DNA from: Chiloscyllium plagiosum
Lineage: Eukaryota
NCBI RefSeq assembly: GCF_004010195.1
Contig: NC_057752.1
Coordinates: 8,217,889-8,281,888 of the forward strand
Reading direction: 5' to 3'
Length of the DNA stretch: 64,000 nucleotides
Positions within the stretch are counted from its first letter, which is position 1; each line of letters opens with the position of its first letter. The position numbers were made by a program, and so were the translations under genes. Shown here piece by piece: positions 1 to 64,000 of the stretch. The notes beneath the pieces are model-generated. The model searched no databases and had not been told where the DNA came from. It saw nothing but the letters and a program-made list of their open reading frames with translations.

Positions 1-68
1 CCTGCTGCGCTTTTCCAGCAACACATTTCCATCTCTGATCTCCAGCATCTGCAGACCTCACTTTCTCC
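1..68 (+). mobile_element. 3' part of a short Penelope-derived repeat (same family as 22006..22215)
   Basis: cctgctgcgcttttccagcaacacat...ctgatctccagcatctgcagacctcactttctc matches 22147..22214. Confidence 0.7.
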
Positions 69-643
69 TTCTGAGAACATTAGCTGAGTCTCTGGTTAAT
101 AGTCTAGCAATAATACCAATAGCCCATCGGCTCCCTCTGAGTATCCTTCACTTGTGGAATCAACAACAATTCACTCTAAAAGTGGTCTGTACCCTGTTGA
201 ATAAGTGGCTAATGTTCATCACTCCGATTAAAATAAATTTTAGAATAATTGAAACGAAGAACAGATATAGCACAGAAGGAGGCTCTTCAGCCCATTGGGT
301 TTGTCCTGATTCTTTGCAAGAATAAATGAGCTCATCCTGCTCCCCAGCATATTTCCCCCTATTCTCTCATAGAGTTACATCTAAATCATTTATATAAATG
401 ACAAAAAGCAGTGGTCTCAGCATCAGACCGTGCAATGCACTGCTGGTCACAGGCCTCCAGTCAAAAAAGCTCTACTACCATCCTCTGCCTCAGACCTTGC
501 AGCCAATTTTCTATCCAAGTGACTAGTTCTCCCTGTGTTCCATGTGATCTAATCTTGTTAACCAGTCTATAATGAGGAACCTTGTTGAATGTTTTACTGA
601 CAACATATAGACAACATTCACTGCTCTGCCTTCACCTGCTCTG

Positions 644-1320
644 CAGGTTGAGTCCGTGATTAAGAAAGCGAATGCAGTGTTGTCTCTTATCTCAAGAGGG
701 TTGGAATATAAAAGCAGAGATGTACTACTAAGACTTTATAAAGCTCTGGTTAGGCCCCATTTGGAGTACTGTGTCCAGTTTTGGTCCCCACACCTCAGGA
801 AGGACATACTGGCACTGGTACGTGTCCAGCGGAGATTCACACGGATGATCCCTGGAATGACAGGTCTAACATATGAGGAACGGCTGAGGATACTGGGATT
901 GTATTCGTTGGAGTTTAGAAGATTAAGTGGAGACTTAATAGAGACGTACAAAATAATACATGGCTTGGAAAAGGTGGATGCTAGGAAATTGTTTCTGTTA
1001 GACGAGGAGACTAGGACCCGTGGACACAGCCTTAGAATTAGAGGGGGTCATTTCAGAACAGAAATGCGGAGACATTTCTTCAGCCAGAGAGTGGTGGGCC
1101 TGTGGAATTCATTGCCACGGAGTGCAGTGGAAGCCGGGACGCTAAATGTCTTCAAGGCCGAGATTGATAGATTCTTGTTGTCTAGAGGAATTAAGGGCTA
1201 CGGGGAGAACGCTGGTAAGTGGAGCTGAAATGCGCATCAGCCATGATTGAATGGCGGAGTGGACTCGATGGGCCGAATGGCCTTACTTCCACTCCTATGT
1301 CTTATGGTCTTATCGTCTTA
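644..1320 (+). mobile_element. CR1-clade LINE, 5'-truncated 3' end (ORF2 C-terminus plus 3' UTR)
   Basis: ORF 656..1228 contains LYKALVRPHLEYCVQFWSP...RRLSGDLIETYKI...FFSQRVVGLWNSLP; tail cttatggtcttat. Confidence 0.9.
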
Positions 1321-1649
1321 AAATTGAGGTTGGGATTATGTGCACCAGCAGGCAGGACTGGGAACTCAGAGTTTGCAAATACTTACCAACAGTGCTGAAA
1401 GGTAGAAGCAAGTTTTAAAGAGCCAGGTTACGACTGGGAACCTGCTGAAGGGAATACTTAGATTTCTAAAGAGTTGGGTTGGGAATCTATGGACAGCTTA
1501 GATTTTTTGACTGGTTTGGGCCAGGAACCTGCAACTGGACAAGGTCATGATGGAGGTGGCACGTGTGTGTGTGGTGATGGCAAAGAGTTAAAAATTTTGT
1601 AACAGTCAGATCAGAGCTGGGAACATAAGCAAGCGTTGACAGTTCCTAC

Positions 1650-3408
1650 ATAGAACACAGAACATTACAGTGCAGTACAGGACCTTCTGCCTTCGATGTT
1701 GCACCAACCTGTGGAACCAACCTGAAGCCCATCTATCCTACACTATTCCATTTTCATCCATGTTTATCCAATGACCATTTAAATGCCCTTAAAGTTGGTG
1801 AGTCTACTACTGTTTCAGGCAGGGCGTTCCATGCCCCTACTACTTTCTGAGTAAAGAAACTACCTCTGACATCTGTCTATATCTATCACCCCTCAATTTA
1901 AAGCTATGTCCCCTCGTGCTAGCCATCACCATCCAAGGAAAAAAGGCTCTCCCTGTTCACCCTATCTAACCCTCTGTTTATCTTATAAGTCTCAATAAGT
2001 CACCTCTCAACCTTCTTCTAACAAAAACAACCTCAAGTCCCTCAGCCTTTCTTCATAAGACCTTGCCTCCATACCAGGCAGCATCCTCATAAATCTCTTC
2101 TGAACCCTTTCCACAGCTTCCACATCCTTCCTATAATGCAGTGACCAGAACTGTACGCAATAACTCTGGTGCGGCCGCACTTGCAGTTTGTACAGCTGCA
2201 GTATGACCTCATGGCTCCAAACCTCAATCCCTCTACCAATAAAAGCTATCACACTGCATGCCTTCTTAAAAACCCTATCAACCTGGATGGCAACTTTCAG
2301 GGATCTATGTACATGGACACCGAGATTTCTCTGCTCATTTACACTACCAAGAATCTTACTATTAGCCCAGTATTCTTTATTCCGGTTGCTCCTTCCAAAG
2401 TGAATCACCTCGCACATTTCCACATTAAACTCTGTTTGCCATCTCTCAGACCACTCTACAGCTTATCCATGTCCCTCTGTAACCCCCAACATCCTTTGGC
2501 ACTATCCACAACTCCACCGACCTTAGTGTCATCCGTAAATTTACTAACCCATCCTTCTCTGCCCTCATCCAGATCATTTATAAAAATGACAAACAACAGT
2601 GGCCCCAAAACAGATCTTCGTGGTACACCACTAGTAACTGAACTCCAGGATGAACATTTCCCATCAACCACCACCCTCTGTCTTCTTTCAGCTAGCCAAT
2701 TTCTGATCCAAACTGCTAAATCACCCCCATTCCCATACCTGCATATTTTGTGCAATAGCTTACTGTGGAGAACCTTATCAAACGCCTTACTGAAATCCAT
2801 GTACACCACATCAACCAATTTACCCTCATCCACCTGTTTGGTCACCTTCTCAAAGAACTCAATAAGGTTTGTGAGGCACAATCTACCCTTCACAAAACTG
2901 TGTTGACTATCCCGAATCAACTTATTCCTTTCTCGATGATTATAAATCCTACCTTTTATAACCTTTTCCAACACTTTACCACAACCGAAGAAAGGTTCAC
3001 TGGTCTATAATTACTAGGATTGTCTCTACTCCCCTTCTTGAACAAGGGGACATTTGCTATCCTCCACACTTCTGGCACTATTCCTGTTGACAATGATGAC
3101 ATAAAGATCAAAACCAAAGGCTCTGCAATCTCCTCCCTTGCTTCCCAGAGAATGCTTGGATAAATCCCATCCAGCCCAGGGGACTTATCCATTTTCACAC
3201 TTTCCAGAATTGCTAACACATCCTTCTTGTGAACCTCAATCCCATCCAGTCTAGTAGCCTGTATCTCAGTATTCTCCTTGACAACATTGTCTTTTTTCAG
3301 TCTGAATACTGATGAAAAATATTAATTTAGCACTTGCCCTGTCTCCCGGGTCTCCATGCACAACTTCCCACTACTGCCCTTGATTGGCCCTAATCTTATT
3401 CTAGTCAT
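1650..3408 (-). mobile_element. CR1 LINE, degenerate RT and 3' end; continues at 5664..6039
   Basis: Frameshifted ORF pieces 2007..2423, 2456..2974 (MDFSKAFDKV, GVP..SVLGPLLF, KFTDDTK) and 2956..3219 (KSPGLDGI, NYRPV). Confidence 0.9.
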
Positions 3409-5654
3409 AATTCTATTAGATTTAAAATAATTATGGAAAAGGAGAGACCAGATCTAAAAGTTGAAGTTCTAAATTGGAGAAAGGCCAATTTTGACGGTAT
3501 TAGGCAAGAACTTTCAAAAGCTGATTAGGGGCAGATGTTCGCAGGTAAAGGGACGGCTGGAAAATGGGAAGCCTTCAGAAATGAGATAACGAAAATGCAG
3601 AAAAAGTATATTCCTGTTAGGGCGAAATAAAAGGCTGTTAGGTATAGGGAATGCTGGATGACTAAAGAAATTGAGGGCTTGGTTAACAAAAAGAAGGAAG
3701 CATATGTAAAATATAGACAGGATAGATCGAGTGAATCCTTAGAAGAGTATAAAGTAAGTAGGAGTATACTTAAGAGTGAAATCAGGAGGGCAAAAAGGGG
3801 ACATGAAATAGCTTTGATAATTAGAGTTGAGGAGAATCCAAAGGGTTTTTACAAATACATGAAGGACAAAAGGATAACTAGGGACAGAATAGGGCTCCTC
3901 AAAAATCAGCAAGGCGGCCTTTGTGTGTAGCCGCAGAAAATGGGGGAGATACTAAACGAGTATTTTGCATCAGTATTTACTGTGGAAAAGGATATGGAAG
4001 ATATAGAAAGTAGCGAAATAGATGGTGACACCTTGCAAAATGTCCAGCTTATAGAGGAGGAAGTGCTGGATGTCTTGAAATGCATAAAGGTGAATAAATC
4101 CCCAGGACCTGTACCTTAGAACTCTGTGGGAAGCTAGAGAGGCGATTGCTGGGCCTCTTGCTGAGATATTTGTGTCATCGATAGTCACAAGTGAGGTGCC
4201 AGAAGACTGGAGGTTGGCTAACGCGGTGCCACTGTTTAAGAAGGGTGGTAAGGACAAGCCAGGGAACTATAGACCAGTGAGCCTGACGTCGGTGGTGTGC
4301 AAGTTGTTGGAGGGAATCCTGAGGGACAGGACGTTCATGTATTTGGAAAGGCAAGGACTGATTCGGGATCGTCAACATGGCGTTGTGCATGGGAAATCAT
4401 GTCTCACAAACTTGATTGAGTTTTTTTGAAGAAGTAACAAAGAGCATTGATGAGGGCAGAGTGGTAGATGTGATCTATATGGACTGCAGTAAGGTGTTCG
4501 ACAAGGTTCCCCATGGCAGACTAGTTAGCAAGGTTAGATCTCACAGAATAAAGGGAGAATTAGCCATTTGGATACATAACTGGCTCAAAGGTAGAAGACA
4601 GAAGGTGGTGGTGGAGGTTTGTTTTTCAGACTGGAGGCCTGTGACCAGTGGAGTGCCACAAGGATCGGTGCTGGGTCCTCTACTTTTTGTCATTTACATA
4701 AATGATTTGGATGCAAGCATAAGAGGTACAGTTAGTAAGTTTGCAGATGACATCAAAATTGGAGGTGTAGTGGACAGCGAAGAAGGTTACCTCAGAGTAC
4801 AAAGGGATCTTGCTGAAGTGGGCAAATGGACTGAGAAGTGGCTGATGGAGTTTACTTCAGATAAATGCGAGGTGCTGCATTTTGAGAAAGCAAATCTTAG
4901 CAGGACGTATACACTTAATGGTAAGGTCCTAGGGAGTGTTGCTGAACAAAGAGACCTTGGAGTGCAGGTTCATAGCTCCTTGAAAGTGGAGTCACAGGTG
5001 GATAGGATAGTGAAGAAGGCGTTTGATATGCTTTCCTTTATTGGTCAGAGTATTGAGTACAGGAGTTGGGACGTCATGTTGAGGCTGGACAGGAGATTGG
5101 TTAGGTCACTGTTGGAATATTGCATGCAATTCTGGTCTCCTTCCTATTGGAAAGATGTTGTGAAACTTGAAAGGGTTCAGAAAAGATTTACAAGGATGTT
5201 GCCAGGGTTGGAGGATTTGAGCTATAGGGAGAGGCTGAACAGGCTGGGGCTGTTTTCCCTGGAGCATCAGAGGCTGAGGGGTGACCTTATAGAGGTTTAC
5301 AAAATTATGAGGGGCATGGATAGGATAAATAGACAAAGTCTTTTCCCTGGAGTGGGGGAGTACAGAATTAGAGGGCATAGGTTTAGGGTGAGAGGGGAAA
5401 GATATAAAAGGGACTAAAGGGGCAACATTTTCATGCAGAGGGTGGTACGTGTATGGAATGAGGGGCCAGAGGATGTGGTGGAGGCTGGTACAATTGCAAC
5501 ATTTAAGATGCATTTGGATGGGTATATGAATAGGAAGGGTTTGGAGGGATATGGGCCGGGTACTGGCAGGTGGGAGTAGATTGGGTTGGGATATCTGATC
5601 GGCATGGACAAGTTGGACCGGAGGGTCTGTTTCCATGCTGTACATCTCTATGAC
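3409..5654 (+). mobile_element. CR1 LINE, 5'-truncated, nested inside the minus-strand CR1
   Basis: RT motifs NYRPVSLTS, GVPQGSVLGPLLF, KFADD; flanked by 9-bp direct repeat tctagtcat (3400..3408, 5655..5663). Confidence 0.92.
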
Positions 5655-5663
5655 TCTAGTCAT

Positions 5664-6039
5664 TCTTTTATTCCTAATATACCCTATAGAAAGCTTTGGG
5701 GTTTTCCTTGATCCCATCTACCAATGACTTCTCATGCCCCCTCCTGGCTATTTTTAGCCCTCTGTTTAGGCTTTTCCTGACTAACTTGTAACTTTCAAGT
5801 GCCCTAACTGAGCCAGCACATCTCAGTCTAACATAAGCCTTCTTCTTCTTCTTGACAAAAGATTCAACTTATTTCATAAACCACAGCTCCCTTGCTCAAC
5901 CACTTCCTCCTTGTCTGACAGGTACATACTTATCAAGGACACGCACTAGCTTTACCTTAAATAAGCTCCACATTTCAATCGTGCCCATCCCCTGCAGTTT
6001 CCTTCCCCATCCTATGTATCCTAAATCTTGCCTAATCAC
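5664..6039 (-). mobile_element. Upstream continuation of the interrupted minus-strand CR1
   Basis: The junction sequence ctagtcattcttttattcctaatatacc is uninterrupted in the related copy near 29988..30030. Confidence 0.75.
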
Positions 6040-6264
6040 ATGTTTATCAGAGTCAAAAAGTGTGGCACTGGAAAAGCACAGCAGGTCAGGCAGCATCTGA
6101 GGAGCAGAAGAGTCAATGTTTCAGGCATAAGCCGTTCATCAGGAATTCCTTCATCACATTCCTGATGAAGGGCTTACACCCAAAACGTTGATTCTCCTGT
6201 TCCTTGGATGCTGCCTGACCTGCTGTGCTTTTCCAGTGCCACACTTTTCGACTCTGATAAACAT
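6040..6264. mobile_element. Fold-back short element with degenerate hammerhead motifs at its centre
   Basis: ~105-bp inverted arms (tgtttatcagagtc.../...gactctgataaaca); right arm starts attcCTGATGAagggcttacacccAAAAcgtt. Confidence 0.8.
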
Positions 6265-7821
6265 TAATAAACAAGAGGCTGGAAGAACACAGCAAGCCAG
6301 GCAGCATCACAGCCTGAACTTCTCCACCTCCTGAAGCTGCCTGACTTGTGTTGTTCCAGTCTTCTGTCTGTCTACTTTGGATTCCAGTATCTGCAGAGTG
6401 ATAAACGTTAGTCAGCTTATAACTGCTCTGAGATATTCCTTGCTCACTGAATGTCGTCAAGACCTCACATAAATCCTCAAACAACATCTCCCACCCTCAA
6501 TAGTAAACTGAAGAGCTAGCCTGAATTACATGCTCAAGTTTCAAAAGTAGAGTTTTGGCCCGAAAGTGGGCATAAATTGCAAACACCTACAAGAATTTTA
6601 TGCACATGGAAATAATCAAATAGGTAGAATTATACGAAAATATATTTGAATAGTAGCTGTTCATACTGAGAAATGTCACAAAATACTTCACATAAATTAA
6701 AAGGTTGAGTCTTCAGGATCTTTCAAATGCATCTGGGCGAGTCGCAAATACTACGGGAGCATAGCTTTAATGTCCTTATTTTCACAACAATTCTTGATTT
6801 CGTATGCAGTTAGTTAGCAAACTTGGAAATTTGGGACGGAGGGATGAAAACACAGTTGGATCACAGGTGTTGCTTTGCAGTGCAGGCTGAGGTAATGAGA
6901 GAGGAGTTACAGCACAACAACTGGTAGAAAAGTGTAAATGCAACATGCAGCAAATCCTCGCTCTTCACACGGGATAAAGGCACGGACTTTTCCCGGATAA
7001 CAAAAAACTCCCAGACCGCTCCGATGTAACTCTCCTAGGTAGCGTGAAGGACCGCTAGATCAGAGTAGACGAGTTACCGACGAAAAATAAAGGAGTCTGG
7101 AACCAACTTTGCGAGTACCCGGATCGCAAACAGAGTGAGTGTAACAAGTTTACATAAGCATTCTGAGAAGAGTTAGATGAAAGAGATGACAACGTAAACT
7201 AAGATTCTGCAGACAGGACGTGTGCAAACATTTTGATATGTTACATGTATACTGGAAGGCTTTCCCTAGTTACCATTAAAGTGTAGGATGTGGGTTAGGT
7301 TTTGATTTTGTATCCTAGTCTGTTTGCTACGGCAAGGTAGAGAACTAAGACTATACAGTCTTCAAGAAAAACATAACTACTTCGACCAAAGTTTAGAAAT
7401 AGGTCAAATATTCAATACGGCTTTGATTTTGTAGTTAAACGTAGGAATTTGGGAAGCAGAGAAATGGTTGGATCACAAGTTTCTCTACAGGATAAACACA
7501 GCAAGGAGCGGCAGGGAGCAAAACGGAGGCATTACAGCAACATTTCAAATGATCAGAGCATAATTACAACTTGACAACCTTCCATTCTGGAAATACGGAT
7601 ATAGAAATTTACAGAGAAAGTGCACGCAAACGTAGAATTTCAATATATTTACTTTTGTTTATATTCGATTGGCGTGCATTGTTCTGTCCCAAATTCTCAA
7701 TTTTCCCGTTTAAACAATTATCAACTAAATCTCAGTCAATAGCATTATTGCCTGTGAACCCACGACCATCTGACTTTAAATCGCATTTGTGTTAAAAATA
7801 AATTTTGTATTCTAATCTCTT

Positions 7822-8525
7822 CAGTGCAGTACTAATGAAATGCTACACAATTGGAAGTGTCTTCTTACAGATTAAACATTAAGCCAAGGCTTCAACATTC
7901 CTTTCAGATGGATGTGTAATGTGTCATGGCACTATTTGAAAGAACAGCATTGCAGTTATCCCTGGTCAACAATGATCCCTCAAACGACATCCTCACATTG
8001 ATCGTGCTTTCCACAAGTTGGCTGCTGGATTTCCTACAATTTTTTTTAAAAAGTACTTCACTGACTGTAAAGCATTTTGGGATGTCCTGAGGTCATTGAG
8101 ATGTACAACATGGAAACAGACCCTTCAGTCCAACTTGTCCATGTTGACCAGACATCCTAAATAAATAGTTCCAACTGCCAGCATTTGGCCCATGTCCCTC
8201 TAAAACCTTCCTATTTATATACCCATCCAGATGCCTTTTAAATGTTGTAATTGTACCAACCTCCACCTCCTCTGGCATATATACCACCCTCTAGTTGAAA
8301 CAGTTGCCCCTTAGGTCCCTTTTAAATCTTCCCTCTCACCTTAAACTTATGACCTCTAGTTTGGACTTCCCCTACCTGGGGAAAAGATATCCATACCCCT
8401 CATGATTTTATAAACCTCTATAAGGTCACCCTTCAGTCTCTTCGGCCTCTCCATATAGCTCAAATGTTCCAACCTCAGCAACATCTTTGTAAATCAGGTC
8501 ATGAAAGACACAATAAAAAGTGCTT
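7822..8525 (+). mobile_element. Deu-domain SINE (SacSINE1/AmnSINE-like) interrupted by a minus-strand CR1 3' fragment (8097..8495)
   Basis: cagtgcagtact...catggcactatttgaa...aaaagtacttca..gactgtaaagc..tttggga.gtcctgaggtc; CR1 insert flanked by aggtcat (8090..8096, 8496..8502); family recognised from memory. Confidence 0.65.
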
Positions 8526-9759
8526 CATATGTGAACATATTACCTACCATATTAGATTTGATGCTATCCCTCTAACTTGCACCATCTCGTTACAGAATTA
8601 TGAAATAGCTTAACAGAAATAAGTCACTAAAAGCAAAATAGTGTAGCAAAAAGCAAAGATGCTGCGAATATTGAACATAAGCCACTTCATCGCCTTACAT
8701 TGGCTCTTTTGAGGAGCAGTTTCCATTCTTTTCTCATATCTCACAAACGTTTTCTCCTTGAATTATTTATTTAACGCCCTTTTGAAACATACTGTTGAAT
8801 TTGTTTCCACCACTTTATCAGGCAGTGCATTCCAAAACTTAACTGTTTATTGTGCAAAGATTCACATCCATGTCATCTCTGTCTCTGATGCCACTATCTA
8901 AATATGAGGAATTCCCTTGGTCACCAGCTCTGGCCTGGAAGTGAGACCACAGTCTGGATCTTAGATCAAGGAACTTGCAGCTTCACAAAACTTATCAACT
9001 TTTTCCATAAGCTTGAATATTTCCTACTCCAGATACCCACGTTACAGTTCACGTGATGTTGTTTGCGCTGCAGCTTCCAAAGTTTTGCCATTTATTTTAT
9101 GCTTGCTGGAGCTATTGAACATTCAGACCTTAATAGGTTCGCAGCTGCAGGAGGTTGACATCAGTTTGGTTATGCTATTTTAATCTTTATATATTTTCAC
9201 CTCATAATGAGTTTAATAACATCCTACTTAAAAAGTAGGTTATTAAAAAGAAATCTGCAAGTCTAAAGATGGCAACGCTCCACAACATTCCTGCAAAATA
9301 TTAACAGTCATATGCTGCATTCAACACAGCAATAAACCAAAACAATGTGCAATGTAAATACTATGTACTTAGACCATTCAGCAAAGAAAGAATCAACATA
9401 ATCATAGTGGTTTAAATGTTTTCCAAACTATGAAGATTGTAACAGAAGATGCCTTACAGGCTGCATCATGGCATGTGCAGCAAATTTACATGACTGATGT
9501 TTATTTCCAACTTCTAACGTGGCCATTATTTTCAGATCTATTTTAGAACAGAAAGATGAATTTGACCAAAGGCAGGACCTGTCAAACCCTTCAAATACAT
9601 TGTATTTTCTTCACCGTCACAGACATTTTCTTGTCCTCATCTGTGAAGCTGTCTTGTGAAAAATACCTGTTTAAGCTCCAAGGTATATTTAAGGAAAAGA
9701 TTAATTCAAGCAGTGTTACGAGGAGCCAAAGCAAAGGGGATAGAATGGTCATATTGAGC

Positions 9760-10360
9760 CAAATTGTAAATGGAGGCAATCCATGACAAATAGGCAGAAG
9801 CAGCAATTTAAAGTTAAGGGAGTTACATTAAACTTGTGTCAAACACTGGTTTGGCCACAGCTAGAGTGTTGTGTACAGTTCTGGGTGCTGCACTTTGGGA
9901 AAGATGTGAAAGCATTAGAGAGGATGTAGAAAACATTTATCCCAGGGATGAGGAACTTCAGTTGTTTAGATAGACTGGAGAAGTTGGTACTGTTCTCCTT
10001 AGAGAAGGTTAAGAGTAGATTTGATAGCAAAATTTAAAATTTGGGTGGTCTGGAAGAGTATGTATGAAAACAATGTTCCCATTAGTGCAAGGTTAGAGAA
10101 CAAACAGATTTAAAAGGTGATGAGCAAAAGAAGTAATAACATGACAAAACATTTTATCACACAGCGAGTAATTAGGATCAGGAACGCACTGACAGTCTGG
10201 TAGAGGCAGGTTCAATCAAGGCATTCAAGAGGGAATTACACCATTGTCTGGGAAGAAAGAACATGGAAGGTTACGGGGAGAAGTCAAGTGAGTGGCACGA
10301 GGTAAATTGCTCATAAATAGCTAACACAAACACAACGGGCCAAATTGCCGCCTCCTGCAC
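9760..10360 (+). mobile_element. Old CR1 LINE 3' fragment
   Basis: Degenerate LVWPQLECCVQFW segment and a CR1-type 3' tail. Confidence 0.7.
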
Positions 10361-13300
10361 TTCTGTGAAGTTGGTTGCATAACAGCCAGTACTAGCAAGT
10401 TATAAGGAACCAATTGATTTCATCTGCAGAAGTGGAAATCCAAAAAAAAAAGCTAGTAACTTGACTGAAAAATGTAGTTCATTCAACAGCATATACTGTA
10501 TATCCTTTGAATTGGTTAAATTTATGAAAAACAATGAAAACACAATCAGAAAAAAACTAAAAAAGACTTTGAAAATCTTTAATTTAATTGCACCACACAT
10601 ATTAGTATCCAACAGAAATACAATGTTTTAAAACTTTGTTCAGAAAGAGACAAGTCTTTCTACACAAAAAAAAATCCTTGGTTCATAAACTGCCCACAGA
10701 TAAGAAAATGGGTGTCCTTCACCCAGCCTTTGCTTATACTGCTCTGAAACTGGCTGCTGTTGGACATACAAGAACACCTCGGACAAACCCTCCTGCTACT
10801 GTCCCATACTTTGAATATGGCAAAATAGTTGGTCTCTGTTCAGCAACTTTCTTCAGTGATGTGGTTGAACTGGGGATTGTAGGTCAAAACTCATGTCCTC
10901 TATATGGAACATCTGTGTCCCTCTTTAGCAAGCAGAACAAATCAGTGTTAATTTAATCTGCCAGGAGACAGTGCACACATCTGTAGGAAAACATTCTACC
11001 TTCCAGTCTCCCAAATTTCATCCCCAACCTCCTCCAAATCAAACATTATAATTTAGTAACAGTGAATAAAGAACCAATACGTTTGAGTCACAACCACAGA
11101 TGGGACTTGCTTAAAACAGGGTACTTAGCAAACTGACCAGAATTATTCTGAATGCTTAAAACCACTAGATTGTCCTTCTTAAAGAATCTTGCCATCTAAA
11201 AAGGAATAGTTTATATTTCACACTATAAAAATGCTTACAGATCAACATTTAAAAAGTAAACTGATAACAAAAATGTAGTTATACACAGCACGGAGAAAAC
11301 TTATGTTTAATTTTCTCACAAATGTGATTTTAAAAAAACTTACACAATATCAATCAAGCAAGATACAGAAGTAAACTGGAAATTTAGGTTATTCTGGAGG
11401 TTCTTATCAGTGGGAAAGTTTAACTTTGAGAAATGGTATTACATGTCATACCCAAAAAGAAAAACACACCTAAAGACACAGTTCACTTGGCTCTATTCAG
11501 AAACAGTGTGAATTCATTCATTCTGGTCCTATTTTAATCCTAACAATAAGTGACAACACTGCTGTACATTCTTTGTCATATAATCTATATTTACATACAG
11601 TGGACGTCAATTGTCATCTTCAGATTTTCAATAAATCAGAACTTCTTTTCATGAACACCAGTATGCACACGAACAAGTTATCAGCATTAAAATTGAGGAA
11701 AACATGCTTAATGGACCACTTTCAAAAGTTGCACTAGAAGTCCTATTTTGAACATCTGTGAATTTAAGACCTGCCGACTGCAGTTAGACAATCTTGGCAC
11801 TGCACTTTACGCTGAAAAATCCCAGGGACTCAGAATAGTAAAGGGTTTACTGTATTTTGAGACTAAAATTTGTAAAAATTCATATTTCCCATGTTGCAGA
11901 CCCAAACTTCTCAGTGTTGGTTTTGGCTTCTTAATCCTTCCTTGAGTGCATTTTCTACATGGCTCCCCAGTTGATAGTAATGTAACCGTTATGTAAATAG
12001 AAATTCTCATGTCTAATTTTAGCAAGTTAGAAATCTGTAATAGAATCAAAATATTGAAAACATCTGAAAACAAAAAAAAAACTTGCAACAAGTTAAAATT
12101 TACTTGAAGCTAATAACTATACAGAAAATTTGGGAAACTGCAGTTTTTCTTAAACAAATTGGATGCAGGGCACAGGTTCATTTTCAGAATGCCATCTCTC
12201 CAATTGGGAGTACCATACTTTGCTTTGCACCTCCCTCAGATCGTCCAACCTATCATGCAGTAGAGGAAGTCATTGACATACCAATGTTGTCATTTGTTAA
12301 AGTGAAGAATCAAATGGGCACAATAATGTACTACTCATACAACTTCAAGTAGAAAAAAACTGCCAATATTTCACACATTGTATTCTATGTTATTTACTAC
12401 AGTACACTTTTATACCCTATGTATAATTGTAAGCCTTCCCCCCCCCCCCACCTTCCTCTGTCACTTTTCTACTCTCCTCACCCAATGGAATTGACACCAT
12501 GCTGAAGTATCATTCAACAAGGTGTCCGCTGGAACCTCATCCAAGTGGTTATCGTTCGGCTGAGTCTAGATACTGGAAGTCAGCAGGATATTCAACCAAG
12601 GGAAGGAAACATTACACTGGGCCAGATTCTGTCCCAGATTCTCTCCTCGTTCAACATCACAAATATTTTTAGTAGGGGTAGTTTGACATTACCATTCAAC
12701 ATACATTTACAATATGGATGACTAAAAAATATTTTAGTCATGTCATATACGTGTGCATATATAGCTACCTTCTATATATAGTAAGTTGTGGCTCTGTATG
12801 AATGTAGATGTTTCCTATTCTCTCTGATTGACTTTGCAGTTTTGTTACTACTGAATTGAAAACAAAAAGCAGTTGTACTGTTGTATACATTGGTGATGCA
12901 CCCTTGAAACCCTGATTAACAATGCAATTAGGTAAGTTTCTTGACGAGATGCAGAAATGGCACAGCGATCTACAAGTTTTGAACCTAGAACTTCGAAAAA
13001 TCACATGACAAAGATGACAATCCACAAACCTTTTCTTCACATCATCTGGTACAATGCTACTTTCAGCTATTAGTTAGTGAACACCCAGCTTCCACGCTTC
13101 AGGCATTAAGTATATGTTTGTTACATACAGTTTAGTTTGCCTCACCAACTTAAATCGTAGTACTGCAGCACTTTATAATCATTTTCATATCCTAAGAGGT
13201 TACAGTGGATATGTTTGTGATGAGAATGCTCATTTAGTTTTCTTTTTGCACTACAGAAGGTGTTTTATCTTCGGAGGGCTTGTACACTTTTGAAGGGAAA

Positions 13301-14858
13301 AGAAATGACAAGAGCAAAAAAAATGCTTTGGCCAGGAACTCTTTGTACAAAAACATAAAGGAAACATGGAACTTGATGACTTTTAAAAAAAAAGATACAA
13401 TTTTAATTACCAAAAGTAATTTCAACTAAATGCACATGTATCACCAAAAATTAACCCTCCAAGTGCTTTGAAACGGGATGGGTATAGAATGTCTATAAGC
13501 AAATATCAGAGAGATTTAAAACTAACCAAGTAAGCAATTTATTTATTTGTTTCTGATAACCTCAACTGTAATTCTAAATAAAGGAAAAATAGAACATTTG
13601 TGGCATACGATTGCTGGTAGAAAAAATAAAAATTATCAGTAATTAAAAAAGTGAATTTCATAAATTGTTGGAGAAGGGAAGAACAGGTAGTTTGCAATTT
13701 ATATTACATTAAATTATGTGCTTTGATAAAGACTGTCAATTCATTACTAATCTTAGAGCACACTTTTTTTGTTTAGTTTATGTAGAGTGAGTCTTACCAT
13801 CAGTACCCCAGGAAATAAAAAAAACAATTTTGTTGCTTCACAAAGCTCAATGTATTTTGAACTTTGAGAGCTCAAAGCTAAGGAACTGTGAACAAGAAAA
13901 CACAAGATAACTTAACGATCAGCAGTAGCTGGGAGGCATTAACCCAAGTTGCTTCAGTGATCGTATTTCAAATGTGTGCATGTTATGTTAGCCCCCTCTT
14001 GCTTCCAGATTCCCTGATGCTGCATTTAAGAGAGCCATTTTTGATTTTAAGTCCCTAACCCCCACCACTCCCCAAAAACGTTCGAGTAAAAAGTCCCATT
14101 TATATTACAGGGCAAAATATCTAGCAGAAGACAGTTATTCACCCGTCTTCATACCCTCCAATTACTGTCCTGACCACAATTAAAGCAGGATTTATTTTGG
14201 TGGTGGGGAGGGAGGGGAAACAAAATGATTTGTTTTTATTGCTGTAAAACAAAAACTCTGGATTTAAAGGTGATTTAAAAACAAGTAACTGCAGAACAGG
14301 CACAATCTTTTTTAACACAAGCGTTGTGTTTTTTTTAAACCGACTTTTTTGTGAAATTAAACCAATTTTACAGAAACAGACAGAGCAACCATAGTGCAGG
14401 CAAAACTATTCCAAGTGCAGCAGCAGGAGAGCTCAAGTTGGTCTGGGCATTGCAATGCGTTGTCAAAAACTTTGCTTTCATTAGTACCAGAGTTTACAGG
14501 GTGAGCAAACAAAAGCAAGACTTCTGCTGACACCAAGTTTTCAAAGCATTCAAAAACAAGGGTTCTGTTGGATTTTTTTTTTGAACATTTGCGACATACA
14601 TAGTGGCAAACTGAAGGGTGGTTTAACTTCAGTATGCTACTATTGCTGAGGTACAATTCTGTACAGGCAGTTTGCCAGTGAGTTCATAAGCCCGCACCAT
14701 TTGAGGCAGGAGTAAAAAGCATCCTCATTTCATAGTTTCGGCAAAGGGTTGCTGATGGTGAGACTCCCTCTTTAAGAATCATATTTAAACTCAATTTTCA
14801 CAATTTCCCTGGGAAGCAACAATGGGAAAATATTAATTTTTCATAAAATCTTCAAACC

Positions 14859-16505
14859 TCAACTCTCTTCTGCACGACAGAGGAACCTCATACTTTGGGA
14901 TGCATTTGGGTAACTGACCATTTGAGTGGTGGTATAACTCATGGCAATTCCTGGCAGTGATTGTGTAACTGCCACAGGTGTAGAGATAGCAAGTGGTGCC
15001 ATTGAAACTGGTGAAGTCATCCCCTGGACATAGGGTGCAGAGATAGAAGCGCTAAGACAAGGAGGACTTTGGGATGTGGCTTCAGAACATAATGCATTAT
15101 GAGCTCGAGCTTGCGCTATCAACTCTTGATGAGAAATGGGTTGTGATCTCAGTGTCTGGTTGCTCAGGGTGGTGTGAGTCTTTACTATGCTACGGTTATA
15201 ATTGGTAACAGTGTGCAAAGCTGGGTGTTGTGTTGGGTCAGCCCCAGTGTTCAGGATCCCCAACTTCACCTGCTTGCGCAGATCTGCATTTTGTTCCAGA
15301 AGGACCTCATTAGTCAGCATTAAGCTTGACACCTGCTTTTTGAGTTCTTCATTGCGCTTTCTGAGCATATGGTTTTCCTCCTCCAAAAAACTGAGTTCAC
15401 CTGGGCGCAGACTGGGAGTGCTGTAATCAAATACTTCAAAACGCAGGCCCTCCACCCTTCTCCTTTTCGGATGCTGGTCGTAATCACATCTCTCTGTCTC
15501 ATAGAGGTCATCCAAACGGTCATATCTACAAATCTCAGGAGAAAGTTCTCTATCTTGTGACGACACTCTTTCTACACTTTTTTTATCATTGTCATCACGT
15601 TTCAAATGCTGGAATTTACATTTGGATCCTCTTCGACATTTGCCCTTTAGAAAGTCACGACAAAATGGGATCTCCTTTGTAATAAGAGGAAGATTAGAGG
15701 GTGAAAGCCCAAAGGTCACAGCCACTGTCTGTTGCAAGTGAGCAGGAAGCTTTCCTGTTTTATTGTAATAATTCTCTTCCCCCTTCGTCCCGTGAATGAA
15801 TGTGCAGTTCTCACGGGTACATTTACTATTCTGAAAGTACTGACAAAAGATTGACTCATGCCGCATGTCACCCACATTGTAGGCCTCAACATTGTCCGGA
15901 TGAAAGTACCTGCAATTCTTACCACGGTTGCAGACATTGCGCAGAAAGTCACGGCAAACATTCCGCTTGCTCTTGCTCACCTCATATTTGCTATTATTGA
16001 CTAAATTATCAGCGTCATCACTTAGATCAGTGTGGTTGGTGACCTCAATATCATCTGGGTGAAAATACCTGCAATTCTTACCACGATTGCAGAGATTGCG
16101 CAGAAAGTCTCTGCAAATGTTCTGTTTGCTTTTGCCAGCCTCATCATTGCCAATATTCACTAAATTATCAGTGTCATTCCTTACATCAGTGAGGTCAGAA
16201 GCCTCAATGTCATCTGGGTGGATATACCTGCAATTCTTACCACGATTGCAGAGATTGCGCAGAAAGTCTCGGCAAATGTTCTGTTTGCTTTTACCAGCCT
16301 CGTCACTGGCAATGTTGACTAAATTATCAGTTTCGTTCCTTATTTCGGCAAGGTCGGAGGCCTCAATATCATCTGGGTGGAAGTACCTGCAATTCTTACC
16401 ACGGTTGCAGACATTGCGCAGAAAGTCTCGGCAAACATTCCGTTTGCTCTTGCCAGCCTCATATTTGCCGCTGTTGACTAAATTATCAGTGTCGTTCTCG
16501 GACAT
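14859..16505 (-). CDS. ZC3H10-like paralogue, 548 aa, with six CCCH zinc fingers (finger 1 present four times), KRRR motif and coiled coil
   Basis: Uninterrupted ORF, colinear with the ZC3H10 at 46608..47810 (CRDFLRNVC, FIHGTK, GLSPS, CRDFLKG.C.RGSKCKF, KRRRV.GLRFE, FLEEEN.MLRKR.EELKKQ, TNEVLLEQNA, ASQSMR); splice acceptor ttctttttcttttgcag just upstream, exon start 16553. Confidence 0.93.
   Translation of the reverse strand: MSENDTDNLVNSGKYEAGKSKRNVCRDFLRNVCNRGKNCRYFHPDDIEASDLAEIRNETDNLVNIASDEAGKSKQNICRDFLRNLCNRGKNCRYIHPDDIEASDLTDVRNDTDNLVNIGNDEAGKSKQNICRDFLRNLCNRGKNCRYFHPDDIEVTNHTDLSDDADNLVNNSKYEVSKSKRNVCRDFLRNVCNRGKNCRYFHPDNVEAYNVGDMRHESIFCQYFQNSKCTRENCTFIHGTKGEENYYNKTGKLPAHLQQTVAVTFGLSPSNLPLITKEIPFCRDFLKGKCRRGSKCKFQHLKRDDNDKKSVERVSSQDRELSPEICRYDRLDDLYETERCDYDQHPKRRRVEGLRFEVFDYSTPSLRPGELSFLEEENHMLRKRNEELKKQVSSLMLTNEVLLEQNADLRKQVKLGILNTGADPTQHPALHTVTNYNRSIVKTHTTLSNQTLRSQPISHQELIAQARAHNALCSEATSQSPPCLSASISAPYVQGMTSPVSMAPLAISTPVAVTQSLPGIAMSYTTTQMVSYPNASQSMRFLCRAEES
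15861..16496 (-). repeat. Coding tandem repeat, 4 x 159 bp (53 aa), each unit one C-x7-C-x5-C-x3-H finger plus linker
   Basis: cctgcaattcttaccacg recurs at 15909, 16068, 16227 and 16386, exactly 159 bp apart. Confidence 0.97.
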
Positions 16506-18451
16506 GATTCCAGATTATTTCTGCGCTACTCAGCCAAGGCTCTCAATAAACAACTGCAAAAGAAAAAGAAGCCAGTTCTTTTACAATGAACAAGAGATTA
16601 ATCTACAAAAGTAACTGTGGTTAATCCTTTTCTCACAAAACATTGTAGTTGTACCTATATTGTTGATTTTTTTAAAACATTAGGAGATGGCAGAAGTTTG
16701 ATAACAAAATGGAGAAGCAGTTTTATTTTGATCAGGAATTTACTATAGTAATGATGGCAAAATTGTCAGCTTTGCCATCATTTCCTTCTGTAACTGACAG
16801 CATTGTCTGAAATTCACATGTACAAAGGATAACATGGAAATTGAGAAGTTGCTATCAGTGATTTTGCATTCCTCCTCTGAAAGAACCATTTGTCTTTTCT
16901 CACTTTTAAAATGATAGGTATTAACGATTTACAGGTGCGTTTCTTTTCTTGATTATGTCAGTGGTACAACAAAATAAGTAATAATCGCTAATAAGATAAT
17001 TATTTTAAAAATGAATTCTTATTGCAATTATACTATAGGGATTTTGAAATAGAGACGTACAATCAGCAGTGGAAACAAACTACTGAAGAAACGTAAAGAA
17101 CAGAGAAAATGAAATGGTGGTGATTAAGCTCACCAGAGCAGAGTTCAGTCTACCCACAATTATACATTATTGTAGCAAATACTATGTAAAGGAATATTGC
17201 AAACCCAACCTTTCACTTTCCACATGAAATTCCATAAGAGCTTACGTCTAATCTACTGTATAAAATTCTGACAGCTAATCATTTCAGACTTGGTCCTCAA
17301 ATTCTAGATTTAAGAAAACAAAAACAAACCACTTTTAACACTTAACACCACAGCTACGAAGATAAACGTTTAACTTAAGTAGTAGGATGAGAATATCTCA
17401 GATGATTAAATGCATTCCTAAATTGCAAACTAGCATATTGCATATACACACAATCATGGCATGTTGAAATTTATATTCATTAAAGGGTCCGCGAGGAAAT
17501 ACTATTGATGGAATTTTATAGATGAACATACATGCTACAGTTTCTAATTCATAAAAGCTAATTTATGAAAACGCAACTGAAAATTTAATGCAAGCAATGT
17601 CGAATTAAGATAAAGTGTCAACTTAAGATTCAAAAGATTCAAAAATTAAACAAAATACAAACAACTCAATTTTCTTCAATATATTTAATATATAGTCAAC
17701 TTCATTGCAAGCTGCTATTGAAATAAAGGCTGGATTCTAATCCCATAATCCATATTACATTTACACATCAACTCTGACTTCAATCTACCTCCTTCACACT
17801 CTTTAATGAGGCAGTAAAACATAGTTCCTTCAATTTTTGCAAAATATTTCCTTCTTTCTAGAATCAAAATAATGGACACTTTTTGTCTTTGATAATCGGG
17901 GGGGGGGGGGAATGCTTTATTTGTTAAAAAAATGTTTTTACCTCACTCCTTCTGATTTCACATCTCCTTTATTGCTAAACTTGTTCCCAAGAATCAATTC
18001 CTCTTTCATGTCAAAAACCTTTTCATCCCTATTCCCATCCTTCAGCACCTCTTAACACTTTACATCTACCAGAAACTTGAGTACTGTTCCCACAATCTGA
18101 GAGGTGGGAAAGGGGATGACTTTTCTGACATTGTTCCAATTTCTAGGCACAAGGCAAAAACATCTTCCTGTCAGTTAGCCAACTGTCTTCACCCCATCAT
18201 CCTTTTAACAACCACAAATCTTAATGTTTATTAATATAGACCTTCTCTGAATTTTCTTTTGTTTTTCCAAAGCTCCAAACATGCAGTCTTCCTACATCTT
18301 TATTATTATTAATGCAAAGTTTATAACCCTGAATAATTAGATGTTTGTTTTTGATTGGCATACACTTGATGGGCCAAAGGACCTTTTTCTGTCTTGTCTA
18401 TCTTTCATGACTTGAAGCTCCTTGCTCTAATTAATTATTTCCAAGGACTTA

Positions 18452-18982
18452 GCCATAGATATGTACAGTACAGACCCTTTGGTCCAACTCGTCCATGCCG
18501 ACTAGATATCCTAAATTAATCTAGTCCCATTTGCCAGCACTTAGCCCATATCCCTCTAAACCCTTCCTATTCATATACCCATCCAGATGCCTTTTACATG
18601 TTGCAATAGTACCAGCCGCCACCACCACTTCTGGCAGCTCATTCCATACACGCACCACCATCTGCTTCAAAATGTTGCCCCTTGGGTCCCTTTTATATCT
18701 TTCCCCTCTCACCCTAAATCTATGCCATCTAATTCTGGACACCCCAACCCCAGGGAAAAGACTTTGTCTATTTACACCATCCATGTCCCTAATGATTTTA
18801 TAAACCTCTATAAGGCCACCCCTCAGCCTCCGACCCTCCAGGGAAAACAGCCCCAGCCTATTCAACCTATAGGTTAAATCCTCCAACCCTGGCAACATCC
18901 TTGTAACTTTTTTCTGAACCCTTTCAAGTTTCACAACATCCTTCCAGTAGGAAGGAGACCAGCATTGCACGCAATATTCCAT
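18452..18982 (-). mobile_element. CR1 LINE 3' fragment in the intron of the paralogue
   Basis: ORF 18521..18982 MEYCVQCWSP...RRLRGGLIEVYKI...VVRVWNELP. Confidence 0.88.
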
Positions 18983-21162
18983 TCAAAAGTATTAATTTTT
19001 TATCTTTCATTCTTTGATCCAATTATTACATGCGGGTTAACCTCAGCTTTTCCAATTTCTGTGGTGTCCCATTTAAGGAGACTTAGTGGCCAAGTTCTTA
19101 ACGTTAGAAAATGATCTTGATTTGCACGTTTTATTTGCATTCAAGAATATGGGTCTGATAGCAGCACGTCATTGAAGATAGGAAGTAGTGAATAGCTTTT
19201 ATTTTAATTTATGCTACCATAGCACAAAGTGACAATTATCTAAAACACAAACTGATTTAGTTGCAAAGATATATATATAACTTATCGGTTTAATGCCTCA
19301 AAAGTTCATACAAGAACGCCTCAATTATCTGTCAAATTGCTTCAAAATCAGTTTATCAAACTTTTTTTTGAAAGAAAAAAGGTCCCAAATAATGAATACA
19401 GGTATTGAGTAAAGGAACAGCATGGCTTCCTGCACTGAATACATTTGCCAAGATAATGTTGACAAGTGCCATCAGGCAAAGTTACAAAGGCTGCACTTTT
19501 GGGAGTTCCAATCTTTCAGTTCAGCTCCAAAATTTCTGGTCCAGTTTTTTTGATATCTGAATGAATTTTAATGTTATTATGAAAGACAGGAAGGACATAA
19601 CTTTACTATGTTTTCACCCCCAAGAACTACAGATGGGACAGTATTTTGTACTCCATCTATGTCCTCAGGATTACTGTTTCTTTAAATATAACATAGTGAT
19701 TCAGTCCAGTCAAACAGCATAACAATCAAATCATTCTGCCCATCACTACCAACTGAGTACACAAATGGAAGTTATGATGTCGTACTGAGGAATCAGACAG
19801 GATAATATAGTCCCAGGTTCATCCACAATTTGCATTAATTCTTTTTAAAATCAACCAGGGCAGCAGTGGAGGAATAAAATAAACATACCTCGATAATTCA
19901 AATTAAACTAAAAGCAAGAGTTCTAACCTGACCACTATTAAAAAAAGTGTACACATGAATATGCAGCAAAGACAGGATTAAGCTTGGCAATGTGTTTCTA
20001 CCATTGAATAGTTATCAATACCACCTCAGGATGAGTCATTATCTTTAGGTGCAAGGGGATATAACTGGGCACGACAGAAGGAAAAACAGGATTTTTAGAA
20101 TCATCTCTAAGAATTTTCACACTATAGGGTGCAAGTCAACAATAACTACAAATAGGACGAGTTGTAAAGTTATCTGACATCCAAAGGAGAAAAATGAAAA
20201 ATTTACCCTCCCTCATACCTTTGATTGATCAACTAAAAAACTTACTGCTTTCTCCTGCTCTTGCTCTTGAATGGCAAAACATAGAGCGATCTACAAAGAA
20301 TAATAATATTTGGAAATAATTTTCAGTAATTGTCATTTTTAAAAACAAAAATCACATAATTAGAGTTTTTGTTTTAAAAAGATTCCAATGGTTTAGTAGA
20401 CAAATGTACTAACTGTGTGGCAATAAAGCACGTTTCAGTTTCAATCATTATTTTATTCAAACTGGATTGGAGAATCCATGTCAATGAAGTATAAAACGAA
20501 AGGGGGGGGGGGGGGGGAAGCTTAGGTAGCATGTCGATATTCTAGACTCAGATTTAAAAACAAAGATTGGTGTATTTCTCGCCACTTGGAAAAAAATGCC
20601 AGAAATTGAGCAGTCTTAATACTGTACAGGTCATGTTACCCACAAGAAAAATCGTTTCTGCATGAAGCCAACGGGATGAAGCGGTTTCAAATAATATTTC
20701 AACGATAAATTTGAACCAAAATTCTTTTGTGTCCCATACTTGAAAACGGTGTTTTCGGTATCCTTTAGATGCTCTTGCCTTAGATTTTCATTTAGATTGT
20801 TTTGTGTTCAATCAATCAATTCCTTGCTTTCATGCCAGTTATAACATAATAATATTACTGGACACGAATTCCTTCATTCCGAAGAACAAATCCGTTCTTA
20901 GGCCTACCGGAATTCTGACAGAAACTCGCACGAAATCGCACTGTTGACAGCTCTGGTGGCGGAAAGTTCTCGAACTTGCTACGAGGCTTCATTACACTCT
21001 AGGCCTCAACGGATTTACTCAAAATGATGCAACTGTCGGCGTATAAATAGAAGTAGGGAACTTTTTTAAAAAAAAAGTAACTACAGAAATAAATAATTAC
21101 ACTCAACCAATCCCGGAATAAGACCGATATATAAAAATAGAAAGAAACAGGGCCACATTTAC

Positions 21163-21242
21163 CTACACGGTGTAAGCCTTTTTTTATCCTCTAAGTCCTC
21201 CAAGCACAACGAATATGGACTCGGGTCCTCCGAGACAAGAGC
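21163..21242 (-). other. Putative non-coding first exon of the ZC3H10 paralogue (5' boundary uncertain), in a CpG-enriched region
   Basis: Minus strand gctcttgtctcggagga...atattcgttgtgcttggagga...accgtgtag|gtaaat is homologous to 33485..33569 and ends at a GT donor. Confidence 0.7.
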
Positions 21243-22005
21243 ACCCGTTGAAGACGCTATTGAAACCAGTCTACAGCCATTGTTTAATGAACAGTAACCG
21301 CTCAGCAAACGTTTCCCATCTTATCACAAACTTTCCTTTTTGTTCTTTCTTCCCCGACTTCGATATTTCCTTAAAACGTTTAAGATATTTAACTTTTTTC
21401 AGTTCTGAACAAAGGTCTTTGACCTGAAACGTGAATTCTCTATCTACAGACACTGCCAGAACTCTCAGAATCACTATGAAGCTGAAGGAGGCCATTCGGC
21501 CCATCCTGCCGCCACCACCACATTGCCACGCAGTGCACTTCATAGCATAACTAACTCGCTGTGTCAAAAAAATCACATCGCCCTTGCTTTATTTGCATAT
21601 CACTTTAAATCTATGCCATCGTTCTTTTTCTCTATGAGCAGGAACAGCTTCTCCCTATCCACTCTGTCTCCGCCCCGTCATAATTTTTAAACTGCAAGGG
21701 GAACAGTACCAACGTTTCCAATCCATCCTCATAACTCACCTACAGATTTACACTCAGTGCCACGTACATATTTTCGACATTTCTGTTCAGTAGTACTGCA
21801 TCACAATTCCATTTCATCTTTCACCTCTTACTTTTCAACAATGGCTTTTTTTCCTTTTAAGTGTGAGGGTATCATAAGCTTTAACAACTGATGGATACTG
21901 ACACCCTTCTGGATTCATCTCTTTCCATTTCTTTGACTCCATCCCTCCTTCCAGATTTCCAGAAGGCATTTAATAAAGGGCCATGTAAAACATTATTGTA
22001 GAAAA

Positions 22006-22215
22006 GGGCTGAAAAATGTGTTGCTGGAAAAGCGGAGCAGGTCAGGCAGCATCCAAGGAGCAGGAGAATTGACGTTTCGGGCATAAGCCCTGAAGAAGGG
22101 CTTATGCCCGAAACGTCGATTCTCCTGTTCCTTGGATGCTGCCTGACCTGCTGCATTTTTCCAGCAACACATTTTTCAGCTCTGATCTCCAGCATCTGCA
22201 GTCCTCACTTTCTCA
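22006..22215 (+). mobile_element. Short fold-back element with hammerhead core and 14-bp TSD
   Basis: TSD attattgtagaaaa (21992..22005, 22216..22229); CTGAAGA-a-gggcttatgccc-GAAA-cgTC at 22090..22117. Confidence 0.85.
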
Positions 22216-22229
22216 ATTATTGTAGAAAA

Positions 22230-22800
22230 TACAAGCTCATGATGTAGGTGGTAATAATATTGGCATTGACTGAAAATTGGCTAACTGAATGGAAACAGTG
22301 TAGGCATAAATGGTTAATTTCTGATTGGCAAGATGTTCCAGCATCTGCAGTCATTGTTTTTACCTCGTAATGGATGGTGTGTTACAAGGATCAGTGTTGA
22401 GGCCTCAATCTTTTACAATGTATATAAATAAGGGTTTGATTGCTAAATTTGCTAATGACAAAGGTAGGTTGCAAAGTAAGAGCACATAAAGAAGTGACAA
22501 AGGGGTATAGAGAGGTTAAATGAGGGGGAATAGATCTGGCAAATGGATATTAATGTAGAAAAACATGAAATTGTCCATTTTGGCTGGAAGAATTAAGCAT
22601 GTTGTTTAAACAGTGAGAAATTGCAGAACTCTGAGATGTAGACAGATCTGAGTGTCCTCGTGCATGAGTTGCAAGAGGTTCATGTGCACATACATTAAGT
22701 AACTAGGAAAGCTAATAGAATGTGACTGTTTATTGCGAGGGGAATGGAATACAAAAGTAGGACAATTATGCTTCAATTACAAGGGCGTTGGTGAAACCAC
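22230..22800 (+). mobile_element. Degenerate CR1 RT fragment
   Basis: Remnants of QGSVL.P..F, KFA.D and W.M..NV.K...VHFG motifs. Confidence 0.65.
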
Positions 22801-24809
22801 ATAGAATCGTAGAGATATACAGCACGGAAACAGACCCTTCGGTCCAACTTGTCCATGCCGACCAGAATTCCCACCCCAATATAGTCCATGATTTCCCATA
22901 ATTTGCAGTACCTTTGTCATATGTGCACTCTTCTTATCTGGTACATTCTCCTTCCTTCCACCTTGGTGCCTAGACATTAGGAGAAAATTTCATGCAAAAT
23001 CACAGGCCCCTCATCCAATTCTACTGGTATCACACATTTGCAATTGAACTTGTTGAAGCTTGGTGGCCCTTGGTGAACATTTTTAAAGTTCTCCAAAAGG
23101 TTACCTCAGCTCTCCAAAGAACTCTCGTAAATTTGTATCTATTCCTCAAATTCATAAATCTCATGAGTCATGTTACACAAAACATTTTCAATGAAAATTA
23201 GTTCTGAGTAAAAGCAACAGTCTCTTAATCTATGGACATGCAAAATTCCACTGCTCCTGCTCAGTGAAAATGGTAGTTGCCAGATATCAGGCCAGGATTT
23301 CTGGATTGAGGACTCTGTCACCATTTTGTTAAAGGTCCATAGTTCTTCCATCTCGATCACAAATCACAGTCTCATTTTGATTTGAGAAGAATATTCACCT
23401 TATGCCTAAATTCATTGAGGAAGGAATTGAATTGTCTTTTGTCTCGTTTGAGAAAATTGCTTCAAAGTTACAATGCCATAAAAAATCTTTGACAATTTTA
23501 TTACAGTTGGAAGACATATTTATATTTCAGGATTATGTAGAAAAATTGGAAAATATGAAACAATTTGGACATTTTATTTAGATTAAATCCAGGAATGAGA
23601 GTAACAACCTAATGTGTGCTGTAAGTCGTTGCTGTTTATCGAAAAATGATTTTAAAGAAAATAGCCAAGCAAAGCTTTCAAGGAATTCAGAGGTATATTG
23701 TCTAATAATTTAGACAGTCTGGCTTTGAAGTGACTAAGGGGTCTCTATACTAGTGGTTGTCTAATAAACCTTTCTTTTAGGAAATCAAATCCCACTGAGA
23801 AGGCTGTAAAGTTTCTAAATAAAGAGGCAGTAAAATTTGCTTGCAAACCCACAGAGAAGCTAGAGAAATAAGAAATGTGATTACTGAACAAACACTAATT
23901 ACAATGAGGAGGCCAGAAGGACTGAAATGACAGAGTTTTCTCAGAATATTGAATGAGTCAGAAACAAAACCAGAAATTGTTGGAAAAACTCAAAGTCTGG
24001 CAGCATAGATGGAGAGAAAGCAGAGCCAACACCTCGCATCTAGTTCTTCTCTTCTCTTGCATAACAGCAATAGAGTTCCCTTGACACTCACCCCACCATA
24101 CCATCATCCATATCCAAAGATCGTTACAGATAATGATTCGACCAACTCCAACAGTTTGCCACCACCATAAACATATTCTCATCATCTCCATTGTCAGCCT
24201 TCTGTAGGGAACAATCCTTCCAGGACATCCTGGTCCACTCCTCCTCCATTTCTACACATCTGAAATATTGTGTAAAGTCTTGTTGCTTTATTTAAGGAAT
24301 GGTGTAAATTGTTAGATATTGTTCAGAGATCATTTACTGGACTAATACTGGAATAGGTATGTTGTCTTCTGAGGAGATGTTGGACAGGCTAGACTTTTAC
24401 CTGCTGGCATTTGAAAGTAAGAGATGATTTGATTGAAACATTTAAGATCCTGAGATATCTTGACAGGGTGCATGTAGAAAGAATGTTTTCTCTTGTGAGA
24501 CATGCTAAAACTAGAGGTTACTGTCACTGGAAACCAACTGCTATGTGTGGATCAACAGTGGTAAGCGAGAGTCAGGATGCAAACATAGTTATCTGTAACT
24601 GCAAATTATAGTCTGAGCTGTATAAAAATAAATTTTATTTATATTTTCGATTGCGATCTGAAATGGGAAAACAATTGTTTTAAAAACCAAAGATAGTTGA
24701 AGGATTGCCGCACTTTTTAAAAGCCAATAACCTGACACTCATTGAAGTACTGTTTGTACTTCAACTGCTTGGTTTGCAGATGAGTTGGAGCTAAATGGTG
24801 TGTTTGAAA

Positions 24810-25415
24810 TGTAGAATGAAGTATAAAAGTAGGGAGGTTTTGCTAAAATTATGCAAGACACTAGTCAGACAACAACTGGAATACTGTGAACAGTTTTGGG
24901 ACCCTTCTCTGAAGAAAAATACACTGGCATTGGAGGCAGTCCAGAGGAAGTTCACTAAATTGATCCTGGATGTGGAAGGATATTCTTGAGGAGAGGTTGC
25001 AGAGGTTGGGCCTGTACTCATTGGAATGTAGAAGAATGAAAGCTGACCTTATTGAAACATACAAGATTCTTAGGAGACCTGACAGGGTAGATGCAGGGTA
25101 GATTTACCTTGTGGGAGAGTCTAGGATCAGTGGGCATAATGTCAAAATAAGGGATTGCAGATTTAAGACAGATGAGGTGGAATTTCTTCTTTCAGAGGAT
25201 AGTGCATCTTTGGAATTTTTTATCACAGAGGGCTGTCGAGGTTGAGTTGTTAAGTATTTTCAAGGCTAAGATAAACAGACTTTTAACCTGTAAGGGAATC
25301 AAGGGTTATGGGGATTTGGTAGGAAAATGGACTTGAGGATTATCAGATCTCACTGCATGGCAGAGCAAACTTGATGGGCTGAATGGCCTTCTGCTCATAC
25401 ACCTTATGGTCTTGT
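24810..25415 (+). mobile_element. CR1 LINE 3' fragment
   Basis: YKSREVLLKLCKTLVRQQLEYCEQFWDP; tail gggctgaatggccttctgctc...cttatggtctt. Confidence 0.85.
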
Positions 25416-25788
25416 GCATGGAACTTTGGTTGGCCAAGTGTAGTTGATTGATCTGTGAGCTAGTGTCTCGTTATCAATAACAAAGGCCTGCCAACATCTA
25501 CATTGATTGGTTCCCAGATTTCTGAACAGTGTGTGGGGATGAATGTTTTAGCAGAATCGCTGGGCCTCTGGAGGAACAGAGGCTGTTTTTCTTCTGTAGT
25601 AAAAAGCACTTGGGTCTGAAGGCAGCCAGTTTATTTTCTTTTTTTTTATCCAGAAGTGCTCTTAAACATAACAATTTTTTTTCCCATCACCAAGTTACCC
25701 ATGATATTTTTTCACCTGTTAATGTCCACCAGTAAATCATCCGCGTTCTCCTAATGATTAAGTTACATGCAAAGCCCATTAAGGGAAA

Positions 25789-26179
25789 CATGATGTGGAG
25801 ATGCCGGTGTTGGACTTGGCTGGACAAAGTTAAAATTCACACGTCACCAGGTTATAGTCCAACAGGTTTATTTGAAAGTACAAGCATTTGGAGCGCTGCT
25901 CCTTCATCAGGCAGCTAGTGGGGCAGGTACATAGGACACAGAATTTATTAATAAAAGCTCAAAGTGTCATACGACTGATGCAATGCGATAGGATTTACAT
26001 ATTAATCAATAAAAACCTGCATCCCCATTCTAAGTGATTCAATACTTAACAGCCATCCAGGTTTGTCGAGTACATTGCATCAGTTGTATGACACTTTGAT
26101 CTTTTACTTATAAATTCTGTGTCCTATGTACCTGCTCCACTAGCTACCTGACAAAGGAGCAGCACTCCAAAACCTTGTA
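25789..26179. mobile_element. Second family of fold-back element with degenerate hammerhead motifs and 12-bp TSD
   Basis: TSD cattaagggaaa (25777..25788, 26180..26191); inverted arms 25878..25985 and 26073..26180; minus arm reads CTGATGA-a-ggagcagcgctcc-aaatgctt. Confidence 0.8.
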
Positions 26180-26830
26180 CATTAAGGGAAATGCAGACCA
26201 TCAGAATTGAGGGAGAGGTAAGGAGAGGGAAAGGGGACTAAATCAAGTTGGAGTTGGAAGGTGAGACAGCCAGTTTATTTCCCATTTCCAGTTTCTGTCA
26301 GCTGTGACTTTTAATTGATAAGTCAAAGACCTTTATAGGTGGGAACCAGTCACCTTGTGCCTCCTGTAAACAGGTGAAAGTATCTGGAGAAAAAAAGATG
26401 AAAAAGCAGTCTTCTGATCAGCACAAGATTCATCTCCACAAGCCTTATGCACAGGGATCACTGAACTGTCTTCCGATTGTTTGCCTCAGCCTATAACATT
26501 TATGTTTTTTGTGTGTGGGGGGCGTGGGGGAGGGATGTTAAAGGGGTTACAGTTTTAACTATGAGAGTTATATTTGGACAGTTCATTATTGCTTATCTGT
26601 ACTTAGAAGAATATTTATTTATTACAAATAAATAGTTATTTAAGTATGGAAACCTGGTCCTGCTTTCTGTCAACCTTTGTCTAAAAGACAGGTAAATTGG
26701 GGAATTCTGCGTACTTCTTAAAATCTTTAATTCTAGTGACAACGCCAGGACTAGTGAAGCTTGATTTCTGACATGCTACCCCAGTGAGATGTACCAGCTG
26801 TAAAATAAACCTGTACAGACTTTCAAGTAA

Positions 26831-27104
26831 ACGGCACGGTGGCACAGTAGTTAGCACTGCTGCCTAACAGCACCAGAGACTTGGGTTCAATTCCCACCTC
26901 AGGCGACTGACTGTGTGGAGTTTGCACATTCTCCCCGTGTCTGCGTGGGTTTCCTTCCACAGGCCAGGTGAATTGGCCATGCTAAATTGCCCGTAGTGTT
27001 AGGTGAAGGGGTAAATGTATGGGTGGGTTGTGTTTCGGCGGGTCAGTGTGGACTTGTTGGGTCGAAGGGCCTGTTTCCACACTGTAAGTAATCTAATCTA
27101 AATC
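26831..27104 (+). mobile_element. HE1-type V-SINE
   Basis: tRNA-like A/B boxes (ggtggcacagtagttagc, gggttcaattccc), V-domain gtgtggagtttgcacattctccccgtgtctgcgtgggtttcc, CR1-like tail. Confidence 0.85.
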
Positions 27105-27199
27105 CATGTGATTTTATCTGTTACTTACCAATAATACAAGAAACACGACATGATCAATGTTGATTTTTCTTAAGAAACAAAAGCAGTGATGCATGCTTG

Positions 27200-28640
27200 A
27201 AAACCACAGAAGGAAATCTTAGACAAGACTTGAAGCTGTGCCAAAGTCACATTTTTTTTCTGGGGTCCCGGTGTAAAAGTCATTACAGGGGATGTGAGCC
27301 TGTTGAGGCAGGGTTGGTTCAAAATTGGGCTGTAAAGATACTAACTGCAACAGCGAGACCAAAAATAATTGCATTTAGTCAATCCAACACTCTCAACTAT
27401 TGTGCCCAGACAGATTCTATGCCAAAGGTAACTTCAAAGATGATGCTGTATTGCACCTCTAAGAAGATACAATTCCATCAATCAACCCTACCAAAAATGC
27501 AGTATTCACATACAAGAAAAGCTCAAGCATGAGCTGGACATTATGGGACATAATGACATTATTTGGCTTGTACATCACACTGGTGCAGTTCTATTCAGTG
27601 TGTGCTTAAGAAAGATGGAACACTCAGGACATGTTTGGACCCAAGACATCTGAATCTCTTTCGAAAAGGAATGCACGCACAAAATTCCAATGCAAGATGA
27701 ATTGAATCGCAGGAGCTAAATTCTGCTCTGGTCTGGATACCCAACATGGATGTTGACTATTCAATTGGCCAAAAAATCTCAAAATCGCTACTTTCAGACA
27801 CCACGTGAAAGACATTGCTTCCAGAGACTACCTTTTGGCCCGTCATTCTAGATCAGTTCTAGCAGTGTATGGATTGAATTGCAGAAAATATTCCTGGATG
27901 TATAGGTATTACCAATTTATACTGTTGTGATGGTACAAACAAAAAAAAAACATTGCCAAAATCTGCATTCATTAATGACAGCAGATCGTGGTGAAGAATG
28001 TGTCTTCAACAGTAAAAGGTGTCAAGTAAATGCAGGTCAGATCAAACTTTTTGCCTTTATCTAGTTATGTAATGGGATCTGTCCTGACCCAGGCAAAGTC
28101 AAAGATATAGGACACACATTTCAAAGATGCTCTACAGGGATTTCTCAGATATTTACAAGTTCCTAGCTCAGAACATATAATACTTTTCCAATAAAGCATT
28201 GTCTTTAAGAGAACCCTTAAGGAAATACATACTATATGTATAACATATATGTATGACACTTTGATCTTTTATTTATAAATTCTGTGTCCTATGTCAATGC
28301 ATGCTTGAATCACTGTAAAACTGGCATTGTCAGTGGAAACCTGTATCCCACAGTGTTATGACGCAAGGATTAAGATAGTCCTGGAAGCCAATGTGTTTCA
28401 GAAGGAGCATGCATCCAAATATTTTAATCCAAAGATCTATCACAAGTACAATTCAACAATTCCAACATAGAGTATAAAATGCTTGTTCTATTATTTGGTG
28501 TCACAAGATTGCATGGGTATCTGTTTGCGAGAAACTTGTTTGGTACATCACTGTGGAAACTGATCTCAAACTATTGAAACTGATTTGGCGCAAACCACTT
28601 CAAGTACACCACCTGGATTACAACGACTCCTGTTAGGTAG
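27200..28640 (+). mobile_element. Decayed Ty3/Gypsy LTR retrotransposon pol relic (RT and RNase H)
   Basis: Frameshifted translations KKDGTLRTCLDPRHLN, AGAKFCSGLD, FQTPRERHCFQRLPFG, FGVTRLHGYLF, ITVETDLKLL..IWRKPL, PPGLQRLLL. Confidence 0.8.
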
Positions 28641-28907
28641 TGACAGAAATCAATGGTGCTCTGCCCCTGGTCCCTAACCTGGGCACAGTAACCCTGCCCT
28701 AACCTGAGTACAACAGGCCCCCTAGAGCCAAAAACAGAAGTTGCTGGAAAAGATCAGCAGATCTGGCAGTATCTGTGAAGAGAAATCAAAATTAACGTTT
28801 CTGGACTGGTGACCCTTCCTCTGAACATGGGCTTACTGTAACCAACAGAGATTATGTTTTGAAGGCAAGTTGGGATAACTCTGCCAAGCCCTTACCTGTC
28901 TAAGTTC

Positions 28908-30050
28908 TCATAGAACAAAGAATATTACAGTGCAGTACAGACCCTTCCGCCCTCGATGTTGCACCAATCTTTGGAACCAATCTGAAGCCCATCTATCCTA
29001 CACTATTCTATTTTCATCTATATGTTTATCCAATGAGCATTTAAATGCCCTTAAAGTTGGCGAGTCTACTACTGTTACAGGCAGTGCGTTCCAAGCTCCT
29101 ACCACTCTCTGAGTAAAGAAACTAGCTCTGATATCTATCCTAGATCTATCACCCCTCAATTTAAAGCCATATCCCCTCCTGCCAGCCAACACCATCCGAG
29201 GAAATGGGTCTCACTATCCACCCTATCTAACCCTCTGGTTATCTTATTTTTGTCAATTAAGTCATCTCTCAACCTCCTTCTCTCTCACGAAAACAGCCTC
29301 AAGTCCCTCAGCCTTTCCTCACAAGACCTTCCCTCCATACCAGGCAATACTCTAGTAATTCTCCTCTGAACCTTTTCCAAAGCTTCCACATCCTTCCTAT
29401 AATGCGGTTACCCTCATCCAACTGTTTGGTCATCATCTCAAAGAACTCAATAAGGTTTGTGAGGCACATCCTACCCTTCACAAAACCATGTTGACGATCC
29501 CTAATCAACTTATTCCTATCTAGATGATTACAAATCTTATCTCTTATAACCTTTTCCAACACTTTACCCACAACCGAAGTAAGGCTCACTGGTCTATAAT
29601 TACCAGGATTGTCCATACTCCCCTTCTTGAAAAAGGGGTCAACATTTGCTATCCTCCAGTCTTCTGACACTATTCCTGTGGACAATGATGACATAAAGAT
29701 CAAAGCCTAAGACTTTGCAATCCCCACCCCCAGCTTTCAAGGGAATCCTAGGATAAATCTCATCCGGCCCAGGGGACTTATCTATTTTCACAATTTCCAT
29801 AATTGTTAACACCTCCTCCTTGCGAATGTCAATCCTGTCTAGTCTAGTAACCTGTATCTCAGTATTCTCCTCAACAACATTGTCATTTTCCAATGTGAAA
29901 ACTGACAGAAAATATTCATTTAGCGCTTCCTCATCTCATCAGACTCCATGCACAACTTCCCACTACTATCCTTGATTGTCCCTTTCGCTAGTCATTCTTT
30001 TATTCCTAATATACCTATAGAAAGCTTTAGGGTATTTCTTGATCCTACCT
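28908..30050 (-). mobile_element. CR1 LINE with internal deletion (same subfamily as 1650..3408)
   Basis: ORFs 29639..29893 (KSPGPDEI), 29308..29703 (NYRPVSLTS) and 28998..29195; RT core missing at the junction near 29407. Confidence 0.88.
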
Positions 30051-30079
30051 CAGTTACAGGACAAACACCTTGAAAATCA

Positions 30080-31780
30080 AGAAAGGCTTTGTGCGTGGGC
30101 AATTGTGTCTTACTAAATTAATTGGATTTTTAAAAGAAGTGATTGGTATGTGTATGGAATGAGCTGCCAGAAGAAGTGGTGGAGGCTGGTACAATTGCAA
30201 CATTTAAAATACATTTGGATGGGTATACGAATAGGAAGGGTTTGGAGGGATATGGGCCGGGTGCTGGCAGGTGGGACTAGATTGAGTTGGGGTATCTGAT
30301 CGGTATGGACGGGTTGGACCGAAGGATCTGTTTCCATGCTGTACATCTCTAAGACTATGACTCTATGGTGAAGAGGATTAATGAAGGCAGAGCAGTGAAC
30401 ATTGTCTATGCAGACTTCATTAAGGCGTTCGACAAGGTTCACATGGTAGATTGGTTGACAAGAGCTGAAAATGTGTTGCTGGAAAAGCGCAGCAGGTCAG
30501 GCAGCATCCAAGGAACAGGAGAATCGACGTTTCGGGCATAAGCCCTTCAGGTTAGATCATGTCAAATACAGGGATAACGAGCCATTTGGATACAAAATTG
30601 GCTCAAAGGTAGGAGACAGAGGGTTTTGGTAGAGGGTTGTTTTTCGGACCGGAGGCCTGTGACCAGTAGTTTGCCACAAGGACCAGTGCTGGGTCCACGG
30701 CTTTTGTCATTTATATAAATGATTTGGATGTAGATACAAGAGATATGTTTAGTAAGTTTGCAGATGACACCAGAATTGGTGGTGAATGGACAGGTAAAAA
30801 CAATGACTGCAGATGCTAGAAATCAGATTCTGTATGAGAGTGGTGCTGGAAAAGCACAGCAGTTCAGACAGCATCCAAGGAGCAGTAAAATCAATATATC
30901 GGGCAAAAGCCCTTCATCAGGAATACCTGTGTAATGGACAGTGAAGAAGCTACCTCAGAGTACAACGGGACCGTGATCACATGGGCCGAGGAGTGGCAGG
31001 TAGAGTTTAATCTAGGTAAATGTGAGGTGTTACATTTTGGTAGGGCAAATCAGGGCAGGACTTATACACTTAATGGTAAGGTCCTTGGGAGTTTTGCCAA
31101 ACGAAAAGACCTTGGAGTGCAGGATCATAGTTTCTCGAAAGTGGTAGACAGAGTAGTGAAGAAAGCGTTTGGTGTGCTTGCCTTTATTGGTCAGTGCATT
31201 GAGTTTGGGAGCTGGGAGGTCATGTTGCAGCTGTATAAATCATTGGTATGGCCACTTTTGGAATACTGCGTTCAATTCTGGTCTCCCTACTGTTGGAAGG
31301 ATGTTGTGAAACTTGAAAGGGTTCAGAAAAGATTTACAAGGATGTTGCCAGGGTTGGAGGGTTTGAGCTATAGGGAGAGGGTGAATAGGCTGGAGCTATT
31401 TTCCCTGGTCTGTTGGTGGCTGAGGGGTGACCTTATCAAGGTTTATAAAATCTTGAGAGGCATGAATCAGGTGAGTAGCCAAGGTCTTTTCCCCAGGGTA
31501 GGGGATTCTAAAACTAGATGTCATGGGGTTAAGGTGAGAGGGGAAAGATTTAAAAGGGACCTTAGAAGCAACATTTTCATGTGGTGTGTGTATGGAATGA
31601 ACTGCCAGAGGAAGTGATGGAGGCTGGTATAATTACAGCATTTCAAAGGCATCTGGATGGGTATACGAATAGGAAGGGTTTTGAGGGATATGGGCCAAAT
31701 GGGACTAGATTAATTTAGGATATCTAGTTGCATGAACGAGTTGGACTGAAAGGCCGGTTTCTGGCCTAAATATCTCGATG
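30080..31780 (+). mobile_element. CR1 LINE RT and 3' end with nested insertions (CR1 tail ~30145..30365; short hammerhead-family elements ~30462..30548 and 30794..30932)
   Basis: KFADDT and ORF 30934..31617; insert 30794..30932 flanked by aatggacag (30785..30793, 30933..30941). Confidence 0.85.
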
Positions 31781-33484
31781 AATCTATGAAGAATGAAGAT
31801 AGTGCATGATTGACATGCAGATGTGGTACTGTTGAATTTATACATAGGATAGAAGGTCAGAATCATAAATACTACACAGGAACAGAGAAAGCCAAAATAT
31901 GCAGTGAGCCTAAATGCTACAAAGTCACTACACCAAATAAAGCAACATTGAGGGGAAACAAAAGCCAACTCAGGGAACTGTAAAATACACCAATTGTGCA
32001 AAACATACATGCAGAAATCAACCTGGAAATGAAGGTGTGAATGGTCATCAGGACAACAAACAGTGCACTAAATACACACGTGACTTGAACACACCGACAA
32101 GTCAAGAACACCTAAGTGCGAATCCAAATCTCCAGAAGGTTATACCATCATAAGATTTGGAAGGATTGTCAAGCCACCAAATATGTCATTTAGACTCTTA
32201 ACTTTTTTCAATTACTGTTTCTATTTTAATACATTTGCGGCTACCCTAATGTAGATGTACTTTCACTCTGTGAGTAATTTTTATCTTGGGTGGGGGGGGT
32301 GGGTTTAAAAAGTAATGTGTGATTTTTGCTTCAAGACCTGATTTGTTTTAAAGAGCTGGATGTGCTCATGTGCCAAGGACTAGAATAAAATTACATGATT
32401 AACTGTTGCCCAGCCAAAAGCAAACTAGAATCAGAATCCATACAATTATCTACAACTGCAGTTACAGTAGTCTTATTGAGATTTTCAAGTAAATGGAATC
32501 CATGTGACTTAATCTGCATTGTAGATTAATAATACAACAGCTTCAATCACCACCCTCAACACCCCTTCTCCTTCCAACACAGTATCTTGTGCAAATGCAA
32601 GAGATACAAAACTTACCCTTCTCATTGTCCAAGCCTCCTTGCAATCCATCAAAATACCAATTTACGCACTGTATATGTTTTTTTTCTGTTTAGTACTCTG
32701 TATTTTCCTTTCTTACTCTCTACTGGGGAGACCAAACCTAGATTGGGTGACTGCTTTGTGGAATATATCCATTCAGGCCAGAAGCATGACCTCAGATTCC
32801 AGATTGCCTGTAATTTTCATTCTCCACTGTTCTTCCAGTTTGAACTCTGTCCTTAGCCTCCGACAGTGATCCAATGAAGGTGAATGTAAGCTCGAGGAAC
32901 AACATGCATCTTTTGATTGGGTACTTTGCAGCCTTTCGGTGTTCAAAAATTTTAACTCATAACTACTGTTTTCATTTTTCTCCAATGTAATTGGGGATTA
33001 TTCGACTTTCCTATTCACACCTACTGTAAGTCCATCATTTGTTTCCTTACACGCATTTCATTTTTACTTGCACCATCATCCTTTTTTGTCGTTTTTTTGT
33101 CGTTTACTCCCGCCTTCCACCTTTCACAGGCTTTTCCTTTTGTGTAAGCCCCCTCCCACTTTTCTTGTCTCTGTACAGGTACTTGTTATTTGCTTAAAAC
33201 CTGTTACTTCTGAATTCTTCCCCAGTTAAAGGTCACTAACCTGAAACGCTTCTCTCTGATTTTTTTTCGTTTCTCAAAAGATGGTGCAAGACTTGCTGAG
33301 TATTTCCTTGTATTGTTTCAGGTTTTCAAATTATTAACATCTATGCTGTTGGGGACTGTTCAATGTTATAGATATTAGAAAATTTATGGGCGAGGGAATT
33401 CAGGTTAAATTTTGAATGTAAAATAGTAACCGAGCTGACTGAAAGGAATTCAGGTTACGAATCGCAACTCATTGGCGTTAAGCC

Positions 33485-33563
33485 GCTCTTGTCTGGGAGG
33501 AGCTTTTTTTTGATACTCGTTGTGTTTGGAGGAGTGAAGGAGTGAAAGAGCTGAACCGTGTAT
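33485..33563 (+). other. Putative non-coding first exon of ZC3H10 (5' boundary uncertain; donor at 33560 GTATGT or 33564 GTAAAT)
   Basis: CpG-enriched context, reverse CCAAT (attgg) at 33471, homology to the minus-strand block 21157..21242. Confidence 0.7.
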
Positions 33564-34120
33564 GTAAATACATTCCTTTTTTTTTTGTCTGTTTTGTATC
33601 CGTTTTGATTTTTACTCTTGATTATTCCGACAATTTAAATATTCAGAATGAAGGTTTAATTTAGTTTTCGTGTGTACGCCGTTGTTTCATGTAGCACAAA
33701 GTTAAGGCCTAGAAATCCCGTAACAGCCTTCGAATCTCTCGACTAGCTTGTGACTGATATACGGTGTAATGTACAGTAAAATGATCGTTAAATCAGAATT
33801 TTACGAGCATTGTTTTTGAAATTTCATAGATCATTCATCCATTTGCAGCACTAAGGAATCAATATTTACTTCTGATGAAACTTGAATAGACTCTTGTTTT
33901 CTGCCGAAATGCTTCTTTCGCGTACAAAGTGGACAAGTAAGAGGTTGAAAGAACACAGCAAGCCAGGTAGTATGTACTCCACCTCCTGATGCTGTCTGGC
34001 TTGCTGTGTTCTTCCATCTCCTGCTTGTCTACTTTGGATTCCAGCGTTTGCAGTTTTTTTTTGTCGTTTTTTGAGTACAAAAGCTTATACTTCTAAATTG
34101 CCTTGAGCATAACAAAATGG

Positions 34121-34251
34121 GAGAAAGTGAGGTCTGCAGATGCTGGAGATCAAAGTTGAAACTTTATTGCTGGAACAGCACAGCAGGTCAGGCAGCATCC
34201 AGGGAACAGGAGATTCGACGTTTCGGGCACAGGCCCTTCTTCAGGAAGGCC
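34121..34251 (-). mobile_element. 131-bp element with an intact minimal hammerhead motif and 8-bp TSD
   Basis: TSD caaaatgg (34113..34120, 34252..34259). Confidence 0.85.
34214..34247 (-). ncRNA. Candidate minimal type I hammerhead ribozyme
   Basis: Minus strand UUC-CUGAAGA-A-GGGC(CUGU)GCCC-GAAA-CG-UC-GAA: full core, 3-bp stem I, 4-bp stem II, palindromic ACGU in place of stem III. Confidence 0.65.
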
Positions 34252-34735
34252 CAAAATGGCCCAAGGGATTTCATGGGGAGGAGATGGAGCCCTCAGCGGA
34301 GTTAAGGCTACTTGAAGAATATTTTGAGGGCAGAGAACGATGTAGCAAGGTGGAGGCACTTTAGGAATTCAAGAATACTTGTCAGCTGAAGACCCATTGC
34401 AAAGGTTGCAGCGGATGTGATGTACATGTAGTTCAGGTTTAAAAATTGTAAAGTGAATTGTAAAGTAAAATTGGAAACCTAGAAATAGAGAAAATTTTAG
34501 AATTAAGCTGGCAGTTAGGCTATGGAGAGATTTGTAGATGAGAATTTTTGAAATTGACGTACCATGATTAGCCAACAGAAATATATGAAGCCTGAGGTGA
34601 ATGGGGCAAGTTAGAGTTTCATGCTGGTTTGAATGCGATGGAATTGTGAGGCATGTGCAGATTGTATTGAAGTCAAGCCTGGAAGTGATAAACACGAGGG
34701 GAGTTCAGCTTTTTGCAGCGAAAGCAATATGAAGT

Positions 34736-35023
34736 TTGATTAGATTCTATACAATGTGGAAACTGGCCATTCGGCCCAACAAGTCCACACCAACCCTTCA
34801 AACAGCAACCCACCCAGACCCATCTCCCTCTGACTAATGCACCTAACACAATGGGCAATTTAGCATGGCCAATTCGCCTGACCTGCACATGTTTGGATTG
34901 TGGGAGAAAACCCACACAAACATGGGGAGGATGTGCAAACTCCACAAGGACAGTCGCCTGAGGCGAGAATTGAACCTAGGTCCCTGTTGCTGTGAGGCTG
35001 CAGTGCTAACCACTGAGCCACCC
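34736..35023 (-). mobile_element. HE1-type V-SINE
   Basis: Minus strand ggtggctcagtggttagcactgc...ggttcaattc...ggagtttgcacatcctcccc, with CR1-like tail. Confidence 0.85.
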
Positions 35024-37582
35024 TAAGGAGTTTGTAACTCTTTATAGTTCAATAGGGTAGTTAGATTACAGCGTTGGCTTCAGTCTGTGTAGTAAAATGC
35101 AGTTTAGGGTGTGGAATTTCAGATGGAAATTGAACAGAGTGCCATTAGTCTTGATAGTGTTTGGTTTATCCACAATTTAATATCCAGCAAGCTGTTTCAT
35201 AAAGCAGAGTTGAAAGTATAAAGTTCCCTATCATCATTCTAGAAAAGTTGACCCCGTGCTTCATGAATTTGTTATTTTTAAAGTATTATATTTTAGAGTA
35301 TAGTACTCAAAATACTGTATAACTCTGAAAATTGTCTTGATGGAAGACCCTGATGTTACTTCAACAATGTTAAATGAAGCAAATCAGCTTTCCAGAATTT
35401 GATGGTGACCTGGAAAAGCAAGAAAAGTAGTGAGAAGGAAACTGATCCTGAATATTGGTTTCTGAGATGCTATTATACAATTTTGAAAATGTGCTTAAGC
35501 ATAGAGGTTACAAATCCTTTTGTATAGCTGAGCTATCTGACATGTACTAATTGATGTCACTAGTGGAATTGCCCCAGTACGAATTAGAGTTAAAAGGCAA
35601 GCTCAGTCCCCAATTAACATCCTGAAATTGATAAATGAAAAATTCATAACAATAGTGTAACAAGTTTTTTGCAAACTATATTTTCTTTCCCAGTCTTATA
35701 CTAATTCTTTCCTGAAAATAGTGGTTCACCTGGATGCACCTCCTCAGCTGCCACGAAATCGCCAGTGTCTCACCCAAGTAGATAGTCCACATTTGTGAGC
35801 CTGACCAGTGAGTTCCAGAAGGTTATTTAATCATGAGGATCATTGCAGCCTACCTGATCCTCTTTGTATCTAGTGTCCATATAGGTATATTTCAATCTAT
35901 TAATTGAATCAGCTACACATTGTCATCACTCTGGTGCCTGTGATAATATCAGCCTTTTTGCAAACCTGGATCATGTGTGGCTGGTCTGTTATTCATGATA
36001 TTCTGGGTAGCTTGTGTACCTGATAGCAGGAATCACTTTGCCATGACTGCTGAGGATGGAAATGTTTTATATTTTTTTCACTGTCTTCCGCTCCTTGCTC
36101 CTAAACTAGTGGATTAATGTTTGCTTGGATGTCCGCAATCCAAATATTTCTGAATTTAAGCACTTTAGCAATAAATTTAAGCATCTGGGTCTCCGCTGAT
36201 GCTCTGATGTAACTGTTTGCTAAGCGGTATGTGACAGTGGTTTGCTTTCCACTTTTTATGCTCCGTCCCACTCTGAGGAATATTCTGACTTTTTGTTTGA
36301 TGATGTGACTGAGTTCAGAAAACTGAACATTTTGATCAGTTACGGGAGTGAGCCTGCATTCTACTACTCCATAGCACAATACATTACCATACATGGTTCG
36401 TGAACCAATTTGTAGTTCATTGCATTCACTTTCTGAGGTCATTGAGTACTATCCTTACTACTGTAATTAGGATACAGCTAGCTCAGCACAGACCAAGGAC
36501 CACATTCAAATTTTTGCTGATCTGTATGACGTTGGTTTAAAATTCTTGAACATTGGACAAGCCCTAAGTCTTTCCAATAATTCTGCTTTTTCTCAAATTC
36601 CACATCAGTTTATTCTGGTGTGATATGTATTTGCTTTATATGGCATCTTACAATTATGCCTCCCTACAGTAATTAACTATCAGATTACTTAGCAGATGCA
36701 TAAAATACAAAATAAAAGTTAAAGGTGCTGTATCCTTGATTTTAAAAAAAAGAAACCTCTTGGTACTTAGTTGTTCAGCATAGTGTTACTGCCAATTTAT
36801 GATATTTTATTGGTGGCAATGTGGAAGATGAGCAGCTAGGCAAAGGCTGCAAACTGGTTACCCTACCACCTTTTGAATGTGTGGCTGGTCTGCTGTTCAT
36901 GGTATTCTGGGTAGGAGCTATCTGAATGAATATGATTAACTTTTTTTAAAATTACGGTATTGTAAGGTACATTTGCTTCTAGGATTTTTGTCTCTTTTTA
37001 TAGTAAAGTACATCTGTCCTAAATTTAGTTAGGTTATGCAAATTGCAGGGTGGTTATATATATATTAATATCCCTTGCTTATGATGCAGTTTTATTTTAA
37101 AAAGTTACTTTCTACGCTTTCATTGATTACAAATCTCGCAGCTTGCTGTTTAACTATAGATTGAGCAGAAAGCATCAAACATCAGTACAAATTTGTTTTT
37201 TTCACTTTCTGTCTTTTTCCATGTTGTTTTAATAACTGTCTGCCAGTCGTTGGATTGAATGTACAGCCTTACATATCTGGCATCACACCAGTACTGAATC
37301 TCCTATAGCTTTGTGTGGTAGTTAAAAAATCTCTATGGCTTGATGAAGAATACCACTTAATTATGAAGTAGCAGAGTGAGACTGCTAGTCCTCACCTGTT
37401 GTTCAAATGTTTGATTCACCTTCCATTTCCAAGGTACTCTGAGGTAGGCTGGACACCTTTCAGGGCCAAATGTGGCAACCATTGCATCTTCGATGAGTTT
37501 GTGTGATATATAGCAAGTGATGATTTTATCAGGTTATGCATTAGTTTAGATGCATCATATCTTGGTGTTAAGCTTACATGGT

Positions 37583-40307
37583 GTACATCATACAGACCAA
37601 TATCCTTGCTAAATGTAGATTTTAAAATCCTCTCTAAAACGTTAGCACTGAGATTAGAAAGGATACTGCCACATATTATAAAGGAGGATCAGACGGGGTT
37701 TATTAAGGGCCGTAGATCATCCAATAATGTTAGAAGGGCTCTGAATATGATTCAAGCTTGTCATCAGGGAAAGATACCAGGAGTAGTGGTTTCATTAGAC
37801 GCAGAAAAGGCATTTGATAGGGTCGAATGGTCATATTTGTTTTACACATTGGAGAGGTTTGGCGTTGGACAGGTGTTTACCAAATGGATCTCAACATTGT
37901 ATAGTGATCCCAAAGCAGTTGTGGTTACCAATGGATTAGGCACGGATAGCTTCAGTGTGGGTAGGGGCTGCCGTCAGGAATGNNNNNNNNNNNNNNNNNN
38001 NNNNNNNNNNNNNNNNNNNNNNNNNNNNNNNNNNNNNNNNNNNNATATTGCTTCAGCCCTTCCTGCTCAGAAAGTGAGCAAGGGCCAGCAAAATTGAACT
38101 CCAGCTCTACATTCCTGATAGATTATTTGCATTGTCCATCTCATTGAACAGTGCATAGGGTCACGGTGACTATGTCATACAGAGGAGCATTTTGCAAGTG
38201 AGTGCTTTGAAAGTAAAAGATGCAAATTTGGATCCAGATTTTGAATTGCTGCACAGAGAAATAATCCTGTGTTACATGGATCAATGCCAAGTTTGCTCAC
38301 AAAAGGTAAATGTATGTAGAAATGTCCTCTGGAAATGATCCAGTGGTACAGTATAGTGAAAGATTGGATAACCCAGTCAGTCAATGCTCTGACAAATTTG
38401 AGGCTAGATAGTGTGAACCAGAAAGCTTACTTGTCAGGATGATGATTCATTGCTGGCAGTATCATTTATCAGAGACCTTTTTAATGTAACTTTCAGTGAA
38501 TGTCCTATTAAATTGTTTTCCATGTTTGTTTAACTGTGTTTTCATCTTCAAGATAGTTAAGTATACATTACCATAGCAGCAATATTAGCTTTGAAGCTAA
38601 CAGTATAACTGCATGGCTTTCTGAACAGTGATAGAATAGGTGGAGTCAGTAGGATGCATTGACTAAAAATAGCATAGTGATAAAACGGTGGTTCACAAAG
38701 CAGGTAAAGTCATCAACAACATATCTTGTCCATGTAAGGTTCCACTTTCCAAATCCCAATCTAGAATATGAAAGATATAATTTTTGCTTTTAAGTTCATA
38801 ATGATTGCACCTTAAAAATAAACAGATGGTTCCCTATTAAGTTATATAGCTGATTGGGTCTTGTCTGATCCACAATCAATCTGGTTGGACATCGAGGCTT
38901 GTCAAGTAAAATACCCACTTATTAACCTTTTATTCTCAGACAAGAGGAAAATCATTACAGATCACTGTAAAAACCCTATAATACTGAATACAATCAAGGC
39001 TTGGAATATAATGCGGCAAAATGAGGGTAATTCACATAAAACATCCCCCTATGCACCGATAGTGGGAGCATGGGGATTCCAACCGGGGTTAACAGATGCC
39101 ACTTTTAAACTCTGGAGATCCAGGGGTATCTCATGTCTCGGGGATTTATTTAAGGATGGGGTCCTGATGTCTTTCGGACAGCTGCGTGAGAAATTCGGAT
39201 TACCCAATGGAGACCTCTTTCGATACTTCCAAATTCGAGATTTTATACAGAAGAAGACTACGTTATTAGATAGTCTTTATAAATCCGATAGAGAATGTAG
39301 TGTCCTACGACCAGTGGGGGTATCTTCCGTCAGTAATATTTATCATTTGCTACATGATGAAGTATCGGGAGATATGGATAATCTGCTTAAAACATGGGAT
39401 CAGGATCTGGGACTAGAAATCTCCACAGAAACGTGGAATGATATCTGGGAAAATGCTAGAAGAATTACTATTTGTAACAGAACCCAGGCTATCCAGCTGA
39501 AGATACTTCATAGGGCCCATATAGCACCGGTTCGATTGGCAAAATTTAAGGCAGGAGCATCTCCAATGTGTCCTAAATGCAAAATAGAGGTGGGCACTCT
39601 TGTATATTGCTTATGGACCTGTCATAAGATCCGTAGATATTGGGCTAAAGTAGCAAGTACCCTGACAGAAATTTTAGGAACGGAAATTAAAGTGGACCCC
39701 GTATCTCTCCTCTTGGGCTTTTCGAACTTTCCCTCCCTGGACACGTATGGGAAGAGACTATTTTCTATTCTTTCTTTCTGTGCAAGGAAAAATATTTTGA
39801 TGAACTGGGTGGCGGAGGGCCCCCCTGGACTTTCAAATTGGCACAGACTAATTATGGAATGTATTCCCCTTGACTTCCTTTCCAATTTGGTGCAAAAGAC
39901 CGAATTATTTTATAAAATATGGCAGCCCTTTTTGAATTACATAAATACAGATATTTCGGCTATCCTAACAAGGGCTTTTATTTAATTGAGATTACAAACT
40001 TGGCTGGTCCGCGGCCCCTCGGGGGAGGAATCCCGCACGAATACGGGTTTTATCATATCTGATGCTAACACATCCCGAGCATGTAAGAGACTTAAATATA
40101 CACCCTGGTTAGTTGTAGGTTAGATTAGTAGATACTTGAGGTTTGTTTGTTTGTTTTTTTTTTTTTGTTTTGTTTTGTTTTTTTTTGTCAAATTTTGGCT
40201 ATTGTATATTTGAGCTAATTGTATATCAATGTTTATATCTGAGAGTTTTGTTTATTTTTGTAAACTTGTAAAAATGTTAAATTTCTAATAAAAATATCTA
40301 TAAAAAA
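37583..40307 (+). mobile_element. Young 5'-truncated L1-clade LINE (RT fragment, C-terminal cysteine motif, 3' UTR, poly(A)) spanning an assembly gap
   Basis: YRPISLLNVDFKIL...QTGFIKGR...SLDAEKAFDRVEW...GCRQ; ORF 38861..39985 with CPKC-x8-YCLWTC; aataaa then A-tail; 13-bp TSD aagcttacatggt (37570..37582, 40308..40320). Confidence 0.9.
37983..38044. other. Assembly gap (62 N)
   Basis: Run of n. Confidence 1.
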
Positions 40308-40320
40308 AAGCTTACATGGT

Positions 40321-41400
40321 AAGCAGTTGGCTAGTGCCCTATCAATGAGGTTACCAATAGGTTGATTTTGTAGAATGGGGAAATTATAGGAATTCCAATG
40401 CATATATTGACTGTTGAATGTAGGCTTGTGGTAGACAGTAGTAGAGAACACATTGGCATATTTCTCAATTTACATGAGGAAAGAGAGCTTGTTTGCCTCG
40501 TTTCAGCAGCAGATTTTACCTCTGACACATTTACAACATTTGTATCCACAGTTGCATCAAAGAATTTGTTTATACAGTTTCATAAATTCCCATCCTGTGC
40601 ACAAATTTACAGGTGAAATGGCACAATCAAACAAGCTTTGTATTTGTTAGGAAATCTGCAAATGGGTTTTCTTCACCATATATTGCAAGGCTGCATGCTC
40701 TAGTCAATTTATGCACTGGTATTCCAACAATTCGATGCACTACAAGATCAACGTTATTGGCAAACTCATGAATTGGCCTCTAACCATCTGCTCATGCAAG
40801 CTTGATGCTGAGATAGCCATTATCATATGTGAATAGCTGTGTTATTGGCTATCTTATTAAATCAGCACCCACTGTATATCTCACAAATTTATGGAAGGAT
40901 CTATGGCCACCACTTTTTTGGCCCTGAAACCTGTCCAATCTACCTTGATATCCATCTCTCATTGCTATTTTGCAGGAAACATGAGAATGGTATTCCACAC
41001 TGATAGGATGTTGCCATCAAGCCACAGAGACATTTTGCCTCTGTAAACAAGTAATGCGGTTAATGAGTTTCAGTTGTGTGATATATGTCTATAGGTTCTA
41101 CATCTTAAAAACTGACAGATCATATTAAGTAAAACATCCCATTGATTGTCCACAGCAGGCAGCAGGCTAACTGTGCTCAACCAGCCCGTGCTTGTAAATT
41201 TCAGAATACCATGTCCGATATTTGGATGAGATCTTGCTGCTGGACATCATTTTACGAATAATCCTGACTCCGATGAGAATTACACCAGAAACCAAGATTA
41301 TCAATCTGGTTTGAAGTGTGATTCATTTGCGTGTGCTTAGGCTACACATATTCACACACCTAGCCCTGTTCTTTGTAGAATTTGTCCTTACATTGCACCT
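40321..41400. mobile_element. Old Penelope-like relics, minus strand to ~40610 then plus strand
   Basis: Minus strand TTVYHKPTFNSQYMHWNS...IGNLIDRAL; plus strand QFMHWYS..SMHYKINVIGKL...TICSCKLDAE, both resembling the PLE RT thumb. Confidence 0.55.
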
Positions 41401-41429
41401 TTTCATTGAGGAAACCGGTATGGGGACTG

Positions 41430-41613
41430 GAAAGGCATAGCAGGTTAGGCAGCATCCGAGGAGCAGGAAAATCGATGTTTCGGGCACAAGCCCTTCATCT
41501 TGCCTGAAACGTCGATTTTCCTGCTTCTCGGATGCTGCCTGACCTGCTGTGCTTTTCCAGCACCACTCTAATCTTGACTGATTTCCAGCATCTGCAGTCC
41601 TCACTTTCACCTA
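41430..41613 (+). mobile_element. Short fold-back hammerhead-family element with 13-bp TSD
   Basis: TSD ggtatggggactg (41417..41429, 41614..41626); the arms meet within the hammerhead motif. Confidence 0.85.
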
Positions 41614-43282
41614 GGTATGGGGACTGCCAATCCATGCTGTTTTTGTCATGACAACACCTTTGCCAATCAGAGACTATCTGCCTGGTCTAATTTTAAACAA
41701 CTAACTAAGATTGACAGTTAACAGTTTCTAATTCATCCCCATGCCAGCCATGGTTGAAGTAATAAGCACCATCTTCTCATGCTAAGTTGTTCCTTTTCTA
41801 AATATGGTTTCTTGCATTCCAGTCGAGATCGGTGTGAGTTAAGTTTCAACGTTATGCTTCTTTTTGACAGTGGACAGTGCAATTTCCAACCTTAGGAGAA
41901 GAGGGAGGCTAAGATTCTTTAAATTGGTCATGACACTTAAACTTCCATAAGTAATACATTTAAAGAAACTTTTGTTCTCACATGCTGCAAGGAATAGTAT
42001 GTATGCCTTATACTCTATTCCGAAGAAAGAGGATTGGTTCTCTTGTTCTGCTTGCATTCTATTGTTCTGCTTGCATTCTATTGTTCTGGTTGCTGTCAAA
42101 AAAGACAAGAAGTGAAGAGCAGTCATGTTAACGTTTGCACGTTTTGGAAATTTGTCTTCCAAACAATACTTTTCATTGTCATTCAACGTTTTTGCTACAT
42201 CAGATTAGTTTGTTGAGTTTTTTTTTTACAGGCGTGTATATGTAGTCTCTGTAAACACTGTCAAATCTGAAAATAATTTTACAATTAATTGTTATTATTT
42301 CTGTTATAATTATAAAGGCGGATCTGTACCAGGATCAGACTTGGGTTGATTTGTTTTGATTGTAATCCATGATGGGAGAACAGCGACTGCTTCAGGTCCT
42401 GGAAGAACACTCATTTGTATTCTGTGTGAAGGCTATATTGTATATTGTGATGTATAAAACAGGACAAAATGTTGTCTAAGCACAAAGGTAAGTACAGGTG
42501 CAGAAGGAAGTTCAGTTTTTTTTCTCAGCCTCTCATAGAAACTCCAAATATCAGTCTCGTCACAGTATCGCACATATCACAGATTAACTCAAGGTTTTTG
42601 CATCCTCTGCCCTATCATAGGCATCATTTTAATTAATGATCACTGTGCTAAAGTGCCTTTTGACATCAATGCATGTATTTGCATTTTTTATCAGTTTGTA
42701 CCTCATTCCCCTTTGCTGACAGTCGTGACTTAATTTGAAACAGTGCTCAAATTATTGTTTTCAATTTCACGTGTAATTTCTGTTCACTTATGGGGCATGG
42801 GTATCGCTGGCAAGACCAGCATTTGCTGTCCATCATGTACCTCCTTTCAAAGTTGAACAATCTCTGATTTTTCTCAGTTTTTCCTTAGTAATTTTGAAAG
42901 ATTTAAGATCATAGCATGTGACAATTTGATATATTTTAATTTTTCTTGCAAAAAGCCACCTAACCTCACTCTCTTGCTTGTTTCCCTTATCCTTTTTAAT
43001 ATTCTTTTTCAAGTAATTATCTATTTAATAATTGTGACCTTTCTTGGAACAACAGTTTAGAGCATTTCACATCCAAATCACCCTCTATGAGGAAACACTT
43101 TTCAAACCACTCTCATTTATATCTTCATGCTAAATTTATGTGCACTCATTACCATTTCACCATAATCTTGAAGGCTTCTAATCAGGAACCCCTTAATTTT
43201 CTCCAATCTAGCAGAAAAGTCTTAAATTTAAAATTTAAATCTCTTTTAACTGTAATAGCCCATCCTGGTAATGTTATTTCAT

Positions 43283-44589
43283 AGTGCGTTTTGAGAAGAT
43301 CTGTAGCTCAGGTTGAGGTTTTGGATGTAGGTTTGCTCGCTGAGCTGAAAGGTTCATTTCCAGACGTTTTGTTATCCTACTAGGTAACATCTTCAGTGGG
43401 CCTCAGGTGAAGCAATGCTGAAAATTCCTGCTTTCTATTTATATGTTTGGGTTTCTTTGGGTTGGTGATGTTATTTCCTGTGGTGAAGTCACTTCCTGTT
43501 CCTTTTCTCAGGGGGTGGTAGATGGGGTCTAACTCGATATGTTCGTTGATAGAGTTCTGGTTGGAATGCCATGCTTCTAGGAATTCTCGTGCATGTCTTT
43601 GTTTGACTTGTCCTAGGATGGATGTATTGTCCCAGTCGAAGTGGTGTCCTTCCTCATCCATATGTGAGGATACTAGTGAGAGAGGGTCATGTCTTTTTGT
43701 GGCTAGTTGGTGTTCATGTATCCTCGTGGCTAGTTTTCTACCTGTTTGTCCAATGTAGTGTTTGTTACAGTCCTTGTATGGTACTTTGTAAATTACGTTA
43801 GTTTTGCTCATTGTCTTATAGGGTCTTTCAAGTTCATTAGCTGCTGTTTTAGTGTGTTGGTGGGTTTGTGGGCTACCATGATGCCAAGGGGTCTGCATAG
43901 TCTGGCAGTCATTTCCGAGATGCCTTTGATGTAGGGGAGAGTGGCTTGGGTTTCTGGATGTGTTTTGTCTGCTTGTTTGGGTTTGTTGCTGAGAAATTGG
44001 TGGACTGTGTTCATTGGGTACCCATTCTTTTTGAATACACGGTATAGGTGATTTTCCTCTGCTCTGTGTAGTCCCTCTGTCCTGCAGTGTGTGTTGGCTC
44101 ATTGAAATAATGTTCTGATGCAGCTTCGTTTGTGTATGTTGGGATGATTGCTTCTGTAGTTCAATATTTGGTCTGTATGTGTTGTTTTTCTGTAGAAGTT
44201 GGTTTGAAGTTCCCCATTGGCTGTTCGCTGTACTGTGACATCTAGGAATGGCAGTTTGTTGTTGTTTTCCTCCTCTTTAGTGAATTTTATGCCAGAAAGG
44301 GCATTATTGGTGGTCTTGAGAATTCCTAGAAGCATGACATTCCAACTGGAACTCTATCAACGAACACATCGAGTTAGACCTCATCTACCACCCCCTGAGA
44401 AAAGGAAGTGGAAGTGGCTTCACCACAGGAAATGACATTACCAACCCAAAGAAACCCAAACATTATAATTAGAAAGCAGGAATTTTCAGCATTGCTTCGC
44501 CTGAGGTCCACAGAAGATGTTATCTAGTAAGGTAATGAAACGTCTGGAAATGAATCTTACAGCTCAGCAAGCAAACCTACATCCAACGC
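43283..44589 (-). mobile_element. 5'-truncated Penelope-like retroelement (RT thumb plus GIY-YIG endonuclease) with inverted terminal repeats
   Basis: IKFTKEEE...LPFLDV...YRKTTHTDQILNYRSNHP; NVIYKVP..DC.KHYIGQTGRKLATRIHEH...REFLEA; ~268-bp inverted arms 43321..43588 and 44318..44586; flanking direct repeat tatttcat (43275..43282, 44590..44597). Confidence 0.92.
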
Positions 44590-46607
44590 TATTTCATCTT
44601 TGCTGATGTAGCCTTCCTATAACTGGGCACCATAAACTACCACAAAGTACTCCAACTGCAGTCTGACTAATGTCTTATGCAAGTTTAACACATCTCCTTA
44701 TTTTGGTGTTTGATACTTCTAATTATAAAACCCAAGAATTTGTGTTTTCCTTTTTATTCATGATGTTCGTGAAACTGATAATATTTTCAGTGAATGCCTG
44801 CAGTATCAAGGTTTTTTACATAAATAAATGTACTTCAACTTGTTGAAATAGCTGTTTCTCATTGAATAATTTATGTATATTCAGAATATTTTCAATTTAC
44901 ATACTTTTTCCCCTCAAAGTAATACTGTTCCCTCTACAAATATCTTCTGCATCAGTTGTCATGATCCCAATGTCTATGGCTAAATGGAGTTTTACTGATG
45001 CCACCTTTTGTTAATATTGATCGGTTTGTGATAAATGAAATAAGTTAGAGCTCTGTGATACTGGCCCAGATACACTGGTAAGGAATTACTTTTAGCTTTG
45101 TGTTATCAAAACGGGGAATGAGCTTTGTCATCAGTGTCACTTTCTGGGTAGGGGATGATGAAAGAACAACACTGAAAATGATTTTTCACACCTGCACTAC
45201 TTTAATAATCTTATAATTTTCAGCTGTGTACATTATTCATTTCAGTGGCCATCATTTGGAGCTTTCAGTCCATTCATTATTGACTATCAAAGGCACACAA
45301 GGTTCTGGCAAACAGATACCCTAAAAAAAATGGTATCAAAGTTCTGAATTTCATCAACTGCATTTTGTTTTCAAACAAACATTCCTGGCAAAAGTAATTT
45401 CTACTCTTGTCTTTCCAATCACTGTCCATTTTCACCTTTTCACTTTCTTGTATGTCATCTCATTATGTTTCTAGTTCTGTGATACTTTCAATTTTTTTTG
45501 TTTCTTTGGGTTCACATTTGTTTAGTATGATTGCAAGTATTGGATTCCACCACCAACCCCCACCACTATCTGTCTCAAGTGCTGACTCTCTTGCTGGGGT
45601 ACTTATGCATTATCTTCTTTACCAAATTGTGGGCATTCTTTACGTGCTAGTCAGGGTAATAATGAATGACCCTTACAAATGCTGGGATCAAAGGTGATAC
45701 CAAGCATTGTGGTCCCAAAGCTCTCATGTATATTTTCCAGTAGAGGTCACAGAGTTGAAATTCGAAGTGAAAACTCTCGCTTTTTTTTGTTTTCTGGATT
45801 GCTAAAAGCCATAGTCAACAATTCTTTCCAGGCAAGCAGGTGTAGTTTGTACTTTGGTCAATGAGTCAGGTACTCTTATTTATTTTTTTCAGTTTTCTCC
45901 CATCCCAATACCCAGAATTGTTTCTACACTGAGAAAAGAAATACGTCTTCCTCACTTCCATTAGTGATACTTTGAAGTGTGTGAAAGCTATATATTATGA
46001 ATTACTCTCTGATACTTCTGAAAGTATGCATGTACATTGAATGTGGTTAAGTTAATTCATGATAAAGTCTAAATCTTGGAGTTGTTTTGAAAGAAGCAAT
46101 TTTTATTTACTTTACATAACTGCATCTATATGAAATGTATCTCAGACTAATGAAGTAAATTTCTTTTTGTTCTTTGGTGATATCTAAAATGATGTAGGTT
46201 TGGCAAACCTCGGGCAAGTTTGCAATGAACATAAGCCAAGCACAAAATAACCTATAATTTATTACAATCCATACTTATCATTCCCCAACTCCGCCAAGGG
46301 ATCAGTGATGAAAGTGTGACTCTGGTACAGTAGGAGGTAGACTTCCGAAGTTGTAGTGAAGCCACATTGTGAGGAAGCATGTGGTACAACTAACCTAGTA
46401 ATGTTTGTTGCTGACTCTGGGCACATTTAGAAACCTTTTTCAATTCCATTACAATCATTGCTTAGCTTGCTGAGTACCAATTACAGTGGTTCAGGTAACA
46501 CTTAGCTTGTGGACTAATTCCTCCTTCTCTGTAAAGACATACCTTGATTTTCTTTTTCAGATGTTTTTGTGTACAGTGGCTGAGAAGCACAGAAATAGTC
46601 TGTGAAG

Positions 46608-47810
46608 ATGCCGGATAAAGATAATTTATTTAACAGTGGTAATGACGAGGCTGGCCACAGCTCAGATGATATTTGCCGAGACTTCCTGCGCAATGTCTGC
46701 AAACGTGGTAAGCGCTGCAAGTTCTATCACCCTGATATTAATGAAGTGTCTGACTTGGGCGTAAAGAAAAATGAATTTGTCTTTTGTCATGACTATCAGA
46801 ACAAGGAGTGCACTCGCATCAACTGCAAGTTTATTCATGGGACAAAGGAGGATGAGGAACATTATAAAAAGTCAGGAGAGCTTCCCCCACGCCTGCGCCT
46901 GACAGTGGCCATGGGTCTTGGCCTTTCGCCATCTGACCTCTCTTTTAAAAAAGGTGAGGTCCCAATTTGTCGTGACTACTTGAAAGGTGACTGTCAACGA
47001 GGATCTAAGTGTAAATTCCGGCACTTAAAACGTGATGAATATGAATATGAAAACAGAACTTTGGAGAGATTGTCACGAGACCAAGTGATTTCTCCTGTAG
47101 TGCGTCGATATGACCCATTTGATGACCTCTATGACACTGATCGCTATGTAGATTATGACCATGTTCTCAAGAGACGAAGAGTTGATGGCTTGCGATTTGA
47201 GAGTTATGATTTTAATATCCCAAATTCGCGTCCAGTTGACTATCGGTTTCTGGAGGAGGAGAATCTGATGCTTCGAAAGCGTATTGAGGAACTCAAAAAA
47301 CAGATCTCAAATTTAATGGCAACTAATGAGGTACTTTTGGAGCAAAATGCACATTTCCGCAACCAAACCAAGGTGGTCACGCTGACCTCCACTCCCACAG
47401 CAACAGAGCAAACACTGGCAGCACCAACTGTGGGTGCAATCACCAATTACAACCATGGAATAGCACAGACTCACACCACTTTGAGCAGCCAAGCGCTTCA
47501 ACCGCGACCTGTCACCCAGCAAGACCTGGTGGCAACTGCTGGAGCTACTGCTGCACCACCTGCTAACGCTGCACCAACAGCACAGCATCTTAATCCTGAG
47601 ATTGCTTCACTTCCTGCAGCGCTTGCCCAGACCATTGCCCAGGGGATGGCGCCTCCAGTCTCTATGGCCCCAGTGGCTGTTTCTGTTGCACCAGTGGCAG
47701 TGTCAATTGCACAAGCAATGCCAGGAATCACTATTAGCCATGCCACCACTCCAATGGTTACTTATCCAATTGCATCACAGAGTATGAGGATAACAGCAAT
47801 TCCTCACTGA
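46608..47810 (+). CDS. ZC3H10: Zinc finger CCCH domain-containing protein 10, 400 aa, single coding exon
   Basis: MPDKD start, three CCCH fingers (CRDFLRNVCKRGKRCKFYH, CHDYQNKECTRINCKFIH, CRDYLKGDCQRGSKCKFRH), coiled coil LEEENLMLRKRIEELKKQ, C-terminus MVTYPIASQSMRITAIPH; acceptor ttttctttttcag ends at 46560. Confidence 0.96.
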   Translation: MPDKDNLFNSGNDEAGHSSDDICRDFLRNVCKRGKRCKFYHPDINEVSDLGVKKNEFVFCHDYQNKECTRINCKFIHGTKEDEEHYKKSGELPPRLRLTVAMGLGLSPSDLSFKKGEVPICRDYLKGDCQRGSKCKFRHLKRDEYEYENRTLERLSRDQVISPVVRRYDPFDDLYDTDRYVDYDHVLKRRRVDGLRFESYDFNIPNSRPVDYRFLEEENLMLRKRIEELKKQISNLMATNEVLLEQNAHFRNQTKVVTLTSTPTATEQTLAAPTVGAITNYNHGIAQTHTTLSSQALQPRPVTQQDLVATAGATAAPPANAAPTAQHLNPEIASLPAALAQTIAQGMAPPVSMAPVAVSVAPVAVSIAQAMPGITISHATTPMVTYPIASQSMRITAIPH

Positions 47811-50800
47811 GCGGTTATGTGCAGGCTTTAGAAAATGTTCTGTATTTCTTTGTTGCTTCCCATGATGTGCATTACATAAAAATGCACTCCAGAGTCAAAT
47901 ATAATTCTGACCCAGCATTTAGTTCTCTTTGTGAGTAAATTCTTCCTCTTCAGTCTATTGTTATTTTTGGATACTCGTTTAACCCCCCCCCCCCAAACTC
48001 CTGTTTTAGTGCACAGCTTGCCAATCTTTGTAAATCCATCATTTAATATAACTTTAAAACAGTTGCACAAGCTCTCTGGGACGTTTCCTTCTAAAAGGTT
48101 TTGGGATAAACAAGTCTCTGGGCTGTGGTGCTGCGCAAAATATTCAAACTGATTCTGTATCCCAAGCTTGGCTATTTGCATTCTTGACGCAAAATAAAAT
48201 TTCATAGCATATGAAATTGTAAATTAACAAAGCAAAATAAAAATATTTTGAAGCTTTTGATTGTGGATATTGCTGGCGCTGAATGATTGCTGCATTTTCC
48301 CAGATAGTGATCACTGCACTCCAAAAACTAATTCTCTGAATTTTTTTGGAATGTTTTGATATGACTGGGATGTAAATAGTTATAAACCATCCAGAAAGTA
48401 CAATTTAACCCTCACAATTTTGGAAATACTCATTACATTGCTCTGTACCAAAGTGTTTAATTAACTTGGAAGCCATTGCGATGATTCTGTTTCTTAATGA
48501 CCCGAAAGTGTACTTTCAACTTTGTCAATCTTTGCACATTAGACCGTCCAGTATGTAACATAGGCTATTCAAATCCTGCCACACTGATGGGATTCAAAAT
48601 TTTTTTCTTTGCCATCTGCAAGGATGATGCATGATCGGAGGTTAAAAGAATCTGAATTCTGTTTCTGCTGGAAGCCAGTCTATAACAGCATAAAACTGTT
48701 CACACATTGGCAGTCTTACACTGGCCAGTTGACTGGAAGAAATGGGATGGGGATTACACAGACTCTGTAGTTGTGCTCTTTTGAGCGTTAAATAGTGTCA
48801 CAATAGAGTGAGTATTCCTCCGTATTTAAACTATCCTTGCTTAACTCCCTAATGCCATTTACCCTCGCGTTGTGTGAATTCACAAATATAAAAGAAAGGA
48901 AACTTCTGTTCACTTGACTCTTAAAGGCAATAAAGCAAATGTGGAGTGAAATTGGATAAAAATAGTTAAAAGAGCAAATGCCAGTGATGATTGCTCTGCA
49001 CCTAATTTGGGTCAGCGATGCAGGAACTGCAAAACCTTTTGCAAATTCTTGTTAAAATATAGATATATTTTCGCACCAAATATTGTAATTTGTATACAAA
49101 TTCAAGAAATGTATAACTTGTTCAGTTAAAATATACGGAATATTAAAAAATACTTTACACCTAAGGCAGCTTAACTGCTGACTTATTTGGGGCCAGAATG
49201 GAAGTGTTTGCACACAGTCTTTGAAGTATGCCGAGTCAAGCTATAATGGATTTGAGTGTGTGAACATGAATGTTCACTATTTTTTCCCTTTTTCAAAAAA
49301 GCAACCTGTAGTGAACTCCATTAGAAATAGAGCTTGCCTTTTGCTGGCTAATGTCTTCAAATCCGAAAAATCCTTAAAGGTATTCTGAACACCATGCTTT
49401 TTTTTTAATATATTAATTTAACTTCTGGAAGTCCATAACCAGGATCAGTGGAAAACTACAGAAAACTGAAGTATAATGTATCGGGCACAAAAAATCCCAA
49501 AGTTCTGATTCATTTATAAAAACTTGGTGCAAATCTTTCCGAAAGCTGATTGATTTGTTTGCATTTTCTTCAAGCTTGCCAAAATGATCTTGCAACACAA
49601 CTAACAATGTTAATGGTGAAATTGGCTTTTGATAGTCTGTTAAAGCTGCCTGATGTAACTGTGGCTGTTTTGTTTAATTGATTCAGGTGCTTATTTTGTT
49701 GAAAGGGGTGGTGGCTGTGATATGAAACTTTAAGGGTGGTCATACTTATGCTATTTAATCAACTGTTACTGAGGACATTTGGCCTTAATTGTTGTTTTTC
49801 TGTTAACCTTGTCTATAAATTGTATATAGTAGTTGTTTGAAACCTGCTTTAATGTTTGTCAGGTTCTTGTCGAATCTGGAATTCAGAACCGATGATCTAA
49901 GCTTGTACAATTGAAACAAGTTTAATTGAGCAGATGTGCTTTCATTTGTCGTGCTTTCAGTGGATTCCACAGAACTGAAAATTCTACTCTGTACTTAATG
50001 TAGCTCTTTAGCTGTGCTGCAATTTTATATTTTGCAGGTGGGAAAGAGAATTTTCAGATTATTGGATAGCCTATACCCTGTATTTCCACTGTCTTCATGC
50101 TATAGTTGTGTACTCCCAGGAATCCCTGTGACTGAAATTTACCCTATTATAATGTGTATATAATTTATACTTGCTAAACCATGAATATTTGGGAGCCCTT
50201 CCTAACCAAAGGGAGTCGCAGTTTTATTAGATTAAAATCAAAATTATGCAAACTCTCTCTTCACAAAGAGCTCTGGGAACATTACTGTCACGTATCACAG
50301 ACTAATATCACTGTCTCATGGTCAGCAGTTAAAATAATGCAAATACTAGACAGTGCACAGTCTTAAGGAATGTTCAAACTAGTCTGTGCTTTTTAGTTAT
50401 AGGTCTGACATAAATGAGTAAAAATAAGCACTATTCAATCTTAAAAGAAGGATGAAGAGTCACCTAATAGAGGTCTTTTAAAATTTTGAAAAGCTGTTAA
50501 AGTGACCACAACAGTATGTTTACTTTTATTTGGAAAAAACATACACATTCAATGTATTCCTATTGTATGTAATGAGTCTGAATGTAACAAACTTGCATAA
50601 AACTAGAAACTGTAGTGGCTGATTCGGGGTCAAATTGAAGTTTATAGTAGTTTGTTTATATTGCATCGTATTTTCAGATTTGACTTGTTGATTCAAAGAG
50701 TATCTCCGCTTTGAATGTAATTTTGATGTCGTTAAAGAAAGTTTTACAATATTCTATTTATAAATGACTTTCTGTAAAGTATATGTTCCTGTAACAACAA

Positions 50801-51505
50801 TTTGGATAAGAATAGAAGAATTAGAAATAGGAGGAGGAGTAGACTGTTTGACCCCTTGAACCTTCTGTGTAATTCTCTAAAATATTGACTGATCTAATTC
50901 CTCCACTTACAAACCTTGACTTCCTCTGATAATCAAATATGTTTAACTCTGCCTTGAATAAATTCAATGACCAATCTCCACTATTCGCTCTGAGAAAACA
51001 AATTCTTTCTCGTCTCCATGTTGAATGGGAGTTCCTTATTTTTGAGCGGTGTCCCCTTGTTTTTGATTTCTGCTAATAACCAGAAACATCCTTTTCAGCA
51101 TCAATTTATTGGTATTCTTGGGAACCACCTTGTATTGATGGATTCTAGTTATGCTTTTCCTAATAAAAGAAAATATTGTGTTGTGTTCAGTCTATGTCAG
51201 AGTCTTTTCAAAATTTTAAAATACCTCTATTAGGTGATTCTTCATCCTTTGTTTAAGATGAGGAAAAACACAAAAGACCCATGCTTACCCATGCAGTTCT
51301 GGTAGCATCTTTTTAAATCCTCTTTGAACATTTATTCTTTCCATTAAAAAGGTGAGAATATTGAACACCCTAGAGAATAGTTGAAGAGAATTGTACAGAA
51401 TCATTTGAAGGTGAAGGAAATAGAGGGTTACGATACATTTAAATGGGCAGAGATTTGGACAGATCATAAACACTAGCATGGCCTCGTTGGGTTGAATGAC
51501 TCATT

Positions 51506-51508
<3 letters not shown>

Positions 51509-51541
<33 letters not shown>
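51509..51541. repeat. (AC)n microsatellite, ~16 units
   Basis: Seen directly. Confidence 0.95.
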
Positions 51542-51546
<5 letters not shown>

Positions 51547-52089
51547 CGATCACTTCTCGTTCTTAAACATACAATAAATATAGGCCCAGCCTCCTCAACA
51601 TTTCCTCATAAGATAAAGCCCTCATTACAGGAATCAATGGGCTTCATCGGCTAGATAAGCATTTATTGTCCAACACAAGTGGTATTGAGCTTCCTTCTTA
51701 AAGCGCTGCAGTCTTTGGAGTGTAAGGGCACCTGTCGTGCTGTTTGAAAAGAGTTCTTGGATTTCAACTCAGTGTAGGAACAGAGAGATACTTCCAAGTC
51801 AAGATGGTGTGTGGCTTGAAGGCAGTCTTGCGGCTAGTGTTGTTCCTATACCTCTGCTGTCCTTGTCCTTCTAAAATATAGGTTGTTTAGAAGGTGCTAT
51901 TAGAGGAGCCTTGGTGAGTTACTGCTATGCATTTGTAGGTGGTACACGCAGTTGCCACTGTCGATAGTGGCGGGAGTGAATGTTGAAGGTGGCAGATGAG
52001 GTGCCACTTGGTCCATTTTAGTTTCAGCAAAGTGAGTAAAGTTGCACATGATCCTCTAAGTCTGGTCTCACCTTCTACAGTGTAGCAAA

Positions 52090-52650
52090 GCTTCCCTAGT
52101 TTCAAGCTGCATCTCCCGTACAATAAAGGCCATTGTTCTAATTTCCTTCCTAATTAGTTGCTGTACCTGCATTTTAACTTTTTTTTTGTGATTCATGTAC
52201 AAGGATACCAGATCCCTCTATCACAGCATTCTGCAGTCTACCTCCATTTAAACAGTATACTTCCTGCCAAAGTGGGCAACCTCACTTTTTCCCCCCATTA
52301 TACTTCATTTGCCAAATTTGTGCCCACTCAATTAGCCTCTCTATATCCTTTCACCGATTATCCTCCTCACAAATGGCTTTCCTACCTATTTTCATATCAC
52401 CAAATTTGGCCACAATACAGTCTGTCTCTTCATCCAAGTCATTGCTACGGGTTATAAATAGTTGAAGCCCCAGGCCTGATTTCTGTGGCATTCTGCTAGT
52501 TACAGTTTGCCACCTTGAAGACAACTTGTGTATCTAGATTCTCTCTTTGCTGTTAACTAATTAATCCCTATCCATGTTAATATATTGCTCCCTATACTGA
52601 AAGCTTTTATCTTATCACATAAAAAGGTTGTGATAAATGCCTTTTGTAAA
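52090..52650 (-). mobile_element. Old CR1 RT fragment
   Basis: Antisense CR1-type segments (ttcctgccaaagtgggcaacctcac, catccaagtcatt...aaatagttga.gccccag). Confidence 0.55.
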
Positions 52651-53070
52651 TTCATATGTTTTGCCTTCTGTGCAAAGTGAGAAAATAATGTCATGATGAC
52701 CAATTACGTTTTTACCTGTGCTTAGATATTCATGAACCAGTTAGGATGGTTTACACTCCTGGGATCTATCTGTCCTTTGCACCACATGCTTGAACCACAG
52801 CAAGCTTTTCCACCTTTCCAAATTTTCCATGTTTCCCATGCCCTCTGCTATTCTGCTGTATCCTAGTATTCGAGCATTCTGAATCTCCGACATCTTTTGT
52901 ATCTCTAACTTTTCTCATCATTGTCCCCTTTGTATACTATTATTATTTCTGTCTGTCAATCAATTCCTGGCCTCCATGTAATCAGTTTACAGATAATTGT
53001 TTTTCCTGTGTGTGTTTTTTAACCGCCTTGCCCCTTTCCCGGCTCTGTTCTTGCTCGTAGGCTGTTCGTA

Positions 53071-53386
53071 AAATCCCTACAGTGCGGAAAGAGGCCATTT
53101 GAATCTGCACCCACCTTTCGAAATGCATCCCACCCAGACCCCCAGTCTATCCCTGTAACCCTACTCTTTTTTTAAATCAAGCTACTCCACTTAACCTACA
53201 TATCCCTGGACACTAAGGGAAAATTTAGCATGGCCAGTCCACTTAACCTGTGCATGTTTGGACTGTGGAAGGAAACCAGAACACCTGGTAGAAATCCACA
53301 CAGACATGGGGAGAATGTGCAAACTCCATACAGACAGTCATCCAAGGGTGGAATCAGACTCTGGTCCCTGGCACTGTACCACCCCT
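53071..53386 (-). mobile_element. HE1-type V-SINE
   Basis: Reverse-complement V-domain gacatggggagaatgtgcaaactcca. Confidence 0.8.
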
Positions 53387-56300
53387 AAACAACATGGCTG
53401 TTGTTCTGTAAGTGACTCAGTTTTGATGCAGGGTCAAAGACCTGAGCTATTAAGCATACCTCCTTTTCTCCACAGATGCTGCCTAACCTGCTGAGTATTT
53501 CCAGCCTCTGTTTTCTTTATTTCAAATTCTTGCTTTCAGTTAAGCCAAATGTGGAAGGTGCTAAGCCGATACAGAAGGCAAGTCATCAGATTTAATACTC
53601 TTCCTTAATCAGAACTGCATTTGTATAATTTCCAGTACTTGAAATGCTCATTTATCATATTATTTTTGTTACCACGACCAATTCAGTTGATCTGTGAAGG
53701 ATAAGTACCTAAGCACAGACTATTTTGATGTCCTTTCACTTGGCTCAATAGTTTGAAGAATATTAATAAAACAGGCAACCAGTACTGCAAACTGATCCTG
53801 TGTAAGTTGAAAGGATTAATTATATATTTTGTACATAATGTTTGCTATGCTGTGTTTGACATTTTTTTAAAAAGTTGTGATTATGCTTAGAATGTTTCAA
53901 CAGATACAGGTCTCCAGAACAGTAGAGCTTACAGTCCCAAGTGTATACTTCATTTGAAATGAGATAAAAGTCTCTGCATTTATTTGTATGGGATCCTGTA
54001 AAATGTAGAACAATAAAAAAAAAAATTAATTTAAGAGGAAGCTTCCTGTCCAGTCCTCATTCATTTTTAAGTGCACATTTTAAAATAGTTGGTGAAAGAT
54101 TTTTTTCTTGTTTTTTTAAAGTTGCATTTATGAGTCCTTAAGTAATGTCATTTGAAGGACCAGTTGACTGTGTTTGTGTCTTAACACAGGTAAGTCTGAC
54201 TTCAGGTTGAGAATGCAGATTTGGCTTAAATTTTGTTTAATTCTTCTATGAAGGATGCTTGAAGGCTTTATTATGTTAAAGGTGATATGCAAATTCAAGG
54301 GTTGTTTTGTGTAAAATAGCTAAGTGAGCTATTGGGTGACCTTTTCTGTCATTCACTTGCTTGAAGGAAATAAATTTTTCTATTAAGGACAGGCATTTTA
54401 AGAAAAAATAGTGCAAGCAATGCCACCTTCGTCTAATGTGTTACTTTCAGTTTTAAGTTAGGGGAGGCAGCTGCATTCCTACATGAAAGAACTATGGTAA
54501 AGAAGTGTCTTGCACTTCATAGTACTGTACCTTGATCATTTGCACTCTGGTAGAGAATAGGCTAGATGCAGCGGAATGACCTCTCCATTCTATGTCAACA
54601 ATGTATCTCAATTCCCAGTCTCAAAACACAGACTCTGCTGTACCAGCATCACGCTTTCATTTCTAGCCCCAGTTATATTCATTTATGCAGCCTTTTAAAC
54701 ATCTCCGTGCTTTGGATTTGGGCTTACTAGGATTTATACTAGCAATGTGGGAAACAAATCTGGCAAAACTAGAGAATAGATGTGAATAGATACAAATTAA
54801 GAAGCCAGCAATAAAATTACAACATTGTAAACTGGAGCTGCTAAAAGATGTTTGGCAACGTGTTGGTGCCACATGTGGATTCAACTGAATTGTAGCAGCC
54901 AGAGACTGAATCTTGACTCTTCTTTCCTGAAGAAGAGAGAAATCTGAGGAGAGGATACTCCAGCTTCCAGCACCTGGTTACAAAATAAGGTGCACAGATC
55001 ACAGCAGGTTGCTCATTTGCTGCCTCTTAACACTGGGATTTTGCGTAGAGTGGGGAAGAGGAGGGAAATGTAGCACCTAACAAGGAATAAAAATAAATTG
55101 ATTTTGAGAACTTTATGCAAATAGAGTTTATTTTCATTTTTGTTTTTTGGCTATAACCCTTGTAGATTTTGGACTTTCTAATTGTAGGTTGGCACCTGAA
55201 GTGGGTCAAGTACAAGTCACTTTACTGACCCACTTGGCACAAAAGATAAAATACAATTCATGTTGTGTAGGATTTATTTTTTTCCTTTTTTTTGCTTATG
55301 TCTACAAGTTACAAACACTGGCAAACATGAAGGAGGTTTTAAATTTTACATTTAACTTCCTATAGTAACAACTAAAAACAGTGCACAAACTAATATAAAC
55401 TGCAAAGCCTAGTACGTACATAATTGTGTGGTGCTTACAAAGAGTTGGTATTGTGTTTCTGTAACTTGTAGAAAGAAATCAAATTTGGTCACTTTTTGGC
55501 AATAATGGTTTAGAGCATGTGTCTGTGAGCTAGTATTTTTCTTAAAGCAGACAATAATTAGATAAATAAGACTCAAAAATCCCATCCTGTAAATATAACT
55601 TGGGCTTGAATTTAATAATGTTCCACATTAACTACGGGCAACACAATCAAATTAGCTGCCAAGTTCTTTTCCAAGTGCTGGGTTGGATGAGGAAGTTCTA
55701 TAACAGCATCTCATTAACCACCTTTCGTACATAGCTCATGATAATTGCAGCAATTCTGCGTAGTCTGTTTAATGTTTCTTATAGACTTCTTGCTCCTTTT
55801 GACATCTTACTAAAGAAGACAAGAAACTAATTCATTGTAATGGGATATTTGAACAGCTTAAATTGTAGTCAATCCCAATAGGATTTTGATTTTTTTTTAT
55901 TGAATGGATATGTTGTTTTGAAGAGTCAAAACTGCAGATCTTCAATAGCTGTGCTTTTGAAATACTTCCAGAGATGGTGTCTTTGAACAAAATACATTCC
56001 CTTCTAAAGCAATCTACAAAAGCTGAAAAAGAAAGTTTAAGCACTAAGCAATTTAAAGAAATTCAAATGAATGACATGCTTAAATGGGTATAGCATTGTC
56101 AATTCTATGCAAAATTTGAGGTAAAGAGGTATCCTGAATCCTTAATTACACCTTGAGTACTTGACTTTTAAGAATGAAAAGTTTTATTTCACTTGCCATT
56201 TTAAGTATACCTCGGTTTGATGTTATGACTTCAAGAAATTTAATCAGAATTAATGTTAACTTTCATTAGAACAACACTGCCACTTTTCAAAGTATATTCA

Positions 56301-58782
56301 TTCAAATATGTTGTCTTAATGGTACCACAAAAATGCACTGTTAACAACTGCAGCATCACTCCCAATTCAAAAAATAAGTTGAAAGACCAAAGTGATTACA
56401 CACAAGGAGTTGCTCTCAAAGGGCCAACAAAAGTCCAAATTGTTTGCCCATGAATACAAGAACTGATCCTAGTAAGAGTGGCAATGTTAAATTGATATTT
56501 TATTTCAGGTGACTGGGGGGTGGGATGGTGTGGTATAGAAATCTTAATTCCAAAATTAATGAGGGCAGTATATTCATTCTTCTAAAAGCAACTTCCTATA
56601 TTCCCACCACAAAGCGCAAGTCTCAAAACAGCTTGTAAGAAATCTACATATGCAAACTCTAGTTCTAAATTTGGTTTAAATATTCCCCTGATCACTTTTT
56701 TTTCCCAATTAGCAGTCACTCTAGCCCAAGGAATTTTTAATCAGGAACAAAATGGTATAGATTTATCGATGGAAGTTACCTAGTAGGTCTAGCATAATAT
56801 AATGTGGAGTGTAAATATGGACATTATTCAGAGCTATTTTAATATAGCTGTTTATTTTCTCTCCCTATTTCCTTCTGATACATGCTAATTCTTTTAACCT
56901 CCGTTGAGAGGTCAGAAATTCCTGGGCTGCTATTTGGGTGCCATTAGTGCTATCCCAGTGATGTGAGGTAGAAGTATTAATCTCTTCCTCCACCTTGCAA
57001 TATAATTCAAGGGTCTCAACTCGCAGCTTCAGCAGGATGTGACAGAACTTACCCAAATGAGGACAGATGGGTTTGTAGGTTAAATGGGATTTGGAGTTAC
57101 AGTTGTTGGGTTTGGGAGGCCATAGCACTACCACTTTAAAAACCCTGTACTCTCAACAGTGTTTGTATTGTAATTATTCAGTTTTCAAAATTGTGTTTTA
57201 GTTTAGAGACAAAAATAGGATCAACAACAGAAAAAAAAAACACGGTTGGACAGTAGCTTTGTTTGGCTGGAATATGCAGAACTGTTGTTGCTGTCTCCAA
57301 TAGACCACAGTTACATATCTGTTTCCTGGTGTATCAAGCTGAAAATTGACAACCCTGCAATTACTGAAGGATTTGTTGGCAGATTTGGTGAAGCTTTGTT
57401 TACATTGAAGGATTTTTTTTGTGGATTCCATGGCATTGTTAACTAATATATTTGAGAGTTTTACGGATGGTCATCACTATTTGGAACTTGCCCTGAATTT
57501 GTGAAACTCAGGTTTCTGAATCATTCTAAAACTTGAAATTTGGTTTTAACCTGTCGAATCTAAAGATGCATACTCTCATTCCTATCTACAAATTTTCATT
57601 ATCTTCATTTTGAATAAAATATAATAATGTAAAATCATGTATTTGTTTTCTTCTATCTCTTTATCAACTGATTATGTCAAACAGTGCTGAGTTTCTGTGA
57701 GTTCAGGGTTTTGAACGTGTTTAGATTTATAGTTGCCAGATATAAGTTGGTTTAGACACCAACTTGTTCATTTTCATGCAAGTGCAGCAAACAAGTATCT
57801 CAGGAATAGAAGCACTGGCACTTGTTCCATAAGAGAGATTTTTCTGTGGTTAGGAAATTCATATTCAAATTTGAGACCCTCAAACTCTCAAGCCAAGGTG
57901 AGATACTAAAAAGGAAGAGACATGTCCAAAATCAGCTAATGCGTAGGCAACACAAAAATAAGTATCAAATCCAATCTAAGTTTTAAACTAAATTACCTTT
58001 GTTTTTAACGTTGCGTTTTTGTTTGCAAATACAGGATGATGTCAGACTATCCACAGCTTTTCATCTCCTAAAGATTATTGTCCTAGTCTCACAGTTACTT
58101 TGCTACCATTTTTATAATCTGAATGTATTGCTCTAAACTGTAAATATTTTGTGAATATTTGAAAAAGCATTTCAGAAGGTTATATGATTACTTTTGATGT
58201 GGTAGGGGAGGAGCTGAAATTCTGCTGCAAGTGATCAAACATTCATTGTAATATGATCTGTATGTCAGGAAGAAAAAATTACCATGAAACTGGCTTAATG
58301 GTAAAGTTCTCCAACATGATGACTTTGTTCTTTTGCAATTTCCTTCATTAATTAGTCATTTTTCAAAGCACACTGTTCATGTAGGGAATTGGGTGGGGGT
58401 ATTTTAAAAATAAAACAAGTGAAATTAATTTTCATCAAAACCCATTCTACTTTGTAATGGCAGATTTAACTAGTCGTATCTGACTTTCACTGCTGATCTT
58501 CACTAATATTAAACTTATGTTTTTCATGAACTTCAAGACTTTTTTAAAAGTTCTTTTTCAATCAAAACAACCTACTAGATGATATTTCAAGCATAAGAAT
58601 CTATAAGTAACAAACATTCTAAAAAAGCAGATTATAAGTTTAATGTAAAGCATAGTCAAAAAGGTTCCTGTTGATAACCCATTTCTAAATGGGCTTTTTG
58701 CCAATTAATGAGTGGATTATTACATTCAAATCCTTGAATTTAAAGAATCTTAGGAACAAATTTGAGTAATTTATCTTAATTA

Positions 58783-59120
58783 GGCACAGTACTCCATGGT
58801 TAGCACTGCTGCCCTACAGCACCAGGACCCGGTTCGATTCCAACCTTGGGCGACTGTGCAAACTCCACACAGACATTCTCCCTGTGTCTGCATGGGTTTC
58901 CTCTGGGTGTTCCTGTTTCCTCCCACAGTTCAAAGATGCTCAGGTTAGGTGGATTGGCCATGCCAAATTGCCCATAGTGTCCAGGTATGCGTAGGTTAGG
59001 TGGATTAGCCATGGGGAATGCAAGATTAGCGTTGGGGGTGGGTCTGGGTGGGATGCCGTTTGGAGGGTTGGTGTGGACTCGATGGGCTGATTGGCCTGCT
59101 TCCACACTCTAGAAATTTTA
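58783..59120 (+). mobile_element. HE1-type V-SINE
   Basis: ggttagcactgctgcc...ccggttcgattcc...attctccctgtgtctgcatgggtttcctctgggtg, tail gtggactcgatgggctgattggcctgcttccacact. Confidence 0.85.
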
Positions 59121-59321
59121 TCTTCATTTTATTTTTCAAATACCTTCCTGTCTGTACAGTAAAATGTAGATATTGCATCTGATCTATAATTCACTGCTTG
59201 GGACGTTAACAGCATTCATGTTCTTTCAAGCACACTTTCAGTAACAACAAAGTAAATTTCACAATGTCACTTGATGATAGGATAGTTCTTGTGTTGTAAA
59301 CTCCTTTCTTAAAATTACTTT

Positions 59322-59507
59322 TTATAAGGCTTGTGTTTTGAGTTCGATGGGCTCACTCCTAGGTTCTTGTTGCCCCTCAGCTTCTGGAGGGTGAGCTCCT
59401 TTAAGAATAGCCAGTCTCTCTGAAAGACCTCTCATCCTGGGGAAGAGGATAAAGTCATAAAGCAGTGCTGCTATAGCACCTCCTATGAGAGGACCTACCC
59501 AGAATAC
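59322..59507 (-). CDS. MIP: Lens fibre major intrinsic protein (aquaporin-0), exon 4 (terminal)
   Basis: [10 protein letters not shown]...[16 protein letters not shown]...[10 protein letters not shown]; acceptor ttttgcag; C-terminus typical of AQP0. Confidence 0.95.
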
Positions 59508-60722
59508 CTGCAAAAATAAAGAAATAAGAACAGAGTTGAGACAAATGATATTATCTTATTTGAATTAAGCACTTTTCCTCTATCTTTTTATATTTGATAG
59601 TAGCACACTGTTGTATTATGGAAACATTAAGGACAGGTCAGATCCTGTCCAGATGTAAACATTTTCCTGCAAGGGTCACTTTGTGATCAGGGGAAATTCC
59701 AGCTATGTTTCTTCTTCACTGCAAGCAGGGTGTCAGGCATCCTCAAACCAATCAGCCAACTTGGCTTAAGCCATACAACTTAATGATCTGAGTGGTGCAG
59801 TAGCTACCGTGAGTTAAGCATTTGTAATGTGTTTTACACAGGTTTTGCACAGTACAGCAATGGTGTGCAAAGTCTGTGTAATTGCATCCATTTGGTAGAC
59901 TATTGAAAAGAAGTGGCTGTAAAAACCAGGATGCTTGTTCCTTTCCTCACCCAGAAAAAGTAAGGCTTTCTGATTTCCTTCCCCATACAGCCACACACTT
60001 TCTATGCTTGCTTCTGGATTGCAAGTTACAACATTGCAGTTTCTACAGGTAAAATCCGCCTTTTTCACTGCTTCGGAATGTACAGCTGTATTTTTTTTTA
60101 AATTATAGAGCTAATAAGTTACCTTTCTACAAGACCCCTTAGAGATCCAGTGAGATGTTTTCTTTTCTCATGACAGTTTTTATAAATTATCTAAATTAGA
60201 TTGTTAATGACAATTTGTGCTGAATTAGGGAGAATTTTACATTTTAATTAGAACATAAATCCCTCTTTAGGAGTTTAAAGCTCAGGAGAGGCCATTTTGC
60301 CTTTTAAAGTAGTCTTTCAGATTACTTGGGAATCAAGAATACACTTAAAGAATATTTCAAACAATAGCTCAAAACTGGTACGCGGTGACTTACTGGAACT
60401 TTTGAAATTTCTGAATTGATGCATTTTCTAAACTGAAGCAATTACATGTGCAACCTCTTATTGAGTATGAGATAAGATGCAAACAAGGATAAATAAAATA
60501 AGTACTGTGTCTCCTTTGTAATGACCTTGTTGACCTCTATCCGAGGAGTCCTTGGTCATGAGTTGGAATGATGGGCAACTTTGCAAAGTTCTTGGGGTTA
60601 CAAAAGTCACTATGGTTTCTAACTGGTTGCCTGGCTAGTGATTGAAGAAATCAACAGCCTCATGTTATGTGTTCTTTATTCAGCATCCCACTGTATTTTA
60701 GCTGAATTTTGTTTGTTCTTAC

Positions 60723-60803
60723 CCAGTGGTTTCCAAAGTTTCTCGTAAGTATGGCTGGTGCAAAGGAACGGGCTGGATTCATTCCACATCCTGTATAATA
60801 CAG
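60723..60803 (-). CDS. MIP: Aquaporin-0 exon 3 (81 nt, second NPA)
   Basis: [27 protein letters not shown], flanked by ttattcag and gtaaga. Confidence 0.96.
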
Positions 60804-61469
60804 CTGAATAAAAAGAAGATAGGCATAATTTCAAACCTTTTTGAACATTAGTTCATAAGATAGATGCTAATTTACAGCTGAGCACTCCATTTATCAATCA
60901 AATTTAATTTCCTGTTTAATTTCAACTGTTAGTGTTCAAAGTATGTAAAGAGAAAAGATCATTGGCCAATCAAACCAAATTCTTCCAGTGGACCACGAAT
61001 TTTAATTTGATTTTTTTTCACAACTATCCATTTCTTTCTGATAGTGCACTATGATAAAACTTCCAACAAAACAGTTGAAATTTGAATTGCCACAGTAAAA
61101 ATTAATTGAAATTGCCCAGAAGAGGTTGATACAAGTATAATGGCAAACTGAATAATAATTGTCTTTGCTTGATGTTCATATATGTGTACCTTTTGGCATA
61201 AGTTACTGAATAATGATTAAGAGCATGACCCCTGGGTAATTTGTCTCCCCTTCCTAGCCCAGAGGTGAGTGGGAACTTTGGTCTATTTTAGAACCTCAGT
61301 TGTGCCCTGGCTGGGATAGGCTAACTCACTACACACTGGGTGTCTTCTTGGTCTATATAACTCAATGTCACACTAAGTAATAGTACATAAGTTTGGATAG
61401 TGCGCATTTACCTTTGTTTAGTCTAGTTTCGACTCTATTTATTTTCTATTTATAAAGTTGCAGACTTAC

Positions 61470-61634
61470 CCCAAAGAAATGACCCACAGTGAGAGAAAAA
61501 CCAATGATGATAGCTGCTGAGCCCATAAATCCATTTCTGCGAATGTCTGTTGTGGCAAAAATACAGAGAACGAACTGAAGAGTAAGGAATATCTCCACAG
61601 CTGTACCCTGGCCCAGACCCACTCCAGCATGCAG
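61470..61634 (-). CDS. MIP: Aquaporin-0 exon 2 (165 nt); exon 1 lies beyond the window
   Basis: [55 protein letters not shown], flanked by ttctttag and gtaagt; phase-0 junctions. Confidence 0.96.
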
Positions 61635-64000
61635 CTAAAGAATATAAAAAAAACAATGGAAAATCATAACAGACTAGAAATTAATTTAGGAAATATTTAC
61701 AGATGTCATTGATTTTGTTAGCAAACAAAAATATTCTATAAACTGCATAGACACATAAAATTTTAAAGCCGCCTCCTTTCCCTTGTGTATTTGGGGTGAG
61801 TCCATTTTAGGGTTTTTAACATTTTAACATTTAATGGGTGCTATATGATAGAACGGAGTGCAACTTTGGAAAAGTGACTCAGTCAGAACTAATAATGGTT
61901 GCTCATTAAGTGTCATTCCTTTAGAGTCAAACAATCACTTAGTAAAATAATCTAATTGAGGATAATTTGAATATGAGAGTCAAAATCACTGGAAAAATAA
62001 ATCAATCTTCTTGACATCACATTACTACTACCTTTTGTGAATCAAATACCCACTAAACAACTGTCTATTGAGCTGTGAATTATCATTGAATTTTTGTGTC
62101 TATCAAATTGAGGGATATCCGTGCTGGATAGATAATGCAACTATTCCACTTTTGGAATTGGTGTTAGCTTCAAACAGTTGGGTAAAACCAAAACTGCCTC
62201 TACTTTACCGTAATTGTATGTTTTTGTCTTCAAGCTCAAAAAAGCTTGTATCACACCAGTTGTAAGGTTTTCATTTTCCATGAACTACTTTTCCATGACC
62301 TCTGAGTGAGAGTGGAAATTTGTGACAAACTAGGTATAATTCAGATTTGTGGAACCATGTTCATATGGAAATAGTTTGAAACCACCCAAACTGGTTTCAG
62401 ATATGGTTCTGTAGGTAGCTAGTCATGATTTTAAAAAAGGAAGCTTTGTGAGGTGTGTAAGGTGGGAGGGGGAATATAATAAATAAAAAGGTAATGCTTT
62501 AACCTACCTCCCATCACGAAGAGAGTTGAATTATGATCTTCCACAACTGTAAGAAAAATCTATGCCTGTGAACTTAACACTGGAATAATGTATTACATAA
62601 TCTAGGGTTTTCTTCAGCTTATTGGAGACTTAGATCATCTGAGAATTCAATCACAATCATAGTGAAATTTGACCAAAAAGTTTATTTTTAAAAATAACTG
62701 CCCTCTCTGCAATCCTAGTAATTTCCTATTTTCCATTTACACCACAAAACAGTCTTGAAGAAAGGATGCATAGTTTTCTAGTTGTGCTAAAGGTTAACAT
62801 TTTTCTGCAACTGATATCAAACATCAATCGTGACTCTAATTATTCTTCACTCCACTCTGTTCTGTTGTACATTCTACAACATTTAACTTTGTGAGAGTAG
62901 GAAATGAAACAAAACACTTTTTTGAAAATGAAAGCTGGTCAAATGTTGACTATGCACACTTTCAGTATATTAACAGTCACATTTATATATGTTATTAGCT
63001 TATTGTGCATGTATCACACAAATGTTTTGCCATTGTCACAGGAGACTCAACCCAGTTGTAAATGTTTTGCTTTCTTGGCTGATGATCTGAGATACCAGAC
63101 AACCCCTACAAAATGCTTTATTCTAATAAATTATTTGCTACAGTAAGCAGTTCATAGCAGGAATCCATGGCATGTTGAATTGAAAATCTCAAGTGATCAA
63201 AATATACATAAAAAATCTGTCAAGTACAGTGCGCTACCACTAAGTCCAGTCCCTAATATGCAAGCAAGTACATAGAAAATGATGATCGATCAGTTAATCT
63301 TTTTGGGTGGAGTTAGTTGAGGGAGAATGCTGAATAAATGTGGAGAATCACTGCTCTTTGAGTAATGCTATGGAATTTTATTGTCCGCTTAACACCAGAA
63401 TAAGTACATGGACCATGTGTTTTGAAGAATTATCCTCTCTTTGTAGTCATTAAATCTAAGGGTATTATAAATTTATTGCCAAACTAAGTGTTTGATCTTG
63501 AGGGATGGGGGAGAGGGGAGGATGGATTTCAATTAATGATCTTGTGGGAAGTGTCGATGTCCTAGTGATCGATCATGCATTGCATCCTATACAGCCTAAT
63601 GGTAAACTATGCAATTGAGCCCTGGCAAGCTGCCAATTGATTTTGCATCCAGTAATTGGTGAACCAGTAATCCTTCCCAGGCTAGTGCCAGTTCTGGCTA
63701 GTTGTCTTGGTCATTGGCATACCAGTGGTTAATTAGTGTTCAGCTTTTAGCGCAGACTTAGAGACCGCCATTGGTCTTCTCTCTGAAACAGGCAGGTAGC
63801 TGAAGGGGAGTGAATATTCATCTGAACCTTGGGAGTGGAGATGTTGCAGAATTACAGCACATTTTCCTGGTACTCGAGAATGACTTGTAATGATTGTGGC
63901 CAATTTACATTTTAATCACCAAATATTCAAAGCTTCGACTTACCAAAATCGAAACCTAAAAGCATCTTGAATATTTATTCCGATGGAATTCCATCGGAAT

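What the first reader, a model, noticed from the sequence alone, without database searches (positions are those of the whole stretch)
6040..44597. Window-wide set of short, TSD-flanked mobile elements carrying minimal hammerhead ribozyme motifs, in at least three stem-II variants
Seen: the pattern CUGANGA + one extra base + hairpin + GAAA + NN + UH recurs with different stem II sequences. These are GGGC/GCCC (6160s, 22090, 30530s, 30900s, 34214, 41480s), GGAGC/GCUCC (25890s, 26150s), GUUACC/GGUAAC (Penelope termini) and a decayed GGUC/GACC form (~21405, ~28800, ~33230). Many copies have 8-14-bp TSDs, and in the GGGC family the 5' ends or inversion junctions fall at or just upstream of the motif. 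Established: Penelope-like elements carry minimal type I hammerheads in their pLTRs, thought to act as dimers. Inference: several families of non-autonomous PLE-derived ribozyme retroelements have been active at high density in this genome. I cannot tell whether they are catalogued for sharks.
Basis: partly seen in the sequence, partly recalled or inferred. Interest (0 to 1): 0.7.

Follow-up and report, generated by a model that had tools for sequence, protein, structure and literature searches.

The report
Penelope retroelement ends with minimal hammerheads
This stretch of a shark-like genome holds many short, mostly decayed end-pieces of Penelope-type jumping genes, most of which carry the tiny hammerhead ribozyme motif already known from such elements, so it is a new and abundant example of a known kind.

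Summary
The motifs are real: 9 descriptor hits with at most 2 mismatches against 1.6 by chance. I list 18 loci, 5.6% of the window. 7 of 16 loci tested have 8-14-bp target duplications (chance about 0.9%); an orthologous empty site confirms one. Only 2 of 17 arms keep the core, stem II and palindrome intact.

The layout is that of endonuclease-bearing Penelope-like elements (PLEs): head-to-head arms, a ~30-nt tail on one arm, 8-14-bp duplications. One locus still carries Poseidon-type RT-thumb and GIY-YIG code. No unit is tandem, so these are not non-LTR retrozymes.

All nine GGGC arms begin between -4 and +16 of the CUGA box, 13-32 nt upstream of the cut site, and read depth shows no step at that site. 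The copied RNA was therefore uncleaved and probably started at an initiator-like sequence overlapping helix I (inference). I could not link the GGGC group to an autonomous parent, so separate non-autonomous families are neither shown nor excluded.

This is a new member of a kind described in 2014. The scan has already noted it many times in this genome.

The parts
1..67 (+). GGGC-group copy, 3' half with tail, cut by the window edge
   Evidence: 62/67 identical to the 22090 arm
6046..6258 (.). GGGC-group head-to-head insertion: arm 6046-6146 (-), 11-nt middle piece, arm 6158-6258 (+). Both arms start at -4 and lack the 28-nt tail. No target duplication found
   Evidence: motifs 6142- (core 12/12, stem II 3/4) and 6162+ (11/12, 3/4)
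6263..6398 (+). Related group-B palindromic insertion without the hammerhead core; forward arm starts within about 2 nt of the position equivalent to the cut site; 8-bp duplication 6255-6262 / 6399-6406
21399..21470 (+). Decayed AGGUC/GACCU copy, core 10/12, stem II 5/5, helix I 4 bp; TCAGTT directly upstream of CUGA
22006..22214 (+). GGGC-group insertion: inverted arm 22006-22091 (no tail), forward arm 22089-22214 with tail. Core 12/12 at 22090-22117 but no helix I. 14-bp duplication 21992-22005 / 22216-22229
22337..22365 (+). Tail-only fragment (~30 nt) matching the tail of the 30920 copy
   Evidence: 29/30 in self-blast
23960..24046 (-). Old GGUC-group body without a recognisable hammerhead
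   Evidence: nhmmer E 1.3e-4
25789..26179 (-). GGAGC/GCUCC head-to-head insertion, arms reaching about 120 nt upstream of CUGA; motifs 25910- and 26148+ (core 10/12 each); 12-bp duplication 25777-25788 / 26180-26191
28251..28294 (+). Fragment of the GGAGC family's upstream region, no hammerhead
   Evidence: 42/44
28728..28830 (-). Decayed GGGUC-stem copy (motif 28823-, core 11/12, stem II 3/5), ends without tail
30461..30548 (-). GGGC-group single arm inside a LINE fragment, starts at +6, no tail, no duplication
   Evidence: 86/88 to the 22090 arm
30794..30932 (-). GGGC-group copy inside a LINE fragment, starts at -4 behind a few fold-back letters, with tail; core 11/12; 9-bp duplication 30785-30793 / 30933-30941
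33222..33335 (+). Heavily decayed AGGUC copy (core 7/12, stem II 4/5)
33930..34070 (+). Group-B palindromic insertion without core; forward arm starts about 5 nt past the cut-site position; 7-bp direct repeat 33922-33928 / 34075-34081
34121..34251 (-). GGGC-group 131-nt insertion, best-preserved motif (34244-34217: core 12/12, stem II 4/4, helix I 3 bp), with tail; 8-bp duplication 34113-34120 / 34252-34259
   Evidence: empty orthologous site in run X7, joint 34112->34252, 139 skipped, 8 letters fit both sides
41430..41613 (+). GGGC-group head-to-head insertion with the junction inside the motif (arms start at +3 and +16); 13-bp duplication 41417-41429 / 41614-41626
43283..44589 (-). 5'-truncated Poseidon-type PLE: RT thumb, linker and GIY-YIG remnant (44320-43590, one stop, one frameshift), 3' end with hammerhead 43396- and tail, plus an inverted tail-less arm 44318-44586 with hammerhead 44511+; 8-bp duplication 43275-43282 / 44590-44597
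53417..53530 (+).

Best explanation
These are the terminal modules (pseudo-LTR end: hammerhead, body and ~30-nt tail) of at least three PLE lineages: a GGGC/GGUC group, a GGAGC family and a Poseidon. PLE origin alone I put at about 0.9. SHOWN HERE: insertion with 8-14-bp duplications; head-to-head arms of which one usually lacks the tail; one copy still joined to Poseidon coding sequence; GGGC copies begin at the 5' arm of helix I and keep the leader upstream of the cut site. FROM THE LITERATURE: a PLE protein nicks both target strands and starts reverse transcription inside its RNA at two sites bounding the tail; it uses uncleaved RNA (PMC11167929). INFERRED: for the GGGC/GGUC group the RNA begins about 4 nt before CUGA, at an initiator-like TCA(G/T)T(C/T) that overlaps helix I. 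Priming at the tail of this 5'-proximal copy lets the RT run off the RNA end after about 125 nt, like a strong-stop cDNA, giving a hammerhead-plus-tail mini-insert. Priming from both target strands (or fold-back) and joining by microhomology gives the palindromes. The genomic copies are mostly dead, and those in palindromes would make hairpin RNA, not active ribozyme.
For: Layout matches Arkhipova 2013 (PMC3846280 passages: inverted pLTR, 31-bp optional tail, 8-10-bp duplications, palindromes at the junction) and Craig 2021 (PMC8557442 passages). Tail-less GGGC arms stop 28-32 nt short in 4 of 5 cases, and the Poseidon inverted arm about 33 nt short. Poseidon remnant: 82% identity to a zebra-shark RT-bearing protein; GIY-YIG match E 0.0022, below Pfam's cut-off. 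An ATG at the start of stem II opens 34 codons through the tail, as in the anole element. 0 of 9 GGGC arms share more than 4 nt upstream of CUGA; 4 of 9 start at -3 or -4. In run X21 depth goes 1571 -> 1514 across the scissile bond, with no step, and 513 reads are clipped at the upstream edge 34247. In run X1 the loose-end consensus at 34229 follows the family to -4 and then turns AT-rich and unlike the other runs. Variants listed at >=5% fall in N7, loop II, CpG sites and one helix-I position, none in CUGA-GA, GGGC or GAAA (20 rows hidden). By eye, 9 of the 56 motifs in Fig. S3 of PMC4209133 have TCA(G/T)T(C/T) within about 15 nt before CUGA (my rough chance figure is 1; the initiator consensus is recalled).
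Against: No transcription start was mapped: the one raw RNA run is single-cell poly(A), reads fall on both strands, 97% run on into unlike sequence, and no begin/end pile-up was seen. No autonomous parent of the GGGC group was found. Loose ends at 34247 share 6 further upstream letters in 4 of 4 runs, so a share of copies do extend past -4. 5 of 9 arms start at -1 or inside the motif, which a run-off model explains only by trimming at the junction. In D. virilis the start site is given as position 371, with an intron ending at helix I and C3 at 496 (numbering assumed to be the same), so a start at -4 is not general. No extra G opposite a cap precedes the -4 starts. GGAGC and Poseidon arms extend 120 to about 920 nt upstream, so the model covers only the GGGC/GGUC group.
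Confidence: 0.5

Rival explanations
1. Ordinary 5' truncation of long PLE RNAs: RT primes at the 3' tail and stalls or switches template at the hammerhead structure, so the ends pile up there without any RNA end.
For: PLE copies are typically 5'-truncated, and solo min-HHRs were read as truncated PLEs in 2014. Shared upstream letters in loose ends. Five of nine arms start at -1 or within the motif. The Poseidon and GGAGC copies in this window are plainly truncations.
Against: The structure is weak (stem II 4 bp; the 131-nt element folds no better than shuffles, z -0.06). A stall should fall at the 3' foot of the hairpin, yet 4 of 9 arms read through the whole motif and stop at -3/-4. None of 9 reaches further, whereas GGAGC and Poseidon arms pass their hammerheads freely.
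Confidence: 0.25
2. One reading: self-propagating non-autonomous ~130-nt families. Each unit would carry its own internal Pol II promoter and the RT start signal and be mobilised in trans (compatible with the best explanation as a second step).
For: Uniform short length; several subfamilies with different loops and bodies; very high abundance, 35,389, 39,534 and 10,766 contigs laid in three contig runs of three organisms. Precedent: non-autonomous Chlamys elements and an internal promoter in Penelope. Helix I is weakened (U-U or U-C at its third pair) in most window copies, as if selection were relaxed.
Against: Junctions differ in every palindromic copy, so the palindromes are not replicated units. 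No diagnostic 5' sequence foreign to a PLE was seen. No element-specific stranded transcript was seen (weak test).
Confidence: 0.2
3. Retrozyme-like cycle: hammerhead cleavage (as dimers) releases unit-length or circular RNAs that are reverse-transcribed.
For: Core and palindromic helix III are conserved, with compensatory changes between families. Two group-B arms start 0-5 nt past the position equivalent to the cut site.
Against: No tandem units. GGGC copies keep the leader and show no depth step at the cut site. Helix I is 2-4 bp with no loop 1. In the anole PLE, ribozyme mutants insert normally. 8 of 9 Xenopus dimers did not cleave.
Confidence: 0.05
4. The palindromes are MITE-like DNA transposons or microRNA-like hairpins and the motif is incidental.
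For: Long inverted repeats; weak Rfam miRNA matches (E 0.01-0.05, far below gathering scores).
Against: Arms are unequal, duplications vary from 8 to 14 bp, single-arm copies exist, and the same layout surrounds a PLE coding remnant.
Confidence: 0.01

Closest known systems
Minimal type I hammerheads (min-HHR) in pLTRs of metazoan PLEs (Cervera & De la Pena 2014, PMC4209133)
   Same: CUGANGA, one extra base, stem II, GAAA, palindromic NN, UH; short helix I; several families per genome (6 in coelacanth, 8 in Xenopus); mostly solo copies; opposite-strand pairs 100-700 bp apart. A coral Neptune motif in their Fig. S3 has a GGGC/GCUC stem and an ACGU palindrome.
   Different: No cartilaginous fish in the supplement searched (1 of its files could not be read). 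Stem II in the GGGC group is 4 bp, shorter than the 7-8 bp of schistosome motifs. Clustering of 5' ends at helix I is not described in the parts read.
Insertion architecture of EN+ PLEs (Arkhipova 2013, PMC3846280; Craig 2021, PMC8557442)
   Same: Head-to-head inverted 5'-truncated arm, optional ~30-nt tail on one arm, 8-10-bp duplications, junction palindromes and microhomology.
   Different: Here most units are reduced to 90-210 bp with no ORF, at about one locus per 3.6 kb.
Poseidon of Anolis carolinensis, PAc (Frangieh 2024, PMC11167929)
   Same: ORF start at stem II (window Poseidon); tail bounded by two end points; uncleaved RNA as template; no RNA ends at the cut site.
   Different: The GGGC group shows no conserved reading frame through the tail (frames differ between subfamilies), so it belongs to another PLE lineage, clade not determined.
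Animal non-LTR retrozymes (Cervera & De la Pena 2020, PMC7229834; Li 2026, bioRxiv 10.64898/2026.07.22.740005)
   Same: Non-coding, hammerhead-bearing, PLE-related, reported in one chondrichthyan (mean consensus 363 bp).
   Different: Retrozymes are tandem repeats of 150-450 bp, mostly with canonical motifs, and make circular RNA. These units are dispersed, shorter, head-to-head and carry minimal motifs.

Membership tests
PLE min-HHR | CUGANGA + extra base + stem II + GAAA + palindromic NN + UH | tested here: met
   2 exact and 9 near-exact hits vs 1.6 by chance; 2 of 17 arms fully intact in core, stem II and NN
PLE min-HHR | Compensatory changes between families | tested here: met
   By coordinates: pair next to CUGA is C-G, U-A or A-U; NN is CG, GC or UA; four stem II sequences. 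No formal statistic, because MAFFT did not give a structural alignment
PLE min-HHR | Helix I of 2-5 bp | tested here: met
   2-4 contiguous pairs in 11 of the 12 arms that hold the whole motif; lost in 22090+
PLE min-HHR | Self-cleavage as dimer or with protein help | not testable with these tools
   No RNA ends at the cut site in one poly(A) run, a weak test
EN+ PLE (Penelope/Poseidon) | RT followed by GIY-YIG ORF upstream of the hammerhead: GUUACC copy | tested here: met
   82% and 81% identity to P0001 over 44320-43590; GIY-YIG E 0.0022, under the curated cut-off
EN+ PLE | Linked RT-EN ORF: GGGC/GGUC and GGAGC groups | tested here: inconclusive
   None in the window; peptide searches gave no PLE protein; no genome held
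EN+ PLE | Inverted 5' arm, 30-40-nt optional tail, short target duplication | tested here: met
   empty site. GGAGC inverted arm is about 86 nt short, not 30
Non-LTR retrozyme | Tandem head-to-tail units each with a hammerhead | tested here: not met
   No such array among 7 TRF rows or 94 self-blast rows
Non-LTR retrozyme | Canonical type I motif (helix I about 6 bp with loop contacts) | tested here: not met
   Helix I 2-4 bp; no Rfam hammerhead match
Non-LTR retrozyme | Abundant circular RNA | not testable with these tools
   Only a poly(A) library was laid
Non-autonomous PLE family | Copies descend from a short master, independent of full-length elements | tested here: inconclusive
   Short uniform copies, but shared upstream letters in loose ends; no parent identified

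The most novel reading that the evidence does not exclude
In these shark PLEs helix I of the hammerhead doubles as the Pol II initiator, so the ribozyme sits at +5 of the transcript. Internal RT priming at the tail then spins off a ~130-nt unit holding promoter, ribozyme and priming signal, which can itself be transcribed and re-mobilised: a tRNA-free, Pol II-driven, SINE-like parasite born from strong-stop cDNA. Cleavage would remove a ~32-nt capped leader and act on RNA fate rather than on insertion; the two group-B copies that start at the cut site would be copies of cleaved RNA.
Probability: 0.15. Interest if true: 0.6.

Novelty: new member of a known kind. Interest (0 to 1): 0.22.

Why it matters
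The kind is known, so the value is modest. Cartilaginous fishes appear to hold very large numbers of these units, and the searches made found no paper describing them. That makes them a good statistical resource for two open questions: what the PLE hammerhead is for, and where PLE transcripts and cDNAs start and stop. The presence/absence difference between species (empty site in organism C) also makes them usable as phylogenetic markers.

Tried and rejected
No whole genome is held, so no genome-wide count or 5'-end map was possible. A 19-nt body motif gave 0 hits in viral contigs and 48 in metagenome contigs; by blast against the window and by reading the flanks none continues into the element, so all 48 were set aside as chance. 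A translated GGGC unit found no longer protein (1 candidate, none at E<=0.01). A profile of 8 such peptides gave 2 hits: one 96-aa product ending in the same repeat frame and one unrelated tandem-repeat protein, neither with PLE sequence; this is weak evidence either way. Four short upstream motifs from the loose ends found no parent fragment in the window. Rfam gave no hammerhead. MAFFT did not align the stems across families, so no covariation statistic was run. Three rows (33222, 53422, 41486) were out of register; the first two were redone, and the third arm has no 5' half of the motif. Loose ends at 34167/8 and 34229 reflect subfamily divergence and were not counted as element ends. The 23960 copy was dropped from the cut-site hint because its start is ambiguous. 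No RNA holder was listed by the run index; this is no evidence on expression. Literature searches: 'hammerhead, Penelope, shark' gave 4 papers, one relevant review; 'hammerhead ribozyme, elasmobranch' gave 0; two searches gave genome papers only, of which the whale-shark paper names Penelope once. Repbase and Dfam could not be searched. One supplementary file of PMC4209133 and all supplements of the 2026 preprint (which list its chondrichthyan families) were not seen and may bear on novelty.

Full report
CONTEXT. The window is 39% G+C and rich in LINE fragments. The closest named proteins to its Penelope remnant come from Stegostoma tigrinum and Chiloscyllium punctatum, so it is shark-like. 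No genome is held.

1. A descriptor (CUGANGA, one extra base, stem 4-7 bp, loop 3-8, GAAA, palindromic NN, UH) run on both strands gave 2 exact hits, 4 with at most one mismatch and 9 with at most two. Sixty dinucleotide shuffles gave 0.0, 0.15 and 1.6+-1.4. At three mismatches chance dominates (28 vs 15.7). Rfam returned no hammerhead among 14 weak matches. Self-blast and nhmmer with seeds cut from the window led me to 18 loci, 3,569 bp, 5.6% of the window. The GGGC, GGUC and GGGUC forms and a core-less 'group B' are homologous downstream of the motif (E 2e-5 for the 28823 copy; weaker, E 0.001-0.04, for B). GGAGC and GUUACC are unrelated outside it. Of 17 arms examined, only 22090+ and 34244- keep 12/12 core positions, full stem II and the palindrome. 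Decay is CpG-biased: 11 of 54 cells differ at CpG columns vs 55 of 630 elsewhere. Between families the pairs change together: the pair next to CUGA is C-G, U-A or A-U; NN is CG, GC or UA; stem II has four sequences. This was read by coordinates; no covariation statistic was run.

2. THEY ARE RETROTRANSPOSED INSERTS WITH PLE ARCHITECTURE. Direct repeats of 8, 8, 8, 9, 12, 13 and 14 bp flank 7 of 16 loci tested; 14 of 1500 random intervals reach 8 bp (ends set by eye). For 34121-34251 a contig of run X7 (organism C) joins 34112 to 34252, with 139 bases skipped and 8 fitting both sides. This is the empty site, while run X1 (organism A) carries the filled junction. Seven loci are head-to-head. In the GGGC group five arms lack the 3' end; four stop 28-32 nt short and one 50 nt short (with the duplication overlap removed at 22006). 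The Poseidon inverted arm stops about 33 nt short; the GGAGC one about 86 nt short. Arkhipova 2013 (passages read) describes inverted pLTRs, an optional 31-bp tail, 8-10-bp duplications and junction palindromes. Craig 2021 (passages) gives the same picture. The 43283-44589 element ties this to a PLE protein: 44320-43590 aligns at 81-82% to P0001 through thumb, linker and GIY-YIG, and an ATG at the start of stem II opens 34 codons through the tail, as reported for the anole Poseidon.

3. ABUNDANCE AND CONSERVATION OUTSIDE THE WINDOW. I laid 4 of 24 listed runs on 34040-34340 at 80% likeness: 35,389, 39,534 and 10,766 contigs in organisms A, C and D, and 3,078 of 13 million RNA reads in A. Depth is confined to 34117-34248. 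These are not copy numbers. Listed variants fall in N7, loop II, CpG positions and the third helix-I pair, and none in CUGA-GA, GGGC or GAAA; 20 rows were hidden and clipping near an element end hides variation. RNA reads come from both strands and 97% run on into unlike sequence, as expected for passengers in other transcripts. No begin/end pile-up was found.

4. WHERE THE COPIES START. With C3 = +1 the cut site follows +28. The nine GGGC arms start at -4, -4, -4, -3, -1, +3, +6, +8 and +16. None shares more than 4 nt upstream, while GGAGC arms reach about 120 nt and Poseidon arms about 190 and 920 nt. In the RNA run depth is 1571 at 34214 and 1514 at 34217, so few GGGC copies begin at the scissile bond. 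The template was uncleaved, which agrees with Frangieh 2024 (main text read: ribozyme mutants insert normally, no RNA ends at the cut site, both target strands nicked and extended, two internal RT starts bounding the tail). Against a fixed start: loose ends at 34247 share their first six letters in 4 of 4 runs, so longer copies exist; the agreement values (0.34-0.48) are close to those of random flanks and do not give the proportion.

5. MECHANISM. Helix I's 5' arm plus two upstream bases reads TCATTC in the GGGC group (from the loose ends) and TCAGTT at 21399 and 53417. At 53417 the same 6-mer could instead be a target duplication. Both fit the initiator consensus (recalled) with A+1 at -4. 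By eye, 9 of 56 motifs in Fig. S3 of Cervera 2014 have such a 6-mer within about 15 nt of CUGA (rough chance 1; rows not independent). Penelope has an internal TATA-less promoter (Schostak 2008, passages), but there the start lies about 125 nt upstream with an intron ending at helix I, so a start at -4 is not general. My best model (0.5): transcripts of the GGGC/GGUC lineage start at -4; RT primes at the tail of that first copy and runs off after about 125 nt; twin priming or fold-back builds the inverted arm. Rivals: stalling or truncation on long RNA (0.25), independent short masters (0.2, compatible as a second step), retrozyme cycle (0.05). Genomic copies are unlikely to cleave: the 22006 insert folds into one hairpin (-169 kcal/mol; forcing stem II with the core unpaired costs 37 kcal/mol), and even the best copy prefers an alternative fold by 2.9 kcal/mol.

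6. COMPARISON. Cervera & De la Pena 2014 (abstract, results, discussion, part of methods, and two of three parts of one supplement read) reported min-HHRs in PLE pLTRs, about 4,000 in coelacanth and 9,000 in Xenopus, in 6 and 8 families, mostly solo, some in opposite-strand pairs. Non-LTR retrozymes (Cervera 2020, passages; Li 2026 preprint, three of five parts, supplements closed) need tandem units, which are absent here. I found no paper on shark PLE hammerheads (listings), apart from the preprint's one chondrichthyan; Repbase and Dfam were not searchable. The review PMC6155905, the whale-shark paper and Chalopin 2015 were seen as passages only.

7. EARLIER NOTES. 102 of 157 notes on this genome fit 'hammerhead Penelope', and several reach the same reading, including the clustering of 5' ends. 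I noted the start-site idea before seeing those that state it. Two notes that favour ends of autonomous elements moved my odds slightly away from separate families; I could not check them. They are not independent support.

VERDICT. Real, ordinary in kind, unusually dense. New member of a known kind; interest 0.22. The one open lead is the fixed 5' start at helix I.

Noticed in passing
window 46599-47807 (+) and 14862-16514 (-): Two open single-exon ORFs of CCCH zinc-finger proteins, 51% identical over 394 aa, pointing away from each other 30 kb apart. The second has a 159-bp unit repeated 3.9 times that multiplies the first finger. The name ZC3H10 is recalled, not from a call.
   Followed up: partly
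window 6255-6406: A group-B element has inserted right at the tail-less end of a GGGC palindrome, whose two arms both end in the same few non-family letters in inverted orientation; possibly homing to a PLE end.
   Followed up: partly
window 6316-6398 and 33977-34065: Both group-B forward arms start 0-5 nt past the position equivalent to the hammerhead cut site, unlike the GGGC copies; n = 2, and the family's upstream sequence was not recovered.
   Followed up: partly
window 30461-30548, 30794-30932: Two GGGC copies sit 240 bp apart inside the same LINE fragment, so they are younger than it.
   Followed up: no
window 26838-27107, 34729-35022, 53069-53377, 58799-59123: A separate ~270-bp dispersed repeat family without the hammerhead motif, SINE-like in size.
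   Followed up: no
window 37442-40945: A long LINE-like remnant with ORF pieces at 37507 and 38822, a 62-base N gap (37983-38044) and a 90-bp inverted match between its ends.
   Followed up: no
window 50438-50537 and 51155-51259: A 100-bp inverted repeat pair (83%) about 620 bp apart, unrelated to the hammerhead families.
   Followed up: no
protein P0002, residues about 355-382: A zebra-shark predicted protein reads through the Poseidon 3' end across the hammerhead region and aligns to the window copy, so the same terminal module exists in that species.
   Followed up: partly

Follow-up and report, generated by a model that had tools for sequence, protein, structure and literature searches.

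The window analyzed here, 64,000 nt of Chiloscyllium plagiosum contig NC_057752.1, harbors a paralogue of ZC3H10 that is common to sharks, rays, and skates. The gene is probably functional, spliced, and protein-coding, and it carries six CCCH fingers where ZC3H10 has exactly three. Its coding sequence occupies a single exon on the reverse strand (14859..16505) and runs for 548 codons from an ATG start to a stop at 14859-14861, with no internal stops, as the first-pass annotation had it. Among the window's ten open reading frames of 150 aa or more this is the longest, it has same-length orthologues at 84-100% identity, and the probability of 548 open codons by chance is ∼1.3e-16 (∼1.7e-11 over all frames and starts), given the base composition of the window. 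On the opposite strand, a 165-aa frame (16117..16614, forward) consists of the repeat units described below, read in reverse complement, and has no Pfam match; we take it to be a by-product of those units. No Rfam family reaches its gathering score anywhere in the window.

The gene structure is typical of the ZC3H10 family, in that the whole coding sequence lies in the last exon, with the splice acceptor 48 nt before the ATG (47 nt in the canonical gene). The exon starts at 16553, and its 48 nt of 5'UTR (16506..16553, reverse strand) include in-frame TGA and TAA codons ahead of the ATG and match the 47-nt 5'UTR part of the canonical gene at 35 of 48 positions. Adjacent to it is the end of a 5'UTR intron (16554..16610, reverse strand), homologous to the canonical intron end, with a polypyrimidine tract and a CAG acceptor (AG at 16554-16555); beside the acceptor, 37 of 54 intron positions match the canonical paralogue, vs. 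8 of 31 further upstream. By composition, a CpG-rich patch at 20600..21700 (observed/expected ∼0.9-1.2) is a candidate for the promoter or first exon of the six-finger gene. The only other such patch in the window is at 33.3-34.0 kb, and no 400-nt segment of the window forms a strict CpG island (GC ≥0.5, CpG observed/expected ≥0.6).

Of the 20 sequencing runs listed as containing the locus, none is recorded as RNA. Contigs from three studies (X14, X18, and X19) give unbroken cover of a probable 3'UTR of at least 3.8 kb (11000..14858, reverse strand) and continue past position 11000, in the case of a 5324-nt record from X19 by 409 nt. In the other direction, they end at ∼16410-16553, whereas cover from X12 continues (the RNA status of the runs is a guess). 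The match of an X18 contig ends exactly at the acceptor edge, 16553, with 27 further letters unaligned. The contig pattern in X14, X18, and X19 is a weak hint of transcription and splicing of the six-finger gene, and the gaps in their cover upstream of 16680 are given no further weight as evidence of an intron.

The total of six fingers given by the first-pass annotation stands, although the array is not a doubled three-finger set. Finger 1, as that annotation did not note, occurs in four tandem copies, after which fingers 2 and 3 come once each, in the order of ZC3H10 (ZF1-type, here four times, ZF2-type, and ZF3-type). The copies form a direct-repeat family of 159-bp (53-aa) units on the reverse strand (15861..16496), each with one ZF1-type C-x7-C-x5-C-x3-H finger: U1 (16338-16496; aa 4-56), U2 (16179-16337), U3 (16020-16178), and U4 (15861-16019; aa 163-215). 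TRF delimits the array at 15881-16497, with a period of 159 bp and 84% matches over 3.9 copies that are free of indels. The ZF2-type finger that follows (C221-x7-C229-x4-C234-x3-H238; 15792..15845) has a column identity of 0.998 among 18 orthologues and includes R231, the equivalent of human R89, which is invariant among them. U4 together with this finger is the ancestral ZF1-ZF2 pair.

The remaining parts, all on the reverse strand, follow the canonical order of SP site, ZF3, KRRR, zipper, and low-complexity C-terminal domain. S268-P269 (15699..15704), with both residues invariant among the 18 orthologues, aligns with S126-P of mouse Zc3h10, and may thus be the counterpart of that p38 MAPK site; marmoset ZC3H10 reads GLGLS126P here. 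The ZF3-type finger (C282-x7-C290-x5-C296-x3-H300; 15606..15662) has invariant ligands, and the best stretch for Pfam zf_CCCH_4 is residues 282-300. KRRR (K347-R350; 15456..15467), of which K347 and R348 are invariant, is the counterpart of the nuclear localization signal mapped to residues 205-213 of human ZC3H10 (PMC13375009), a segment that reads PGPKRRRGG in marmoset. The leucine-zipper/coiled-coil (aa 371-416; 15258..15395) has a column identity of 0.966 among orthologues and is highly similar to the canonical zipper, and the Ser/Thr/Pro/Ala-rich C-terminal domain (14862..15257) is colinear with its canonical equivalent. The terminal motif is altered: the fixed end is ..MRFLCRAEES in the paralogue vs. 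..MRITAIPH in the canonical protein, with type II sites I395→F541 and T396→L542. In a full-length AlphaFold2 model built with an 18-sequence alignment, the mean pLDDT is 32.6 and the pTM 0.19, values too low for the model to be informative, and helix 368-420 alone comes near 60.

The canonical gene is also present in the window (coding sequence 46608-47810, forward strand; exon 46561..47810; acceptor CAG at 46558-46560) and encodes 400 aa with three fingers. Its product clusters with the Chiloscyllium protein at 90% identity, and has 93% identity to the skate protein and 77% to that of Callorhinchus. The two genes are arranged head to head with their start codons 30.1 kb apart. The first-pass annotation had judged the two proteins colinear and about half identical, and BLASTP agrees (195/394 identities, 49%, E 5e-126), with colinearity from residue 164 of the 548-aa protein to its C-terminus. 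When PA2G4/ESYT1 parts were sought by tblastn with bird and mammal read-through proteins, the matches in the window were to the two ZC3H10 genes only; PA2G4 exons lie ∼1.7 Mb away on the same contig.

Proteins of the six-finger architecture, automatically annotated as "ZC3H10-like," occur in 17 named species of sharks, rays, and skates, at 84-100% identity to the window protein. The gene is lineage-specific, as proposed at first pass, only at the level of Elasmobranchii or deeper, and it is not private to this species. For Hemiscyllium, putative isoforms are annotated that consist of the array alone or lack it. Among 214 relatives that were fetched, 170 have three motifs, and five or six motifs are confined to this elasmobranch clade. 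All 24 zinc ligands are present in the window protein, in line with the initial reading, and across 18 aligned orthologues 428 of 432 ligand cells are kept, four are gaps, and none is changed. The gaps correspond to one unit missing from the Pristis pectinata annotation, which has three units only; unless the assembly has collapsed there, four units are not strictly required everywhere. Four units are found in 17 of the 18 sequences, the 53-aa finger period in 16, and the mean column identity among all 18 is 91%.

The repeat units cluster by position, with seven label changes (minimum 5, shuffled mean 51), and identity is 0.85-0.93 between units at the same position and 0.62-0.78 between positions. 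This grouping by position across species indicates that the quadruplication of finger 1 is older than the shark-ray split. The dN/dS of the units is 0.09-0.27, and that of the six-finger vs. canonical gene is 0.27 (with dS above 1). These values, which are not near 1, support purifying selection on a gene that is not decaying, and the earlier argument for function from an intact but diverged frame holds. The six-finger clade (100/100) has an inner branching that resembles the species tree. Its stem branch is long (0.63-0.65) compared with the whole shark-ray path within it (∼0.12-0.13), which is itself ∼1.8 times faster than the canonical path (0.07). Of the 124 columns invariant in canonical gnathostome ZC3H10, the paralogue keeps 80 and fixes 17 to another residue. 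Six of these fixed changes are in or beside ZF1 and ZF2, namely R36N (ZF1) and K54R, N55H, H61Q, D62Y, and E67K (ZF2 and its linker). The replacement of surface residues on both fingers, with fixation thereafter, is suggestive of a new specificity.

With 49% identity to a neighboring gene, and with internal repetition that can lead to mis-assembly, the locus could at first be taken for a recent duplicate restricted to this species, a pseudogene in decay, a retrocopy, or a repeat assembly artefact, but such readings are highly improbable. Orthologues span 17 named species across sharks and rays, and this distribution, the absence of stops or frameshifts in 548 codons, the lack of any changed ligand cell, and the dN/dS of the units rule out a pseudogene. 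An assembly artefact is opposed by unit-specific residues conserved across species and by independent runs: in both X14 and X18, a separate contig of 170-174 nt with 0-1 differences represents each of the four units, and together these contigs tile 15921-16553. The acceptor and ∼55 nt of intron in common with the canonical gene point to duplication at the DNA level and rule out a processed retrogene; no flanking direct repeats were found within 10000-22000.

The six-finger gene is not simply a second ZC3H10, as it had first been called, but belongs to a family with at least five members in this genome, of which four lie within ∼150 kb. Two siblings, a three-finger gene of 279-282 aa (L003 type) and a two-finger gene of 217-229 aa (L004 type), lie on the same contig and strand as the six-finger gene, within ∼120 kb, and carry the same zipper. 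They are conserved in sharks and rays, are likewise named only "ZC3H10-like," and join the six-finger gene in a single clade (98/97 and 99/98). Both siblings are without the C-terminal domain, and the two-finger gene is also without ZF2, whereas the six-finger gene has kept all of these parts and gained three fingers. Together with all paralogues, vertebrate ZC3H10 forms a clade (100/100) that leaves Lottia and unnamed distant homologues outside. Topologies were compared by the AU test on 28 rows chosen from a 59-row set, comprising 5 of 18 six-finger, 4 of 7 and 3 of 6 sibling, 2 of 3 C40, 3 of 5 cartilaginous-fish canonical, 7 of 14 bony, and 4 of 6 outgroup rows. Constraining all elasmobranch copies to a group without the Callorhinchus canonical gene is disfavored in two tests (p-AU 0.048 and 0.023), and in the trees the duplication falls earlier than the divergence of elasmobranchs and chimaeras.

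A deeper origin, in which the six-finger lineage and its two short siblings represent not a cartilaginous-fish invention but an old vertebrate paralogue, which split from canonical ZC3H10 ahead of the jawed-vertebrate crown and has since disappeared from bony vertebrates and chimaeras, is somewhat unlikely. Uniting the bony and cartilaginous-fish canonical genes as one clade costs 0.17 log-likelihood units (p-AU 0.367), the backbone joining the hagfish, bony, chondrichthyan canonical, and paralogue clades has supports of 36-47, and the paralogue is about equidistant (46-51%) from shark, chimaera, bird, and coelacanth ZC3H10, all of which such an origin would accommodate. Age can, however, be mimicked by a long stem branch, and the best trees unite all cartilaginous-fish copies as sister to bony vertebrates, with weak support (42/70, 36/41). 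Tandem copies within ∼150 kb of the canonical gene are also expected for local rather than whole-genome duplication, and more than three fingers occur in no bony-vertebrate protein among the 214 fetched, bar one chimeric record. Under the favored reading, ZC3H10 would have been copied at the DNA level with its intron boundary. In a burst of change, the surfaces of ZF1 and ZF2 and the C-terminal end would then have acquired new residues that became fixed, and amplification of the 53-aa finger-1 unit to four copies would have followed. All three events would pre-date the shark-ray split, with strong purifying selection since.

Because it retains all of the elements to which a function has been mapped in mammalian ZC3H10 (the RNA-binding pair ZF1-ZF2, the SP phosphosite, ZF3, KRRR, the zipper, and the C-terminal domain), the six-finger protein is expected to be a nuclear, zipper-dimerized, nucleic-acid-binding regulator. 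ZF1 and ZF2 are described as the RNA-binding fingers of ZC3H10 (Treiber 2017, as cited in PMC6911170), the RNA motif is reported as AGUGCAG / GCAGCG (PMC11612968), and repression of ISGs is reported to require all three fingers, the nuclear localization signal, the coiled coil, and R89 (PMC13375009). From the architecture of the protein, the three additional ZF1-type fingers, on acidic 32-residue linkers, may add sites for short GC-containing RNA elements, which would confer avidity for RNAs in which multiple motifs lie close together, with up to 12 fingers per dimer. The frozen changes on ZF1 and ZF2 and the extra fingers are consistent with the neofunctionalized, higher-valency binder proposed at first pass. 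DNA motifs (TYCCNG/TTTC) have also been reported (PMC6911170 and PMC13375009), and since these papers disagree on whether the fingers of ZC3H10 target RNA or DNA, "RNA" may be too narrow a term.

Since the zipper is nearly unchanged across the family, the six-finger protein may pair with canonical ZC3H10 and with the two- and three-finger siblings. It is possible in turn, though unlikely, that its main role is to assist or oppose canonical ZC3H10 and not to select multi-motif RNAs of its own, with zipper heterodimers in which the acidic-linker array alters, titrates, or blocks the DNA or RNA targeting of the canonical protein. No other long segment is as well kept between the paralogues as the zipper, its LEEEN..LLEQNA sequence is kept in all five family members, and DNA binding by mouse Zc3h10 is reported to occur via the bZIP region, with the fingers not needed (PMC6911170, which also identifies S126 as the p38 MAPK site). 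Modeled from single sequences, parallel in-register pairing of the six-finger and canonical zippers scores 0.62, vs. 0.02 for the best of three controls. Contact agreement between runs is at least 67%, the partner pLDDT is at least 66, and homologous heptad positions are paired (e.g., 229 with 388). Of 78 solved complexes, 51 attain the mark used, as do 2 of 108 mismatched pairs, but coiled coils resemble solved structures and close relatives of a true partner also pass, so that the model speaks for compatibility rather than pairing in cells, and cannot tell which family member binds. Retention of every ligand in all four ZF1-type fingers, with a dN/dS of 0.09-0.27, argues for a binding function of the fingers' own rather than a passive tail, and the frozen replacements on the ZF1 and ZF2 surfaces likewise count against a role chiefly as partner or antagonist.

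Other multi-finger CCCH proteins offer partial parallels to the six-finger regulator. By profile, U4 and ZF2 (residues 180-238) match the two-finger domains of MBNL1/2 (E 1.5e-6 to 1.2e-3), and these proteins share with the six-finger protein, compared by sequence only, the possession of several CCCH fingers. MBNL recognizes GC steps in RNA. It differs in having two finger pairs and no zipper, and because the similarity is weak and limited to the fingers, the six-finger protein is not a member of the MBNL family. CPSF4/Yth1 chains match the unit array (E 5.6e-5 to 4e-3), and CPSF30/Yth1 and Unkempt, which has six CCCH fingers, resemble it in having arrays of five to six fingers, several of which each read a few nucleotides. 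In those proteins, however, the fingers are dissimilar and of old origin, whereas here a three-finger protein already in place gained four near-identical copies of a single finger, with long acidic linkers.

ZC3H10 has been treated as a three-finger regulator with roles in thermogenesis, mitochondria, pri-miRNA processing, and interferon-gene repression, and its RNA vs. DNA roles are disputed. We found no published description of the six-finger paralogue in the literature. The gene is already predicted in databases as "ZC3H10-like" but appears never to have been studied; the alternative foreseen at first pass, that it was already described and widespread, thus applies to its distribution and not to its description. 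A tentative extension is that the ZC3H10 family, older than the shark-chimaera split, forms a valency series of four tandem genes and a fifth elsewhere, with 2, 2, 3, 3, and 6 fingers on an interchangeable zipper. Mixed dimers could then set the number of RNA (or DNA) motifs that are read, with the six-finger member serving reiterated GC-type motifs. Such a valency network for ZC3H10 is not known from any other vertebrate group. The grouping of five distinct genes under one automatic name is a source of confusion in orthology tables and expression studies of sharks and rays. The elasmobranch versions of the protein, in which finger 1 occurs once or four times and finger 2 is present or absent on the same zipper scaffold, have been stable for a very long time, and they are ready-made material for testing the contribution of individual fingers and the influence of finger number on target choice.

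Among the ten open reading frames that reach 150 aa in the 64-kb window, the longest (14859..16505, minus strand) runs for 548 codons without interruption, a length with a chance probability of ~1e-16 at the window's base composition. The first-pass annotation had described it as a stop-free frame colinear with, and about half identical to, canonical ZC3H10 (46608..47810, plus strand; 400 aa), and the alignment agrees: BLASTP returns 195/394 identities (49%, E 5e-126), colinear from residue 164 to the end of the 548-aa protein, and CCCH-finger families are recognized in both proteins (Pfam). The canonical protein shares a 90%-identity cluster with a Chiloscyllium protein, and is 93% identical to a skate and 77% to a Callorhinchus protein. 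The change from three to six fingers, a detail absent from the first-pass account, consists of a 53-aa unit present four times (U1-U4, residues 4-215), which Tandem Repeats Finder reports as a 159-bp unit (15881-16497; 3.9 copies, 84% matches, no indels). Each unit is composed of an acidic head, a ZF1-type finger (C-x7-C-x5-C-x3-H), and an acidic tail; single ZF2-type (residues 221-238) and ZF3-type (residues 282-300) fingers follow U4. An SP site (S268-P269), a KRRR stretch (347-350), a leucine zipper (about 371-416), and a Ser/Thr/Pro/Ala-rich C-terminal domain are colinear with the canonical protein. Antisense to the units lies a 165-aa ORF (16117-16614, plus strand), itself repetitive and with no Pfam hits, which we take as a by-product of their stop-free reverse complement.

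The exon that carries the coding sequence begins at 16553, 48 nt 5′ of the ATG and directly after a pyrimidine tract and CAG, with TGA and TAA in frame between this start and the ATG. The canonical gene has the same layout, with its acceptor 47 nt ahead of the ATG; the 5′UTR parts of the two genes match at 35/48 positions, and their intron ends at 37 of the last 54 aligned positions, with only 8/31 matching farther upstream. Because the intron ends match, the duplication must have copied genomic DNA, intron included; a processed retrocopy is ruled out by this shared intron, and flanking direct repeats are absent. In contigs from sequencing runs that match the window, each of the four units is represented by a separate piece of 170-174 nt that differs at 0-1 positions, evidence against mis-assembly of the repeat. 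Of the 20 runs that contain the locus, none is recorded as RNA. Contigs from three studies guessed to be RNA (X14, X18, and X19) cover the locus unbroken from 11000 to about 16410-16553 and then fall to 0-6, while those of a fourth (X12) continue across the intron; in one X18 contig the match ends exactly at 16553, leaving 27 letters unaligned, and an X19 contig of 5324 nt extends past 11000. This pattern fits, as a weak hint, a terminal exon comprising the CDS and a 3′UTR of at least 3.8 kb. Between the head-to-head ZC3H10 genes, CpG patches at 20600-21700 and 33300-34000 (observed/expected about 0.9-1.3, in CpG-poor surroundings) are candidate promoters or first exons.

Elsewhere in the window, retrotransposon remnants occur at 4479-5417 (plus strand; RVT_1, E 9e-21), 18521-18982 (minus), and 30934-31617 (plus), and these three ORFs have a C-terminal stretch in common (...LERVQK.FTRMLPGLE...). 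In each of the four runs examined, contigs attain a depth of 5e4 to 4e5 over 18348-19015, and this segment is therefore a very abundant repeat. Three further ORFs of 231-324 aa (39011-39985, plus; 43380-44102, minus; 2211-2906, plus) have no Pfam hit at E <= 0.001 and probably derive from transposable elements; a ..YIGQTGR.. stretch in the second presumably recalls the GIY-YIG nucleases of Penelope-like elements.

The six-finger architecture is widespread among elasmobranchs. In a protein search, four further proteins of the same architecture ranked above every canonical ZC3H10, from Heptranchias perlo (93%, 548 aa), Pristiophorus japonicus (88%, 557 aa), Narcine bancroftii (85%, 545 aa), and a Logan protein (85%, 512 aa), and the next match was a bird canonical ZC3H10 (49% identical, covering 69% of the query). 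The 90% cluster of the window protein has 19 members, and the 15 listed include proteins of Chiloscyllium punctatum, Scyliorhinus torazame, S. canicula, Cetorhinus maximus, Stegostoma tigrinum, Heterodontus francisci, Mustelus asterias, Hemiscyllium ocellatum, Mobula birostris, M. hypostoma, Hemitrygon akajei, Hypanus sabinus, and Pristis pectinata, annotated as "zinc finger CCCH domain-containing protein 10-like"; a Rhinoraja longicauda protein belongs to the Narcine cluster. Among the members listed, orthologues thus come from 17 named species, which cover galeomorph and squalomorph sharks as well as rays and skates, so the paralogue is lineage-specific, as first proposed, only at the level of Elasmobranchii or deeper, and is not confined to this species. 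Proteins encoded in the window match Chiloscyllium records identically or almost so, which places the genome in a bamboo shark or a near relative. Three CCCH motifs are present in 170 of 214 fetched relatives, and five or six in the six-finger clade only. For Callorhinchus, the search results held canonical ZC3H10 and no six-finger-type protein, which speaks for one annotation and not for the genome. Two annotated isoforms of the Hemiscyllium ocellatum gene (X1 and X4; P0132/P0134) differ in the array: one begins at M214, lacking all four finger-1 units, and the other ends after units 1-3, part of unit 4, and five other residues. If real, splicing would yield array-less and array-only proteins.

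Across 18 aligned orthologues, mean column identity is 91%, and every region is conserved (0.89 to 0.998, with ZF2 highest at 0.998 and the zipper at 0.966). The reported retention of the zinc ligands in all six fingers extends to the orthologues, in which the 24 ligands are kept in 428/432 cells; the remaining four are the gap left by a unit missing from Pristis. Four units are present in 17/18 sequences, and the exact 53-aa period in 16/18. Pristiophorus carries a 10-aa insertion in U4, and the Pristis pectinata protein (P0125, 495 aa) has three units, matching U1, U3, and U4, with U2 either truly lost by unequal crossover or collapsed in the assembly. Comparison of the window gene's four units with one another gives a dN/dS of 0.09-0.27 (dS 0.42-2.46); between the six-finger and canonical genes it is 0.27, with dS >1 and hence saturated. 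Judged from the sequences, equal-length open frames in 17 shark and ray species cannot be neutral, and together with ligand retention and the low dN/dS among units they uphold the view of an intact, diverged gene under purifying selection rather than decaying. In a tree of 83 single units, grouping follows position and not species (7 label changes are needed, where the minimum is 5 and shuffling gives a mean of 51), and identity is 0.85-0.93 at the same position versus 0.62-0.78 across positions. The quadruplication therefore predates the shark-ray split, and the units have undergone little homogenisation since. These observations establish the gene as real, old, and constrained.

The six-finger gene had been regarded as a second ZC3H10 gene; it proved instead to be one of a family of at least five in this genome, two of which lie on its own contig (C43) and strand. 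The first (L003 1429-2268, minus strand; G000:C43 about 8.1167-8.1175 Mb), ~116 kb away, encodes a three-finger protein of 279 aa that has a zipper but lacks the C-terminal domain and shares 61% identity with canonical ZC3H10; the 16 orthologous sequences from sharks, rays, and skates (279-282 aa) are all named "ZC3H10-like." The second (L004 1432-2085, minus strand; G000:C43 about 8.1482-8.1488 Mb), ~85 kb away, encodes 217 aa and lacks both the C-terminal domain and ZF2 with its linker, which leaves fingers 1 and 3 and a zipper. It is the best-conserved gene of the family, and its cluster comprises 13 sequences (177-229 aa) annotated in sharks and rays. Shark-to-ray identity is 96-99% for this two-finger sibling, 92-95% for the three-finger sibling, 93% for the canonical gene, and 86-89% for the six-finger gene. 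The fifth gene, on another contig (L005 1339-2274, plus strand; G000:C40 about 25.397 Mb), encodes 311 aa with fingers 1 and 3 and a full C-terminal domain, has a GC3 of 0.89 (0.41-0.62 in the other family genes), and keeps the pyrimidine tract and CAG acceptor ~58 nt ahead of its ATG; its 90% cluster contains orectolobiform sharks only (5 sequences). Two short ZC3H10-like fragments with 2 and 4 internal stops (G000:C43:8170536-8170670, minus strand, and L008, G000:C15:4952430-4952765) are probably decayed copies. Exons matching PA2G4, a mammalian neighbour of ZC3H10 going by read-through protein records, lie on the window's contig ~1.7 Mb from the cluster (G000:C43:6416624-6440316, minus strand). 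In Rhinoraja longicauda, two slightly differing 397-aa canonical proteins on one contig (P0009 and P0012) may represent a recent tandem duplicate.

Maximum-likelihood trees (LG+C20; 41, 59, and 28 rows) were rooted with hagfish ZC3H10 and a Lottia homologue, obtained by representative search and named via exact look-up. All vertebrate ZC3H10 copies form one clade (100/100), within which the six-finger clade (100/100; stem 0.63-0.65) joins the three-finger sibling (92/81 to 93/84), and these two the two-finger sibling (98/97 to 99/98). The shark-to-ray path is 0.12-0.13 in the six-finger clade versus 0.07 in the canonical gene; the stem, at ~5x the former, therefore indicates an early burst of change and then stasis. 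In the best trees, the cartilaginous-fish copies all fall into a single clade sister to bony vertebrates, at weak support (42/70 and 36/41), and moving the paralogue clade outside every canonical gene of jawed vertebrates lowers the likelihood by only 0.17 lnL (p-AU 0.367). A constraint that joins all elasmobranch copies and leaves Callorhinchus out is disfavoured by 7.7 lnL (p-AU 0.048) and 10.5 lnL (p-AU 0.023), values to be read cautiously because the constraint groups were chosen after the first tree and long branches are involved. The duplication is probably older than the elasmobranch-chimaera split, with an origin either in the chondrichthyan stem or earlier.

Published passages on ZC3H10 describe ZF1 and ZF2 of the mouse protein as its RNA-binding fingers (Treiber 2017, cited in PMC6911170), DNA binding by its bZIP-like region without the fingers, and p38 phosphorylation at S126 (PMC6911170); selection of AGUGCAG / GCAGCG by a finger-plus-coiled-coil fragment (PMC11612968); and a requirement for each finger, the NLS (205-213), the coiled coil (234-280), and R89 in repression of interferon-stimulated genes (PMC13375009). 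Through the 434-aa marmoset sequence, S126-P maps to S268-P269, the NLS to K347-R350, and R89 to R231; the 18 orthologues show no or almost no variation at these sites. An alignment of 19 canonical jawed-vertebrate sequences has 124 invariant columns, of which 80 are kept in 17 six-finger rows, 27 are variable, and 17 are fixed to another residue in 17/17, including R36N (ZF1), K54R and N55H (ZF1-ZF2 linker), and H61Q, D62Y, and E67K (ZF2). Such fixed replacements in ZF1 and ZF2 are the pattern that would be expected for altered binding specificity. By profile, the U4+ZF2 stretch resembles the two-finger domains of MBNL, and the array resembles CPSF30/Yth1.

Canonical and six-finger zipper segments were modelled as an in-register parallel pair, scoring 0.62 against 0.02 for the best of three controls (the pairing-score mark is reached by 51/78 solved complexes and 2/108 mismatched pairs), with contact agreement between runs of at least 67% and partner pLDDT of at least 66; for example, residues 229 and 388 pair, their numbering being offset by exactly three units. 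The model shows zippers predicted to be compatible for pairing and does not imply an actual pair, because coiled coils look like structures already solved and a true partner's close relatives pass too. We infer a nuclear regulator, dimerised by its zipper, in which the ancestral ZF1-ZF2 module would have shifted specificity and the three added ZF1-type fingers, on acidic linkers of roughly 32 residues, would supply extra weak sites and hence avidity for targets carrying several neighbouring motifs. Pairing with other members of the ZC3H10 family is possible.

The first-pass annotation had counted it as a refutation if the paralogue were both widespread and already described. Its spread over 17 named species stands, and RefSeq already carries it as a prediction with the uninformative name "ZC3H10-like"; no published description was found among the listed papers on ZC3H10 and sharks or paralogues, as covered by titles and abstract openings outside subscription journals. 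The six-finger gene is a new architecture within the known ZC3H10 family, inside an unremarked five-gene expansion, rather than a new kind of system, and its value lies in the evolution of RNA-binding proteins and in the dissection of the ZC3H10 fingers.

Follow-up and report, generated by a model that had tools for sequence, protein, structure and literature searches.

A six-finger ZC3H10 paralogue of sharks and rays with an apparently ancient and fixed zinc-finger array

Introduction

The bony vertebrates sampled have one ZC3H10 gene, encoding three fingers, and its role on RNA versus DNA is debated. In vertebrates the protein combines its three CCCH fingers with an NLS, a coiled coil or bZIP-like region and a Pro-rich tail. 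Here we describe a second, six-finger ZC3H10 gene found on the minus strand of a 64,000-nucleotide stretch of the Chiloscyllium plagiosum genome (hereafter the window), where it forms an intact open reading frame of 548 amino acids (16505-14859). Four of its fingers are copies of the first finger of ZC3H10 (ZF1) that repeat with an exact period of 159 bp. The array appears, from comparison of its orthologues, to be a fixed and ancient design that is older than the split between sharks and rays and has since been held by purifying selection.

RefSeq annotates the gene only as ZC3H10-like, and it belongs to a known family rather than to a new class of system. We found no description of it among the matches listed in the ZC3H10 literature, including those from shark, paralogue and X-chromosome angles, nor in the literature on cartilaginous-fish CCCH proteins or on finger number and avidity. 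The gene offers a clean case of fast remodelling followed by some 300 million years of stasis.

Results and Discussion

The six-finger gene and its canonical neighbour

The features of the locus are as follows.

14859-16505, minus strand: coding sequence (one exon, 548 aa) of the six-finger ZC3H10 gene; shark and ray orthologues share 84-100% identity with it
16338-16496, minus strand: unit 1, type A leader; finger aa 25-43 at 16377-16433
16179-16337, minus strand: unit 2, type B leader with a unit-1-like tail, the least conserved unit; finger aa 78-96 at 16218-16274
16020-16178, minus strand: unit 3, type B leader; finger aa 131-149 at 16059-16115
15861-16019, minus strand: unit 4, type A leader, at the native distance of 37 aa from ZF2; finger aa 184-202 at 15900-15956
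15792-15845, minus strand: ZF2, aa 221-238; Arg equivalent to human R89 in 18/18 orthologues
15606-15662, minus strand: ZF3, aa 282-300
15456-15470, minus strand: basic motif resembling a nuclear-localisation signal, aa 346-350, corresponding to human 205-213
15267-15389, minus strand: coiled coil or bZIP-like region, aa 373-413; Pfam bZIP_1 E=0.021, under the cut-off
16506-16608, minus strand: 5' UTR part of the coding exon (exon start 16553) and intron acceptor; homologous to the canonical-gene region
21163-21594, minus strand: upstream non-coding exon within a CpG-rich stretch (about 20.5-22 kb); spliced contig of run X20 and contig of run X9; donor 21162
46608-47810, plus strand: canonical three-finger ZC3H10, 400 aa, divergent neighbour

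A pattern scan of the protein locates six fingers, with first cysteines at residues 25, 78, 131, 184, 221 and 282, and Pfam returns CCCH fingers together with the sub-threshold bZIP-like stretch. The last three fingers (Cys 184, 221 and 282) retain the spacings of 37 and 61 aa that separate ZF1, ZF2 and ZF3 in the canonical protein (Cys 23, 60 and 121). Canonical ZC3H10 itself lies head-to-head with the six-finger gene, 30 kb apart, and the two proteins are about 50% identical over 394 aa.

The six-finger gene is spliced and expressed. Specifically, a contig from run X20 (organism C) joins position 16553 to 21180-21427, with 86 intervening letters unplaced; a pyrimidine tract and an AG precede 16553, and a GT donor is present at 21162. 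Two RNA-like runs (organisms B and C) have zero depth at 16987-17620 and at 19206-20156, whereas a DNA run is covered there. None of the runs matching the stretch is on record as RNA, and the contigs from the RNA-like runs show neither strand nor expression level. At least half of the stretch's words are found in 20 runs from 8 studies, and four of the 24 runs listed were compared. Raw single-cell run X24, for which about 2 in 100 reads were used, has a depth of 0-2.5 on the gene and is nearly blank over the array, and is therefore uninformative there. The CpG-rich stretch around the upstream exon (observed/expected ratio 0.89-0.97) is likely to be the promoter region of the gene.

Depth in X20 at 16670-16986, together with the unplaced contig letters, suggests a small additional 5' UTR exon.

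An exact-period array of four units

A sequence-only reading of this DNA had described four finger repeats of exact 159-bp period without indels, and this description is confirmed. Positions 15861-16496 (minus strand) divide exactly into 4 x 159 bp that lie in frame within the 548-aa reading frame, and Tandem Repeats Finder reports a period of 159, 3.9 copies, 84% matches, 0% indels and a score of 805, whereas the runner-up array in the window scores 98. The motifs quoted as shared by units 1 and 4, and by units 2 and 3, are present as that reading gave them.

Its A-B-B-A order holds for the leader plus finger, where this is the best quartet in 17/17 four-unit proteins, but fails for the 12-residue tail, in which units 1 and 2 are closest (a mean of 2.5 differences, against 4.8-7.6 for the other pairs). 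Among 14 two-state DNA columns, 10 favor 1+4|2+3, four favor 1+2|3+4 and none favors 1+3|2+4; the first count exceeds the expectation of one third (p=0.004). A tree of the units also recovers units 2 and 3 against units 1 and 4 across species (SH-aLRT 97).

The idea that the array is an artefact of assembly is practically inconceivable, given that units differ pairwise at 20-46 of 159 bases and that the same architecture occurs in 16 other records, independent assemblies that already refute it. Moreover, the same five contigs tile the array in a DNA-like run (organism A) and in two RNA-like runs (organisms B and C), breaking only at the common finger core; every piece between fingers is a separate contig, with few differences or none. 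The three inner pieces of the DNA run reach depths of 7.8-8.0, versus 7.2-7.65 for the flanks, and show no alternative letters, which is consistent with one copy of each but is not proof of it.

Four units across sharks and rays

Among the matches listed, which cover 15 of the 19 proteins in the cluster of the query, there are 18 full-length six-finger-type proteins, counting the query; two partial Hemiscyllium records and two near-copies of a skate-like protein were left out of the counts. One of them, a ZC3H10-like record from Chiloscyllium punctatum, is 99.8% identical to the 548-aa protein. Four ZF1 units are present in 17 of the 18 orthologues, which we take to span ten orders, and the record from the sawfish Pristis pectinata has three. 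The spacing between fingers is exactly 53 aa in 52 of 53 cases, the exception being a 10-aa insert in Pristiophorus. Between sharks and rays the six-finger protein is 88-89% identical and the array alone 89%, compared with 91-96% for the canonical gene. After these orthologues, the best matches fall to about 50% identity and are ordinary ZC3H10.

The units are likewise stable in position. In a set of 71 units, the nearest unit from another species is the one at the same position in 1116 of 1190 comparisons; unit 2 is involved in 64 of the 74 mismatches, and unit 4 forms a clade with support of 99. Between units, finger dN is 0-0.045 and dS 0.20-0.67, with about 11 synonymous sites each. Because nearly all orthologues have four units, the units group by position, and dN is far below dS, the array appears to be fixed and ancient rather than variable in copy number. 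The split that it predates is dated to 265-349 million years in the available part of bioRxiv 2025.02.26.637739.

The sequence-only reading had instead proposed that the copy number may vary, and this proposal was not borne out. A recombining, copy-number-variable repeat under weak constraint could draw on the three-unit Pristis record, the 10-aa lead-in triplication in Pristiophorus, the split record from Hemiscyllium ocellatum, and an excess of changes common to units within lineages (see below). Against these stand the constancy of four units noted above, units that are only 54-89% alike at synonymous sites (corrected dS 0.38-2.0 over 50 codons), and the identical five-piece tiling in runs of three organisms. 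Furthermore, no longer arrays were found among proteins of 301-2740 aa when the best 8000 candidates were scored per search. We consider such a repeat highly improbable.

In Pristiophorus it is a five-residue lead-in that is triplicated ahead of unit 4, and the H. ocellatum records split after unit 3. One skate-like six-finger-type protein has a different, shorter C-terminus.

Arrays of the PRDM9 type offer a useful comparison. They consist of C2H2 fingers, are homogenised within species and change fast. The six-finger array resembles them as an exact-period, indel-free coding repeat of zinc fingers, but its fingers are CCCH, its units are position-specific and it is nearly frozen.

Remodelling of the finger

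Every unit carries a remodelled form of ZF1. The sequence-only reading had contrasted a basic lead-in with the acidic canonical one, written as HSSDD. The charge contrast holds, in that the six residues before the first Cys have a net charge of +1 to +3 in 71/71 units and of -1 to -4 in 114/114 other vertebrate ZF1 fingers, but the letters HSSDD are those of sharks and differ in other vertebrates. Similarly, its CNRGKNC motif is found in all four units of the window, but its first N is not constant across the 71 units (44 N, 14 T, 12 S and 1 H), and only the second is fixed. These residues correspond to losses of basic residues, from K/R in 114/114 canonical fingers at +9 to N/T/S/H, and from R in 114/114 at the +13 loop position to N in 71/71 units. 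At +17, R/K in 110 of 114 canonical fingers gives way to F in 66 of 71 units. Thus, at the sequence level, the charge reversal looks like a local swap in which basic residues left the finger and appeared in the lead-in. Invariant in all 71 units are the four zinc ligands, R+1, F+3, R+5, R+10, G+11 and Y/F+16.

The linkers between fingers, of about 34 residues, are less conserved than the fingers. Because they carry a charge of -7 to -8, whole units are near neutral (+1, -2, -3 and +3 for units 1 to 4). The sequence-only reading had suggested that the array may bind regularly repeated sites; such linkers would fit flexible tethers better than a rigid ruler.

Downstream of the array, the ZF2 arginine, the NLS-like motif and the Ser-Pro site between ZF2 and ZF3 (equivalent to S126) are kept in 18/18 orthologues, and the strict coiled-coil pattern in 16/18. 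The coiled coil aligns with that of the canonical neighbour over 40 gap-free residues with a dN of 0.11.

At the C-terminal end (14862-14891, minus strand), MRFLCRAE.S replaces the vertebrate MRIT..PH in 17/18 orthologues.

How the array formed

The inference of the sequence-only reading that finger 1 diverged before it was amplified stands up well: K at -6 of the lead-in and N at +13 are present in all 71 units, and N at +13 occurs in 0 of 114 canonical ZF1 fingers. Gene conversion or exchange, which it had invoked for the A-B-B-A order, is unneeded as the cause, since a three-unit ancestor whose middle underwent a single offset duplication suffices. Most simply, the middle duplication would be the youngest and its breakpoint offset, and A-B-B-A is then an ordinary duplication history. 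If, in an A-B-A ancestor, the 159 bp from the unit 1 tail up to and including the next unit's finger were duplicated, this one step would yield both the leader pattern and the tail pattern.

Some exchange between units at a later stage is likely, in the form of occasional conversion or parallel change. Across ten lineages, lineage-specific changes common to units of the same species number 16, versus 6.7 expected by permutation (p=0.0008). The excess depends on the catsharks used: the counts are 13 versus 5.9 with the catshark other than Scyliorhinus torazame, and 7 versus 3.5 (p=0.052) with neither.

The leaders hold further traces of this history. Type B leaders have an Asn-Asp that agrees with the canonical gene, and the Lys and Val of type A match a 279-aa sister protein (described below). 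With the matches split in this way, the Tyr of units 1 and 4 requires either a reversion in type B or an early exchange. We rejected the canonical gene as a conversion donor for the type B leaders, as the canonical acidic lead-in is absent between the matching residues.

In outline, a local inverted duplication of DNA would have produced a second gene, which then evolved fast and had its first finger remodelled. The remodelled finger and its lead-in would have been copied in tandem to three units (A-B-A) and then four, all before sharks and rays separated. Thereafter, purifying selection would have kept the array in near-stasis, with occasional exchange between units.

Origin among the ZC3H10 paralogues of cartilaginous fishes

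DNA similarity between the six-finger and canonical genes runs from the end of the intron through the first finger (72% over 246 bp), which indicates that the copy arose at the DNA level. We rejected a retrocopy origin, as homology extends into the intron acceptor. The two genes share the ZF1-ZF2-ZF3 spacing, the Ser-Pro site, the NLS, the coiled coil, a single coding exon and a homologous acceptor; the six-finger copy differs in its four ZF1 units at a 53-aa period, the basic lead-in, the Arg-to-Asn loop change and the altered C-terminus.

Synonymous divergence between the inverted paralogues is lower in the leader and finger of unit 1 (8 of 22 sites) than in ZF2-ZF3 and the coiled coil (48 of 75; Fisher p=0.028). 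The region of low divergence is 16363-16608 (minus strand) versus 46507-46744 (plus strand), and non-coding homology lasts around the acceptor. Either conversion long ago between the two inverted genes or splice-related constraint may account for this.

The six-finger protein falls inside the vertebrate ZC3H10 clade, with support of 100/99 against two invertebrate-like outgroups and SH-aLRT 99 against five. It is not the canonical orthologue: in a 26-row tree, a canonical clade of chimaera and elasmobranchs (97/93) excludes it, and a tree built without the repeat likewise places it outside. In the 26-row tree, whose long branches may pull paralogues together, the six-finger clade (100/100) is sister to a clade of 279-aa proteins (91/82, unstarred), and these two join two-finger forms of 226/248 aa in a starred clade (97/94). 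An origin straight from the canonical gene after the chimaera split is disfavored (AU p=0.036 on 19 rows), with the same long-branch caveat. Branch lengths, in changes per column, are 0.55 for the six-finger stem, 0.06-0.11 for crown paths and 0.027 for the canonical elasmobranch stem. The gene thus appears to have changed fast and then stood nearly still.

The 279-aa three-finger gene occurs on contigs of the same size as those with the six-finger gene in at least 10 species, with neighbouring accessions. Two-finger forms (226-248 aa and 287-329 aa) that lack ZF2 are found on the same and on other contigs, and one accession adjoins canonical ZC3H10 in Callorhinchus. Neither the 279-aa nor the two-finger paralogues are present in the 64-kb window. 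At least four further ZC3H10-like types exist in cartilaginous fishes (P0156, P0163, P0173, P0162, P0169, P0268). These other paralogues differ from the six-finger gene in having a single ZF1 with an acidic lead-in.

Among the matches, the six-finger form is found in elasmobranch records only; of 115 other vertebrate top matches, 114 have three fingers and one, a fragment, has two. Searches of proteins of 30-300, 301-959 and 960-2740 aa (best 8000 candidates each) and of the best 150 representatives gave no six-finger protein from a chimaera, with one holocephalan species represented. Other many-finger proteins are unrelated arrays without the coiled coil, except for the four-finger records P0171 and P0270. 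Cartilaginous fishes therefore hold a series of two-, three- and six-finger proteins, all with the coiled coil, in which the contribution of each finger and of valency is directly testable.

Two distinct canonical three-finger records of Rhinoraja longicauda (P0009 and P0012) lie on the same contig and may reflect a recent duplication.

A candidate multivalent RNA-binding protein

Amplification of an RNA-binding finger with its pocket residues kept points to multivalent binding of single-stranded RNA. We judge that the protein is probably, though far from certainly, a nuclear coiled-coil protein that binds such RNA through fingers on acidic tethers. In the available text of PMC6911170, citing Treiber 2017, mammalian ZC3H10 binds RNA through ZF1 and ZF2; that source and the accessible part of PMC13686912 describe a block to pri-miR-143 processing, and PMC11612968, as far as available, gives the motif GCAGCG/AGUGCAG.

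The best PDB sequence match is MBNL1 ZnF3 (E=1.8e-6), in which Phe202 intercalates in a GC step and Arg186/190/195/201 flank the pocket (PMC9780971, available text). By our mapping of residue numbers, the invariant unit positions appear to align with these RNA-contact residues. MBNL1/2 thus share CCCH fingers with matching arginine and aromatic pocket positions, and their multiple fingers on a flexible linker bind clustered short motifs, as the accessible text of PMC9780971 describes. MBNL proteins repeat a two-finger tandem (C-x7-C-x6-C-x3-H and C-x7-C-x4-C-x3-H), whereas this array repeats single C-x7-C-x5-C-x3-H fingers and is joined to a coiled coil. We rejected membership of the MBNL family on this spacing.

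Each unit would fold as a CCCH finger around zinc and hold a short element of single-stranded RNA, much as a GC step is held by MBNL-type fingers. Three further fingers, on flexible and acidic linkers, ahead of the ZF1-ZF2-ZF3 core may give more avidity for target RNAs with clustered motifs, and the acidic linkers may damp unspecific binding. The move of basic residues from loop to lead-in probably shifts the preference for flanking bases. The kept nuclear signal and coiled coil would place the protein in the nucleus, probably as a dimer.

Several observations weigh against RNA binding. Units 1-3 have no ZF2 partner of the kind that forms a compact tandem in MBNL (PMC9780971, in its available part). 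With the loop Arg replaced by Asn in every unit and two more basic positions mostly lost, each finger may now bind more weakly or bind a different ligand. The three-unit sawfish record implies that the fourth unit may be dispensable. Finally, mammalian ZC3H10 acts on DNA too, without its fingers in one study and dependent on all three in another, as far as the available texts of these studies show. The motifs given for ZC3H10 on DNA are TYCCNG/TTTC.

A protein that is mainly a DNA-binding transcription regulator, with extra fingers that widen or retarget promoter contacts, possibly to single-stranded DNA, is in our estimate rather unlikely. The retained NLS-like motif, coiled coil, Ser-Pro site and ZF2 arginine agree with it, as does repression of interferon-stimulated genes by ZC3H10, which needs all three fingers, the NLS and the coiled coil (PMC13375009, accessible text). 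However, binding to the UCP1 promoter occurs via the bZIP-like region and does not require the fingers, according to the available text of PMC6911170, so this mode of activation does not predict finger amplification. In addition, the R89A primers given in the accessible part of PMC13375009 apparently specify residues around position 190 and not ZF2, when compared with the marmoset ZC3H10 protein, which weakens the residue-level result.

We are equally doubtful that the remodelled fingers form a protein-binding or decoy module, by which the paralogue would tune canonical ZC3H10 through coiled-coil pairing. Such a module could explain the loss of three basic finger positions, the gain of an exposed aromatic at +17, the changed C-terminal end and the close match of the two coiled coils. 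Yet the positions equivalent to RNA contacts are precisely the invariant ones, and the lead-in has gained two or three basic residues.

Structure prediction bears on part of the protein. AlphaFold2 reached a pLDDT of 32 with 18 orthologues and of 51 with 145 sequences; the latter model (pTM 0.23) has a pLDDT of 85-90 for unit 4 and of about 30 for units 2-3. Its confidence is limited to unit 4, ZF2 and ZF3, since the deep rows of the alignment fall there. Foldseek ranked MBNL1 first with this pTM 0.23 model, at E=0.12 and an rmsd of 12 Å, and returned no match at E<=0.001. Matches in the ESM Atlas are generic CCCH clusters (<=0.81). A wide structural search gave small helix-turn-helix domains with a best Z of 3.0, which we treated as noise.

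Chromosomal location

The six-finger gene is probably X-linked, judging by the sizes of the sequences that carry it and those published for X or X-homologous chromosomes. In Narcine, the orthologue and the neighbouring canonical gene are both carried by a sequence of 103,180,129 bp, the exact published size of chr12, which according to the available part of bioRxiv 2025.02.26.637739 carries a block homologous to the elasmobranch X, fused with autosomes. The carrier sequences of Pristis (16,413,646 bp) and Carcharodon (28,814,942 bp) match the published X range of 16.4-28.8 Mb, and that of Mobula hypostoma (73,079,903 bp) is close to the upper value of 73.0 Mb for X1/X2 (bioRxiv 2025.02.26.637739, accessible text). 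Against a neat fit, the skate carrier sequences are 8.1-11.5 Mb, under the published range. Part of human chromosome 12 shows homology to the shark X (PMC10620051), and ZC3H10 is named in the abstract of a paper on 12q13.2-q13.3 deletion (PMC6262175), each as far as its text is available.

If the X linkage is true, this would be a lineage-specific gene on the oldest known vertebrate X. ZC3H10 is absent from the main text and readable supplements of the shark sex-chromosome papers considered here; the SI appendix of PMC12318234 and the tables of bioRxiv 2025.02.26.637739 may list it. Screens for sex-determination candidates that rely on one-to-one orthologues discard such genes by design, as the available text of bioRxiv 2025.02.26.637739 indicates.

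Genes on the elasmobranch X are described, in the accessible text of PMC12318234 and PMC11406177, as having no global dosage compensation; that text gives no known master sex gene and names Acvr1b and Igfbp6 as candidates. One could imagine the six-finger gene as a dose-sensitive, X-linked RNA regulator, unique to sharks and rays, that contributes to dosage-based determination of sex in elasmobranchs. The six-finger form would have arisen on the elasmobranch stem, the branch on which an uncompensated XY system originated about 300 million years ago, and then frozen, and a multivalent binder could turn a twofold difference in dose into a switch. We regard this as a very long shot, because nothing found here ties the gene to gonads and hundreds of X genes have the same location.

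Other features of the window

Repeats are present at 18.3-19.2 and 21.7-23 kb. Two further CpG-rich stretches occur, at 6500-8000 (observed/expected up to 0.83) and at 33000-34000 (up to 0.95); the latter may be the promoter of the canonical gene, and the former may serve a gene beyond the window. A 62-base run of N lies at 37983-38044, distant from the six-finger gene. An inverted repeat of 269 bp (43321-43588 and 44318-44586, 91% identical) adjoins a LINE-like open frame.

What the first reader, a model, noticed from the sequence alone, without database searches (positions are those of the whole stretch)
21157..33569. Head-to-head inverted duplication: the two ZC3H10 genes retain homologous non-coding first exons and splice sites
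Seen: minus 21242..21157 (gctcttgtctcggagga..atattcgttgtgcttggagga..accgtgtaggtaaat) aligns with plus 33485..33569 (gctcttgtctgggagga..atactcgttgtgtttggagga..accgtgtatgtaaat). The acceptor-to-ATG segments also align (tggctgagtagcgcagaaataatctg versus tggctgagaagcacagaaatagtctg), and ttgttgcttccca occurs after both stops (14810..14822 minus, 47850..47862). The ~12 kb between the first exons is largely retroelement debris. Inference: a DNA-level inverted duplication, not a retrocopy. Survival of these UTR blocks despite strong protein divergence suggests conserved cis-regulation, possibly autoregulatory sites.
Basis: partly seen in the sequence, partly recalled or inferred. Interest (0 to 1): 0.7.

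Follow-up and report, generated by a model that had tools for sequence, protein, structure and literature searches.

The report
Back-to-back shark ZC3H10 gene copies
Two back-to-back copies of the gene regulator ZC3H10 in a shark still share a recognisable non-coding front exon and splice sites, because they belong to an old cluster of copies, likely on the X chromosome, that were duplicated as DNA; this is a known kind of arrangement, and self-regulation through the shared block is untested.

Summary
The blocks share 66 of 89 columns (0 of 200 shuffles reach the score), are not a dispersed repeat, and lie in the window's most CpG-rich patches. RNA contigs of a close relative splice the minus-strand gene from 21163, as predicted, but through an unnoticed 72-nt middle exon (20290-20219). 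DNA-level duplication is supported. A simple two-gene inversion is not: the pair ends an array of five local copies (one broken), all keeping the acceptor block, with five promoter-exon cassettes. Trees reject the two window genes as sisters (p=0.002), a sister copy exists in chimaera, and the canonical plus-strand gene is likely the flipped one. The chromosome is likely the shark X. At least 69% of the spacer is repeat. Evidence for special conservation is modest: the whole cassette is 58% identical, like synonymous sites (60%), although the 3'UTR bodies and introns no longer align. The ZC3H10 RNA motif GCAGCGC is exact only in two neighbouring copies, not in these two genes. The genes are in RefSeq; I found no paper on them. 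This scan already noted the cluster, its mirrored first exons and its X location in other shark and skate genomes.

The parts
14859..16505 (-). Gene A coding sequence: six-finger ZC3H10 paralogue, 548 aa, one coding exon
   Evidence: ORF; Pfam CCCH hits; 19-member 90% cluster named ZC3H10-like in sharks and rays; covered by RNA contigs
14810..14822 (-). 13-mer after the A stop codon, remnant of the proximal 3'UTR shared with B
   Evidence: 22 of 200 unanchored; 1 of 5000 anchored shuffles
16508..16608 (-). A branch/acceptor-to-ATG block; coding exon starts at 16553
   Evidence: 75 of 102 columns with B; joint 16553/20219 with CT..AC ends in run X8; also kept in copies C, D, E
20219..20290 (-). 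A middle non-coding exon, 72 nt, with a 17-codon upstream ORF starting in it; no homologue found in B
   Evidence: joints in X8 and X9, sequence, uORF list, search in B intron
20998..21242 (-). A promoter-exon cassette: 3' end of the 5'-most exon seen (block 21242-21157), donor used after 21163, and about 160 nt of homologous intron start
   Evidence: CpG o/e 0.97-1.07
21243..33484 (.). Spacer of 12.2 kb, at least 69% interspersed repeat, with CR1-type remnants
33485..33713 (+). B promoter-exon cassette: block 33485-33569, donor likely after 33559, homologous intron start
   Evidence: a 320-nt contig of run X8 ends at 33559, indirect; CpG o/e 0.95-1.05
46507..46606 (+). B branch/acceptor-to-ATG block; acceptor AG at 46559-46560, followed at once by a 14-codon upstream ORF
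   Evidence: junction itself not seen
46608..47810 (+). Gene B coding sequence: canonical three-finger ZC3H10, 400 aa, one coding exon
   Evidence: shortest branch in trees
46708..46799 (+). Likely 92-nt GT-AG intron inside the B coding exon (exitron); removal shifts the frame and would leave 51 aa
   Evidence: RefSeq 358-aa isoform X2 in four carpet-shark entries; contig breaks at 46799 in X2 and X8 and a 151-nt piece 46678-46828
47850..47862 (+). 13-mer after the B stop codon

Best explanation
The look-alike blocks are the homologous ends and splice donors of non-coding 5' exons of two back-to-back ZC3H10 paralogues, members of an old local array of ZC3H10 copies in cartilaginous fishes that likely lies on the shark X chromosome. 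Shown: both coding frames are intact; gene A is spliced from the block (21163) through a 72-nt exon to its single coding exon in RNA contigs of a close relative; all five local copies keep the acceptor block; the cassette occurs five times, always upstream of ZC3H10 copies and in CpG-rich patches; the spacer is mostly repeats. Inferred: the whole unit (promoter, 5' exon, intron, coding exon) was copied as DNA several times, starting before the chimaera split (421 Ma by PMC3692497), with A in place before the shark-ray split (306 Ma); one inversion set the canonical gene B against the others, and B is likely the flipped copy; retroelements later pushed the two front ends 12 kb apart, and each gene is now likely driven from its own CpG-rich promoter patch. 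The block likely survives because it is the promoter-proximal exon end and splice donor, under mild constraint and free of insertions in a slowly evolving lineage, not because it is a special switch.
For: Alignment significance. Junctions 21163/20290 in 2 of 2 organism-C runs laid and 20219/16553 in 1 of 2. Single genomic hit for each block, while the same search returns 35-43 matches at 64-89% identity for 3 of 3 spacer intervals. Profile search: five strong cassette loci in 264 kb (the profile was built from them), none in 200 kb more, including the copy on C40. The five most CpG-rich of 254 windows lie on the two cassettes. Array. Orthologues of A, C and D in sharks and rays on contigs of the same length as those bearing B; three chimaera ZC3H10 proteins with consecutive accessions on one scaffold. 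A+B as sisters rejected, p-AU 0.002 and 0.003. ESYT-like 5' exons on the minus strand downstream of copy C, as in a fused bird model. X: chr43 inferred as X in this species and X sizes of 16.4-28.8 and 73.0 Mb (10.1101/2025.02.26.637739); shark X matches human chr12 (PMC10620051). Cassette identity 152 of 261 (58%) versus four-fold sites 53 of 88 (60%).
Against: No start site was mapped and contigs give no strand; A's contig has 34 unaligned letters beyond 21654, so a further upstream exon is possible. The B junction was not seen among the 15 joints shown (428 hidden). Junction evidence is from organism C (about 97-98% identical), not from the window's own species; run X1 shows intron depth near exon depth and no junction among the rows shown, and X21 laid nothing. 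A and C have long branches that may attract; the A+C fork has only 83/82 support. Other ESYT-like exons lie on the plus strand at 7.90 Mb, so the local order may be rearranged or misassembled. A neutral simulation at the four-fold distance predicts an alignable 3'UTR (minimum score 38, observed 30), so the cassette is better kept than other non-coding DNA. C43 = chr43 = X is an inference without male/female depth data.
Confidence: 0.75

Rival explanations
1. The cassettes look alike because promoters in this array are copied over one another by gene conversion or small segmental copying, so their likeness says little about constraint or about the age of the genes.
For: The promoter before D and the one 13 kb upstream of pseudogene E are 100% identical over 1487 bp, while D and E themselves match at 421 of 622 aligned positions. 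B is closer to every other cassette (120-139 of 212) than they are to each other (98-112 of 212), even the tandem pair D1/D2. Conversion is documented for the head-to-head CYP1A pair (PMC3199271).
Against: A and B cassettes are only 58% identical, no closer than their synonymous sites, so no recent conversion between them. The star pattern around B is also what a slowly evolving B gives, and B has the shortest protein branch. The D1/E1 identity may be an assembly duplicate.
Confidence: 0.25
2. The conserved UTR blocks are autoregulatory elements: ZC3H10 proteins bind a GCAGCGC-type site just before the start codon of the derived copies, and a frameshifting exitron in the canonical copy, to set the dose of the family.
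For: Exact GCAGCGC, the published ZC3H10 RNA motif (PMC6321451 table; GCAGCG in PMC11612968), lies at the aligned UTR position in copies C and E, with one mismatch in A and D; background is 17 sites on both strands of 264 kb, about 0.002 per 50 nt. The CpG in it is kept in 4 of 5 copies in a CpG-poor region. The B exitron has RefSeq and contig support.
Against: Gene B has two mismatches and gene A one, so neither gene of this finding has the exact motif. The five sites are one ancestral event, and several motifs and blocks were looked at. The 5' exon block holds no such motif; the DNA motif TYCCNG occurs once in B and not in A, with 0.29 expected by chance. No stable or shared RNA fold: z from -1.5 to +1.3 in 6 of 6 pieces. 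No binding data.
Confidence: 0.15
3. One inverted duplication of the canonical gene B made gene A directly.
For: The two genes are neighbours, head to head, with homologous cassette, acceptor and proximal 3'UTR; A keeps the C-terminal tail that C and D have lost; A has the highest four-fold identity to B, 53 of 88.
Against: Both AU tests reject A+B (p 0.002, 0.003); A groups with C in both trees; A shares its strand with C, D, E and the ESYT-like 5' exons.
Confidence: 0.12
4. The block is a dispersed repeat or a chance likeness.
For: It is short and partly low in complexity; the genome search did not find the known diverged copies either, so very old scattered copies could be missed.
Against: 0 of 200 and 0 of 300 shuffles; one hit each in 3.56 Gb; the shared 14-mer occurs 1395 times against 1197 for its control; low contig depth in the block's bins against 10^4-10^5 at repeats; every copy sits before a ZC3H10 gene.
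Confidence: 0.02

Closest known systems
CYP1A1/CYP1A2 head-to-head paralogue pair (PMC3199271, passages read)
   Same: Old (300-350 Ma there) local duplicates kept head to head across a long spacer (23 kb there, 12 kb here); gene conversion is an issue in both.
   Different: Here the pair is the end of a five-copy array, the genes are likely not direct sisters, the proteins differ in finger number, and a shared enhancer was not tested.
Vertebrate ZC3H10 (PMC6911170 passages; PMC13375009 abstract)
   Same: Gene B has the three CCCH fingers, coiled-coil region and Pro/Ala-rich tail; 64-76% identity to most tetrapod, coelacanth and chimaera proteins near the top of the list; ESYT-like neighbour as in birds.
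   Different: Cartilaginous fishes keep four intact local copies with 6, 3, 3 and 2 fingers plus one on another chromosome; no function is known for the extra copies.
Duplicated conserved non-coding elements, dCNEs (PMC1896008, passages read)
   Same: Non-coding sequence still alignable beside paralogues after several hundred million years.
   Different: dCNEs there are mostly enhancers kept since whole-genome duplication; this is transcribed exon end, donor and intron start of a local duplicate, and is no more conserved overall than synonymous sites.
RefSeq 'zinc finger CCCH domain-containing protein 10-like' models of sharks and rays
   Same: The proteins of A, B, C and D types are already predicted, many with several transcript records per protein.
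   Different: The shared promoter-exon cassette, the array's history and the motif pattern are not part of those names.

Membership tests
DNA-level (tandem/segmental) gene duplicate | Introns and splice sites kept at homologous positions | tested here: met
   Donor, intron start and acceptor align; A is spliced at them
DNA-level (tandem/segmental) gene duplicate | Promoter-side sequence copied and copy lies next to its parent | tested here: met
   Cassette before A, B, D (twice) and E within about 102 kb
Retrocopy | Loss of introns, UTR exons joined to the coding exon | tested here: not met
   A has two 5'UTR introns; intronic sequence is homologous
Direct inverted duplicate pair (A made from B) | The two genes are each other's closest paralogues | tested here: not met
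   p-AU 0.002 and 0.003 on 24 rows; long branches are a caveat
Bidirectional-promoter gene pair | Start sites within about 1 kb on one CpG-rich promoter (threshold recalled, from no call) | tested here: not met
   Blocks are 12.2 kb apart with separate CpG-rich patches and low CpG between; start sites themselves not mapped
Interspersed repeat | Many dispersed genomic copies | tested here: not met
   versus controls 77-79
Duplicated conserved non-coding element | Conservation clearly above the neutral rate | tested here: inconclusive
   Above 3'UTR and introns, equal to four-fold sites; A's 5' exon differs from organism C at 19 of 475 positions against 47 of 2123 in intron pieces
Duplicated conserved non-coding element | Regulatory activity in a reporter assay | not testable with these tools
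   needs an experiment
Structured non-coding RNA or UTR element | Rfam match or stable conserved fold | tested here: not met
   0 Rfam matches in the window at gathering score; 6 of 6 folds within the shuffle range
ZC3H10 autoregulatory site | Exact GCAGCGC in the gene's own transcript at the conserved block | tested here: not met
   Not exact in A or B; exact in C and E
ZC3H10 family | CCCH fingers plus coiled coil; groups with named ZC3H10 proteins | tested here: met
Elasmobranch X-linked genes | Half read depth in males outside the pseudoautosomal end | not testable with these tools
   Only indirect: chromosome number, contig sizes and neighbours of human 12q13 type

The most novel reading that the evidence does not exclude
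The X-linked ZC3H10 array of cartilaginous fishes is a self-tuning dosage circuit: portable promoter-exon cassettes are swapped among single-exon coding units of 2, 3 and 6 fingers (C and D sharing one promoter as alternative last exons), the derived copies carry the family's own RNA motif next to their start codons, and the canonical copy is switched off by a frameshifting exitron, on a chromosome whose dose is thought to decide sex.
Probability: 0.08. Interest if true: 0.7.

Novelty: new member of a known kind. Interest (0 to 1): 0.36.

Why it matters
As it stands this is an ordinary kind of locus, a head-to-head paralogue pair like CYP1A1/CYP1A2, whose proteins are already predicted in RefSeq. 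Its value is as an undescribed, very old family expansion of a gene that is mostly single in bony vertebrates, on the likely shark X, and as a natural test of what survives in a promoter and 5'UTR over 300-400 million years and after 12 kb of retroelements are pushed between two front ends. If the motif and exitron prove to be feedback sites, it would be a first case of ZC3H10 controlling its own family, with a possible link to X-dose effects.

Tried and rejected
Rfam: 0 matches in the window. RNA folding of 6 pieces: none beyond shuffles. Homology outside the blocks: 3'UTR bodies (11 of 60 and 7 of 60 shuffles as good), rest of intron 1, intron before the acceptor and sequence upstream of the blocks all at shuffle level. 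A homologue of A's middle exon in B: one AT-rich 50-nt match at 42252 beat 60 of 60 shuffles under one scoring and 52 of 60 under the other, has no acceptor AG behind it, and was dropped. Upstream ORFs of A and B are not at homologous places. The cassette was not found near the C40 copy or within 30 kb upstream of C. A metagenome scan for ZC3H10 loci of other vertebrates gave 1 distant locus of 129 candidate stretches, not used, so no cross-species DNA of the cassette beyond organism C was available. No listed run was on record as RNA among the holders; raw-read run X21 laid nothing and X20 gave depth under 1 at the exons: no test. The first B lay was swamped by repeats and hid 428 joints. The careful 48-row tree did not finish; its quick tree is reported and a 24-row careful tree was used for tests. 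An exitron search used a wrong acceptor and was redone. ZC3H10 or ESYT1 did not occur in the supplements held for PMC12318234 (1 file) and PMC11406177 (2 files); gene tables not held as text, and the closed supplements and Table 2 of the bioRxiv preprint, may list them. No structure or complex prediction was run.
Full report
Observation. The window holds two ZC3H10-type frames facing apart: A, 16505-14859 minus, 548 aa with six CCCH fingers, and B, 46608-47810 plus, 400 aa with three. The acceptor blocks give 75 of 102 and 0 of 200 shuffles. With softer scoring the homology runs about 160 nt into the intron, to a shared motif ending at 20998 and 33713 (0 of 300 shuffles); I call this 250-nt unit the cassette. 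The 13-mer after the stops fails an unanchored test (22 of 200) and passes an anchored one chosen afterwards (1 of 5000).

Not a repeat, not an RNA family. Each block has one match in the 3.56-Gb genome. The same search returns 35, 43 and 41 matches, down to 64% identity, for three spacer intervals, though it missed the known diverged cassettes. Rfam gives nothing and six pieces fold no better than shuffles. The five most CpG-rich of 254 windows lie on the two cassettes (o/e 0.89-1.07, median 0.25); G+C is about 40%, so these are CpG-undepleted patches rather than classical islands. The spacer is at least 69% repeat (8396 of 12242 bases).

Transcripts. Contigs of two runs of organism C, about 97-98% identical to the window, join 21180 to 20295 with eleven letters between; since the five letters before the donor equal the five before the acceptor, the junction is 21163 to 20290. 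One of the two runs also joins 20219 to 16553 with canonical ends. A's exons and 3'UTR have contig depth near 40 against 0-7 in non-repeat intron bins in those runs. For B, a 320-nt contig covers 33254-33559 and ends at the first of two tandem donors; the joint itself was not among the rows shown. Contigs give neither start nor strand, so 'first exon' remains likely, not shown.

The array. A protein search of the genome finds further copies upstream on the same contig, all on the minus strand: C (279 aa, three fingers, no tail), D (217 aa, two fingers) and a broken two-finger copy E, plus one copy on C40. All five local copies keep the acceptor-to-ATG block. The cassette occurs before A, before B, twice before D and once 13 kb upstream of E. 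None lies near C, and no window between C and D reaches CpG o/e 0.8 (0 of 120); RefSeq labels C isoform X1 and D isoform X2 in a bamboo shark, so C and D likely share 5' exons, untested here. A, C and D each form 90% clusters of 19, 16 and 13 members over sharks and rays. Chimaera has B, D and a further two-finger copy with consecutive accessions on one scaffold; no six-finger chimaera protein came up among 7 hits (lengths 301-959 only). Splits are dated 421 Ma and 306 Ma in PMC3692497 (abstract).

History. Trees put A with C, not B (87 in the quick 48-row tree; 83/82 in the careful 24-row tree), and AU tests reject A+B (p 0.002 and 0.003). I had seen the quick tree before testing, and A and C are long branches. 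A bird gene model fuses ZC3H10 to downstream ESYT-like sequence; those ESYT-like exons lie on the minus strand about 104 kb beyond C, so the minus copies have the bird-like orientation and B is likely the inverted one. Other ESYT-like exons on the plus strand at 7.90 Mb weaken this.

Chromosome. Identical proteins are named Chiloscyllium by NCBI, on contigs of the same length as C43. A preprint infers chr43 as the X of the whitespotted bamboo shark and gives X sizes of 16.4-28.8 Mb and up to 73.0 Mb (10.1101/2025.02.26.637739, passages and section 18); ZC3H10-bearing contigs of sawfish (16.4), white shark (28.8) and devil ray (73.1) match these extremes. The shark X matches part of human chromosome 12 (PMC10620051, passages) and chicken chr33 (PMC11406177, passages); ESYT-like and aquaporin-like neighbours fit 12q13, a placement I recall rather than tested. 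At 8.2 Mb of 16.4 Mb the locus is far from a terminal 1.5-Mb pseudoautosomal region. X-linked genes are female-biased in embryonic gonads (PMC12318234, section 10); ZC3H10 is not named in the passages or supplement text searched.

Why the block survives. Over the whole cassette A and B are 152 of 261 identical (58%), against 53 of 88 (60%) at four-fold sites. A neutral simulation at that distance reaches the cassette's score in 43% of 200 runs, and the core block's score in 7%; but it also predicts an alignable 3'UTR (20 of 20 runs score 38 or more; observed 30), and at distance 0.85 no run of 200 reaches either score. So the cassette is better kept than 3'UTR and introns, about as well as synonymous sites. 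Against organism C, A's 5' exon differs at 19 of 475 positions and intron pieces at 47 of 2123, which gives no sign of strong constraint, with little power for the block alone. Mild constraint from promoter and donor function in a slow lineage is enough. Conversion is a live rival: the D1 promoter has a 1487-bp exact copy upstream of E while D and E match at only 421 of 622 positions.

Autoregulation. The published RNA motif is GCAGCGC or GCAGCG (PMC6321451 table row; PMC11612968 passages, which also reports AGUGCAG). It is exact just before the start of C and the aligned place in E, has one mismatch in A and D and two in B; background is about 0.002 per 50 nt. This is a lead, one ancestral event found among several motifs tried, and it fails for the two genes of the finding. 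The DNA motif TYCCNG (PMC6911170 passages) is at chance level. A likely 92-nt exitron in B would cut the protein to 51 aa and is a second handle for feedback.

Novelty and verdict. Searches for ZC3H10 with shark (3 papers, listings only), with paralog and duplication (2), exitron (0), autoregulat (4) and cartilaginous-fish terms (top 10 of 3965 without the gene) showed no paper on this locus (the library lacks most subscription papers). The proteins are in RefSeq. The closest known arrangement is CYP1A1/CYP1A2 (PMC3199271 passages); dCNEs are a looser parallel (PMC1896008 passages). Earlier AI notes of this scan describe the same cluster in other genomes; I had reached the array, X and shared-exon readings before seeing those, and took the conversion and short-spacer ideas from them. 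Verdict: real, a new member of a known kind, interest 0.36.

Noticed in passing
window 46708-46799 (+): Likely frameshifting exitron inside the B coding exon, matching RefSeq 358-aa isoform X2 of carpet sharks and contig breaks in two runs; the same donor motif recurs in the finger repeats of A.
   Followed up: partly
G000:C43:8116709-8117545 and 8148190-8148840 (minus; L012, L016): Intact tail-less copies C (three fingers) and D (two fingers), conserved across sharks and rays; C has no cassette or CpG-rich patch of its own and likely shares D's 5' exons.
   Followed up: partly
G000:C43:8150363-8151849 and 8183821-8185307: 1487 bp of the D promoter region are 100% identical to a stretch upstream of pseudogene E, with a further 390 bp at 97%: recent copy, conversion or assembly duplicate.
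   Followed up: partly
G000:C43:8170787-8170100 (minus; L018): Broken two-finger copy E with stops and frameshifts, still keeping the acceptor block and an exact GCAGCGC.
   Followed up: partly
G000:C40:25397195-25398130 (L006): A GC-rich 311-aa two-finger ZC3H10 copy on another chromosome, with orthologues in rays and chimaera; no cassette found in 60 kb around it.
   Followed up: partly
L023:4068-4625 (minus), about 4 kb beyond the window's end: First coding exon of an aquaporin-like gene with an NPA motif, recognised by eye, not scanned.
   Followed up: no
G000:C43:7897436-7900399 (+) and 8008987-8013215 (-): ESYT-like exons of one domain lie on opposite strands 110 kb apart: inversion, two genes or misassembly.
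   Followed up: no
window 6751-7500; G000:C43:8157139-8158100 and 8284389-8286100: Further CpG-rich patches without the cassette; possible unannotated promoters.
   Followed up: no
window 22918-23950: A 1-kb stretch with one full-length 89% copy on C25 and only fragments elsewhere: a low-copy mobile or duplicated element.
   Followed up: no
window 21480-21668 (minus): The RNA contig of gene A runs upstream through CR1-like remnants, so its 5' end may start in retroelement-derived DNA.
   Followed up: no
proteins P0194, P0197: Salamander ZC3H10-like proteins of about 325 aa form a fast-evolving clade inside the amphibian group, a separate divergent form.
   Followed up: no
window 39011-39985 (+) and 43380-44102 (-): Long ORFs in the B intron with no Pfam match; they look like LINE-type and Penelope-type remnants (labels recalled) and are high-copy in contigs.
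   Followed up: partly
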